Shown here piece after piece: positions 1-64,000 of a stretch of 64,000 bases of DNA (positions are counted from its first letter, which is position 1; the number at the start of each line of letters is the position of its first letter). Location of the stretch: assembly GCA_022605425.2 (NCBI GenBank), contig CM061255.1, forward strand, positions 558,001-622,000, given 5' to 3'. Both the position numbers and the translations under genes were made by a program. Below the pieces are notes generated by a model. That model made no database searches and was not told the DNA's origin. It saw only the letters and a program-made list of their open reading frames with translations. Source of the stretch: Hamiltosporidium tvaerminnensis FI-OER-3-3 (lineage: Eukaryota; Fungi; Microsporidia).

Positions 1-3000
1 CAACTTGTTGCAATTTGTATTTTTTCCTTTTATAATCACGATACATTCAGGCGTTCTTCTAAAAGATGCTTCATATCACTTAGATCAGTTTAATTCGGTT
101 CACGAATTTTATTCTTTGGAAAAACAACGAACATTTATAAAGAAATACTGCAACAATTTTTTTCTAATCAAAATTAAAAAAAATAATTTTATGAAAATAA
201 TCGTGTACTTTTTGAAGTTTAGGGTAGTACAAACAACATACCTTAAAGCATTGCTGATTTGACTACAAACATTAAACTAGGCACATTTTGCCAAATACTT
301 ATCGAGTTATTAAAGTGACTATAGAAGTTATACTTGTATTAATATTAATCAGGTTATGTAATAAATAATGTTAGTTTCGTAAAATTATTAAAATTACTAA
401 TTTTATCAAGCCTTATTCATAATGTATAGAATAATCAGGTTGTCTGCACTATATAATTTTATTTACTTTTACAGAACCGCCATATGTATTGTAAAAAGCC
501 TTGATTTCAAATAACTTATATTAATTTAAAAATTTTTATTACTTCACAAATACGCTCTTGATTCATTAGAATTGATCATAGTTGAGATTGATGGTATTCT
601 ATAAATTATTTGAAATGTTACTATGCGCTTCTTAATAGTACGTTGTAAAAAAAATATTTTTAAAGCTTATAATTTTTAAAGGTAGTAAGTAACTATCAAT
701 GTGCTAATTTTTAACAGTAAGATTGCAACCGATTATTTATTCAGAGTTCGATTTTAATAATGTTTCTCTTTTGTTATTAATTAGAGATTTCATTTTTGTA
801 CTATCAATTCATTTTGTAAAATAATGAATATTAAGAAGTACTAAAAACCAGGATAAACTTTTTCCTTAGTTGTTGTTAATTGCTGACATGTATAAAAATC
901 TTTAAAAATATATCGTTTAATATATAAAACGATGAAAATGAGGTTAAAATATGTATTTATCATAGCTGATTATAAATTTTAAAGTTATTTTCGACAAAAA
1001 AAGAAGGATTAAATCGATTGTATTCTTATATTTGTGATTTGTCAAATTATCAAGTTTTTATACTTTTATTTAATTTTCTTAAAAAAAATTTAATAGTAAT
1101 TTTTTTTTCTTGCATGAATATTTCAATTTTATATAAAAAGAATATTCTTGGTGTATGCATTCAGGATATGAAAGATCTTTTTATTGTACAAGATATTTAC
1201 GATACACATGAATGTGATATTTTAAAAGACATTATTCATACATTTGACATTCAAAAATGTTTTTATTCGTTGGATTTAAGTTTAGAGTGATATGAGTGTC
1301 TAGAAGAATGCCAGATAGAATTTGAAATGATAGTAACAAAAACGTATGAGAATTTGTCAGTAAAAAAACATTTAGAACAATTTATTGAAAAAGACAAATA
1401 TAAATTATCCATTTCGTGTTTATCATCGTTACTCATATTTTTTAATTGCCCAGAAATAATTAAGGAAATTATTGCCGATAACAAAAAAGTAAGTTGCGAA
1501 AATCGTTTTTTTGTCGGTAAGAAGGTAAAAACAGTAGAAACAATTAAAGATGAACGCCAAAATAACTTTAGAATGTGTAAACTAATAACATCTATCGGTG
1601 TTTATAATATTCATTTGCTTGATTTGCGTGAAACACTATTTCTTTCGCAATCTACAATGAAATCACTCTATTTATTGAAGGAAAAAAGACATCCGAATAT
1701 TAATATCTCAACTAAAAAAGATTTTTCTGTTATTGAAAAAATAGATTTCACTCAAACCACCATGGGGAAATCTCTTTTAAAGTTGTGGGTAAATTTTCCC
1801 CTTTTAAACATTAAAAAAATTAATGAAAGGCGAGAAATTATAGATTATATCATAAATAATAGTTTACAGACAAAAACAACCCAATTTTTAAAGATGTGTG
1901 TGTGTTTAGAAAAAAACAATAATAATTTCTATCAAAAAAACAAAAAAAGCTATTTTTTCAAACTAAGAAAATTTTTAATGGCATCTTATGAAATTACAAA
2001 ATTATTTAAAAACGTTTTTCAACATGATACAGATTTTATATCTGATCTTATTTATGAAATTGATAGTAAACTAGATTTAAATGCCAAAATAAATTCTGTA
2101 AGTAATAAAGATCGAAAAAATATAAATAAAACCAATTCAAATGATAGCATTCTAATTCCTTTTGATAAATCTAAGGGGAATAATATATTAAATGAATTTC
2201 ATACATTCCTTGACGATGATAGTTATATAGGCAAAACCAATATAAATTTTAATGATATAGATGATAAAAATGTATTTATTATAAAAGAAGGTATTATTGA
2301 GCACTTAGATACCTTAAAAAAAACTTTTAAAGAACTTCCAGAATATTTAGACTGCATTGCTAAAAAAGTATCGAATGAAAAAAATATAACCGTAAGTATA
2401 ATATATTATCCTCAAATCGGATATCTAATTGAAACAAAATCGAATATAGAAGAATGGATCTGTAAATTTAAAATTAAAGAAAATTATTATTATAAAAATG
2501 AATTTATGAATGATTTAGATAGTGAACTGGGGGACATTTTAACACAAATATATGATATTGAACTAGAAATTTTGAATTCGATTCGAAACAAAATAGTCAA
2601 AGAAAGAAGAAAGCTTGATTCTTTGATAGATTATATTGCTATCGTAGATTGTATAAATTCTTTAGCGACATCTGCCATTAAATATAATTTAAAGAAGAGC
2701 GATATAATAGATAAAAATATTTTTGAATTTAAAGATTTGCGTTGTATTTTGAACTTTGATTTTTATGGTTTCGACTTTACTTTAGATTCAAATTGTATTT
2801 TGACAGGCCCGAATTCTTCAGGGAAAAGTTCTTTATTACGTACGATCGGTATATCAATAATTTTAAATCAAATCGGTTCATTTATACCATGCAAGCAGGC
2901 ATCAATGAAACTATTTGATAAAATCTTTACAAAGATGGCATCCAACGAATCTTTAAACTGTAACAGAAGCGCTTTTGCTAGCGATATGTCTTTAGTGAGA

Positions 3001-3959
3001 GAAGCTTTGAATTATGGATCATCAGATTCAATCTTTTTAATTGATGAACTTGGAAAAGGAACAAATATCATTGACGGCACTGCTTTATTTTTATCAATTT
3101 GTAAGAATTCAAGGGATATTTTGGTTATTTCCACTACACATTTAATGGGATGGCTAATCGATAACTTTAATGAAAATAAAACCATTGAAGTTTTAAATAC
3201 AAAAGAAACCCCATCTAACGCCTCGGATCAGAATACATTTAATACAAAATATGCGGTATCTAGTGATGAAAATTCAAAATCAACAAGCATAGAAGCACTA
3301 AATGAAATTTTTGATTGCAAAAGAACAAAAATTGAAACTGAAAATAATAGAAATACTTCTGATTCATCAAGTCAAATTATATCTAAGGATAAAGAATTTA
3401 ATAATTTAGAACTTTCATATATTAATGAATCTGCCTGCTTTAAAAACAAAAATATATTTATCACAAAATCAAAGGATGATTTATCTGGAATTTTAATTCA
3501 AATTTTCGATAATTACTGCTTTAAAATGCTTGAAAAACAGATCAGTTCTAAAAAATACACAATTAAAGATGGAATATGCACCGAAAGTCTTGGGTTAGAA
3601 CTTATGCATAAATTTAATTATCCTGCTAGTTTCTATGATGAATGTATAGAACTAAAGAAAAAATTAAGCCAAAAATATTTTAAAAATTTAAATATGCAGG
3701 AAAATGATAATAACTGGGCTGTAGAAATTATAAATGATGTTATTTTTAATGCCAAAAATACATAAACTTCTGTACAAGATGCTTTACATATAAATAAAAA
3801 CCGAGAATATAAAATGTATCTTTTATTCAACAATTTATCTCCTAAAACAATTTTCGAAATTATTTTTTTATATCATTCATTATTACGCCGAGAATGCTAA
3901 AAATAAAAAGTCAAATTTTATTAATTTATTTTTGTCTTTTAGTCAATACTTTCTGTAAA
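1..3959 (+). repeat. Left arm of ~4 kb inverted segmental duplication containing MSH5 (partner 60022-63978)
   Basis: Position 1 (CAACTTGTTGCAATTTG) is the reverse complement of ~63962-63978. High identity runs through the MSH5 ORF to TTCTGTAAA at 3951-3959 / 60022-60030. The arm may extend left of the window. Confidence 0.97.
1114..3765 (+). pseudogene. MSH5: MutS homolog 5 (meiotic), copy 1, premature TGA at 1288-1290
   Basis: Walker A TGPNSSGKS, Walker B LIDELGKGTN, STTH and YYPQIGYLI match MSH5 rather than MSH4 (GPNMSGKS/DELGRGT). ORFs 1018-1290 and 1327-3765 are in the same frame. The TGA corresponds to CGA (Arg) in copy 2. First ATG is at 1114. Confidence 0.85.
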
Positions 3960-4569
3960 AACTTCAATTGCAAAATAAAATATTTGATAAAGTTTTTATT
4001 TTAACTTATTTAATACTTTTTATAAATTAAAAATTGCTCATAAAAATATAAATTTTTAATTTGTATGACAAATATATTCTATGATAGAAATATTTCTAAA
4101 TAAACGAATTTTTTTGTATATATTATGAATCAAGTTTAATTAACGAATTTTAAAGATGTTTTTCGTACGAAGCCCAAATATTTATATGTGTAAAAATGTG
4201 GGACTATATGTGTGAGTTATGACTGTCACAGCAGAGGCTATTTTTTATTATGAAGGTATATTAACTAAATGGTTTTATTATCAGATTTTTATTTAAAGAT
4301 GCCACAGTATCTATTTGTAGGTTAAAATTTGTTAATTAGGATGCGATAATTTAAAGGCAATAAATATAAAGCGTAAGTTTAAGTGTGATATTGAATTAAT
4401 AAATGAACAAAGAGTTTTAATATTAGTTGTAGTAACTTAACAGGTTGTAATAGAAGTGAAAAGAAGAAAAAAGCTTTATTAGAGATCGGCATGGTTAAAT
4501 TTGTAGTAGTTATTTTTTGCTTCGGTCTATCACATTTTATCGTTTTTCTAAAGTGCGGAAATATTTTTA

Positions 4570-6042
4570 ATTGGTAGTCAATCAGCGAATTTTTACCAAA
4601 AATGTCATTGGATTTGGAAACAGTAAGAATACAATATGCAATTATACTTTGAACTGGAGTGTGCAAGATCGCTCAAATATGTTAACTTACTATATATTAT
4701 TTTGGCTCGTTTCTTTCCCTAAGGATGAAACAATTTCACGAGTAAATCATGGTTACACCATGTTTTAGACGTTCCCTAGACTTTCTTCATTAACTGGTTA
4801 GGTTGTCAGTCTAACCCAAACTTTCTGGTCGAAAAAAAAAGATTGCGTCCACCGGAAATCGAAGCCGGCCTATCGGAATTAAATTTCGATATCGTACAAA
4901 CTAAACCATTGTCGCAACTTACAATGTTATACATATACAAAATGACCGATAAAAATGTATTGAAAGAGCTTGATCATACACTGCATTATTTGAAAGAAAA
5001 TGTGCAACACTTTGGTGGGGCCCAAATTTTATTGTCTGGTGGCATTGGTTAAGCTTTACCATTAATTCAGATTCGAAATTTGCTGATGAGCTCAATGCAT
5101 GTCTTAAACCCTCGGTTTAATACAAAACGCACTGAAACCGACTTTAAAAAACAATACATTGTTCAACTATAAAATGATCCATCCGCCGAAATTTTCGCAA
5201 AACGATTTGTATATTGAAAATAGGAAGATATAAATGACGGATATACACATGTATCACATTTTATGCTAAGTTTTGTGAAATAGGATTAACTGATGATCAA
5301 TTGGTTCAAAACGTTTCCGTAGATATTACCATAAATTACAAAACTCATCAGCGGCTCAGTGAACCTACTATATTTGCCGTTGCCAACAATGATATGAGTG
5401 CCATGAATTTCAAAATTCCAAATGGAATATTGGGAGAGGATAACCATACAAGTTCATCGATACTGTTAAAACAAGACGACATTGTCAATTATGCAACGAA
5501 ATCCTTGAAATTACCGGATTATTTATAATTCATTGCATATTTTGGTATTCAAACTTGGAGACCTATCATTCTTCTGCGACATATAAATCCGCTATAACTT
5601 GTAACCACACAAGACTTTAATTAAAAAAATTTCATGAAAATTTCATATAGCCCAATTTTGAATCAAAATAGCAGATATTCTGTCGCCATCAATTCTAATA
5701 TTTTTCATTTATGGAACTGAACACAAAATCTTTACAGTTTAATAGAGCTTGCCTTTTCATTTACAATAATATAACAACAGGAAAAATCTTTGCGATTTCG
5801 CAAAAAAATTTTATGAAATGTGATTTCACTTGGATAAAACTAGGTGGCCGCTTAACGCGTGGGAAAAATTTTCGATTTACTCGACTGCGGCGAGACAAAA
5901 AAACAAACCATATTGTTTATCCAGAAAGCTCTCAAATAAATAAATAAAAAACATTAAAAAAAATCTTCGAAGTGATGTTAATTTTTGTTTCCTTAGATTT
6001 CCATTGTTTAATTTTCGAAGCATCGCGCGATAGGTAAACTAG
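4570..6042 (+). mobile_element. Degenerate, internally deleted Helitron (Rep/PIF1 helicase remnants with intact 3' end)
   Basis: Fragments LKELDHTLHYLKENVQHFGGAQILLSG, ADELNACLK (~5083-5109), PIILLRHINP and KTNHIVYP match Helitron PIF1 helicase motifs. A palindrome ATCGCGCGAT (6022-6031) precedes CTAG|T (6039-6043), the canonical Helitron 3' terminus. The 5' boundary is approximate. Confidence 0.8.
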
Positions 6043-6326
6043 TAATATATAAGAAGGCATAATACGTGTTAATAACAGTCGTGGTAGTTATAAGGTTTTA
6101 TTTAATAAGACATAGAACATTATAAGATAACATTTTTTAATAAAAGCACTTGTATTCAAAAAAGTGTAATGAAGAGTAAACAGAGTATTCTTGGATATAA
6201 GTGTTAATTACTGTACTAAGTAATGTAGGATTATCATAATAAAGAACATGATTTTTATGGTTATTTTTAATTACGTTATATATATTGTATTTCCTTATTT
6301 AATCTGTTAAATTCTTTACCCTATAA

Positions 6327-6794
6327 ATGGAAGAGTCAATATTAGAAAGAATAAGATTATTAGAAGAAATATTAAAAGAAGTAAAAGATAAAGAAACAGT
6401 AAAAGAAATATTATCACAGAAATATTTAATGCTAAATAGCGAGAATGTCTATAAACATATAAATAATAAACAGAATGTTGATCGATTTGATGAACAGAAA
6501 ATAAAAAATTCAAGTAAAAAAGATCTTACTAAGTATTTATATAGTATTATTGAAAAAAGTAGAGAATATAAAAATGTTGTAGAAAATTTTAAAGAATGTG
6601 GAATAGAAATTTCTGGGATTAAAAGTAACAATGTATGTCCTATTACACTAAAAAAGATAGTGGATTTGTATGTAGGTGAGTGTGGACATAAATTTGAAAG
6701 AATTGCTGTTTCAGAACTTAGAAAACAAAATAGAATATGTCCCGTTGTAGGATGTAGTAAAGTTTTAAGAGAAAAGGTTGAAAGGAACGAATAG
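6327..6794 (+). CDS. NSE2: E3 SUMO ligase Nse2/Mms21-like (SP-RING zinc finger, Smc5/6 subunit)
   Basis: C-terminal CPIT...CGHKFE...CPVVGC SP-RING signature after a helical N-terminus; CCC motif upstream (ACCCTATAAATG). Confidence 0.8.
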   Translation: MEESILERIRLLEEILKEVKDKETVKEILSQKYLMLNSENVYKHINNKQNVDRFDEQKIKNSSKKDLTKYLYSIIEKSREYKNVVENFKECGIEISGIKSNNVCPITLKKIVDLYVGECGHKFERIAVSELRKQNRICPVVGCSKVLREKVERNE

Positions 6795-9059
6795 GTGTGT
6801 GTTTTAAATTAAAAAAATGTTAAAAATTAGTGATTTTCTGCTAGAAATATTTCTTAAGGAATTAATTTTGTTATACTGGTTTTTAATCAGGTGAGAAACA
6901 AGGAATACAGAATTTAAAGTTAAGAAAACAAAGCCGTCAATATTATAAATCTTTTTTAAAAAGTAATATTGCATGGCGAATAAGATATGTGTGTTTTATT
7001 GGCGTTAATATCAATATTTAGGTTTTTTAAAGAATTTAATTCTATATTTTGTTTATTGGAAAATTGGTCGAATACACTAGAAATAAAAATTTATAAATTA
7101 AAAAAAAATATTGTAAAAATCATGATAGCTACTATTTTTTCTTTAATAGGAAGGGATTTGTATAAAAAAACAACTAACTTTAACAATTTTATGACAATAA
7201 AATAAAATATAAAATATTTATTTAACGTGTTGAGATTAGGTTCTATGTGATAACTTGGGATTATTTTATGATTAAATATTGTAAGAAATACTGTATAAGA
7301 CTTTAAATATTTAGGAATACAGAGGATATTTTGTTTATAACCTAAGAAGACTGTCAAAACAATTCTTTTGGATCATCTAGATAGATTTTAATCGAGATCA
7401 ACTTCCGAAGTGAACAATAGGTTTTTAAGCGTGTTATTTAAAGAGTTGAAAACATGAAAAAACGATAACCGCTTGATAACGAATAAGTAGCCACGAAGAT
7501 GGTGTTGAAATCGTAGAAGATGGTATATCTCTTTATTCTATATCGAATCACATAAGTTGAACCGACAATAAATATAAATAAAGATTTGGATTTAGAAGAT
7601 GACTTTTATAGTTTCAAAAAGGTAAAAGAAAATCTTTTAAACCTAGCAATTTATTAAATATGTATTTTTTAGAGACATTTCTACTATTGATAAATCTTTT
7701 ATAGATACACTACATTTTCTAGATATTTAAATATTTCTATGATATCATAGATCGAATCTATATTTAAATACTACGTGATACTAATTTATATTGTATTATA
7801 TTTTCTTAATTTTAAGTGGTGGTTGTTATGCCTACGGCTACTTCTGACAAATCAATCAAGATTTACGGGTTAAAAATTCAATGTTTTGAAGACATAATGT
7901 TTCGGTCAACATTTCCACGAAAATAATGTTCTACATAATCAGTAAAGAGATAACATTTCGAAGATAATGGAATACCTTTTATCAATAAAATTTTCAAAAT
8001 AAAATAATTGATATATTCACATAATGAGATATACTGTATGAATTAAGGACAACCTATTTGTCAAGAAATTTCGATTACATACTTTATTAAATATGTTTAA
8101 GGGAAATATTAAATTAGAGCTTTGCTTTCTTTTGAAAAATAATAATTTGTAGAGACTAAAATTTCAAATCATTATAAAATTTTGTTTAATTTGTTTTTAG
8201 TGATTATTAACTAATTTTTTTCAGTTTTTTGGCGTCCGGCGGTTAAATTTTACAGTTTCTAAGTTTTTTATTTGAAAGAATTTTCTAATTATTTAGTTAT
8301 AAATATTGCGACTCGAAGTTTAAGCTCTGAAACCAAAATATTCTAAGTATAAGAATGAAATCTTATGCGCAAAATTAGAACTTTAAAGTATTATAAAAGA
8401 GAACTGTATCTTAGCAAAAAAATCCAAAGTAAATTTTGATCACGTATGCATTTATAATAAAAAAGGATGTTTTTCTGGCTAAATAGGTATCTTAGTCTCT
8501 TATATGACTGTACATTGACCCATAAAATATGATATATACCTTTTTTATATTTATCATGTAAATAAATTGATTCAGTAATTTTAAAAACTTGTCGTAAAAA
8601 AATTTATACAAAAATGAACAAAGAAGTATCACATAACTTTTTATGAGGTTTTAATAGTTATTAAAATAAATGTTATATTCTTCTGGCTGTTTTCTTCAAA
8701 TTTCATTTATTTTAACGCAAAAATTTGAAAAGTACCATTACAATCTTCCTAATATTCTTAATAATTTTATAAGTTTTTTGCGGGTTTAGATGATCCAGTA
8801 CTAAATAAGATAAAGTATAAAGTCAAAAGGAACAATCTCGGATTGTATATGGCACTAGAAATAAAAAAACTGGGCGTAACAAAACTAATGGGTAAAAGTC
8901 TTGCTTTATCTAGATCGTTAATCGGAAGGGGTAAGAATAGCTAATTTAGTCGTCATAAATAGAATTTAGATTATAAAAATTGAATAAAAAATTTATTACT
9001 TATAAAATGTATTGATATTATCGATCAGCATGTTCACATATTTCATAATAATTAAGGTT

Positions 9060-10340
9060 CTATTTATTTTTAACTACTAACAAATCAATTATTGTAATGC
9101 AAAAAATTCCAATTCCAACAACAAAAATGAAGTACGAAAGAAATGAATAAATGTTTCTTCTGTTATCATTAGAGCGTAAATAAAACAAAGCCGGTAAAAT
9201 AAGACACATAAGTGTAGAAGCCGTAGCCCCAATTATTGTATAAACAATTCCTAATTTTATATCTTGGCTGACAATTAAATAAGTAGCAATAATTAGAAAT
9301 GTGGTAACGATTCCATTTATTATAGTTTCGGAGAGTGTGGTTGTAGTATGGCTCGTAGGAAGATTAGTATTTGTAATTTGATTGGTATTGGAAATACTTG
9401 CTATATCTAAATTTGTATTTCTATAATCGGTTCTAGTTGAAACATATTCCATGTTATTGTTATATTTGGGCATAAACATATAACAAAAGTACATCCGAGC
9501 AGGAATAATTTGAAGGGGATATGAAAACCCCATTACTATAACATAAAGGAATTGTATAAGGATTCCCAGGGTATCTGATGAATATCGTTGCAGAATATTG
9601 TCAGTAACTGATGAAGAATATAAAAGGTAGTTTGACAGCCCAAAAGTGGTATAAGCAATAACTGCAGTTAGAATTGTTGCAAATATTAGTCTTATAAGAT
9701 TTCTTGTGGAATTATTAGGCAATTCATTTCTGACAGAAAAAATATTTTGATGACAAGTAAATGCAAATACTAATTTACCCAGTCCTTCTATCCATTTGGA
9801 TGAAAAAGAAGTGTAAAGAACAGGTGATTGAATCGGTGAAGTAAACAAACGATATATCGATGTTAAAATCACAATAAAAATAGCAATTATACCACATGTA
9901 GATGTATATTTTAAATTGTTAAGATTACGGAAATAACAAACAGATGCGATTATTGCCAAATAAATAGCTGTAGAAGAGTTAGCCTGTGTTAATAAATTTG
10001 ATCCAAATACTGGCTGTAAAACATTAGGCAGCAATTGTCTAATTATTATCAAATATGAAGTACCCACACCGAAACATTTTATAAAAATACCAAAATCCAC
10101 AAGAAATTTGAGTTTTGGAAAATTTTCACTGCAAAGCATCGATATACTAGAAGATCTATCATATTTCTTACTACAAAACATATAAAGCAATAAGCCCGAT
10201 GCACTAAAACATGCGGAAAAAAGTGTTAAGATAAATGCTGGAACAACTCCATAGGTACTAAATATACTTGGGAATGTCAGTATTCCACTTCCCATAGCTG
10301 TTTTCAAAAGATTTATATATCCTGAAAAAAAACCGTTCAT
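9060..10340 (-). CDS. Amino acid transporter, AAAP/Aa_trans family (Avt5/6/7-like)
   Basis: NLLKTAMGSGILTFP, IKCFGVGTSYLIII, VFAFTCHQN and SYPLQIIPAR motifs; many hydrophobic transmembrane segments; 426 aa. Confidence 0.92.
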   Translation of the reverse strand: MNGFFSGYINLLKTAMGSGILTFPSIFSTYGVVPAFILTLFSACFSASGLLLYMFCSKKYDRSSSISMLCSENFPKLKFLVDFGIFIKCFGVGTSYLIIIRQLLPNVLQPVFGSNLLTQANSSTAIYLAIIASVCYFRNLNNLKYTSTCGIIAIFIVILTSIYRLFTSPIQSPVLYTSFSSKWIEGLGKLVFAFTCHQNIFSVRNELPNNSTRNLIRLIFATILTAVIAYTTFGLSNYLLYSSSVTDNILQRYSSDTLGILIQFLYVIVMGFSYPLQIIPARMYFCYMFMPKYNNNMEYVSTRTDYRNTNLDIASISNTNQITNTNLPTSHTTTTLSETIINGIVTTFLIIATYLIVSQDIKLGIVYTIIGATASTLMCLILPALFYLRSNDNRRNIYSFLSYFIFVVGIGIFCITIIDLLVVKNK

Positions 10341-11032
10341 AATATTAATATCAAATTTTTTTTTATTTATTTTGAATTATTTGTTTTTTTATGACACATT
10401 GTTTCAGAAATCTATAGATTTTGTTTTTAAAAATCTTATCTAGGTTTTTTATTGGTAAATATGTTATCTATTGATTAATATATTTATGAAATATATAATT
10501 TACGTACAATAAAATATCTAATTAATTGTATAAGATTATGTTTTGAATGGATAAACCAAACTTAGAAAAAATATTTACTATGGTAATTTACAATTTTCTA
10601 AGAATAGTAAATGTTTAACATGTCAAAAATAAATTATTACCTGAAACTGATTTTTTAAATAATAATTTTAGAATATATGTATAGTTTGATTAAGGCTTAA
10701 ATATATAAATTTTGATATGTTAAATTAGTATATATATGATGTATAGTTATTGCAAAAATAAAATATAATATATTAAATATAAGCCAATACTTTGATATAC
10801 TTCCATATGTTCATTCGATAATCTATGAAATGAAAAAAAGGTTGTTTTAAAAGATTACAAAAAAATAGAATAATAAAAGACTCTTTGAAATATATCTTTC
10901 TATTATTTATTTTTCGAAATACTATGCATTTATCTATCAATCAAATAAAATATAATTGTAAGAGCTAAAAAAACGGATAAGATTAATCCAAAATTTTTAT
11001 AAAGCATTAACGCAAGTATAGCTTATGATTTT

Positions 11033-11266
11033 GCCCACATAGTTTCGGGAATAGATTTGGCTTGGAGTATTCTCTGCTTGTCGTAATATGCGATTAAAAG
11101 GGATTAATCCTCCAAGTTGGGCGTAGGGCTAACAACCCACCCTTTAAAAATACCTTTTTACGAAACCAGAAATTGTAAAAAAAATCCACTGTATAAAGAT
11201 CTGATGCGGAATTACTGAAGGAAACAAAGACTCTTGCAGGCTATAGTGCCTAGGATGAATGAATGA
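11033..11266 (+). mobile_element. Short non-autonomous retroposon, RTE-derived (bipartite, SINE-like)
   Basis: Flanked by a 15-bp direct repeat ATAGCTT(A/T)TGATTTT (11018-11032 / 11267-11281). Internal CTGCTTGTCGTAA and TTGGGCGTAGGGCTAACAACCC resemble RTE 5' UTR motifs. GGCTATAGTGCC plus a (TGAA)n tail resembles RTE 3' ends. Confidence 0.7.
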
Positions 11267-12519
11267 ATAGCTTTTGATTTTAGTTTACTTTTATCAGCCC
11301 AAATATGAAAAACAATAAATAATATGAATCCTAACTAAAAATCTATCTAAAAGATAGATGAGTAATATGTGAATTTTCTAAGTGCAAAGGTTACCTAATA
11401 AAAGTTCATAGTGTTCGCTCTTGAAAACCAGACATTTGGAATAATCCGAGATAGGCTGGTTCTCAATCGTTAGCAAAATTATATTTAGACATTATAATTT
11501 TTCTGTATTTGATACCAGAAATGAAAAAATGCCTTTCAAAACAAATTATGGCTGATAAAATTGGTACTTAGTTAATAATTAATTATAAAGACTAAATACT
11601 TTGTTAAATTGTACCAAGATGAAAGAAAAGGTAGAGAGGCAAATAAATTCAATTCGGTAAATTTTAAATCGATATTTTGATATTTAATCTTTGACTTGAA
11701 TAATAGTTGAGATAAAAAAATATACGTCAAAATTTAAAGGAATACAAAATTTAAATGATGCAAAATTAAAGGTCTCGGTTTATTAGAAATTCACATATAT
11801 ATGCACTAGGAATCATACAAAAACAAACTAAACATTTAAAATAATGGAGTTTAACTATGCTTTAGATTGAAATTTTGCCTGGTAAATATATAACTTGAAA
11901 AAAAGGTATCAATAGAAGACCAAAACTTAAAAATAAGCAGTAAGTCATTTAAATTACCCATAACATTCATAGCTCTTCAAATGGTTTTTTTTAGAAACAT
12001 ACTTAGACATTTTTAACTGCATGAACTCAGAAACATTCAAATTTTGAATGATATGTTAATTTTTTCATTACCTTAGTACAAATGTTTATAGTGCATAAAA
12101 TCTATATATGACATTCTATACATATTCAATCATTTAAATGTATGAATATTAAAGAATCGGGTATTTAAAGAAAATTTTTGTAATTTGGGAGATATATATA
12201 AAACTACTTAACTTCGATTTAAAATTTATTTGGTTTTGTAATTAGCTTATCGGAAAGTTCGGGATTAAAACCAAATTTATACATGAATTAATGATATGAT
12301 GCAATCAATTTTCACATATCTAAATAATGTTGTAAAATTCATGTTTTTAGGAGAAACGTCTCATAACCTTTTGTTTAAATTCTAACGATTTAGCTTTAAA
12401 TTAACGAAATAACAACACCGATTGTATTCGACTGCTAAAAAATGTATAAAAGTTTAGATATTACTTAAAATTATGGTAGATGTTTCTTTTTTTGTTGCAA
12501 AAATATATGTAAATTTTTG

Positions 12520-12920
12520 AAATGAATGGTTTGGGGGGAATAAGCAAGACTATGAACACATATCTTGCTTTTATTTTTGTACAAGTTCCTCAAATATTCG
12601 ATTCATGCCAAATTTTCCTAACTCCTTCTGTTTTGCATTGCGCATTTTAATCGCAACAGTGTGTATCTTTTTTGCTCATATTTAACTTACCCACCATCTT
12701 TTGAAAAACTAAGCTGCCTTCACATACGTTGGATATGTATTTATAAATTCTTCAATATTATTATCTGCTGAAATCTATTGTGCGTGCCAGGTTACTCAAG
12801 TTTCTTTATTTAAGAAATGTAACTATGTTTGAAGATCGGAGGGTGTATAACCACATTAAAACCCATCTGTTTGGTAATGAGTGTCTAGAATTTTATGAAA
12901 ATCATTGCTATCGTTGTAAT
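12520..12920. repeat. Partial copy of the unclassified ~630-bp repeat family with extra flank
   Basis: GGAGGGTGTATAACCACATTAAAACCCATCTGTTTGGTAATGAG (~12838-12881) aligns with the ends of the copies at 27765 and 49455 and with the reverse complement of the 18211 end. Boundaries are approximate. Confidence 0.5.
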
Positions 12921-15848
12921 GAAATATAAGCCGCGCTTAATCTATAGACTATCCGCTATAATCTTGAATTACAACAGATCAAAAGAAACAATCGATAACC
13001 TCAATTTGTTCATCCTCAAAACCTAATGTAAAGAGAAAGGAACTGAGTAAGTAAGTAAAAACTATATTCGATTTTTGATTACATGCAGAATATTATATTT
13101 TGTTCCAAACCATCAGTAATAATTTGAAAATTTGCTTTTAAGTTCTTACTGATGGTGTATTCTTGTATATATCTAACGAGGCCTTGCCTGTTTTTGCGTT
13201 TTTGTTTTTCAGAAGCGTATATTACCAACGCTGTAAAAATAGTCTTATTTCAAAGTTTTTGTTGTCAGCGTATCACATTTGACTTGGGTGGCGAAGTGCA
13301 TCCCGTTTCTGTTTTTTTTTACTTAATTAGCCCGGTATGATGTTGAAATTCAAATTTGATGTTCCCCAAGACACTTGAAACTTCATACTTTTCTAACTTG
13401 CACTTATAGATTCCATAGGATTTTTAGGTTATAATATCAATGAAAGCAAACCTAGAATGTGTAATCATAAAGTAAAAATACTAACATAATTACACTACAC
13501 AAAGTGCATGTCACAAAAATTCGTACTATTACACGATTGTTGAATTTTTCTACATCAAAATTACACAGTAAATAACTTTGATAGGTCATCAACAACATTA
13601 TTCTGTAATATAAGCAAAATTTGATAAATTTCTAAAAAAATATATTGAATAAATCCTATTTAAAAATTTGTATTTATATTGTCTCATTTTTTAATTTGTT
13701 TCAATTTCAGATACTGTGATATAAAAGTATAAAAAAATATTTTATATGATTGTAAATTGTTTTACCTAAACACGCAATGTTTCTTGCCTTTCGAATAACC
13801 ATAAATTTATACAAAAAATAAATTAAATTTAACTTTAGAAGATAGAGGATATGTTTTGATACGCTAGATTGAGTTTAGGGATCAGCACTAAGAAATCTTA
13901 TCAAATATTGTTAGTAAGATTATGGCTACTGCAACAAGAAATATAACTTGTAAAAAACATCTAAGAATAATATATACGATAATCCAAACATAAAATATGA
14001 ATTTTTAAGAAAGACACTTCTTGGAACCGAGGGTACACGAAGACTGGAATAAGTAAGTAAAAAAATACTTATTTTAGTTCATTTGAAATATACTGCCGTG
14101 GTAAAAAAACATCTAAAATCATAATTGTATACTATAATACTAAGCTAAACAATTATTAAACTATCACTGTAACTACATTGATAGAAACTATATTTTTTAA
14201 TAGGTACATTCTCTGTAAAATTCGATAGATAAATATGTTTGTGTCAAAGTACATTCAAATAAATGTTTCATCTAGTTAATCTTGGTTTGAAAAAGATTTT
14301 ATGTTTAAAATACAAATCGAACAGATGTTTTTAGAAACTTTAAATTCTTGAAATGGAATAATGATTTTGCATTTAGAACGCTTGCAATTATGAAATATAA
14401 AAAACACAATTTTAAGATTCATTTAAACTATGCATTATCTTTGTAAATAAGAAAAAAATATTTTATCTAATAAATTTTAAGTTGTACAAAACTATAAATA
14501 ATTGTGAAATATATGGCAATACTTTTATTATATAAAAAAATCATAATATTTAAACCCAGCTAGATTGTAGATATATATAAAGAAGGTATTTGGACGAAAG
14601 ATATAAAGATCTATAATTAAAGAATTCAGAAGATAGGTAGAATTATAGTAAAATGGGCTAGAATTGGAAAAGAAAAACTATATCAAATAACTAGAGGATT
14701 ATATAATAAACATTCTTTCACATTATTTTAAATTTTGATCCTACAGTCAGAAGAATTCTAAACAGAAATTTTGTTTCGATTAGGTGTACTCAAAAAAAAT
14801 TCACGAAAAAAAGTGTTTGTATATCGGTGGCAGATGATTTAAAATAATTGTGTGATTAAAAGACAAAACTCTTCGGATTCATTAAATATTATTCAAACCT
14901 AAAGTCGTTATTTCAAAGATTGATTCTAACTAAGATGAAAACCTTTGAGATACAATGTTGAAAGAGTTATTTACGAGTAATATAAAATTAAATCCATTTT
15001 CTATGATTGTTGTCTTCAAGAACTCAATATTCTAGTTAGAATACAGAAGGCTGTTTTTTCGAAAGAATTCAAAAAACATTTATAATATTTTTTTGACGCA
15101 CAAATGATTCGAGTCTTGACTACAAATATAAGAAAAACGAATACAGCACATGATAAATTCCTATAGAAGACATTGGCATATTAAAAAGCTATATTTGAAC
15201 TTAATGTTTGCACCGAAATTCTAATTTTCAAAGTAGCGTATTATGTTTAAAAATAAATTCAACTCAAGCATACCTGAACTATACGCGCTATACTAAAATA
15301 TAGAATAGAAACCAGATTAAAGGAGGAAAGTGAAGAGAAAAAAAATATTTTTTATAAACACAGCGTATTATCATGCTTGTTCTTTATTTAACAAATAATT
15401 GATCTGTTTCTGAAAATTTTATAAAATGTCTGATTTTCACATTAATTTAATATAACCCTATCGGTGTCACATATACCTTTAAATTCGAGCACGAAATCAA
15501 ATTAGCTCTTAGGTCTTTCGGTATAATTCCGTTCGCTAATTTATATAATTTTTCATTTAATTTCAAAATTGGTTTTTTTAATGTTCCATGTGCTTACATT
15601 TTCAAAAATATATATTTTTGATTTGTGAGCGCCTATAATAGCTACTGTAAATATGTATATTTACAAAACACCAAAGAAATAGGAGCCAATAAGAATATTT
15701 TGCATTGTTTATTGACATTAATTGATCCTAAAATGGAATTTTAGCAATTAAAATCAGATTTATTTCAATTATAAAAACAAAGAATAACAATATAGAAAAT
15801 GAAATATAGACCAATTATCAAATAATTTTCAATCTTTTATAATTTTTT

Positions 15849-16112
15849 TTAATTATTATTTTTATATTTAGATTCATTTTGTGCAAAATTTATCGTGTCA
15901 TACGATAATTTAGTTCTTTCTAATAACGACTGTAGACTTTTATTTAATGAACGAAAATTTGTTGTTTCGAGTTCAATGCCCAAGAAGTTTTTTTGGGAAT
16001 TATATTTTGTTATCACGTCTTTATCATACCCATCATCTATTTCTACTGCCATTTGTATTGTTTCAGAATGATTTGTTGGTATTTCTAAGTAACATGTGAA
16101 TTTTTGATCCAT
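15849..16112 (-). CDS. PCC1: KEOPS complex subunit Pcc1/LAGE3-like
   Basis: 87 aa; pattern LEIP...AVEID...LGIELETTNFRSLNKSLQSLLERTKLSYDTI fits the Pcc1 family; CCCC motif upstream (CCCCGAATATG). Confidence 0.72.
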   Translation of the reverse strand: MDQKFTCYLEIPTNHSETIQMAVEIDDGYDKDVITKYNSQKNFLGIELETTNFRSLNKSLQSLLERTKLSYDTINFAQNESKYKNNN

Positions 16113-17574
16113 ATTCGGGGGTTTTCTATATATAATACTTTGTAAAATATTTTTTTATAAATTCGATGAAGCAGAAATATTCAAAAATTTCTTTATGAAA
16201 TCTTATTAGATTAATAAGTGGTTCTAATCCTATTTTGGATGTAAAGTTTGAAGGTATGGTTTTTTATTTAAATTTTTACACAGTTTGTACTTGTTTTATC
16301 ATAAAAAAAGGTTTAAATTTATTTGTAATTATTTTTTATGTGCTGAAAACAAATAAACTATGAATTGCGAATGGAAATGTTTGAAAAATAATAATAAAGG
16401 GCTTGTGACATTATTAATTGTTTTGAAATCGACTTTCTAACTTTGAGTCTTAAAAACTATTTTGTATGTTTTATCATTTAAAACAATTATTCGATAACCG
16501 GCAATATTTGTTTAAATATGCTTAAAACTTAAATAAAATGTAACCATTTTGAAGGAATTAAAACGTACAAACATACTCATGACGAACTTATAAATTATTC
16601 TTACATTCGTTTTTGACTTAAGCAACATTTTAACACAATATAACAAAAATAGAGGAATTTTTTTTAAAATGTTATATTGATATAATTTTGGTGAAACTAT
16701 CAAAAAAATAATCTGAAAAGATTGTTCAAATTTTTATAAATTCATAAATTTATTCAATATAGTCATTTAAAGCATTATATTATCTTAAATCATCATATTA
16801 TTAAGCTCTTCATCTTCTGAATGTTTTTGAATATTCAAATGCCTTTATAATGTAAAAATTTAATTTTTTGTGGTCGATTAATCTTTTATTACGCGTTGTA
16901 GACACCAACCACAAAATTTCTTTTTGAAGTTAATAATTTTAAAAAGTGAAAAAACACATTATGTGGATCACTATTTGTTAAATATTTTCTATGCAGTCGC
17001 ACTAAAAATATTGCCATAGAATTGTTTAAATGAATTCTTATGATTATTTTCGTTTAATATTTAGAGCCCGTGAAATGGTGTTTTTCTACAAATATATTTA
17101 TTTAACGAAAGTATTCGATTTGAAACTATAATCCTGTTAGTTTTATGCTGTTTTTTTTTTTCGTGATGTTTTACGATTTGAATATAAATATTTGGTTATA
17201 TCCTAGAAAATATATCTAATAAGGGATTTTTAGTGATATTTACACCTGAAAAATAGCAGATGTTACGGTAGATCTTTTCTAAAAATGAAACCACAGCATG
17301 CGTTTCAACATTACTGCGTAATGAAATAATTATGAAAGTTAAATATAATGATAGAAATGTTTGAAAACAGGCTTATATTGTGAGAAAATTCTTTATAACG
17401 TTGATTCGGTTGATTTGTGTTTTTTTTTAAGAAGACTCAAATCTGTCGAAAAATGATCTAAATTTTTATTAAATTACAAATCATTATTTAAAAGTATCAC
17501 ATCTTTTTAAAATAGTGGCAAGTGTTATATTTGTTTTTATAACATTAATGCAGTTCTAGTTTAACATAAATGAC

Positions 17575-18211
17575 TGCTACCCCAACACTCCATCGGTAAC
17601 CCCTGAGATACCTACGCCCCAAAGACTTCATCTACTAGGTGTGTAGAACCTAATTAATAGGCGAGGCAGTTGCCCGGAGTTTGTTAATGTCCGTTGCATG
17701 GAGTGTGATCGAAGGCCGAAGCCCCTACTGGGCTCCCCCAAGACTATGCAGCATTACCACTTACTCTACACTTTCTGAACCCAATAAACTTCTAGCTAAG
17801 ATTAATTTCAGAGATTTACATGGGTCCACCTAGACAGTGCAATGTCATACCAACAGGTATAACCTACTAATTAGTATTCCTTGTCTTTTTAAGGGGGTTA
17901 TTTTATATATCACCCGGGTGCTATGTCTTCTAACCTGAGTGAACAAGGATAGGTTTCCATGCTTTTACATGGCAATTACCTACATGTTCAGCTGCGGTCT
18001 GCAATCTGGTTACATAAAAAACTACAAATAAATTTGTAGAAAAAGTTTCTCCATTTCTTAGACCTTCCTCTTCATAACAATTCCCATGGAACAACCGAAG
18101 ATGTAGTGTGGTTGTATTCCCACCAAAAATCCAAACAAAGATTTTCACACCAGATTCACACACTCATTGCCAAGCAGTTAGTTTTTTATGTGTTCATCTT
18201 CCCTCCACCAT
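17575..18211. repeat. Unclassified dispersed ~630-bp repeat, copy 1 (inverted relative to copies 2 and 3)
   Basis: GC-richer island. Its reverse complement (TGGTGGAGGGAAGATGAACAC...GGTATCTCAGGGGTTACCGATGG) is colinear with 27765-28610 and 49455-50080. Confidence 0.75.
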
Positions 18212-18346
18212 GTAAAATGTTATAAAATATGTAGATTTTTTTTGCTATTTGTTAAATCTATATTTTTTTTATGAAATTTTTAGATTAGTTCCCATTAAAT
18301 ATTTAATAAATAGAAAAAATAATTGCGTTTAATTATTAGTATCTTT

Positions 18347-19719
18347 TTACTTTCTTTTAATTGAGTTTCGTTTTTTTGGAGGTAATGGTGGCTTATTATC
18401 GGAATTTTTCTGATCGAACGATTTAGTTAAATCGGAAATAATACTTTCTGATGATAAAGCCGAAGGTGTGGATGCAGAAGTAAAAGATTCGACTTCGTCG
18501 CCTTGATAATTTCGACATGTAAAACCATAACTTTTCACGCCGTCCTCTGCTCCAATCAAATTTAGATTAGATAGTATATATTCTTTTACGGCTTGAATTT
18601 TCTTTAAAGAACCTCGTTCCAATATATCTGTTTCTTCTACTTTTGGATTCGTATCGTCACTGAGCTTCTTAATTCCACATATTTCTTCATTCAATGTAAT
18701 TCTATATTTGTTAAAGATCCCTTGAATATTCTCCAAGATATTATTCAAATTCATACTTAGCTGAGGAATATATTCATGAACTAAAATTAAAAAAACTTGA
18801 AAGTTTTCTGTAGTGAAAAAATGCTTATATTGTTTTTTTGTCACATCAAAACATGTTATAATTGATTCAATTCATTTGGATAAATCTTTTCGACATTTAC
18901 AAAAAATATATTCAAAAAACAAAAAATATTTTTTATAAAATCGACATATGTATCTGTTAACCAGTATATTTCGTCTGAAGTATTGTAAAACTTGTTTTCA
19001 AACATTTTTTTAATTGAATATACAGTCATTGGTTTAATTACTTTTGACGAAAATTTTTTTTTTATCAAATCAAATTTTGGCTTTGGAAAGATAATAAGAC
19101 CATTATGTTTAGAGAAATGTAATTCATAATCAATTAGTATGGGTAAATACGACACCAACAAAGTAATTATGTCAGAACACAAATGGATTAAAATCATCAT
19201 CTTAAATAATTGATAGGATTCAATTAATAAATCGTTAAATTGACTTTCATTTGTAGAATTTACAAATTTTTTTACGCGATCTTGTAAAAATTTGACCTTT
19301 TCAAATGTTTCTTTTGATATTTCATTCATTAACTCTGGATTACATTGAATTCCACGATTTTTCGTAGTCAAAACGCTTAACACATTATCAGAGATATCTA
19401 AAAAACGGTTCATTTTAATCTTTTTTTCTTCAGGAATATAAGATTTTCCTGTTGGCGTAGCTCGTTCAGAGAAACCAATGCTAGGTTTAGGACTTCCTTG
19501 ACTAAAATTATCTCGCATTGATTTATTTTCCGAATAAATTTGAAATGCTTGATACAAATATAAAGTATTTCCATAAGATTTATTTTCTTCTGATTCTGTA
19601 TTTTCAACAGAAAAATCATGCTTTTCATAACAATTGGTTGCTTTATCTAAATTTACTTTTCCCTTCTGAGGCTTCAAACCGCTCCCTAAAATTGCATTAA
19701 ACACCAAAAAAAACTTCAT
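18347..19719 (-). pseudogene. Putative secreted orphan protein (~457 aa) split by one frameshift near 18870
   Basis: ATG at 19719 gives a signal-peptide-like MKFFLVFNAILGSG. Adding one A in GAA(A)TT near 18871 joins YPNE to IESIITCFDVTKKQY of ORF 18347-18844. The frameshift could be a sequencing error. Confidence 0.6.
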
Positions 19720-20547
19720 TCCTTTTATTTTAAAGTGACCATAAAAGAAATGTTTTTTTACTTTTATTGTCCAAAAAAGTAAGAATTTAATTCGCAAAAA
19801 ATAATTATTAAAGCGTTTTAAATGGTAAATTAAAAACAAAATTTTCCAAAAAGATTCATTGCATCATATATTATAAAATTTTTTATTATTTTTTCTTAGA
19901 ATAACTAGAAGTAAAATTTTTATACGATTATTGGGAAGTATAATTTGAATATTTGCTTAAAATTATTTTAAACACATTGAAAATGTAAGAAACTTTGCTT
20001 AGATAATTTAAATTATTATCATACACAAGTTGTAAAACAATATGAAAAATATAATTTGAATGTCTATGAAATAGAATTTAATGTCGTACGATATATTGCC
20101 CCCTCCACAACCTGTTCCCCTGCTAAATTTTAGCCTGGTCAAAAGTAAAATCAAACAGATCATCACATCTGACAAATCGGATAGCGCCTGAAACATCATT
20201 CGTATTTATACTTTTTTTTGGCAGGAATATATTTGTTCTGTAACAATAAAAGAATTTCGAAGAATAAAACTAATTATAACCCAAAAAATTATACATAAAA
20301 TAAAAACATATTTTGAAACTAATTTAAAAGAATAAAAAAAATAAAATAAGAAAAATTAAAAAGAATGTAAAAAAATTAAAAAAATATCCGAAAAATAAAA
20401 AAGAAAAGTTACCAAATAATAGAAAAATTTTGTTTTAATGTTATTTTCTTTTACTTAATTTTTTAATGTTTAGCTTATTTGTTTTTTTTTACTTTTCCAT
20501 TATATATGGCACACTTTTGTATTTTAATCAAAAATATGAAAATTTAT

Positions 20548-23500
20548 TTATTTAATAAAATTCTGGGTTAAAATATTTTTAACATTTTTATATGTTTTCT
20601 TCTACCTCTTTAACCACTATTGTTTCTTCTTCCAAATCCGACTCTTCATTTATGTTATTGGTCGGTTCCTCCAGAGTGGTTCCTCCTTGTGAAATAAGGG
20701 GTGTATTATTTTTTGGTTTTAAAATTTTAACACCATCTTCCTCTCTTTTCGCTTCTTTTAAAGGGGGTATTGGTTCCTCATGCATCTCTGATCTCATAAT
20801 AACACCCATTGACGCTCTCTCCCAGCTCTCTTCGGCATTTAGTCCTGACTCAAGTCCTCTTCGTCGATCAAAGGAAATTGTTTCGACTGTTTTCTTAAGT
20901 ACTATAGACTGAATGTATGCCTCTACATTCATGGGTATTTCTAGTCTTTTAAGATGAGATTTATGGTATTTTGTCACAATACCGTCCCAGGTCATCACAT
21001 AAGGGATTATCTCAACACTACACTTATAAATAAGACCCAACTCATTGGCTAGCAGGTCATACTTCCTAAGTTTTTCAGTTTCAACTATTTGAAGTGAATC
21101 TTGGGAAGTGATTCCTACTTCAATGAGTGTTATCTTATTCTTCTTCTTATCTAAAATAAATATGTCCGGTCTGTTATTCCGAATTTTAACATCAGTTTTA
21201 ATTCTGGTGTCCACTCTTATCTCTGCATACTCATTATCAAGAATTTCTTGAACTGAGTGGCTCCTTATTCGTTTTGAAGACTTAAACTTATATCTATTTA
21301 GAAGAAGAAGGTGTAGGCATCTGACCACTTCATTATGCCGTCTAGTGTAATCATGGCCTAGCATTTTTTCGCATCTAGTTGCTAGATGATCCACAGTCTT
21401 ACCAGACTTCCCGCAATGTTGACACACACCATCTGCTCCCCAGAATACATTTCTATCCTGGATATAGCAGAACACAGCTTCATTTCGTGGCCTAATATTT
21501 CCTCTCTTTAGCCACCTTGAAGAGTCACTAACACTCACAAGCTCATTTTTTCTTGCATTATATAACTTTGAATGGAGTTTTCGTTTTTCTATTTCGTTAT
21601 ATAGTTTTGCAAGTTGAGCTTCTTCTAAACTTTTCTTAGTGACTTCTTCTACCAACCTGTACTTTACTTTTAAGAAGCCTTTTATTAGTGCAAGATGGGT
21701 TTTATTATTATTCTCCACCTTGAGGATTGCTGCTCGTCTAGTTGATATTTCTTTACTTTTTTCCAGACAATCCAAGAGTTGCAGAAGCATATGTTCGCTT
21801 CTCAACTCAACACTATGTAGGCCTCTTCCAAGTTCTGTTCTAGGAAGATACAACCGCTCTTTACATCCTGGGCGGAGATGTATCTTATTTTTAACCAACA
21901 CCGCACGCACTGCATCATCTAACTTAGAGAAGTCAGCCGGTTCAAGTCGAAGTACTCCTATGTGGTAGTTGATTAACGATATCGCATGTTGATTGATTGC
22001 AGAAAATAAATTTTTTGCATTTAATCTAGTGTGACAAAGTCTTTCAACTCTTGATATAAGTTTGCTCTGTACTTCTTCAAATGAGCTACGTGTTGGGATT
22101 CCTCTGCTGTCTTCTATTATTCCTAAATATTTGTAAACACTAACACCTTCTAGAAGAGTAGCAGTATCTTCACAACACGTATCATTTGTGGCTGACTTCT
22201 CTTTGTTAATCTCTAAGCCAATCACCTCTAAAAATTCCTTTGCCTCGCCTGTCATAGCACTCAATGTGGAGCTGTCTTTTGCAAGGAGCTTAAGATCATC
22301 AATAAACAAGAGATGATTAGTAGAATGGGATTCTGCATCTGTTTGTACTGTCACTTTTGTGTATTTTTCATTAAGCTTTCGGCTTAATGGATCCATACAC
22401 AACACAAATAACAAAGGTGACAGACTATCTCCTTGTAGAATCCCTCTATCAATCTTCTTGCTCATGATTTTTTCAGGCCCTACTGATATATCAATTTTCC
22501 ATTTTGATATAATTACCTTAATAAATTTCAGGATCCAATCAGGTAAATTAAGGTTTTCAATGCATTGAGTTAAATAAGCATGATCTATTGAATCATAAGC
22601 TTTTTTAACATCAATCCATGTTGCCTTAAGATTATTTCCATACTCTTTATTTAAGGCAATATTCAGTAGAGCCTGCTCTTTCGCTCCCTGCACACCTCTT
22701 ACCGCCCCTAATTGGTTCTCTGCAAGCAACCCTCGCCTTTCCACTTCAAGTTGAACGACCTTTGTTACACACTTTGTCGTTAACTTGTAGAGGTTGGACA
22801 TACAAGTGATTGGCCTGTAGTCAGAGCCTCTTCGTGGAATTCCTTTCGGTATCAAATACGTAAGCCCGCAGTAAAACCAATCAGCTTGAGGTGTTCCTTC
22901 TAAACATATAACTTTCACAATATCATAAAGATATTTGTGAAGAGTTGTAAGTTTCTTAATGAAAAAATTGTAAATACCATCAATTCCAGCAGCTTTCCAA
23001 TTGGGAAGCCAATTAATGATATTTACAAATTCATCAAGTGAAGGAAACGTGGTCGGATGATTATCTGATACAAATGGAATCAAATAATCATCGTACGTGA
23101 CTGTGTCATCATTTTTGTTCCACATTGTAGACCAAAAACTCACAATTTCATCACGGCTAACCACATGCTCAATTTCTACACGCTCAGATAACCCACGATA
23201 AAATCGACCTCGGAAAAGCTCAAACATACGATTCTCTTTTCGGAATTGCTTCCTACTTTCATGCATCGTAATTTTTTTCTCGTAAACATTCAAAGACTCA
23301 TTCTTCTTAACTAAAGCCTCAGAAAGATCAGTTACGCTGCTCAAGTTTAAATTAAACTCTCGCATGATTTTCTTAAGGCTCTTCGTTTCCGAAGTGGAGA
23401 GCTTTTCCTGCTTACGCGCCTTCTCGAGAAGATCTTTGGAAAGTACTAACTTAGAAATTTTACTTTCTATGTTTTCCTTCCAAGCGGATCTAGGCTTTTC

Positions 23501-24350
23501 TTTGCGTGTTGCCTCGTCATAGCATACCTGCGCAGCTTGCATGATATACGCGGCTTCCGTAATTGACTCAGGTACATGAGCTCCTGCATATTCACCGACT
23601 ACTCGATTAATGAGATCCAGAACTTTACTATCAACCAATTCATTTGGATGTTTTCTAGTTCGGACCACCACTTTTCCAATTTCGTTCTCAGAGATTTCTT
23701 TGATTTTACTCAAGAATTTATCTCTCAGGTTTATGTACTCCGTGGTGTCGGTCAAGGTGCATGTATCAGCGAGACAAGTGGCGATTCTACGTCGCTCTCC
23801 ATTCTCTTCTGATTTTACATCCTTTCCCATCTCACTTTGTGCCAATTTTTTTAACACTTCGAGAGTTTCAGTGCAGCCGAATTTCTCATTATAGTACCTG
23901 TGAAGCTCTGTCCAGCCATTTCTTGGCATTCTTTCAAACCTTGTCTGTACTGCAAAAAAAACAATTCGAGGCCATTCCTTCGGGTCGGCTGTTACGGAAT
24001 CGAATATCGTCCGCAATGCCATTAGCCTGTTACCTTCTGGAATAGCTAGAGTACAGGGGCTTGTCATGTCGTACGATGGCTCGCACGCAGAGACTTCAAC
24101 CGAAGAGGGAACTGGTGCATTAGGCGAAGGTAAGGTGTCAAGCCCACTATTTTGCATTTTACTGCATGTTTGGCTTGGTGGTGGAGGTGTTATTGTTGTG
24201 TAGGAGGAGGAAGGTAGGGGAATCGCCGGTGGGTGTAGCTTACATTTTTGTATCTCACTATCACTCTTTTTCACCTCATCAGCGTCGTTTGCAGCCTTTA
24301 TTTTGGTATTATTCGATATTTCGCTGCTAACATTTTTCTTTCTACCCATT
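20548..24350 (-). mobile_element. Full-length intact non-LTR retrotransposon, R4/Dong-like RLE clade, subfamily A
   Basis: Single long ORF; short 3' UTR TAACCCAGAATTTTATTAAATAA; 11-bp direct repeat TGAAAATTTAT at 20537-20547 and 24350-24360. Confidence 0.95.
20588..24349 (-). CDS. Reverse transcriptase + CCHC zinc knuckle + restriction-like endonuclease polyprotein (1253 aa)
   Basis: RT motifs WKAAGIDGI, YRPITC, DVKKAYDS, GILQGDSLSP, LFIDD and YKYLG; CQHC...HLATRC knuckle; RHNEV; RPDI...IEVG...KLRKY PD-(D/E)xK endonuclease. Confidence 0.97.
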   Translation of the reverse strand: MGRKKNVSSEISNNTKIKAANDADEVKKSDSEIQKCKLHPPAIPLPSSSYTTITPPPPSQTCSKMQNSGLDTLPSPNAPVPSSVEVSACEPSYDMTSPCTLAIPEGNRLMALRTIFDSVTADPKEWPRIVFFAVQTRFERMPRNGWTELHRYYNEKFGCTETLEVLKKLAQSEMGKDVKSEENGERRRIATCLADTCTLTDTTEYINLRDKFLSKIKEISENEIGKVVVRTRKHPNELVDSKVLDLINRVVGEYAGAHVPESITEAAYIMQAAQVCYDEATRKEKPRSAWKENIESKISKLVLSKDLLEKARKQEKLSTSETKSLKKIMREFNLNLSSVTDLSEALVKKNESLNVYEKKITMHESRKQFRKENRMFELFRGRFYRGLSERVEIEHVVSRDEIVSFWSTMWNKNDDTVTYDDYLIPFVSDNHPTTFPSLDEFVNIINWLPNWKAAGIDGIYNFFIKKLTTLHKYLYDIVKVICLEGTPQADWFYCGLTYLIPKGIPRRGSDYRPITCMSNLYKLTTKCVTKVVQLEVERRGLLAENQLGAVRGVQGAKEQALLNIALNKEYGNNLKATWIDVKKAYDSIDHAYLTQCIENLNLPDWILKFIKVIISKWKIDISVGPEKIMSKKIDRGILQGDSLSPLLFVLCMDPLSRKLNEKYTKVTVQTDAESHSTNHLLFIDDLKLLAKDSSTLSAMTGEAKEFLEVIGLEINKEKSATNDTCCEDTATLLEGVSVYKYLGIIEDSRGIPTRSSFEEVQSKLISRVERLCHTRLNAKNLFSAINQHAISLINYHIGVLRLEPADFSKLDDAVRAVLVKNKIHLRPGCKERLYLPRTELGRGLHSVELRSEHMLLQLLDCLEKSKEISTRRAAILKVENNNKTHLALIKGFLKVKYRLVEEVTKKSLEEAQLAKLYNEIEKRKLHSKLYNARKNELVSVSDSSRWLKRGNIRPRNEAVFCYIQDRNVFWGADGVCQHCGKSGKTVDHLATRCEKMLGHDYTRRHNEVVRCLHLLLLNRYKFKSSKRIRSHSVQEILDNEYAEIRVDTRIKTDVKIRNNRPDIFILDKKKNKITLIEVGITSQDSLQIVETEKLRKYDLLANELGLIYKCSVEIIPYVMTWDGIVTKYHKSHLKRLEIPMNVEAYIQSIVLKKTVETISFDRRRGLESGLNAEESWERASMGVIMRSEMHEEPIPPLKEAKREEDGVKILKPKNNTPLISQGGTTLEEPTNNINEESDLEEETIVVKEVEENI

Positions 24351-25155
24351 GAAAATTTATAAAATATAAAGAATATATGATTAAGATAGCAAAATACACT
24401 TTAAATTAAAGGGTTTCAAAAAAATGTTTTTTTACGGCGTTGATCAACATGTATTTACCCTAATTTACAGAATTTAACAAGTAAATGCATTCAAGAACAA
24501 AAGAGAAACAAAATAGAAGAGGGACAAAAAAAATAGCAACAAAAAATTACGTTCAATTTTAGTAAGTAATTCTTTAAAAACCTAGTATATAGAATATGGG
24601 AATTTAATTGAAATGGATGGAATTTTAATTTTAAATATATAAACATTAGTGTAAGTCTGAGACGATGGGATTTTATTGTAAGTTCTTTTATTTTTTGACA
24701 GGGGGAACATAATAAAATACGACAAGAAAAAATATTATGGCCATTCAGGAACTAAAAATTCATGATAATGAATATAAAATGGATGTATTTAATGTCTAAT
24801 ACTTTAAATGCTGCACTTCCTGGTTTATTTCATGATGGATTTACACCATTTTAAAATTTTATAGTAAACTTAAAAGAAGATATTACGATGTGAAATAGCA
24901 TGACAGGTCGTATGCATATACAATATAGAATTTAAATTTAAGATCAATTGCGATATGTTTTAAAAAAAATTCTACAAGGAGTGAAGAAAATATCAAGGCG
25001 TGGTTTTTAGGCAAAATCAATGGTTAAATGTATTTTAGATAAAAAAGGCTGGGAAAACATTTCTTATATTGACTTAAACAGATTTTTGTGAAAAAAAGGT
25101 AACGGTTAAAAATGTAATAAGTAATAACATCGCTAAAATTATCAGCCATTATAAT

Positions 25156-25350
25156 TGTTGCGGCACAGTCCATAATGCTCACACGTTATTTTCAAAGTGT
25201 TTGAACCCGGTTATTTTCTACAAATTTATATTTAAAGCCCCCCCTTAGATTAGAATATAAAGTATTTTTTTTTCTGAATATTATAGGGTCAAGTCAAAAA
25301 AATGCTTATATAACTTTAATTTTATTTTTTCCTCCAAAAATATTTATCTT
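25156..25350 (-). mobile_element. Isolated right-end fragment of a Ginger-like element
   Basis: The reverse complement (ATATTTTTGGAGGAAAAAATAAAATTAAAGTTATATAAGCATTTTTT...CCGCAACA) resembles the subterminal regions at 40600-40821 and 53230-53408. Confidence 0.55.
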
Positions 25351-25363
25351 TATAATTTTAAAC

Positions 25364-27730
25364 TATCTTTACGATATTGTGAAAGTCATGTTTAGAAGGA
25401 ACGCCTCAAGCTGATGGACTATTGTGGACTTACTTACCTGATACCTAAAGTTGCACTAAAGATTGGTCCTGATTACAGGCCAATAACCTGTATATAAAAT
25501 CTGTATAGACTAACTACAAAGTGTGCTTCTAAAGTGGCACGGATTAAGGCTGAAAAACGAGCATTCTTTAAGATAATCAGCTGGAAACGGTTAGAGGAGG
25601 AGAAAAGGCGAATAACAGGCTCTATTGAATCTTTCTTTCAATAAAGAAGGCGGAAACAATCTTAAGGCAACATGGATTGATGTTAAAAAAGCTTATGGTT
25701 CAATAGATCATGCTTATTTGACTCAATGCATTGAAAACCTTACTTTACCCGATTGGATCCTGAAATTTATTAAGGTAATTATATCAAAATAGAAAATTGA
25801 TATATCAATAGGTTCTTAGAAAAGCAGGGCAAAAAATAGAAAAAAATTTCGCACGGAAATACTTTGATACCATTGTTGTTTCCGTTCTATGGATCCATTG
25901 AGCCGAAAGCTTAATGAGAAATGCACAAAGGTGACAATCCAAGCAGATGCAGAATCCCACGCGACTAATCATCTCTTGTTTATTCATGATCTTAAGCTCC
26001 TTGCCGAAGATTGGTCCACATTGGAAGAAATGACAAAGAAGGTTAAAAACTTTATGAATAATATAGGATTGGAGATTAACAAAGAGAAGTCAACCACTAA
26101 TGATCCATGTTGTGAAGATACTGCTACTCTTCTTGAAGGAATAGATGTTTATAAATACCTTGGAATTATAGAAGATAGCAGAGGAATTCCAACAAGTAAG
26201 TCGTTTGAGGAAGTACAGACTAAACTTATAGTACGAGTAGAAAGACTTTGCTGCACGAGATTAAATTCAAAAAATTTATTTCAAGCCATTAATCAACATG
26301 CAATTTCTTTACTGAACTATCTTACAGGTGTACTCGCACCAGAACCGGCTGACTTCTACAAGTTAGATTATGCGGTGCGTGCAGTGTTAGTAAAGAACAA
26401 AATACATCTATGCCCAGAATGTAAAGAACGTCTATAACTTCCACGTAAAGAACTTGGAAGAGGTTTACACAGTGTCGAGTTCAAAAGCGAACATATGCTT
26501 TTGCCACTCTTGGATTGTCTGGAAAAACATAAAGATACATCGACCAAATAGCAGCAATCCTAAAGGTTGTGAATAATAATAAAACCCACCTTTCACTAAT
26601 CAAAAACTTTTTAAAAATAAAATACGGGTTGGAAAAGGATGTCACAAAAAAGAAATAGGAGAAAGCTCAACTAGCTAACCTATAAAACGAAATCAAAAAC
26701 CGAAAACACCATTCAAAGTTATATAATGCAAGAAAAAATGAGATTGTGAGTGTTAGTGACTCTTTAAGATGGCTCAAAAAAGAGAATATTAGGCCTCGTG
26801 ATGAAGCAGTGTTTGCTGAATCCAAAATAGAAATGTATTCTGCCGAGCAAAAGAGTATTGTAAAAACTGCAACCAGTCTAGGAAAACAGTAGATCACTTA
26901 GCAACGAGATGTGACAAAATGCTTGGTCATGACTATACTAGACGACATAATGAAGTGGTACGATGTATACATTTACTCTTGCTGAATAAATATAAGTTTT
27001 AGTCTTTGGAACGAATTAGAAGCCACTCAGTTCAAGAAATTTTTGATAACGAGTATGCAGAGATAAGAGTGGATACTAGATTAAAAACTGATGTCAAGAT
27101 TCGGTGTAAAAGACCAGATATAATTATTTTAGACAAGAGACAGAATGGGATAACCCTCATCAGAGTATGAATCACATTCCAAGACTCTCTTCAAATAGTT
27201 AAAACAGAGAAGCTTAGGAAGTATGACCTATTAGCAAATGAGTTAGGTCTTATTTATAAATGCAGTGTAGAGATAATTCCTTATGTGATGACCTGGGACG
27301 GTATTGTGATAAAATACCATAAGACGATGTTAAGAGACTACAAATACCCATGAATATAGAGGCATATATACAATCCATAGTACTCAAGAAGACAGTCGAA
27401 ACAATTTCTTTTGATCGACGAAGACTTTTTATCGACGAAGAGGACTTGAGTCTAGACTAACTGCCGAAGAGAACATCATTAAGTGTCATTAGGAGCTGAG
27501 ATTCATAAACAACCAATATCCCATTTAAAGCTAGTAGACAACGAGGAAGATGATGTTAAAACGGAAAATAAAAAACAATTTTACTTCTTATTTCGGATGG
27601 CATAACCACCGCAAAATAACCAACAATTAGAAAAAATGGAGAGTTGGAGGACGAGATAGAAGTGGTTGAAACGGTGGAAAGAATTATATAAAAGAGAAAA
27701 ATTTTTTAAGCCAGAATTTAATTAAATAAA
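25364..27730 (+). mobile_element. 5'-truncated, decayed RLE non-LTR retrotransposon, subfamily B
   Basis: Colinear with 53581-55975 (reverse strand) with many stops and frameshifts; ORF fragment 25889-26437 is RT; TSD ATAATTTTAAA at 25352-25362 and 27731-27741. Confidence 0.93.
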
Positions 27731-27764
27731 ATAATTTTAAAATTAAAACTATTTTTTTTAAGTC

Positions 27765-28610
27765 CGCAGTGGAGGGAGGGTAAACACATTAAAATCCATC
27801 TGCTTGACAATGAGTATGTGAAATTGGTGTTAAGATTATTGTTCTGTGTTTTGGAGGAAATAAAACCACATTTCATTTTATGCTGTTCTATTGGTATTTG
27901 TATGAAGAGGACGGCTGTTTATGAAATGGTAAAACTTTTCTACAAATCTATTTTTTAGTTTTTTACGTAGCGATCGCAGACTGCAGCTGCATTTGTGTAA
28001 ATAATCATTTAAGAGCAATAACCGAACCCTGCTTAGTTGAGTTGCCGACTTAGCGTCTTAGGGGATAAAAAAGGACACAATTTAAAGCCATAAAGCTAGT
28101 GATCATGTTATGCTTGTTGATATGACTTTGGATTGTCTGGGTCATTGGTACTTAACTTTTTAAGTAAGCGGCCCCTCTTTGAATTGAAAGTTGGTCCCTG
28201 CACCCCCAATGAAAAAGCGTTTCGATTTTTTGGAAATTTGTTGCATATTTTTTTTACAAAAAAACCATAGCTAAATTTCTGTATGAGCTTAAGATTTTGA
28301 CGGGGGCTTCTGTCGCGCTCCAAAAAATATCTTCGCCCACCCCTGGGAAGCGGGAAACTTCGTGTAAGAACCGCTGGTCTGGGTAAATACCATATAACTT
28401 GCTGATGTATATCCTATCCGGAAGTTTATTAGGTTCGAGAAGTGTGGATAGACAGCTGAATGGAGTTGCGATGGTCCAAAATGGATTTAACTACTATCCC
28501 ACACCTGTAGCGGAAATTAATAAAATCAGGGTAAATTTCTGGCTATTTATTGGTTTCTATACATCTTTTGAATGAGAGCATTGGGATGTAGGTATTGCAG
28601 AAGTACCAAT
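27765..28610. repeat. Unclassified ~630-bp repeat, copy 2, interrupted by a hAT MITE
   Basis: Colinear with copies 1 and 3 once 28143-28384 is removed. Confidence 0.72.
28143..28376. mobile_element. hAT-type MITE (234 bp)
   Basis: Perfect 8-bp TSD GTCTGGGT (28135-28142, 28377-28384). Imperfect TIRs CATTGGTACTTAAC / rc CAGCGGTTCTTACAC are of the CAGTGGTTCT hAT type. The empty site (GTCTAGGT) is seen in repeat copy 1. Confidence 0.85.
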
Positions 28611-29490
28611 AGAAAATTTTGGAAGTTATATATAAAACGTAAAACTACGTATATGCTATGAAAAAAACATAACTTATGCTCTTTTTATAGCAAGACGTGA
28701 TATTTTTAGATATTAATGGTTAATATTTCAAATTTTATCGAAATTCAATACCAAGAGAAGTTGGATAGTGTACAAAGTTAGAATAATGTAACGATATAAA
28801 AAATTTTATTCATTCCTGCTTTTCTATAGAACACAGATTATAGAAATAGGTGGGTTTATAAAAATAAAATGTGTCATAAAGGTTAAGGCACAAGCGAATT
28901 AGCTGTTTCAGTTTGAAATAGGCGGGTTTTATGCATAGAACAAAAAATAAACTTATTTATGTTTAATGTCAAGTTGATTTCAGAGCATTTAGTGTTAAAT
29001 AGAAAAAAGAAAGCCAAAAAATACAATTAGAACGAAAAAGTAATTCTCTGACTGCAGTAAAGAGATATAATAATATTAAACACCTGTGGTTAAATAGAAA
29101 TTTAACAAACGAAAGACGAGCACGAAAATATAAAAAAAACAATGTAATAACTTTATACTATAGTTCTTTTTTATATTTTCTTTCAAGATATAAATTTTTT
29201 TATGTTTAAGATTACAACATGTTTAGATTATTTTACCATAAATAAAAAAGAATCATAGGTTATAAACTTATATTTGAAAAACACATCTTTTATATTTTCT
29301 TAAAATAGCGAAATTCCTTACTTTTTAAAATTTTTATTTAAAAAATTTAATAAAGCCTTTTAAAGGACATTTTTTGGTTAAAAATCTACTTTTTTCGTAT
29401 ATGAGTTTCCATTTTTAGCTAATTTGGTCCAAATTATTTTCAAATTTTTAATTTACGACTGAAATATATATTCGGGAAGAAACCCTTATT

Positions 29491-31791
29491 ATGGAAGACA
29501 GTATGAATAAAGTTTCCTATGGATTGATTTTTTTATTTTTAAAAACAGTATTAGTCTCGTATCCATACCAGCAAGTATATCCTACTGAGAACTGTACCAG
29601 TTCCAATCCAACGTATCCACAACAGAATAATTTTGGTCTTTACCATCCAAATTTTACAAATTTCTATGGGAATATTGGTAATTCAGCAATAAATTCAACT
29701 GTTTACTCGCCTTCAAGTTTTTCTGCTAATTTTCATCGGTTTCGACCATATGATATATTTCCCAGAAATATTACTTTTCCAACAAATAATTCAGAAAATA
29801 TCCCATCATTTTTAATTCACCAACCATTTCCTTTTTATAATAGCTTTCACCCATATTGGCCAAGTTATAGGCAGAGTGAGATGTTTTTACAGAACTATTC
29901 TACTATTTATTCTGAAACGAATGCCGCATCCATACCTCCTATTTATAATCAAAATTATACAGCCCATGATAGATTGGCAGAGCAGAGAATTAATCCAGAA
30001 CCACCTCGGAATATTCAAGTAGAAACCAATGTATCTGATGATATATTAAACATACAGAGCGGTGCTTTACAAACAAATTCAATTATTAATTCAATATGTT
30101 CGTCTTCGGAGGCACAAAGAACATTCAACACAATAAATACGGAAAATGAAATGCAGAATATAATTGATAAAGCCAAAACTAATAATGCGAGAAGTTCAAC
30201 CAATCAAGAATCTGGAAAAATGTCTGAATCTTCCAATCAAGATAAAATTTGTTTTGAAAACCGAACAAATACTGATGTTGATAATAGAAGTAGAACTTTA
30301 GAAAACCAAATCAGAGAAATGCTACACAAAATGGAAAAATATATTGCTACCGCGAATAATCTGGCTTTGATACCTCTATTTGTCGATAAAGATTCTTTGC
30401 AAACAAATATTAAAAGTGTTGGAGATAAGATTAGAGAATTCTCCATGACAAGATTTCGAAATTCAGATAAATATTTACTAATCAGTATGTATGTGATGCA
30501 AAGAACCTATGAATATAATTTTAAAAATTTCAAACATTTATTAAATACTGGCAGTATAAACGCAAATAATACATTGTTTCCTAAATGTTTATTTGAAAGA
30601 TTCAAGGGATCTAAAAACCATTTCTCAGAATCTAGGAATAAAGAATTAGAAATATGCAGTAGTCTGATTCTCTCAGGTTTGAAAAGTACTATTTCGAATT
30701 TCTACCCATCATTGGCTACAAATACAGATCATAATTCTGAAAAAAATTTAATTTCCAATGACGAGTTAAATCTCAAATTTCAAAATGAATTGAAAAATAT
30801 TGAAAAAAATATTTCAAATCAAGAATATTTTGTCAATATATGTTCATGTTTCAATGACATTGAAGAAAAATCATTTGACTCTATGTTTGCGCTTGAAAAG
30901 ATAAAAAATATTCTAAAAATAAACAGCATATACGATATATTGAACCTCCTCACGAACTCCACACAAACCATATTGGTATATGAAATAAAGGTATTCCTTA
31001 ATTTATACAGCAAAGACATTGAAAAACGCATAAAGAAAAATCATGTAATTTCAATGTGTTTTTTTTTAAAAGCACTGGTAAATTATTTTGGAAATATCAA
31101 CCTTGAAAAACTCTATCTTACAAAAAATAAAAACCAAGAACGGGCTGAAAAAATAAAGTTGCTTAGACTAGAAGTCTGTAAAAAGTTGTTTTTCGTTGGA
31201 AAATTATTTGAAAATTTACTCAGATGTTTAAAAAACCACGAAACCAAAGCAAATTTCTATGGATTATTGAATGTTTGTCGTTTTCACAATTTAATATTAA
31301 AATCATATACAAATGATGTTACATTATTCAGCTTACAAATCCCTTTATATATTTCAATGATTTTAGAACTGAGTATTGATTTTGATAGCGAAACAACGAT
31401 AGAATTCATTTCGTTTATTCTATTTGTAGTTAAACAAGAAAAATTAACGTATGCGGATTTTTATAATGATAAGTTTGAATATTTCTTAGAAAAGAGCAAT
31501 GTAAATGTCAAAAATATAATTAAAAAAAACCATGATTTTACCGCTAAAGATAATATCTATTCCCAAAGCACTGCTGATATGGATAATTGTACTATCATTG
31601 CAAAAGATTTTTTGGATAGAGATAAAACAAAAAATAATAAAAACCGAAGACTAAAAACACTATACATTTCTCAATTAAATTACATGGTTCTTTTAAAGAA
31701 AAAAAATTTGTGCTTTCTTAGCAATTTAAAGTATAGTAATAAGTTTTTCGAAAAAATTAATCAACGAATAGAACAATTTTATGGTGATTAA
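29491..31791 (+). CDS. Hypothetical secreted/host-exposed protein (766 aa)
   Basis: Long open frame; CCC motif (ACCCTTATTATG); hydrophobic signal-like YGLIFLFLKTVLVS; P/Y/N/F-rich low-complexity N-terminus followed by a helical region. No recognised domain. Confidence 0.8.
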   Translation: MEDSMNKVSYGLIFLFLKTVLVSYPYQQVYPTENCTSSNPTYPQQNNFGLYHPNFTNFYGNIGNSAINSTVYSPSSFSANFHRFRPYDIFPRNITFPTNNSENIPSFLIHQPFPFYNSFHPYWPSYRQSEMFLQNYSTIYSETNAASIPPIYNQNYTAHDRLAEQRINPEPPRNIQVETNVSDDILNIQSGALQTNSIINSICSSSEAQRTFNTINTENEMQNIIDKAKTNNARSSTNQESGKMSESSNQDKICFENRTNTDVDNRSRTLENQIREMLHKMEKYIATANNLALIPLFVDKDSLQTNIKSVGDKIREFSMTRFRNSDKYLLISMYVMQRTYEYNFKNFKHLLNTGSINANNTLFPKCLFERFKGSKNHFSESRNKELEICSSLILSGLKSTISNFYPSLATNTDHNSEKNLISNDELNLKFQNELKNIEKNISNQEYFVNICSCFNDIEEKSFDSMFALEKIKNILKINSIYDILNLLTNSTQTILVYEIKVFLNLYSKDIEKRIKKNHVISMCFFLKALVNYFGNINLEKLYLTKNKNQERAEKIKLLRLEVCKKLFFVGKLFENLLRCLKNHETKANFYGLLNVCRFHNLILKSYTNDVTLFSLQIPLYISMILELSIDFDSETTIEFISFILFVVKQEKLTYADFYNDKFEYFLEKSNVNVKNIIKKNHDFTAKDNIYSQSTADMDNCTIIAKDFLDRDKTKNNKNRRLKTLYISQLNYMVLLKKKNLCFLSNLKYSNKFFEKINQRIEQFYGD

Positions 31792-32599
31792 ATAAAATAA
31801 ATAAATTTTTATTTGAAATTGCTCAAATCTCTATTATATTTTTTTTCCTTTGATAGAAGCAAGTTTAATGTGTAAAATTGTGTAAAAGTCTTAAAATATT
31901 CTAATTCTGGTAAATAAAACCAGTAGTATTAAATATTCAATGAAGTAATGAAAGAAACAATAAAAAACGCAATTCAATAATCAATATAATGTATAAAATT
32001 GTAGAATAAATGCATTTTTTTTAATAAATAACTTATCCTGACTATATATATGAAAACCCGCTGTGTCTTGAATTAAAACTAGGTTAGGTTTTTACAATAT
32101 AAATCTCCGTATGTTATCTTGAATCCGAATTCACTAACGCAAACCTTAAAAGCAGAAATTGATTAAATAAACCAAAAATCATTCTGAATCAGTTACATAT
32201 TAATTTTATTTTAAATTGATGAGTTTCATAAAAATTTTGAGTATGATTAATTACTTACCAAATCAAAAAAAAGGTTTTTTTGACTCTCATGTATCGAAAA
32301 AAATATTAATGTTTTTAACCTGATAATTCTCTGAAATACAATCGAAACAACTCAAAATTTCTGCCAATTTTTTTTCTAAACGAATATGCTGATAAAATTA
32401 TATCAGAATTATAACAAACTTACTTACGTATTCCAGTTCTTTTTTAGCTCTCGGTATGAAAGAAAAAGTAAATTTTTCGATTTTTTTCATTTAATCTGTT
32501 CTAGCTAACTATTACAGAAGATTCGCGATATATTTAGAGTGATTATATTCCACCTTAGACTTTAACTATGATTTTTACACCAATTACACACACTCATCC

Positions 32600-33750
32600 C
32601 AAAAAAGTTGGTTTTCAATGCGGTTATTCTTACTCTATTAAAGAATACATACCAATGGAAAATTTTGCTTATTATTTTTTGTGTGGACAAAATTCTGGGA
32701 GTATTCACTTTAATATGAAATAAAAAAGGATGAAGATACATCAGGGATATGTAATACTATGCCAATTCAAAACGGTTAATGCATTTCCTAAAGTATTTGG
32801 GCAAATACGGACAGATTATCGGAAGAATACAGAAGAAATGATTTGGCTTTTAAAAGACAAGGATTAGAAACAAACAGAGAAAGAAAATTCCCATAAGGTA
32901 GTGCTGTAAAATATAGTAGCTTGATCTAAATTCTATGTATTTATTAAAGTCTTGCGTTAATAAAAGATAATTTGGTGCATCTAATACATATGTATTATAA
33001 AAGAGTTCAAAAGACGCTAGTATAGGGGTTGAAATTATTACAATAGATCAATTGAATAACGTTTATTTATGAAAAAAATCAACATTCCATATAGGAAATA
33101 TATTATAATACAAGAGTAATTTGACCTGAACTGGCAATTTTTAAAATTTGTGATGCGTCCAGATGTGTGCTTAAACTAATATACACAGATTATACAGCAA
33201 TATAATAACACCTTAATTCACTAAATCCTAACTTAAAAAATTCTAGGTGGTTTAGTTGTGAACTAAACACATGCTTTTGGAACTCTTTGCTTATCTGAAA
33301 AGAGAATCAACCAATTTAAGCAAAACAGCAGTAATATTATTTATTCTAAATATAATTATGTCTGTATTCCACTAATAAATGACATCCACCAAGTGAATTA
33401 TAAATTAGAAATAATCCCAAGAAAAAATATTAAAAGAAGCTTAACATAAAAGGTTCTAGAATGAAATCTCATTTATAAATATAAAATCCAAAAAAAAGCA
33501 CGAGTCTATTAATCACTTACTTATAATCAAAAAGTAATATGTGTACATCTATGAAACAATTTTTTTGATATTTCCTGAGATGAGAAGATATTTTAGATCT
33601 TAATAAGCCGATATCGTTATAAAAATCATTCTGAAATACGGTAGAGCACTTAGTGGCTCAATGTAAAAAATCGCATGATCATGGCTAGACTAGATAGCAA
33701 AATATATTGGTTGATGCTAAAAGATTTTTTTTGCTTGCTTCTTTCCTTAC
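32600..33750 (+). mobile_element. Possible ancient, highly decayed RLE retrotransposon remnant
   Basis: Fragments GLETNRE, SRWF, KKHESINHLL and NKPDIVIK occur in the same order as GLEINKEK, SRWL, KTVDHL and NRPDIFI in the intact element. Boundaries are approximate. Confidence 0.35.
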
Positions 33751-34723
33751 ATAAATGAAATATGAACTAAAAATGAATTACAGCTTGCCCAAATTAAAGC
33801 ATTCGTTAAAAAGTTTTCTTGTGAAGTTTTAGGTTAGTCAAGCCAACAAAACCTCTCATTTCGAAGAAAAAAAGTGCAAAACAGTCATATAAGCTGAAAA
33901 CGCCTACACCTGTTTGTTCTAGAGATATAATATAAATTTACAAAACAAATTGTAAGTCAGTTTGTTTAAAAACTTATCGATGACGGGTATCTGGAAATAA
34001 GATAATACACTCCGATTAAACCAATGTTACAATCAGGAATAATAGACTCGAATTATTTAGTGAATATGAGGATAATAATAATATCTCGTAGGTGTAAATA
34101 TTCATTTGAGATTTACTTCAAATGATTAAACTTGGAAAAATCTAATTAGGATAACTTACTATCCGAGGAAATAGTTCTCAAGTATAAGCTTGATATTTCG
34201 ATAAGCTCTTCATTGAGATTCGAAAATAACATTACAAAATATCATAAATTGTGTTTAAAAAAACTACAAATACACAAGACTTTAGAGACTTATACAAACT
34301 CAATAGCCCATAAAAAAACAGTCGAAAAAGATTAATCTAATCGAGGAAGATGACACATCTAGAGATATTTTTCGAATTGCATAAGAATAGTCATCAGTGG
34401 ATGTAATAAAAGAACCAAGAGAAGCCTAAAAACCTATACCTACACTAAAAAATAACGCAGATGGGAGATGTGCAAACATTTGAATCAACAGTTTTTCGAT
34501 TTCTATGTGAGGATATAATGACCGAAACCAAACAATCAAGCATAAAAAAGTTTTGTAAAACGAGAAATTCTAACTAAGCAATTGAAAATAGGAAAGAAAA
34601 ATATCCGATATTTAATAAATTTTATATAGAAAACTACACTTCATTTATTTAACAAAATTATTTATTAACATCAAAAAATACATTTAAAACACAATAAATC
34701 ATTTACTTACACAAAAATATTTA

Positions 34724-36967
34724 TTAAAATTTACAATAAAAATCTTTCAAAAGCTCTTCTGTAGAAATACATTTAGCTGAATAATAGCAGGTCATAAGTA
34801 AGGAAGGAAATCTTTTAACATAATAATCCACGTATCCTTCGGGAAATGAAATGTATAGTTGTTTAATTTCACTAGGCAGTTCTTTGTAATGCCTGCCTTT
34901 ATTACGGATTGCCCTTAAAAGTCCTTTAAGTGTTGAGAAATTGTAATTTCTAAAAATATTGAGTTCCTCTTCAATTCTCTTGTCTAAATACAAAATCCAA
35001 GATTTATTAAAAACCTTCCTTTTGTTTCTTTCAAGTCTTAAAAAAACCCTTTTTGATTCCTCGGTTTTGTTTTCTAAAATATCACTAAGGTTTGCAAGAA
35101 AGTTAAACTTTTTTTCGTTATCCCAAAAATATGGATGACAACCCACATTAAAAATGTCTGGCCGATCCATATAATGTAATTTGAGACAATGACATACCAA
35201 ATCATGTAAATTATGATCATTCAAATAAACCAATTTATACTTGTCATTAAGTATATTCATTTCAAAATCATTTTCAGTATCTTTAATGATATTTTTACAC
35301 AAACTAGTTTCAATTGGATTTATCTTTTTAATTTCATTTGTAGAATTTTTTGATTCAACCTTTTCTAAATTTTTATTCTTTGATTTATGTTTTTTATTAC
35401 TTACTTTATCTTCATATGGAGGAGAATCGGGTTTTTTATTTGGTAAAGATTTATTATTTTTTTGATCTCCCGTCGTTTCATTTGAAGGTGAATCCGACTT
35501 TTCATCATCAGAGAAATACATATTTTCAAGTGGAATACCGTTTACATTCAAATCGAAAGGATGTCTTCTTGTAATTAAAAAATATAAAATAATTCCCAAT
35601 CCAAAAATATCTGCTTTAAAAGCCATCTGAGAATTTAAATTTTGAATTTTATGGTTAAAAAGTATAATTTCATTACTTCTAAAATTTTTACTTCCGATTT
35701 CATGTTCTAAAAATGACAGGTTACTATCTAAATACCTTGCATCTTCAAAATCTGTCAAAATACCACATCCATCGTTTCTAATACATACTGATTGATAACT
35801 TAAATTTAAATGTGAAATATTTTTTGAGTGTAAAAACATGATTCCATTCAAAATATCACAACTTAATCTTCTTAAACAGTTAAAATTATTACAATCATAC
35901 AAACTCTTACAATATTCAGTTACAATCAAAGTACTCCATCTTCTTTTTTCCTGATAAAAATATCCCACAATATTTAAACTTTGATTCTTTCGTAAAATAT
36001 TTACCTCATTCTCACTTCTAATATCCCCCTTTTTATACACCTTAACTATTACAACTGTTTTATCAAAAAATCCTTTTCTTACAACATAATTCTTCCTATC
36101 TGCAATAATTTCTTTAATATTTACAACATTTCTTTTGGATCGAAATATAATGATTGTCAGAACAATAACTACAAACGATAAAAGATATACAAGTTTACTT
36201 CTTCGATTACTTTTAATGTATGGCAATGCCATTTTAGAAACAGTAAATATTTTACTAAAATAATAATTATTATAATGTTTCTTTATCATGTAAGCACCAA
36301 CAATATTTGAATTAAATTCTACAGTTTGAAATTTGGTTTTTAAAAAAACAGAATTTCTTTGAAATATCAAGTCCTCACATACACTGGTAAATGGATAATA
36401 AATATAAGAAAAAAATATTTTTCTATTGTAGTACGATAAGGCATCAATAGCAGTTATGGTAACATTTACAATAAACACATGTATTTCTATATTATTTATA
36501 AATATTTTATGAATTGTCACATTTTTATCGGAGACTAAAACTGTATTACGGACTATTTTGGGAGATTCGATTATTTCTACAATTGATAAATTCATACTGA
36601 CTAATTTTCCATTTTCTTTATAAAAAAAATATCCATTACTGTCTAAAAAGAGACTATCAATAAATTTTTTATGGCTTGGTAATACTTTTTCTTGATCTTC
36701 TTTAAGGAGAATATTTTTGGTATTTTCAAATTCTAAATTCAAATTTTCTTCTTTAGAATGTTTATTATTATATTCTGTTAAATTTAAAGAAGAATTTGGT
36801 GTAAAATATGTAAGTCCAGTGTGTTGATTGCTATCTTCATTTATAATGTGATTAATGTTCAATAATGTAGTCACCTTCATCGTTTCTTTATCTAAAACAT
36901 GTAAAAAACCATCCTGTGTTTCAATTATTAATAAACCGCATGCAAAAAGTTGTACAAATAATAGCAT
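34724..36967 (-). CDS. IRE1: IRE1-like ER transmembrane (pseudo)kinase/endoribonuclease
   Basis: Signal peptide; luminal start LIIETQDGFLHVLDKET; TM LVYLLSFVVIVLTIIIF; kinase fold; KEN RNase domain HPYFW...LLRAIRNKGRHYKELP...RFPSLL. True start is probably the ATG at 36967 after CCCTA. Confidence 0.9.
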   Translation of the reverse strand: MLLFVQLFACGLLIIETQDGFLHVLDKETMKVTTLLNINHIINEDSNQHTGLTYFTPNSSLNLTEYNNKHSKEENLNLEFENTKNILLKEDQEKVLPSHKKFIDSLFLDSNGYFFYKENGKLVSMNLSIVEIIESPKIVRNTVLVSDKNVTIHKIFINNIEIHVFIVNVTITAIDALSYYNRKIFFSYIYYPFTSVCEDLIFQRNSVFLKTKFQTVEFNSNIVGAYMIKKHYNNYYFSKIFTVSKMALPYIKSNRRSKLVYLLSFVVIVLTIIIFRSKRNVVNIKEIIADRKNYVVRKGFFDKTVVIVKVYKKGDIRSENEVNILRKNQSLNIVGYFYQEKRRWSTLIVTEYCKSLYDCNNFNCLRRLSCDILNGIMFLHSKNISHLNLSYQSVCIRNDGCGILTDFEDARYLDSNLSFLEHEIGSKNFRSNEIILFNHKIQNLNSQMAFKADIFGLGIILYFLITRRHPFDLNVNGIPLENMYFSDDEKSDSPSNETTGDQKNNKSLPNKKPDSPPYEDKVSNKKHKSKNKNLEKVESKNSTNEIKKINPIETSLCKNIIKDTENDFEMNILNDKYKLVYLNDHNLHDLVCHCLKLHYMDRPDIFNVGCHPYFWDNEKKFNFLANLSDILENKTEESKRVFLRLERNKRKVFNKSWILYLDKRIEEELNIFRNYNFSTLKGLLRAIRNKGRHYKELPSEIKQLYISFPEGYVDYYVKRFPSLLMTCYYSAKCISTEELLKDFYCKF

Positions 36968-39167
36968 TAGGGCTAAGGGTATTGCCAAATAAAAATGTAA
37001 TTTATTTAATTACTATTCATGGCGAACATATTATTATATTTGTAGACCCTAGAATAATATTTTTTTAGAAAAAAAAGTAAATTAAAAATTATTTTAATTA
37101 ACAACAGTTGTAGAAATATAAATGAAATTAAAAATACCAAAAAAAAATATTTAAAATACAAATGAAATAATACAATTTTACAAAATTTGTGAAAAGCTAG
37201 TTGGGCTCAAAATACTAAAATTATTTTAAATACCAAATAAAACAATAAAATTTGTTATAAATTTTATTTCATTTGATACAAAAATAAATTTTTAAAAATT
37301 AAAGAAATGAATATTTTTTTTATAAATAAATCAAAAAAGGAAATCGATTTAAAAGTGGTGATTAATTTTTATTTTTTTTGAAATAATTCGAAAAAATGTA
37401 AAGCTAAAGATAAAAATTTTATTATTTTTTTTAAGATAAAAAGATAGAAAAATAATTTATAAGTTATAATCGATTAAAAAAATAGAAAAAAATCGTTTTT
37501 CGTGAATGTGTGACTTTAAAAACAAGAAAAATCGTTATTTTTTAATTTGGAAAAAAATAAATTAAAAAAAATCAATGATTTCAATTTCTATGATTTCATT
37601 ACAAAAATTTCTATTTTTTTCTGTAATTTAATACAAAATTGAACTGTTTAAAATAAGTAAAAGTTTTTATTCTAGCGAATATTGTATAGAATATTAATAG
37701 TAAAGGATTATTATGGTAATATAAATGAAAAAACGTAAATTTTTCTTAACTAATTGTTACTTATATAAAGAAAAATTTTTTTTTTTGAATAAATATAAAT
37801 TAAGAGAATTTTTGAAAGATATGACAGTGATTTAGAATTCTAAAGGAGAAATTTATGATTAAATAAGAACATATATTAGATAATTCTAGAAGGTGTCCAG
37901 ATATGAATAGAAGCAAAAAATTTAATTATAAAATTTCTATTTTTAACATCAACTACTATTCTTCTTAATCACATACAAAATTACATACGTGGACGATTTC
38001 TTGTGATAATTACGTAAAAGATGATGTAAAATCATTTTAAATTAAATATCAAAAAATTTGTCTTCGACTACTCATGTATCAGTAATGAAGTAAATAATGA
38101 AATTTATTGAAACCAAAATATATATACAATATCAAAATCATGACCAAAATTCATAAAAATGAGAAAATTATTGATTTTTTCATCAAAATATAAGTCTGAA
38201 TTAATAGTTTATAAACCCATTTTTTGTATATAATATATGTCATTTTGGGATTAAATACCCTTTTGTATTAATACACATGTTTTTATTCCATACTATAACA
38301 TCTAGATGCGCATACCTACATGAAATATAGATTTTAAAGTTCATTCTTGAAGTAAATCACTCAATGTTTTTATTTTTTATATTTGATTTCATAAAAGCTG
38401 ATATTAAAATTAGCATTTTATGATATTTATAGTGCAAGAAAAGTTAAAAAAAGCTTTGAACCATATTAAACACAGTTTCTAAATAATTTAAGATGTTTCT
38501 GAAATCTTAATTTTATAGATAAAAGCGTTAATATAGGATAGATTGAAAATAAAAAAACGGTATTAAGTAAAATTGAAAATATTTTACTTTTTAGGTTCGA
38601 AATTTTGTTACTTGAACATCGAAAGTTTTTGCATAAATTTGATGAACAGTATAATATTGGTTAAATCAACAATAACGTTAAAATAGATTTTAAAATATAT
38701 GATTTGAACAAAAAATTTCCTAAACAATATTGAAATAAAAATCCGAACCTTCAGCAACGCTACAGCCTGTTCTTGTAGTATTTGCAACATTTGAACAAAT
38801 TTAACTACTAATTATGTTTCACGAATTTTCTTACCCTAAAATGATAAATAGTTTGTTTGGAATTTTAATTCACTTGGTAATAAACATGAAATGTATTATT
38901 TTTTAAAATTAGCATGTATATGTTACGGCAATTCAAATAATTGGAGCTTTTGAGAAATTTTTTGATGATCTAAAATAATGTTTTACCGTGCCACGTAAAT
39001 ATAAATACATCCACAATTTCTCAAGTCATTTTAAAAATTTGTAGCGATTTAGCAATTTGCATCTGATATGATTGCCGCCGGTACAATCAGAAATTATTTT
39101 GGACATATATCTTATACTATCTGGATTTCAACGAGTTAATTATTGTCTTCAATAATTCTTTATTAAA

Positions 39168-40821
39168 TGTCACGGTCCTTAGTGCCTCCCATGTCGTTTG
39201 TGCTCCATTATTTCTAATGCAAATTTATATATTAATAACTCCCATTATTTATAATAGATATATGTTATTTATATTATATTCCTATCCTATATCTTCCGGA
39301 ATATTTCGTATTTACTCCACCTTCTATTGCTCCTATGATATTTCTATATTTATATAGTCGGATTATAGTCTTTGAAACTAAACGATTAACAGGCAATACA
39401 TATATAAAACTCCCAATGCAAAGTTTTACGGCTTCTATTGTTTTATATTATCGACTAAATAAATATTTTATAATGCAATAAGATGCTATGAGGAAACGAT
39501 TCCCCAGCAAATGACTCTTACCAATGAATAAATTTAGAAAAATACTATAATTTATTTATGATTGTTGTTTGTGCAGATCTTAGAAGATACGCTGATTAAA
39601 ATAATGGGATTATTGGACTTTAAGCATAATAGACACTTATACAAAGCATTTCTGTATTTTTAAGACGATCAACAAGACTTCATGGTCCGGAAGATTTATA
39701 TAAATTTCTATTATAATTTTGGTATTCTAGAGCGATTCAATCCGATAATGATGAAGAATTTCAAAATGAATTTCAGGAAACATACTTTTGCTCTTAAAAT
39801 TCAAATAATATATGGAAGACACATAATTCAAAGGCTCGGGGACAAATTGAACAGATGAATCAAAAATTAAATGATAGGTTGCAAAAAAAGTTAAAAGTTC
39901 CTGGTACAAAAAGATGGATCAGTTTTTATATTATGTTATATGAGCTTAGAATAGAAAAATACATAGTGCCTCAAGTCTATCATTAATTTCAACCTTTTAA
40001 TGGTAATTTGTATTTATAATCTTCTTTCAGGTAGTATAGTTGGCGATTAACTAAACGATGATTTAGTATTTGTCGACGAAATGAGTTCTGATGCATAACA
40101 GCAAGGAAACATGATCTAGTATATACACAGTAGAATTTAGAGATTGCCTCAGAGATATATAATGAAGTAAATGAGCCTTGAAATCTTGCTTCATCTTCAA
40201 CAACTACTGCTTCTAAAATTGATAAGAATTTGTAACTAATACGGAATATGTAAACATTCTGCGAAAATATTAAAAAAGAATCATACAAATATAATATTAA
40301 AATCAAACAATAAGAAATCTTCTTATTGGGGATAAAGTTTCGTTAAAAAAGATTTTGATACTAATACAAAGACAAAACGCGCTCTGTTTAATTTTTTTAT
40401 GATGATTCTGTTTTTACAGTAACAAATATTTTTATTAATAATATGGTAGAATTATAAAATGTTAATGCGGAAAAAAGAGCTGTTTAGAAAGTTGTAATAA
40501 AGCGAATTAAATTTTATTTTGTTTCTTTTTAATATGTGTTAGGTTAAAAATAAGAAATTTTAAGATAGAAGAAAATGGTTTTATTCTTAAAATTGATTAC
40601 GATAATATTTTTGGAGGGAAAAATAATTTTAAATTATGTAAACATTGATTTGCACTACCCCTGTTATATTTAGAAACAAAATACCTCATATTTTAATCTG
40701 GGGACGTTAAAGATCAATGAATAGAGAATATGGGATTATAAATATATTGAAAATAAAAGGGGGGGGGCGTATTAGAAATAACGGGGCACTAAGGACATGG
40801 GGGAAATTATGTACCGCAACA
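39168..40821 (+). mobile_element. Degenerate Ginger-like (integrase-type) DNA transposon
   Basis: Imperfect ~50-bp TIRs (TGTCACGG...CCCATGTC...TTATTTCTAAT), TGT...ACA ends, 4-bp TSD TAAA (39164-39167 / 40822-40825). Internal AIQSDNDEEF and NSKARGQIEQMNQ are homologous to the integrase at 52203-52703. Confidence 0.8.
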
Positions 40822-42749
40822 TAAAATCTAAAGAAATATTTCCAAGCCGGTAACTTACAAATTTTCTCGAGAAAGCTCGGTTGCAGTGAAAGCTCTCTAC
40901 TTTTGAAATCCTAACCTCAAGAAAATCTTATGGTATTTATTTTTAACTTTAGCTGTATAAGAAATCTTTGGGAGCTATGTTTAACCAAAATTGTTTTTAA
41001 ATTTCGATAAAAAAATCCGATGTATGAAAATAAAAAATAATTCAAACTAAAAATCGTATATTTATTTTATTCAGAGGACGATTATATTATGAGTTATTTG
41101 TGCATTTTTAATCCGTGTATATGTAAATCGCCATAAACTTCGAAATGACTCTAAAACGTTTAATAAATCATGATATATTCGAGCCTTATGAATATTCAAG
41201 TCTATTTTCCTAGATATGCTTTCGCCCATGTTTCTTTAGCATAATAAGATTTCGAGGCTATTAGTTAGTTTCCTAACTTGAGTGCCGCATGACTTGAAGA
41301 TATCTATAATTTACATATTATAAATAACCTTTATATAAATATGTTTGTGATGTTCTAGAGTTCATGTTGACAGAAACGCTTTCTGCCGAATATTTCATTG
41401 TGTCCTAGTTATATGATGCTTGGAGGTAAACCATGATAATGCCCAGATCGAATGCCAATTAACTGTATGTCAAACTTGTGCAATATCATCCTAAAATGTG
41501 TGAATAAAGCCGTTTGTCTTGGGATTGAAGTCAGGAGTTAATTTCAGAGCATTGCTTAAAAGTGCGATAGTAGTGTTCAAGCAGAAAAAAACGAACCTTA
41601 TTTTCTTGTTCTCGATAAAGAGAATGGAATTTATATAAATGAGGCATAGAAAATCATCGTTTTTTTACAGATTGACTATTTTAATAAATTAAATAGGTAT
41701 TAGTATAAAACTAAATTGTTTCTTGATTTATTTTTATGGCTGATATAAATAGAAAAATTGTGCCTTAAAAACGAGAATATATAAGAGAATAAAGCCACAT
41801 CAAACCCATTTACACATTAATATCTAAGTGATATTGGTGCAAAAACCATCATTTGAATTTTTTCTGAGATAAATTCCATTATATTTCCGGCTATTTTGTA
41901 GAAATATTTAAGAGAGTGGGTTTACAAAATGGGATATATTATTTTACAACCCACTTTGCATTTATTTATATTTATAAATTGGAAATAAAGCTTAAACTCG
42001 TAGGTAAATTTCGCACAAATCATAAAAAATAGCATTTATTTGCTCGTGTTAGCGAGCTTAGTGAGTAAAATACCAAAATAAAATACCTTTTAATTAAATA
42101 AGAGAGGCAAGGTACATATTTTATCTTTATATATGACAATGAAATTACAGGGAAGCCTAATTCAAACTTCCGCGATATATCTATGCTCGAAGTCTTTTTT
42201 AATTAAGGAACATAGAGAATACTGGAAGTATGCAAGTCTTTTTTTTTGGGGGGGGGGAGGGGCAGTAAAATCGGTATCGGTCTGTGATTACACATCAGCA
42301 ATGACCATCACCACACTTTAATCAACTGCTCTACTCCCCAAAAATTGTTCACACTCTTCTGGATGAAAAGCTTTTTGATGTATGAATCACATGGGATACT
42401 TACGAAGGTCAAGAGGTAGTTTTCTATGTTAAAAATAGAACTATATTTGTGAAAACAGTATAATATATGTGTGTTTTAACTAGATTTAATGGGTTTAAAA
42501 TAAAGTTAAAAAAATATAGACATATCGAGTCATAAATAAGACATATAATATTTTTGAAATTTAAATATCATAATTGGGCTTACTTCTAATATAAAAATAA
42601 GAAACTTAAAATTTTTAAATTTAATAAATCTCAATCTTGTTTCAAAAAAGTCTACAATATGTAAGAATGGATAGAAATTTTTAATTATAAAACACCTTTT
42701 AATTATAATTAGACTTGCAATAATTGTGAACCAGATGAATAAATATCGC

Positions 42750-43388
42750 TTAAATTTGATTCGAATTACGAATAATTGCTTCTTTTGCTGAATTATAATA
42801 CATCTGACACTCTTTATCAAATAATTCTTGACTTTTTTGATTTTTAAATTTATCTGTGAAAACAGCAATAAACCTATCACCATGTTCTTTAAGGTATTTT
42901 ATTAATATGACAATTCTTGATAGATAGAATCCCGCTTCATCATTTCCTATTTTAATATTTTCACTTAAATTGTACAAAACAAATTCCTCAAATTCCTCAA
43001 TATTAACGATATGATTATTCATTATATCAGAAAATTCACTCATTGCTTGCATATTAAGCAATTTCATGAGTAAATCCTCTGGTTCTATCTCTTGTTTCTG
43101 TTTGGTACCAAACGAAAAAACATTATCAGAAACATCTCTAATTCTTGGTTGTATTTCTTCATTTAATTTATTTCTTTCTTCTAAAAATTCTTGTTTTTTG
43201 GTATTTGAAAGTTCTGTTGATATCATTTGATCTAATTCAATTATTCTTTTACGCTTTTCTTCTTTCTTTTGTTCTCGCAATGCTTTCATATATCTATGAT
43301 AACTCTTTTTATCTATATTGGGATGTACTTCTTCATTTGAATCACTACTTAATTGAATATCGTTAATCTTGGAATAATCAATTACCAT
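42750..43388 (-). CDS. CDC37: Hsp90 co-chaperone Cdc37 (shortened)
   Basis: N-terminal MVIDYSK.NDIQLSSDS.EEVHPNIDKKS is the Cdc37 signature; CCC motif upstream (ACCCATACGATG). Confidence 0.88.
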   Translation of the reverse strand: MVIDYSKINDIQLSSDSNEEVHPNIDKKSYHRYMKALREQKKEEKRKRIIELDQMISTELSNTKKQEFLEERNKLNEEIQPRIRDVSDNVFSFGTKQKQEIEPEDLLMKLLNMQAMSEFSDIMNNHIVNIEEFEEFVLYNLSENIKIGNDEAGFYLSRIVILIKYLKEHGDRFIAVFTDKFKNQKSQELFDKECQMYYNSAKEAIIRNSNQI

Positions 43389-43504
43389 CGTATGGGTTAA
43401 TAGATAGAAAAATATAAATTTTTACAAGAAGCCAATGAGTTTTTAAATTTGGAACGAAAATTATTTTTTTCAAAAATATGAAGAATAAAAAGTTTTGAAG
43501 ATAA

Positions 43505-43652
43505 TTATGATTTAAAAGATAATTTATAAGTTGAAGACTGCTTATCATATAAAAAAACCATCATTTAATAGTACTTATGATTTAAAAGATAATTTATAAG
43601 TTGAAGACTGCTTATCATATAAAAAAACTTCATTTAATAATACTTATGATTT
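43505..43652. repeat. Tandem duplication, ~70-bp unit x2
   Basis: TTATGATTTAAAAGATAATTTATAAGTTGAAGACTGCTTATCATATAAAAAAAC at 43505 and 43575, with a third unit start near 43644. Confidence 0.92.
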
Positions 43653-43923
43653 GAACAATTTTTTGGCAATACACTTTGTCTTAATGGAATTTTTGATATA
43701 AAGAAGTAAATGAACGGAAACAAAATGTAAAATTTCTCACATAAAATAATTTTTTATTTTATTTTCTAAGCATTATATTGCATTTTCTGCAGCCTGTAAT
43801 CTTTCATTCTGGTAGTAAATTATTTCTATTACAACAATAAATAAATTGATCTTAGTATTTTTTTGTATGTAATCTTATTACCATCTGCCACTTTCATAAT
43901 TCAATATCATGATACCCCTGTAT

Positions 43924-44241
43924 ATGTCGGTTGAATCAGATAAATTAGTTGAGGCGCTTAGATGTCTTAAACTAGATCTTTTGGATAAAAAATATAAATA
44001 CAAAAAAATACTAAAATCAATTTATTTATTGTCTAATCACAAATTTAAAAATAAAAATACGGAAGAATATTCTCCTAAGAATTTAAAGAGTAATGAAAAA
44101 TTCAAGTTTTACCGAGAAATAAACGGTGTGCTTGTTTCTTCTGACTGCTATGATATTGTATCGTATTGTAAAAATAGAATCAAAGAAATGGATAATGAAC
44201 TATTAAAAGTTGATGAATTGGGTGTAAGTTTGCAAAAATAA
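43924..44241 (+). CDS. Prefoldin beta-type subunit-like (PFD2/Gim4-like)
   Basis: About 105 aa; two coiled-coil helices around KFYREINGVLV (prefoldin beta hairpin, cf. CFRMIGGVLV); CCCC motif before the ATG at 43924. Confidence 0.5.
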   Translation: MSVESDKLVEALRCLKLDLLDKKYKYKKILKSIYLLSNHKFKNKNTEEYSPKNLKSNEKFKFYREINGVLVSSDCYDIVSYCKNRIKEMDNELLKVDELGVSLQK

Positions 44242-44726
44242 TATTTATAAATCTACTTTGTCTGTCAAAACATTTTAAATTTCTTTAGATGTGGTTGTTT
44301 ATTATTTTTTTATTTCGTTTTTTTCATAACTTAATAGAATATATTCATTTCTTGAACGGAGAGACATAATTTAGAAGATATTACATAAGAAAATATTTGT
44401 AATAATTTCTTTTGTGCGGCGAAAGGAACTTGAGTCAAGCCTCAAAGTCGAATATAGCTGGGAATGTGTGTCATTAAAAGTGATGAAATGCCTGAGGAAT
44501 CAGTACCTCCTTAAGATAATCTAGTAATGAGAAGTAAAATGTTAAACAAGGAAATATAAAAGAAACAATTTTTAATTTTATGAGCTCAATCGTTTTTTTG
44601 ACACCAAAATAGCAAAAACGAGGGTTCAAATTTCTTTGATTATTTGTTGGAGGAAAATATTTAAAAAATTGAAAATCTTTTTCAGAAGGTAGTTAAATAA
44701 AATAAAAACATATTGTTTGTTAAAGT

Positions 44727-45626
44727 TCTGGGGAGCAGATGGTGTGTGTCAACATTTCGGGAAGTCTGGTAAGACTGTAGATCATCTAGCAAATAGATGT
44801 GAAAAAATGCTAGGCCATGATTACACTAGACGGCATAATGAAGTGGTTAGATGCCTACACCTTCTCCTTCTAAATAGATATAAGTTTAAGTCTTCAAAAC
44901 GAATAAGGAGCCACTCAGTTCAAGAAATTCTTGATAATGAGTATGCAGAGATAAGAGTGGACACCAGAATTAAAACTGATGTTAAAATTCGGAATAACAG
45001 ACCGGACATATAAATTTTAGATAAGAAGAAGAATAAGATAACACTCATTGAAGTAGGAATCACTTCCCAAGATTCACTTCAAATAGTTGAAACTGAAAAA
45101 CTTAGGAAGTATGACCTGCTAGCCAATGACTTAGGTCTTATTTATAAGTGTAGTGTTGAGATAATTCCTATGTGATGACCTGGGACGGTATTGTGACAAA
45201 ATACCATAAATCTCATCTTAAAAGACTAGAAATACCCACGAATGTAGAGGCATACATTCAGTCTATAGTATTTAAGAAAACAGTCGAAACAATTTCCTTT
45301 GATCGACGAAGAGGACTTGAGTCAGGACTAAATGCCGAAGAGAGCTGGGAGAGAGCGTCAATGGGTGTTATTATGAGATCAGAGATGCATAAGGAACCAA
45401 TACCCCCTTTAAAAGAAGCGAAAACAGAGGAAGATGGTGCCAAAAATTTTAAACCAAAATATAAAGCCCCCTTTATTTTACAAGGAGGAACCACTTTAGA
45501 GGAACCGACCAATAACATAAATGAAGAGTCGGATTTGGAAGAAGAGACAAAAGTGGTTAAAGAGGTAGAAGAAAACATGTAAAAATGTTAAAAAATATTT
45601 TAACCCAGAATTTTATTAAATAAAAA
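44727..45626 (+). mobile_element. 5'-truncated RLE non-LTR retrotransposon, subfamily A
   Basis: Near-identical to the 3' 0.9 kb of the 20548-24350 element; in-frame stop at 45011-45013; 15-bp TSD ATTGTTTGTTAAAGT at 44712-44726 and 45627-45641. Confidence 0.95.
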
Positions 45627-46148
45627 ATTGTTTGTTAAAGTGTTATTTATTTCGTCATTTTTACTTTCTTCAATAAACCTTTTAACCCCGGCCTGATCTG
45701 CAATATTTTTCCAACTTCTCCGCTTTTATTGAATCTCTCTTATAAATAAATGCTTCGTCTTATTGCTAGGTAGATGCATTCTTTCGGTATAAATTTAAGC
45801 ATTCAGTCATTTTGGTATTTGCTTGCTTAAAACATGCTTTATGTTCAGCTATGCGTATACCAAGAGCGTGGGTGGGTTTGACTTTTCATTTTACTTATAA
45901 TTTTCTTTAAGTATTTTTTTGAAAACTTTTTTGTAAATAAAAATAATATTTAAATTAAAAAAATCACAGACACACATTTAAAGCAAATTAAAATATCACA
46001 TTATAGAAAAAAAAAATAAATTTAATAAAAATTTTGGTTAAAAGAGGAAAATTTTTAGGTGAAATTTATTTTTTTATACCAATTTTAATCAAAAAACAAC
46101 CAATTAGCTTCAAATTGAATATAAATTATAAAAAAAATTTGTAAAACC

Positions 46149-46397
46149 ATGTTTTTTTTAAAAATTTTTCTTATAATGATGTTTATATCTTTGAGTAGTT
46201 CATCTGATGAAAATGAACTTGAGAATACCGCTGGAAAATGTAACAAAAAAGAAAACTCTGTTATTTCTGAAAACCGTAGAAATACACCACCTGTATCGCG
46301 ACAATCTTTATTTATTGATTTAAAATCAGTTCGTAAACAACCGAAAATGCGAGAAATTGATGTTCTGGAGTATAATGAAGAAAAAAAAGAGAAATAA
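46149..46397 (+). CDS. Small putative secreted protein (82 aa), possibly a truncated gene
   Basis: Signal-peptide-like MFFLKIFLIMMFISLSSS followed by a charged tail; the stop follows an A-run; no recognised homology. Confidence 0.45.
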   Translation: MFFLKIFLIMMFISLSSSSDENELENTAGKCNKKENSVISENRRNTPPVSRQSLFIDLKSVRKQPKMREIDVLEYNEEKKEK

Positions 46398-47739
46398 TTT
46401 TCTATAATTTTAAAATAAAAGAATTTCTGTGCTTTATATATAATTTTCTTCTATACTTAATTTTTAAAACAAATCCAATGAAAATATTTAGTTAGAATCG
46501 TTGAGATTATTCATTCAATTGCTTTTTTTATATAATATGAATCATTAAAAAATTATTTTTAACATTAAATATTATAATCAGATTTAAAAATGACGTTACG
46601 ATAGAAGCCACCGACAAGTAACGTTAAAAAAGCATTGGTTTTAGAACAGGAAGATAGAGATTATATTAAATTTAAATCATTTAAAAGAGAGGAATGTATT
46701 TAAAACCTAGATTTTATTAAAAAATCTGATCATAAAAAATAATTTCAAAAAAATTAAAATTCTTAATAATAAGATTTTTTTGGTTATAAATCTGTGATTT
46801 TATAAAGTATCTTAAAGAAAAAAACTTTGTTCGCTCAACGAAACAGTTTTTTGCTACATTCAGGATGAAAAGGCATTTTTGATAAACAGAAGGATTAAGT
46901 TTGTACCATAATCAAATGGATAAAACCTTAGAATACCTTGCAGTTCAACTTAAAGCAAATACATAGATAAACTACACCTGATACCCGTAAAGTAGTTTGA
47001 TTAACATTTCATTCTTTTAGGTAAACAAAAATTCAAGTTTAAGAAAGAAGTTGGAGTCCCTTTATTAAAAACCCTCTAAACTTACTACATGAAAATAAGA
47101 TTAGACATCAGTATTTGATCAATAATTATAATAATGGATCCAAAATATATTTTTTAATTAAAAATACAATAAGATAACAGATATTTAAATCAAAATTACT
47201 TTTCAGAAAACATGTCAGATTTTTCATAAATTACACCATTCAAATAAAAATAGCTGAATTTATAGTCATTCTTATAATTTTACGTGTGAATTGGTTTATA
47301 TGTGATTAGTGAGATGGTATTGCAACAAAATACTATAAAATGAATCTTAAAAAGCCACTGGTAAAAGTAAAAATAAGTTATGGATTCAATCTTTATTCAT
47401 AAATAGAAATTTGAAACTGTTTGTTTTAATTGACAAGAGTAATGGTTTCAAGACGGAAAGCCAGTGATTGATGCAAAAAATCTTACAGATTCAAAAAATA
47501 GATCTAACCACCTCAATTTCTCTCAATTGGCAGTATAATAATCAGTAAAGAAAAAATTATTTATTAAATAAATTGAAATTTATTTAACTCGAATCTAAAG
47601 ATAAAAAATTGAACTTAAGGTATTGACTTGAAATAACGGAAATAAATAGAAAAAAATAATATTATAATATTTTATTGAGAAATATAAATTGTACTTATTT
47701 TTTAAAAATTTAATGGAATAATTTAATAGAGTAAATATT

Positions 47740-48996
47740 TTAAAGTTCGCCTTCTTCTTTTTCTAATTCATTATTTCTTCGTATAAAATACGTTTGTATT
47801 GCTTTTAAGTCAATAGAATTTAAATTTACAGGTTCATTACAACCTAATTTATTCTCATATTCTTTCAATCTATTATTAATAGTTTGAATAAATTCAAAAA
47901 ATAAAACTTTGACAGGAAATCCACTGTATTTTAGCATTCTAATAAATATTGATTTTTCTTTTATTAAAACGATAAATTCTTTAAATTTCATCTTATAAAA
48001 TATCATTCCTGATTTGTACATATCATTTAACATTTCTTTATATTCATGATATAAACTTTGAGTTAAGTTGTTATCATAACTTAATAGATTGGCATCCGAA
48101 CTATTTATTGATTCTTTATTATTTTTACAATTATTTTTAATATCAATATACATATTTTTATAGATTAATTTGAAAGATTCTAATATTTTAAATTTTTCGT
48201 ATTTTTGTAGATCAAAATCATTTTTAATGTCGTTATAAGATAGTTCGGGATTTATTTCATATTTAGATTTGATTATTTCACAGATTTCTTTTAAATCATC
48301 GGGATCAAAAGGAGAAATAATATTATTTTTGCTTAAATTTGTATTTTTTTCTAAATTGAATTTTTCAAAATATTTTGTTCGTTCTTCTAAATATAAATCG
48401 TATATTCTTTTTTTCTGAATATTACAATCGATAGAATTGAAAATATTGTTGTTCTTAAGGATTTTTATACATTCATTCCATTCACACTGCAAATCATTTT
48501 GGTATAAAATTTTTTTAAATAAATTTTCAAAAAGATTCATATTTTTAATTTTATAAGGTAACCCTGGAGATTTCAAAGGAGGAATGTATGTGTCAAAGGT
48601 TGAATTAGTTATTTTGAAATTATTATTTTCTGTTTTATGTTCATTAAAAAAATAATTTTTATTTTTTTCAGAATTAATTGTATAAAAATGCCTACCAGCT
48701 TTTTCATGAATTTTAAAATTTTTACAAATATTTTTATTAAATTTTTGATTTATTTCTATAATATCTTCTTTAAGTAAATAACCAAGTCTTTCAATAAAAA
48801 TAGATGCTTTATAACTTAAAATATTATTTTTATAAAATTCTAAACACTCTTCTTTACAATTCTCTATATTATAACACGGTGTAAGATCATCTATACTGAA
48901 TATAAATGGTTTTTTATTACAAATAAAATATTTATTATTAATATTTATCTTTTCAGTTTCATTTGATTCTTCTTCGTAATTATCTTCATCATGCAT
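47740..48996 (-). CDS. PRP40: Pre-mRNA splicing factor Prp40-like (U1 snRNP, FF domains)
   Basis: FF-like repeats (LFENLF...EWNECIKIL...KKRIYDLY; YKEMLNDMYKSGMI...FKEFIVLIK...MLKYSG.PVKVLFFEFI); degenerate WW-like GRHFYTIN; C-terminal EEGEL. Confidence 0.68.
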   Translation of the reverse strand: MHDEDNYEEESNETEKININNKYFICNKKPFIFSIDDLTPCYNIENCKEECLEFYKNNILSYKASIFIERLGYLLKEDIIEINQKFNKNICKNFKIHEKAGRHFYTINSEKNKNYFFNEHKTENNNFKITNSTFDTYIPPLKSPGLPYKIKNMNLFENLFKKILYQNDLQCEWNECIKILKNNNIFNSIDCNIQKKRIYDLYLEERTKYFEKFNLEKNTNLSKNNIISPFDPDDLKEICEIIKSKYEINPELSYNDIKNDFDLQKYEKFKILESFKLIYKNMYIDIKNNCKNNKESINSSDANLLSYDNNLTQSLYHEYKEMLNDMYKSGMIFYKMKFKEFIVLIKEKSIFIRMLKYSGFPVKVLFFEFIQTINNRLKEYENKLGCNEPVNLNSIDLKAIQTYFIRRNNELEKEEGEL

Positions 48997-49092
48997 GCAT
49001 GGATTTTAAAATATAATTTTTAAAAAAATAAAACAAAAGAATAAAATGAAAAAGAAGATTTAAATGAAAAATTATTATTTTTTTATTTTTTT

Positions 49093-49296
49093 TTAATATC
49101 TTCCTCTCTTATGTTCACGCTCACAATCAAGTAAAGTAATGATATCTCCGACTCTAACTGGTCCCATAATAGCTCGGTGTAAACTTCTTCCGGTATCCAA
49201 AAGCTTAAGATGACATAACGTAAGTGCACCACCTGGGCCTGATCTACTGAATAGTTGTTGAACTTCTGCATGATATTCTTTGATTTGTGTGTCCAT
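49093..49296 (-). CDS. RPS28: 40S ribosomal protein S28 (eS28)
   Basis: SRSGPGG...RSLHRAIMGPVRVGDIITLLDCEREHKR matches eS28; CCC motif upstream; no intron. Confidence 0.95.
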   Translation of the reverse strand: MDTQIKEYHAEVQQLFSRSGPGGALTLCHLKLLDTGRSLHRAIMGPVRVGDIITLLDCEREHKRGRY

Positions 49297-49310
49297 TAAA
49301 AGGGTGATTA
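49297..49310 (-). promoter_or_regulatory. Microsporidian-type CCC motif upstream of start codon (representative example)
   Basis: CACCCTTTTAATG before RPS28. CCC also lies within ~10 nt of the ATG of NSE2, PCC1, the 29491 gene, IRE1, CDC37 and the prefoldin-like gene. Confidence 0.7.
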
Positions 49311-49454
49311 TTTCAAATGTAAAATAAAAAAAAAGAGAATTTATTTTGTGGAAATAAAAAATTGGTTTTTTAAGAAATCTTTAAATAAGAACCCCTATTT
49401 AAGTTTTTTAAAAAAAAATAAAAAAATCAATTTTTTCATTTAAACTAGAAAATT

Positions 49455-50080
49455 GATGGTAGAGGGAAGTAAATCACATTTAAAACTATTTGCTTGGTAA
49501 GGATTATTACCAATTTGCGTGAAAGTATTTTTAATGTTTGTTTGGTGGAATAAAAATACACTTCATTTTCGGTTGTTCCCTTGGTTTTGTATATTTAAGG
49601 GATGATCTGAAAAACCTGTGGCGATTCTAAAATAAACTCATTTTGTAGTCTTTAATGTAACTATATTAGAAACCATGATTTAACTTGTACGTAATTTCAG
49701 TCAAAAACATCGAAACCCGGATTTTTTTATTATTTTTAAAGTTTTTGCCCCTGGAGATACAAAAATACAGACCGTTTAAACAACCAGGAATACTATATTT
49801 TTGTTATACTAGCTATATGTTATTAGGACGTCTAAAATGACTCCATATAAGTCGCCGAGATATATATTGCCTTGAAGTGTATTATTTTGTAAAGTATGGA
49901 GTGATTGGGAATACTGTATGTCATGAGAGAAAGCAAAATAAGTTTCTATATGTAATCAGTGTCCTAAGTAATGAGCATAGACTAACCCCGGGCTACTTTC
50001 TGCTCATTAATTTGGTTTTACTTTTATTTTTGATTAAAATATTCGGGCTGTTGGTATCTTAAGGGATATAGATGAAGGTC
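49455..50080. repeat. Unclassified ~630-bp repeat, copy 3
   Basis: GATGGTAGAGGGAAG...TTCGGTTGTTCC...CCCCGGGCTAC...GGTATCTTAAGGG is colinear with copies 1 and 2. Confidence 0.7.
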
Positions 50081-50405
50081 TGCTTGAGACAATAAATCTA
50101 TTCTAAACTTATAAAGCGTTATTTACATGAAGGCAATCTAAATTTGCATTGTTTATAAAAAAGTGATGTTTATTAAATAAAAAGCATTCTCTCGAATAAA
50201 AAGTTATCAAATAAGAAAATAAAATTTAAATAACCGTTTTTACAAATTTAATCCGCTTAATTCTATAAAACAGAGTTATGGTAATTACAATTTAAATATA
50301 CAGATTAAAAGAAACAGATGGAAACCTTTTATTTGTACATCTTCAATACGGAAAGGTAAAAGTAGAATAGAATAAGTAAGTAAGTATAATTTAAATATAT
50401 TTTAA

Positions 50406-51137
50406 TTATTCCAAATTTTTAAGAATTTCATTAATAATTGGATGTTTATAATTTCTACAAAAATCAGTGATTTCAGTAGAAAAACACTCTTTATAATTTC
50501 TAGAGACTACGAGTAATAACCTCAAATGAGATACTGTGATATTTTGTCTAATTATTTTTGACAAATATACAGTTAGATACTTACCAACACATATTTTTTT
50601 TCTTTTACATAATAGAGAAGTAAGGATAATTGTTGTATTATTACTGTATTCAGATAATTCATTGGCACTCAAATCATTTAAATTATCAGAATCACCGCAT
50701 TTTAGAATATTTAAAATTTGGAAATCATTAAATATAGTTTTATACGTGTCACTTGGTTCATTAATATTTAAGAATCCTCTGAATATGTGAAATAGAATAT
50801 TTTTATCAATATCATTAACTTTTGTTTTCATATATGCTCTACCAACTACAATACATTCACTTTTGGTCATGTATTTGAGAAAAGATATCAATACAAACAT
50901 TTCATCTGTATTTATCATACATTTTAGACGTGTAAAATTCTTGGAATTTAATTTTCCAAGAGTTTGTATTTGCTTTCTGAAAATATTTCCAAAAATTTCA
51001 ATTTCTTTGTATTTCTTAATATCTTCAATTATGTCACATATATTTTCTGTTAGTTTGTTATTCGAATTAGAATATGTAATAGGATCGGAAATATCATTAT
51101 TAGAGTCTTTGATTGTTTGAAATACCCCTTTGTTCAT
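50406..51137 (-). CDS. Bystin/Enp1-like 40S biogenesis factor (reduced, divergent)
   Basis: TKSECIVVG (cf. TLREAIIVG), EYSNNTTIILTSLLCKR (cf. YSGANSIFLRLLLDKK), LLVVSRNYK and C-terminal HPIINEILKNL (cf. HPQLSPEIRREL). Confidence 0.6.
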   Translation of the reverse strand: MNKGVFQTIKDSNNDISDPITYSNSNNKLTENICDIIEDIKKYKEIEIFGNIFRKQIQTLGKLNSKNFTRLKCMINTDEMFVLISFLKYMTKSECIVVGRAYMKTKVNDIDKNILFHIFRGFLNINEPSDTYKTIFNDFQILNILKCGDSDNLNDLSANELSEYSNNTTIILTSLLCKRKKICVGKYLTVYLSKIIRQNITVSHLRLLLVVSRNYKECFSTEITDFCRNYKHPIINEILKNLE

Positions 51138-51191
51138 ACAACGGTTAACATAAATTATTTTATAAAATAAATATGAAATTTATTTTTTATT

Positions 51192-51337
51192 TCAGATTGA
51201 AGAACACCACTAGAGGAACTGATAATAAATATAAACGAAGAGTCTGATTTATAAGAAGAAAAGATGATGGTATAAGAAATAGAAGGAAATAAATAGAAGT
51301 TTGATGAAATATTTTAACCCAAAAATACATTATTTTT
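51192..51337 (+). mobile_element. Extremely 5'-truncated RLE retrotransposon 3' end, interrupted by the Ginger-like element
   Basis: ACCACTAGAGGAAC...AAACGAAGAGTCTGATTT...ATATTTTAACCC matches the subfamily A 3' end. TTAAATAA resumes after 53408. Probable TSD ATGAAAT(T/A)TATTTTT at 51173-51187 / 53416-53430. Confidence 0.7.
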
Positions 51338-53408
51338 TGTCACGGCCAATAAACCGCCCCATGTCCAATAGAACCCCCGTTATTTTCTATATATTTTAAT
51401 ATTACTGACATTCTTTATTTTTTAAAATAGCTCTATAATTTCTATACCCTTATAACCTATTTATTTCCTAATTCCTATACATCTTCTTATTTTAGTCTCT
51501 ATTCCAATACTTCTTATCCATTCTTTCTTAATATTTCTTTTGTATGAACAATAGGATGTGTTAATAATGAATAAAATATTCAATAAACTTTATATTTTTC
51601 TTTTCAGTTCTTTTTTTGTATTTTTCAGTTATTTGCATTTGTTAGTATTTGTAAGGCGAAATTTCGTTGTAGAATTTGATACAGGCACTAAACAACATAA
51701 AATTCAATATACATTTGATTAATGGTTTCCTATTATCTGTTTTTTTTTTAAGTATTCAGTTTATATATATATAAAAACAAAATGTAACCAAAATGCCAAA
51801 GATCATAAGTGGTAAAAATAGACAAGAAAAAGAAATTATTACAACATTTTTAAAAACCGGTCAATATCCAGCTTAGTTTAAAAAAAAGGGGTTGTTGAGG
51901 CAGAAAGCAGAACATTTTACTTTGCTCGGAAATGATATTTGTTTAAAAAGACCGATCATCTAATAAGAGCCGTTTTTGGATTTGAAACTGCCTTGATTAA
52001 ACAAATTATTCAAACAGAGCTTGCTGTTGCACACATCGGAGTAATTAGAATGATGGCTTTGATTGTACAAAAATACTATGGGATTCCCAAGGCATATATA
52101 AAAGAGTATGTAAAAGACTGTGAAGCATGTAGTGGATTCAATTCTCTAAAAAAAATTCAGCTAGTATATATAAACCATATTACCAAAAAATAAGATCTAT
52201 TTATGATGGATTGTGTAGATCTCAGGATATATAGTGATCGAAATGATCAATATAGCTGGATTCTTAATGTAATCGACACATACACAAAACATCTCTGGAG
52301 CTTTAAGCTGATTAATAAAACTTCGAAATTAGTAAGAGATTCATTAAAATTTTTATTTAACAACTTTGGTGTCCCGGTGACAATACAATCCGATAACGAT
52401 CAAGAGTTTAAAAATGCACTACTTGAAGCCTTTTTAACAGATCATAACATCAGAATTATACATGGAAGACCACGCAATTCGAAGGCGCAAGGTCAAGTGG
52501 AACGTGTAAATCAAACCATAAAAAAATGGCTAGCGAAGAAATTACATGAAACAGGTGGAAGAAGCTGGATTGAACATCTTAGTAATGTTGTTTATGCCTA
52601 TAACAGAAGAATACATGGTGCAAAAAACAAATCACCATTTATGTTTTTCTTCAGACAACCAGGTTTTACCAATCCACTTTCTGGAAGCATAATATTTGAA
52701 TAAGAAGCCAGTACGATGGTACTTACTATTTATGTAGATCCTGATATAGTTTGAGTCGAAGAAAATCAGGGAAAACACAATGAAGCCTAGAAATTGCCTC
52801 GGATGTACATGAAGAATTTACTGAAACGGTAACACTATAATAATTAATGATCTTGAAATCGATAGTAAGATTCGTTCGGATGTGGCTAAGCATTTTAAAA
52901 ATTATAGAGAAATAATTATAGAAAGCAACAATTCAAATAGACACAAGAGAGATTTGTCTACTGGAGATTAAGTTTTTTAAAAAAAAGAGCTAGATATGAA
53001 TACTAACTAAAAGAGCGCCTTTTGTCTCTTTTTACGATAATTCGGTTTTTACAGTTACCGCTATTTTGATGAACAACATGATTGAAGTAAAAAACAATGA
53101 TGGTGACATCAGAACGTTTTTTGAGGCGTAACAAAACGTATTTAATTTAATTTACTTGCAATTTTTTTTGACATTTTTTATTACTTAAGTATTATCATTA
53201 AAGTTTTATTTTTCTTCTGGCAAAACTTGAAATATTTTTTTTGGCGGGAAATTTAAGTTAAAAATTATATAAGCATTTTTTAAACAGACCCCTCCTATTA
53301 AATTTAGAGAAAAAATCACTTCCTTTTTTAAAATATATGGCCCTTAGGTAAAATATATCAAAATAACGGGGGTTCTATTGGACATGGGGGGTTTATTGGC
53401 CCATGACA
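51338..53408 (+). mobile_element. Ginger-like DNA transposon with pseudogenised integrase-type (rve) transposase
   Basis: ~48-bp TIRs TGTCA(C/T)GG..CCAATAAAC..CCCCATGTCCAATAGAACCCCCGTTATTT. ORF pieces 51793-52703 contain a zinc-finger remnant (AHIG...CEAC) and a DDE core (DCVDL, IQSDNDQEF, AQGQVERVN), with in-frame stops. No clear TSD. Confidence 0.88.
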
Positions 53409-53439
53409 TTAAATAATGAAATATATTTTTACAATCATT

Positions 53440-56400
53440 TACCAATGAGTTATGTAAAAAACCCAAATTTACACTATCTAAAACTTATTATCGTGTAATA
53501 AAACTGAAAAATTAAAATTTTTAGGGGTCAAAATTATTTTATTTTTATGCTTTTTTTTATCAATTTACAATTTAAAATTATTTTTTTTTTATTTAATAAA
53601 TTCTGGGTTAACAAATTTTTCTTTTTAAATAATTCTTTCCACCATTTCAACCACTTCTATTTCTTCCTCCAACTCCAACTCTTCATTTGTATTAGTTGTT
53701 GGTTCCTTTGCTGTGGTTATGCCATCCAAAATAAGGGGTAAAATATTTTTTGTATTTTCCGTTTTAACATCATCTTCCTCGTTGTCTACTTGCTTTAAAG
53801 GGGGTATTGGTTGTTTATGCATCTCAGCTCCTAAGATAACACTTAATGATGCTCTCTCCCAGCTCTCCTCGGCATTTGGACCAGACTCAAGTCCTCTTCG
53901 TCGATCAAAAGAAATTGTTTCGACTGTCTTCTTGAGTACTATGGATTGTATATATGCCTCTACATTCATGGGTATTTGCAGTCTCTTAACATACGTCTTA
54001 TGGTATTTTGTCACAATACCGTCCCAGGTCATCACATAAGGAATTATCTCTACATTGCATTTATAAATAAGACCTAACTCATTTTCTAATAGGTCATACT
54101 TCCTAAGCTTCTCTGTTTCAACTATTTGGAGAGAGTCTTGGGATGTGATTCCTACTTCAATGAGGGTTATCCTATTCTGTCTCTTGTCTAAAATAAATAT
54201 ATCTGGTCTGTTACACCGAATCTTGACATCAGTTTTTATTCTGGTGTCCACTCTTATCTCTGCATATTCGTTATCAAGAATTTCTTGAACTGAGTGGCTT
54301 CTAATTCGTTTCGAAGACTTAAACTTATATTTATTCAGCAAGAGTAAATGTATACATCGTACCACTTCATTATGTCGTCTAGTATAGTCATGACCAAGCA
54401 TTTTTTCACATCTCGTTGCTGAGTGATCAACAGTTTTCCTAGACTGGTTGCAGTGTTGACACATACCTTCTGCACCCCAGAATACATTTCTCTCCTGGAT
54501 ATAACAGAACACTGCTTTATCAAGTGGTCTTACACATCCTTTCTTTAACCATCTTGAGGAGTCATTTACACTTACCAGCTCGTTATTTCTAGCGCTATAT
54601 AACTTTGAATGTAGTTTTCGGTTTTTGATTTCGTTATATAGGTTAGCTAGTTGAGCTTCTTCTAATTTATTTTTTGTGACTTCCTCTTCCAACCCGTATT
54701 TTATTTTTAAAAAGTTTTTAATTAGTGAAAGGTGGGTTTTATTATTATTCTCAACCTTTAGGATTGCTGCTCTTCTGGTCGATGTATCTTTATGTTTTTC
54801 CAGACAATCCAAGAGTTGCAAAAGCATATGTTCGCTTTTGAACTCGACACTATGTAAACCTCTTCCAAGTTCTTTACGTGGAAGTTATAGACGTTCTTTG
54901 CATCCTGGGCGTAGATGTATTTTGTTCTTTACTAACACTGCACGCACCGCATCATCTAACTTAGAGAAGTCAGCCGGTTCAAGTCGGAGTACACCTATAT
55001 GATAGTTTAGTAAAGAAATTGCATGTTGATTAATGGCTTAAAATAAATTTCTTGCATTTAATCTCGTGCGACAAAGTCTTTCTACTCGTGCTATAAGTTT
55101 GGTCTGTACTTCCTCAAACGACTTACTTGTTTGGATTCCTCTGCTATCTTCTATAATTCCAAGGTATTTATAAACACCTATTCCTTCAAGAAGAGTAGCA
55201 GTATCTTCACAACATGGATCATTAGTGGCTGACTTCTCTTTGTTAATTTCCAATCCTATATTATTCATAAACTTTTTAACCTCCACCGTCATTTCTTCCA
55301 ATGTTTGTCCATCTTCGGCAAGGAGCTTAAGATCATCAATAAACAAGAGATGATTAGTCGCGTGGGATTCTGCATCTGTCTTTATTGTCACTTTTGTGTA
55401 TTTCTCATTAAGCTTTCGGCTCAATGGATCCATACACAACACAAACAATAATGGTGACAAACTATCTCCTTGCAGAATCCCTCTATCAATCTTCTTGCTC
55501 ATGATTTTTTCAGGCCCTATTGATATATCAATTTTCCATTTTGATATAATTACCTTAATAAATTTCAGGATCCAATCAGGTAAATTAAGGTTTTCAATGC
55601 ATTGAGTCAAATAAGCATGATCTATTGAATCATAAGCTTTTTTGACATCAATCCATGTTGCCTTAAGATTGTTTCCGTACTCTTTATTAATGGCAATATT
55701 CAATAGGCCTGTTCTTTCGCTCCTTGCACTCCTCTTACTGCTCCCAACTGGTTTTCTGAAAGTAATCCTCGTCTTTCCACCTCAATCTGTACCACTTTAG
55801 TAACACATTTTGTAGTTAGTTTATACAGATTTGACATACAGGTTATTGGCCTGTAATAAGAGCCAGTCTTTGGTGTACCTTTAGGTATCAGATAAGTAAG
55901 TCCACAATAATACCAATCGGCTTGAGGCGTTCCTTCTAAACATATGGCTTTCACAATATCGTAAAGATATTTATGAAGGCTCGTAAGTTTCTTGATGTAA
56001 AAGTTATAAATACCATCAATTCCAGCGGCTTTCCAGTTAGGCAGCCAATTGATGATATCTATAAACTCTTCAAGTAAAGGAAACGTGGTCTGGTGCGTAT
56101 CTGACACGAAAGGTATCAAATACTCATCATATGTAACTACTTTATCATTTTTATTCCACATTGTAGACCAAAATTCTGAAATTTCGTCACGATAAACCAC
56201 ATGCTCGGATTCAACGCGCTCAGATAACCCTCGATAGAATCGACCTCGGAATATCTCAAACATACGATTCTCTTTTCGAAATTTTCTCCTACTTTCATAC
56301 ATCGTAATTTTTTTCTCGTACACATTCAAAGCCTCATTCTTCTTAACCAAAGCCTCAGAGAGATCATTTATTTTGCTTAAGTCTAAATTAAACTCTCGCA

Positions 56401-58515
56401 TAATTTTTCTGAGACTTTTCGTTTCCGAAGTAGAGAGCTTTTCCTGCTTGCGAGCCTTCTCGAGGAGATCTTTGGAAAGTACTAACTTAGAAATTTTACA
56501 TTCTATGTTTTCCTTCCAAGCGAATCTAGGCTTCTCCTTACGCGTTTCCTCGTCCTAGCATACCTTGGCCGCCTGGATGATTCGAGCTGCATCACTAACA
56601 TTCTTAGGCACATGAGATTCAGCATATTCACCTGTGATCCGATTTATGATTCCAAAACTTTACTATCAACCAATTCACTTGGAAGTTTTCTAGTTCGGAC
56701 CACTACATCTCCGATTTCCTTCTCCGAGAGTTCCTTGATTTTGCACAAGAACTTTTCTCTCAGGTTCATATAGAGTGTAGTGTCAGTTAAAGAACATGGC
56801 TCGGCGAGACAAGTGGCGATTCTACGTCGCTCTCCATTCTCTTCTTCCCTTATTTCTCTTTCTGCCTCATTATGTGTTAATTTTTTTAACACATCGATAT
56901 CAACAGTTCGACCAAATTTCCCATTATAGTACCTAAGAATTGCAGACCAGCCATTTCTAGGCATTCTCTCAAACCTTTTTTGCACTGCTGAAATAGCAGA
57001 TCTAGGCCATTCCTGCTCTACGGCTGTGACAGAGTCAAGTATTGAATGCAATACCATCAGTCGATTTACTTCTGGAATGACAGGGGCATTGAGGTTTTCC
57101 ATTGTGTTGGCTGGTCTACGCGCAGACGAATCGGGACAGGAAGAAGGGAGTGCGGAATCGAGCAGGTTGATTGGAGTAGCCTGAAGCGTATTGCTCGATG
57201 GGGAGTGGGTGTTATTATAGATGGTCGGTTGTGGTGGAAGCGTCTCGGATATAGTTACTACATCTCTATCACACGTTTTTATCTCTTTAAAACTAATTTT
57301 CGAGTTGTTTACAGCATTTATTTCATCATTTTTTATATTTTCGCTGTCAACTTTTTTTCTTCTACCCATTATTTAAAATTAAAAAGTTAAAATTACAAAA
57401 TATATACAATTTAAATATATATTTAAATTTCGCTTTAAAATTTCCTACACAAAATTAACTAAATTTTCTATTTATATGTTACTTGTTAACAGTGGAAAAC
57501 TATTTATTTAAACTCTAAAATTCAAATAAGAAATGACAGAGACTTAGAGGATAATTTTTTTATTTGAACAACACGATTTGATTAAATCATGTTTTGTTTG
57601 TAATAGAACTCTGAACGGTTTAATTCTTTCTTTAGGAAAGATTTGTTTCCGGTGTATGTTTTGTGATAAGAAATATACTGAATATTGTTTCGGTGCAATG
57701 AAAATTTAAAAATTGGAATTCATGGTGTAGGTTATATCATTTGGGGATTTACATTTGAACTGCCATATGATGTCAACAAAGCAATGTATGTTTTTTTAGA
57801 TGCAACTATGGCAGACTCTATTAAAGACTTGTGATTGCTAATATAAAACAATTGCTTGTATTCCTTTGAGAAAATTGATGGATCCGGAGAAATAGTGGAA
57901 TTAGATGAAGCTGCTATATGCAACGGAAGGTATAATAGAGGTCATCTCATTGGCCAACATTGGTGTTCTGAGCTATTTCGAGAAAGACATAGAGGGTTTA
58001 TATGCAAATTGTTCCAAATAGAACGTTTAGTGGTTTAAAAAATGCTGTATATAATCACATCTCCCCAGGAAGTACAGTATATTCCGATAAACACCGGGTA
58101 TGCCTATGAATATAGAGAGAATTAATATTTTTCTTATAATATTGTGAACCATGCAACAATTTTGTATCAGAATCTGGTATTCATATTCACGATCGAAAAA
58201 TAATGGTCTAGATTCAAAGGGTTTAAAACAAAACATAATTTTAACAAAAGGCTTAGTTGAATGATTACATTTATGAATACATTTTCAGGAGGAATCATCG
58301 ATGTAAGGCACGAAGCGCACAATTTTTAAAATTTTTTGAACTTTTTATCAAATAAAGTGGATAATATTTTACATGATTTTTTCAATTAAAAATAATTGAC
58401 AAAAAAGGAGTAAAAATTTAGAAATTTTAACCCTTAAAAAGTTTTATTTTCCCTCGAGCTTTCATAAAAAGTCCAACCGAAAACTTTGTATAAGTAGAAA
58501 AAGTCTCATTTGTAA
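53440..58515 (+). mobile_element. Merlin (IS1595-like) DNA transposon remnant, interrupted by the subfamily B retrotransposon
   Basis: Transposase fragments KIDGSGEIVELDE...YNRGHLIGQHW, IVNH..NFVSESGIH, WSRFK and YIYEYIFRR at ~57540-58290. Degenerate inverted repeats: AAAATTTTTAGGGGTCAAAATT...TTTATCAATT (~53505-53566) vs the reverse complement of ~58393-58452. Outer limits are approximate. Confidence 0.72.
53581..57370 (-). mobile_element. Full-length but disabled RLE non-LTR retrotransposon, subfamily B
   Basis: ORF pieces 56644-57369, 55700-56401, 55038-55703 and 53625-54827 are homologous to the 1253-aa ORF. Poly(A) tail at 53581-53590. 11-bp TSD ATTTAAAATTA at 53570-53580 and 57371-57381. 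Confidence 0.95.
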
Positions 58516-60021
58516 TATTTTAGAAAATTGAAATATAAATAAAAATTTCATAAAATTTTTTTGTTTTTTGATTTTATTTCTGTATTTTTTCATATTATAT
58601 ATGATCTCTTATTATATTTAGTATAATTTGAGGAGATGTTTAAATTATAGCACAAAATAATTTAGAACGAAAAATATATACTTAAACGAGTATTAAGCAT
58701 TTTTCTAAACAGAGGTGATACTTAAACTGATCTCTAAATCTATATTAAATTAGGTGTTTTTCTACCATTTAATACACTTATTTGCTTGTTTAAATCAATA
58801 TATGCATCTATAAATCAAATACAAGGGTATAAAATATTCCATTGAAGTTTTTACTGCTCTATTGAGATAAAAAGTTTTTTGATAGTTTTTGGTCCAGTAA
58901 AGATATAATATTCTTCATAAGATTCTGTTCTTGTATTATTTGTCAAATCGTAACAATTTTTCAAAATATATTATAATATATAGCAATTTCCAGTTCATTT
59001 TTAATTTGAAGCAATATCACTGGCATCTTTTTGTCTGGTTTCTTAAGTTCTACTGCATATAACTGATTTTCAGTGAATTATAAATATTTTATCACAATAA
59101 TTAAATTATTCAAAAGTAAAAGCTTTTAAATAATAAAAAACAAATATTCTAGCTTTTAATCAATTAACCCAAATTATCTATTTCATTTAATAATTTACGT
59201 GACGGAATTTTAAATTTGTATTGAAATTTATAACTTAAGCAATATTTTCTAGAATATTTAAGTAACATTTGGGTTTAAAAGATCATAAATGAATAATTTA
59301 GGTACGTAAGTTAATTAATAAAACCATTTGCCTTATGATATTCATTGAAAATATATTGGTAACATTTATCGTTTTAAGTTAGAAAAAATATAAATTTTAA
59401 CCTGTTTATTCCAAAAAAGGTTTAATTTTTTTCAGGTGAAGCAGTCCTCATTACCATTTTCTCATCATCAAGAATATTCCCTTTTAACACCACCAGACCA
59501 CCTGCAAAAAAAATCATTTTTAATAATAAAAAAATATGTTTACTTTTTATAGTATTTTTTGCTTTCAAATGCTAGAATATTTTTACTTGAATTTCAAAAA
59601 AAATAAATAAGAACCGTGATGTAACAGATATAATAGTAAATTAAATCCCTAGTAATATCCTGAACTCTGCTAAAACATGTCAGAAGGCTTCCGTTATTTG
59701 TTTATATTTGTAAAAAAACATAGGTTCGAAAATAAATAACAACAAAATCTTGTAATAACTTGTGAAGCAATTAATTTTTTTAAAAATTCATGAAAAGGTA
59801 AAAAAAATCTTAATTTTATTTTTAGTTTAAATTCGTTCGTTATCTTATTTATTAAATTTGATTTAGATATCCGTAAGAACTTACAAAATCTTCAATATTT
59901 GTTAATTAAACTTAAATTCAATAAAATATACTATGATTTTGATTGATTTATATAATTTCTATTCATAGAATATATTTGTGATCCGAAATACAAGTACATA
60001 TTTTCATGCTAAGTTTTAGTA

Positions 60022-63000
60022 TTTACAGAAAGTATTGACTAAAAGACAAAAATAAAATTAATAAGCTTTGACTTTTTATTTTTAGCATTCTCGGCGTATA
60101 TAATGAATGATATAAAAAAATAATTTCGAAAATTGTTTTAGCAGATAAATTGTTAAATAAAAAATACATTTTATATTCTCGGTTTTTATTTATATGTAAA
60201 GCATCTTGTACAGATGTTTATGTATTTTTGGCATTAAAAATAACATCATTTATAATTTCTACAGCCCAGTTATTATCATTTTCCTGCATATTTAAATTTT
60301 TAAAATATTTTTGGCTTAATTTTTTCTTTAGTTCTATACATTCATCATAGAAACTACCGGGATATTTAAATTTATGCATAAGTTCTAACCCAAGACTTTC
60401 GGTGCATATTCCATCTTTAATTGTGTATTTTTTAGAACTGGTCTGTTTTTCAAGCATTTTAAAGCAGTAATTATCGAAAATTTGAATTAAAATTCCAGAT
60501 AGATCATCCTTTGATTTTGTGATAAATATATTTTTGTTTTTAAAGCAGGCAGATTCATTAATATATGAAAGTTCTAAATTATTTAATTCTTTATCCTTAG
60601 ATATAATTTGGCTTGATGAATCAGAAGTATTTCTATTATTTTCAGTTTCAATTTTTGTTCTTTTGCAATTAAAAATTTCATTTAATACTTCTATGCTTGT
60701 TGATTTTGAATTTTCATCACTAGATACCGCATATTTTGTATTAAATGTATTCTGATCCGAGGCGTTAGATGGGGTTTCTTTTGTATTTAAAACTTCAATG
60801 GTTTTATTTTCATTAAAGTTATCGATTAGCCATCCCATTAAATGTGTAGTGGAAATAACCAAAATATCCTTTAAATTTTTACAAATTGATAAAAACAAAG
60901 CAGTGCCGTCAATGATATTTGTTCCTTTTCCAAGTTCATCAATTAAAAAGATTGAATCTGATGATCCATAATTCAAAGCTTCTCTCACTAAAGACATATC
61001 GCTAGCGAAAGCGCTTCTATTACAGTTTAGAGATTCGTTGGATGCCATCTTTGTAAAGATTTTATCAAATAGTTTCATTGATGCCTGCTTGCATGGTATA
61101 AATGAACCGATTTGATTTAAAATTATTGATATACCGATCGTACGTAATAAAGAACTTTTCCCTGAAGAATTCGGGCCTGTTAAAATACAATTTGTATCTA
61201 AAGTAAAGTCGAAACCATAAAAATCAAAGTTCAAAATACAGCGCAAATCTTTAAATTCAAAAATATTTTTATCGGTTATATCGCTCTTCTTTAAATTATA
61301 TTTAATGACAGATGTCGCTAAAGAATTTATACAATCTACGATAGCAATATAGTCTATCAAAGAATCAAGCCTTCTTCTTTCTTTGACTATTTTGTTTCGA
61401 ATCGAATTCAAAATTTCTAGTTCAATATCATATATTTGTGTTAAAATGTCCCCCAGTTCACTATCTAAATCATTCATAAATTCATTTTTATAATAATAAT
61501 TTTCTTTAATTTTAAATTTACAGATCCATTCTTCTATATTCGATTTTGTTTCAATTAGATATCCGATTTGAGGATAATATATTATACTTACGGTTAATTT
61601 TTTTCATTCGATACTTTTTTAGCAATGCAGTCTAAATATTCTGGAAGTTCTTTAAAAGTTTTTTTTAAGGTATCTAAGTGCTCAATAATACATTCTTTTA
61701 CAATAAATACATTTTTATCATCTATATCATTAAAATTTATATTGGTTTTGCCTATATAACTATCATCGTCAAGGAATGTCTGAAATTCATTTAATATATT
61801 ACTCCCCTTAGATTTATCAAAAGGAATCAGAATGCTATCATTTGAATTGGTTTCATTTGTATTTTGATCTTTATTACTTACAGAATTTATTTTGGCATTT
61901 AAATCTAGTTTACTATCAATTTCATGTATAAGATCAGATATAAAATCTGTATCGTGATGAAAAACGTTTTTAAATAATTTTGTAATTTCATAAGATGCCA
62001 TTAAAAATTTTCTTAGTTTGAAAAAATAGCTTTTTTTATTTTTTTGATAGAAATTATTATCGTTTTTTTCTAAACACACACACATCTTTAAAAATTGGGT
62101 TGTTTTTGTCTGTAAACTATTATTTATGATATAATCTATAATTTCTCGCCTTTCATTAATTTTTTTAATGTTTAAAAGGGGAAAATTTACCCACAACTTT
62201 AAAAGAGATTTTCCCACGTTGGTTTGAGTGAAATCTATTTTTTCAATAACAGAAAAATCTTTTTTAGTTGAGATATTAATATTCTGATGTCTTTTTTCCT
62301 TCAATAAATAGAGTGATTTCATTGTAGATTGCGAAAGAAATAGTGTTTCACGCAAATCAAGCAAATGAATATTATAAACACCGATAGATGTTATTAGTTT
62401 ACTCATTCTAAAGTTATTTTGGCGCTCATCTTTGATTGTTTCTGCTGTTTTTACCTTCTTACCGACAAAAAAACGATTTTCGCAACTTACTTTTTTGTTA
62501 TCGGCAATAATTTCCTTAATTATTTCTGGGCAATTAAAAAATATGAGTAACGATGATAAACACGAAATGGATAATTTATATTTGTCTTTTTCAATAAATT
62601 GTTCTAAATGTTTTTTTACTGACGAATTCTCATACGTTTTTGTTTCTAGCATTTCAAATTCTATCTGGCATTCTTCTAGACACTCATATCGCTCCAAACT
62701 TAAATCCAACGAATAAAAACATTTTTGAATGTCAAATGTATGAATAATGTTTTTTAAAATATCACATTCATGTGTATCGTAAATATCTTGTATAATAAAA
62801 AGATCTTTCATATCCTGAATGCATACACCAAGAATATTCTTTTTATATAAAATTGAAATGTTCATGCAAGAAAAAAAAATTACTATTAAATTTTTTTTAA
62901 GAAAATTAAACAAAAGTATAAAAACTTGATAATTTGACAAATCACAAATATAAGAATACAATCGATTTAATCATTCTTTTTTTGTCGAAAATAACTTTAA

Positions 63001-63978
63001 AATTTATAATCAGCTATGATAAATACATATTTTAACCTCATTTTCATCGTTTTATATATTAAACGATATATTTTTAAAGATTTGTATACATGTCAGCAAT
63101 TAACAACAACTAAGGAAAATGTTTATCCTGGTTTTTAGTACTTCTTAATATTCATTATTTTACAAAATGAATTGATAGTACAAAAATGAAATCTCTAATT
63201 AATAACAAAAGAGAAACATTATTAAAATCGAACTCTGAATAAATAATCGGTTGCAATCTTACTGTTAAAAATTAGCACATTGATAGTTACTTACTACCTT
63301 TAAAAATTATAAGCTTTAAAAATATTTTTTTTACAACGTACTATTAAGACGTGCATAGATACATTTCAAATAATTTATAGAATACCATCAATCTCAACTA
63401 TGATCAATTCTAATGAATCAAGAGCGTATTTGTGAAGTAATAAAAATTTTTAAATTAATATAAGTTATTTGAAATCAAGGCTTTTTACAATACATATGGC
63501 GGTTCTGTAAAAGTAAATAAAATTATATAGTGCAGACAACCTGATTATTCTATACATTATGAATAAGGCTTGATAAAATTAGTAATTTTAATAATTTTAC
63601 GAAACTAACATTATTTATTACATAACCTGATTAATATTAATACAAGTATAACTTCTATAGTCATTTTAATAACTCGATAAGTATTTGGAAAAATGTGCCT
63701 AGTTTAATGTTTGTAGTCAAATCAGCAATGCTTAAAGGTATGTTGTTTGTACTACCCTAAACTTCAAAAAGTACACGATTATTTTCATAAAATTTTTTTT
63801 TTTAATTTTGATTAGAAAAAAATTGTTGCAGCTATTTCTTTATAAATGTTCGTTGGTTTTCTAAAGAATAAAATTCGGGAACCGAAGTAAACTGATCTAA
63901 GTGATATGAAGCATCTTTTGGAAGAACGCCTGAATGTATCGTGATTACAAAAGATAAAATACAAATTGCAACAAGTTG
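60022..63978 (-). repeat. Right arm of ~4 kb inverted segmental duplication containing MSH5
   Basis: Reverse-complement match to 1-3959 with scattered substitutions and small indels. Confidence 0.97.
60218..62865 (-). pseudogene. MSH5: MutS homolog 5, copy 2, 1-nt deletion near 61596
   Basis: Copy 1 AAA AAT ATA ACC reads AAA AAT TAA CC here, ending ORF 61594-62961. The ATPase half continues in another frame (60218-61477). CGA is intact at 62689-62691. Confidence 0.85.
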
Positions 63979-64000
63979 CGCATTTTATTCCTATCTATAT

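Follow-up and report, generated by a model that had tools for sequence, protein, structure and literature searches.

Two copies of the meiotic gene MSH5 face each other across a 56-kb interior in the inverted arms of a duplication on a chromosome of the microsporidium Hamiltosporidium tvaerminnensis FI-OER-3-3, a parasite of Daphnia, and each copy is broken by a lesion of its own: namely, a premature stop codon in the left copy and a frameshift in the right one. The same lesions recur in a second isolate, and both copies are intact in the sister species Hamiltosporidium magnivora. We consider it probable (about 0.78) that an old inverted segmental duplication supplied two redundant MSH5 genes and that these were disabled independently in a lineage described as asexual; from this pattern we infer that functional MSH5 is absent and that asexuality is the cause. 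H. tvaerminnensis is an asexual species with fixed heterozygosity according to population genetics, and for H. magnivora sexuality is considered possible (PMC6944219, PMC12376958). One reading offered in an earlier note on this DNA was ongoing loss of meiosis in an asexual lineage; taken as the loss of a meiosis gene, it is the one that gains support here, given the described asexuality of the species and the intact copies of H. magnivora in the same context.

[quoted passage not shown] With both copies of a crossover factor apparently non-functional in the asexual species and intact in H. magnivora, the MSH5 lesions are a testable candidate for what underlies asexuality genetically or for one of its early signs, and they provide a marker for genotyping the existing global sample panels.

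The inverted duplication and its MSH5 genes

The window, namely the 64,000 nucleotides analysed here, lies on scaffold_16 of FI-OER-3-3, a chromosome of 723,150 bp assembled telomere to telomere from ONT (N50 32.7 kb) and PacBio reads with Illumina polishing; the assembly (21.64 Mb, 17 contigs) is a collapsed assembly of a heterozygous genome. Within the window, positions 1-3963 match 60018-63978 in inverted orientation with 97.8% identity (80 mismatches, 6 gaps). When 10 kb of flank was added per side, both arms were found to extend beyond the window ends (-8446 to 3963 and 60018 to 72411 in window coordinates), with a length of 12.4 kb each and an identity of 96.9%. The inverted arms of about 4 kb described earlier are therefore a real inverted repeat of which the window had cut the length, and the flank-extended self-alignment also bore out the interior of about 56 kb flanked by inward-pointing MSH5 copies. 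Each arm contains one LINE-like element and one inward-facing MSH5 (Table 1); the element, a 90% identical copy of the interior one with the intact reverse-transcriptase frame, lies just upstream of MSH5 (-3934 to -143 in the left arm).

Table 1. Features of the MSH5 duplication in window coordinates
Feature	Position	Strand	Remarks
Left arm, inner 3.96 kb	1..3963		full arm G000:C10:549555-561963
Left MSH5, pseudogene candidate	1114..3765	+	883 codons and stop in the ancestral frame
24-nt GT..AG stretch over the stop	1280..1303	+	intron in older IL-G-3 annotation (TBU20697.1, 875 aa), hides the stop
Premature TGA, R59*	1288..1290	+	CGA>TGA, codon 59; CGA in the right copy and all H. magnivora copies
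Longest surviving left ORF, 812 aa	1327..3765	+	MutS_III and MutS_V, Walker A intact; annotated as protein in GenBank
Interior between the arms, 56 kb	3964..60017		zf-Nse gene, amino-acid transporter, IRE1-like kinase/RNase, unknown ORFs, several LINE-like RT elements
Intact 1253-aa reverse-transcriptase ORF of LINE-like element	20588..24349	-	
Right arm, inner part	60018..64000		full arm 60018..72411
Right MSH5	60218..62865	-	split by frameshift into ORFs 61594-62961 (N-terminal part) and 60218-61477 (419 aa, ATPase part)
1-nt deletion site	61596..61597	-	CDS position 1273, codon 425, inside MutS domain III; TAA immediately after
In-frame 3-nt deletion	61865..61866	-	specific to the H. tvaerminnensis right copy

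Long segmental duplications have been reported in the genus Hamiltosporidium (PMC6944219), and other inverted duplications there resemble the MSH5 pair in having kilobase-scale arms of 97-99% identity and a 10-60 kb spacer. One of them, a RAD51 pair on another chromosome (G000:C1), is an inverted duplicate that is 99% identical over at least 3.1 kb; unlike the MSH5 pair, in which both copies are broken, it keeps both frames open.

The identity of the genes as MSH5 is indicated by several features. PF05192 (MutS_III) and PF00488 (MutS_V) exceed their cut-offs in both the left ORF and the intact H. magnivora protein, and the Walker A motif GPNSSGKS is found in both copies of the window. PF01624, the mismatch-binding domain I, gave no match in the 883-aa MSH5 of H. 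magnivora even at E<=1, and an MSH6-like gene in the same genome does match it. In terms of protein similarity, the best matches beyond Hamiltosporidium are Spraguea lophii Msh5 and a spider MSH5. A separate 753-aa gene named msh4 is present on C2, and no third MSH5 copy was found in the 21.6-Mb assembly. The protein atlas assigns the general MutS II-V class only, and a PDB search for telling MSH4 from MSH5 returned no MSH4/MSH5 chain among its 37 matches. MSH5 pairs with MSH4, and the pair stabilises meiotic crossover intermediates. In Edhazardia aedis, a related sexual microsporidium, the meiotic stage induces MSH4 and MSH5 (PMC4435813); by analogy, meiotic expression and a crossover role are predicted for MSH5 of Hamiltosporidium; no RNA run was found to contain the gene.

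Lesions in two isolates and their absence from the sister species

The early stop that the earlier note had placed at position 1288 of the left MSH5 is borne out, since CGA stands there in the right copy and TGA is also present in IL-G-3, an Israeli isolate of H. tvaerminnensis with an Illumina-only assembly (PITK, made by the Ray assembler); indeed, the left MSH5 is 100% identical between FI-OER-3-3 and IL-G-3. Rescue of this stop by splicing was considered and rejected. Among the 17 Iso-Seq-confirmed introns of H. tvaerminnensis, 13 have the form GTAAGT (or GTAAGC) ... CTAAT ... AG, and the 24-nt stretch over the stop contains neither a GTAAGT 5' site nor a CTAAT branch motif; also, a newer Iso-Seq-guided annotation does not use it as an intron. 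Changes private to the left copy amount to 14 non-synonymous (including the stop) and 5 synonymous ones (omega ~0.65), three of them in or near the ATPase domain; these counts, obtained by parsimony, are small and confounded by shared old polymorphism. Their ratio, set beside the neutral site ratio of 4.3:1, looks neutral, and under neutrality a left frame still open over 2.4 kb is not surprising at about 19 substitutions. It should be added, as a counterpoint to decay, that the 812-aa left ORF could yield an N-terminally truncated protein.

In the right copy, the 1-nt deletion (noted earlier at about 61596, and here at about 61597) removes one A in the context tata>tta and is hence not a homopolymer length error. 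It recurs in the Illumina assembly of IL-G-3 and in the Logan contigs of runs X1 and X15, and neither H. magnivora nor run X20 has it; Logan contigs mix the two MSH5 copies into bubble-popped mosaics. The in-frame 3-nt deletion had escaped the earlier note. Splicing was rejected as a rescue of the frameshift, too: the one GTAAGT in the vicinity, a short way past the deletion, sits after the in-frame TAA, and the stretch encodes conserved residues. Private changes of the right copy are 9 non-synonymous and 10 synonymous (omega ~0.21; parsimony, with the same small counts and confounding), and several of these variants are shared with a partial contig of H. magnivora BE-OM-2, which makes them old polymorphisms, so that the lineage ratios carry little weight. 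Neither copy is thus intact as assembled, as the earlier note had stated, and with the TGA on the left and the frameshift on the right this holds for the second isolate as well.

All three lesions, namely the TGA, the 1-nt deletion and the 3-nt deletion, are carried by IL-G-3, in which each MSH5 copy adjoins its own inner flank. For the Finnish isolate, the Illumina contig PITJ01001999 agrees with the private variants of the right copy, and a Finnish Illumina contig of the left type carries a right-type patch at 2708-2802. H. magnivora IL-BN-2 (PIXR) has the same duplication with the same flanks, in which both MSH5 copies are open over 883 codons and differ from each other at 13 of 2652 sites (99.5% identical); the coding regions of the two H. 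tvaerminnensis copies differ at 54 sites and by 2 indels. The partial contig of BE-OM-2 is open at both lesion sites. Across three assemblies from two species, each MSH5 copy adjoins a unique inner flank of its own, and the k-mer depth of the arms was 1.6-2.1x that of unique flank in four runs, each from a different study, although such a depth is not a copy number. No lesion-free allelic MSH5 contig is annotated in any H. tvaerminnensis assembly, these being collapsed assemblies of a heterozygous genome; a heterozygous genome could carry an intact MSH5 allele on the homologous chromosome, which is a further counterpoint to decay. Between isolates, left-type and right-type tracts are intermixed in the arm sequence upstream of MSH5, and this mosaicism reflects exchange between the arms over evolutionary time.

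How the two copies came to be broken

In the account that we prefer, decay of a redundant gene, the duplication would predate the split of H. tvaerminnensis and H. magnivora, and their ancestor would have had two working MSH5 genes. In H. tvaerminnensis, a nonsense mutation would then have disabled the left gene, and a frameshift and a 3-nt deletion the right one, independently, and both lesions would have reached fixation, at any rate in the lineage to which the isolates from Finland and Israel belong. The genes would now be a young pseudogene pair, a record of the crossover function coming under relaxed (or lost) selection, and the inverted geometry of the locus would be a by-product of the way in which the Hamiltosporidium genome duplicates segments. 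Such a history resembles the decay of meiosis genes in other asexual lineages, in that a meiosis-specific gene is disabled in the asexual and intact in its possibly sexual closest relative; the comparison follows the "meiosis toolkit" approach of Schurko and Logsdon (cited in PMC4435813).

The geometry of the locus led the earlier note to raise, among other readings, a recombination-controlled on/off state. In such a switch, an exchange between the arms would flip the 56-kb interior and join the right 5' part and the left 3' part into one intact MSH5, turning meiotic crossover capacity on, and the reverse event would turn it off. The geometry does fit: the genes point inward, the lesions are 0.8-1.1 kb apart, and a crossover between 1288 and 2114 or 2386 gives one intact gene and one double mutant. 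This repair by one crossover was correctly described; as evidence for a switch it fails, because two copies with different lesions always complement each other in this way and no design is needed. Past exchange between the arms, as seen in the homogenised copies of H. magnivora (99.5%), the left/right-type mosaics between isolates and the patch at 2708-2802, is also compatible with a switch, but frequent exchange would have maintained the likeness of arms that are 3% diverged in H. tvaerminnensis. Furthermore, two intact genes are the ancestral and sister-species state, which leaves nothing to switch, and the lesions are derived, confined to H. tvaerminnensis, and point mutations rather than position effects. 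The broken configuration is the same in both isolates and, for the Finnish one, in both of its assemblies, no intact recombinant was present among the contigs examined (the Logan contigs mixing both copies), and inverted duplications with intact genes, such as the RAD51 pair, are common in the genome. In the methylotrophic yeasts (Ogataea and Komagataella), the mating type is switched by flip/flop, where the genes stay intact, the locus is moved beside silencing chromatin, the repeats are near-identical and both orientations are seen. The MSH5 locus is like this system in that inverted repeats bracket a segment that recombination between them could invert, and unlike it in having genes broken by point mutations, arms that are 3% different and a sister species with two intact copies. 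Also, one orientation is on record for the MSH5 locus, from the chromosome assembly of FI-OER-3-3 only, as opposed to both in the yeasts; none of the contigs of IL-G-3 or H. magnivora covers a whole arm, and the inner junctions are unchanged by inversion and hence carry no orientation information. A switch is accordingly very improbable, while rare arm-to-arm exchange could in principle restore MSH5, the lesions being in inverted arms.

Retention of MSH5 function, be it through an intact allele on the homologous chromosome, the 812-aa left product or rare +1 slippage in the A7 run of the right copy, deserves more weight than a switch but is still improbable. H. tvaerminnensis shows fixed heterozygosity genome-wide (PMC12376958) and its assemblies are collapsed, which leaves room for an allele; nevertheless, isolates from Finland and Israel share the lesions in their consensus (Illumina-polished or from Illumina alone), and no annotated allelic contig is free of them. 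The left copy keeps its 2.4-kb open frame, an intact Walker A and an annotation as a protein in GenBank, but its private changes look neutral, including the three in or near the ATPase domain. As for the right copy, one extra A in the run of seven before the deletion would presumably restore the frame, and the ratio of non-synonymous to synonymous changes is low in its lineage; on the other hand, the frameshift lies inside MutS domain III, and a protein split there is unlikely to work. MSH4 is intact and nearly invariant, which also speaks for retained function, and MSH4 has no known role in the absence of MSH5. An artefact, whether an error of base calling or polishing or two haplotypes misjoined into a false inverted repeat, could be suspected in a long-read-based assembly of an AT-rich heterozygous genome, and the earlier note had raised both a chimera and a base-calling error. 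Both are rejected as next to impossible: the lesions are identical in the Illumina-only IL-G-3, PITJ01001999 fits the right-private variants, neither lesion is a change in homopolymer length, and the chromosome is assembled from telomere to telomere with ONT reads. The unique inner flanks in three assemblies and the arm depth of 1.6-2.1x (which is not a copy number) point the same way.

Other meiosis genes and the probable stage of decay

The reading frames of SPO11, DMC1, HOP2, MND1 and MSH4 are open in this genome; the earlier note had suggested inspecting four of them (MSH4, SPO11, HOP2 and MND1), and DMC1 can be added. A general collapse of the meiotic toolkit was thus not seen across these five genes, a result that low divergence makes weakly informative: MSH4 is only 0.3-0.6% diverged among all four isolates, and neutral lesions may therefore have had too little time to appear. 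Unlike in general decay, MSH5 alone among the genes examined, in both of its copies, is affected. The pair of H. tvaerminnensis and H. magnivora is very young, which would suit either decay at an early stage or a loss specific to the crossover function of MutS-gamma. In a stronger form, which we regard as rather unlikely, the double loss of MSH5 would be a causal or early lesion that removed MutS-gamma-dependent crossovers, with SPO11, DMC1, HOP2 and MND1 still under selection. If true, the loss of MSH5 would account for what population genomics infers for this parasite, namely [quoted passage not shown]. As counterpoints to decay, the other meiosis-specific genes examined stay open, and the substitution ratio of the right copy looks constrained.

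Public annotations mask the MSH5 lesions, one being placed behind a false 24-nt intron and the others appearing as truncated "proteins".

Two MSH5 genes in a long inverted duplication

Comparison of the window with itself confirmed an inverted repeat with one inward-pointing MSH5 in each arm, as the earlier note had claimed; its estimate of ~4 kb for the arms was too short, however, and the full arms measured 12.4 kb once 10 kb had been added on each side (Table). The two arms are 96.9% identical and end sharply, the window edges cut through both, and each arm carries a LINE-like reverse-transcriptase (RT) element followed by MSH5. The contig ("scaffold_16", here C10, with the window at C10:558001-622000; 723,150 bp) is rated as a complete chromosome in the assembly of isolate FI-OER-3-3 (21.64 Mb, 17 contigs), which was built near chromosome level from ONT (N50 32.7 kb) and PacBio CLR reads with Illumina polishing (66 Gb; PMC10542269). 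The LINE-like family has a single intact ORF (1253 aa, 20588-24349) in the interior, the other copies being 82–90% identical; a partial, inverted copy directly beyond the outer end of the left arm may bear on the origin of the duplication.

In the encoded protein, the domain search found MutS domains III and V but not MutS domain I; the Walker A motif is intact. Its closest named matches outside the genus are Spraguea lophii Msh5 and animal MSH5, and MSH4 is a distinct gene on a different chromosome. As the earlier note had read from the sequence, neither copy is intact as assembled: codon 59 of the left copy is TGA where the right copy has CGA, and the right copy lacks one A with TAA immediately after. 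This deletion lies in the context tata>tta and is hence not a homopolymer error; an in-frame 3-nt deletion is also present in the right copy at ~61866. No additional MSH5 copy was found in the 17 contigs.

Features of the inverted duplication and of related genes (window coordinates unless a contig is named; negative positions and those above 64000 lie in added flank)
Feature	Position	Strand	Remark
Left arm	-8446 to 3963		12.4 kb
Right arm	60018 to 72411		12.4 kb
Left MSH5 coding region	1114-3765	+	TGA at 1288
Right MSH5 coding region	62865-60218	-	one A missing at ~61597
IRE1-like gene	34724-36988	-	interior; intact, 754 aa; protein kinase and Ribonuc_2-5A domains
LINE-like RT	20588-24349	-
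LINE-like RT	53587-56845
LINE-like RT	-3934 to -143		left arm
LINE-like RT, partial	-9999 to -8456		inverted
TBU07580.1 gene model	PIXR01000299.1 (L013) 2303-6714		misleading
TBU20697.1 gene model	L010 2472-5123		misleading
SPO11			open ORF, 315 aa; Toprim domain, 92 bits
DMC1			open, 342 aa; 420 bits vs human DMC1, 330 bits vs RAD51
HOP2, MND1			frames open
MSH4			open; 753 aa in 5/5 assemblies
RAD51 (L017)	C1:1488211-1488942	-	frame open
RAD51 (L018)	C1:1502204-1502935	+	frame open; ~14 kb from L017

The lesions in other isolates and in Hamiltosporidium magnivora

The MSH5 lesions are real. Short-read confirmation, which the earlier note had proposed, came from IL-G-3, a separate isolate from Israel (prefix PITK) assembled from Illumina reads only with Ray. 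Its left copy lies on a 39.8-kb contig, where zf-Nse and amino-acid transporter genes again form the inner flank; over the coding region, premature stop included, this copy is 100% identical to that of the window. Its right copy, on a 14-kb contig, has the identical 1-nt and 3-nt deletions. For the Finnish isolate there is, furthermore, an older Illumina assembly, in which one contig matches the private variants of the right copy. Logan contigs (four runs from four studies) showed the arm at 1.6–2.1 times the k-mer depth of the unique inner flank, which fits two collapsed copies, albeit depth is not copy number. The 1-nt deletion was present in Logan runs X1 and X15 and absent in X20, whose organism label differs.

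The sister species H. magnivora (isolate IL-BN-2, prefix PIXR) also has two MSH5 copies, one on the left and the other on the right inner flank, and the duplication is therefore older than the species split. Both of these copies are open over 883 codons and differ at 13 of 2652 sites, and a partial contig of H. magnivora BE-OM-2 has an open frame at both lesion sites. All three changes (stop, frameshift and 3-nt deletion) are thus derived and confined to H. tvaerminnensis. By parsimony, the left copy has 14 non-synonymous (including the stop) and 5 synonymous private changes, close to the 4.3:1 expected under neutrality, and the right copy 9 and 10; several of these variants recur in BE-OM-2 and are hence old shared polymorphisms, so that the ratios merit little weight.

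Separately, the Finnish right copy has seven private substitutions within 233 bp (62212-62444, minus strand; CDS 422-654), which are also present in the Finnish Illumina contig and are found in neither the Israeli right copy nor the left copy; BE-OM-2 shares two of them. The cluster may come from another haplotype or from conversion from elsewhere.

Bypass of the lesions and exchange between the arms

Function of MSH5 might be kept in H. tvaerminnensis if an intact allele were present in heterozygous state, if the left copy gave a truncated product, or if rare slippage restored the frame at the A7 run next to the right-copy deletion, but we regard this as rather unlikely. In favor of a truncated product, the new annotation starts the left gene at the ATG at 1327 (812 aa), and this ORF is 100% identical to a protein recorded for H. 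tvaerminnensis. Splicing is rejected as a bypass: 13 of 17 Iso-Seq-confirmed introns of H. tvaerminnensis have 5' GTAAGT (or GTAAGC) and CTAAT a few bases upstream of the 3' AG, and the 24-nt stretch (1280-1303) that the IL-G-3 model TBU20697.1 (875 aa) removes as an "intron", thereby masking the stop, has neither. In the right copy, the stop comes ahead of the nearest GTAAGT, and splicing is therefore of no use there. As the frameshift falls within MutS domain III, two half-proteins are not likely to be functional. Public gene models are misleading here: TBU20697.1 masks the stop with a false intron, and the H. magnivora model TBU07580.1 (1024 aa) continues beyond the real stop of the intact gene. 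The authors of the new assembly reported 98 introns with Iso-Seq guidance versus 890 in the older annotation (PMC10542269). Two of the 17 "confirmed" introns, L043 (C16:223195-223262) and L046 (C16:410871-410961), lie in direct or tandem repeats, have exon ends repeating the intron ends and lack the GTAAGT and CTAAT motifs; they look more like template switching or repeat-number variation than splicing.

The earlier note had proposed a flip/flop switch, in which recombination between the arms inverts the interior and rebuilds an intact MSH5. Its geometry is correct, in that the lesions are placed such that one crossover would give one intact copy and one double mutant, and exchange between the arms, or assembly mixing within the repeat, has taken place. 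Upstream of MSH5, namely, the arms of both isolates of H. tvaerminnensis are patchworks of left-type and right-type sequence, and in a left-type Finnish Illumina contig (L020, PITJ01002568.1) five variants within 95 bp (2708-2802) are of the right type, through either heterozygous gene conversion or chimeric assembly. Any two differing lesions in two copies would, however, give the same geometry, and three observations speak against a switch: both genes were intact ancestrally, the arms have diverged by 3%, and two distant isolates share the identical broken state. We consider it highly improbable.

MSH5 loss and the other recombination genes

The simplest account is a stepwise loss of a redundant MSH5 pair, tied to the end of crossovers: one member would have been lost neutrally, and the other either after the need for crossovers had ended or in an event that helped end them. 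H. tvaerminnensis has been described as asexual, with heterozygosity fixed and locally lost, and H. magnivora as possibly sexual (PMC6944219, PMC12376958); the related, sexual Edhazardia aedis induces both MSH4 and MSH5 during the meiotic stage (PMC4435813). A literature search of incomplete coverage found no published account of the MSH5 lesions. MSH4, SPO11, HOP2 and MND1, which the earlier note had singled out, all have open frames in the genome, but MSH4 diverges by only 0.3–0.6% among four isolates without species structure; the species pair is therefore very young, and the absence of lesions in other meiosis genes is little informative.

RAD51 is a second recombination gene within an inverted duplication, with 99% identity over at least 3.1 kb, and this geometry is hence a general habit of the genome. 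An MSH6-like gene (L005, C12:962799-967331; domain I, then III/IV/V) consists of two ORFs in differing frames with a break at ~1445-1500, where a single GT..AG stretch of 46 nt would restore the frame but has none of the intron motifs of the species; a frameshift, pseudogenization, an unusual intron or a leftover assembly indel could each account for the break. Also, an MSH2-like gene (L004, C3:645151-648516) has two ORFs in differing frames, and the 32-nt stretch between them (1429-1460, GTAAAT...TTTTTAAG) is probably a real intron, judging from its sequence, because its removal restores the frame.
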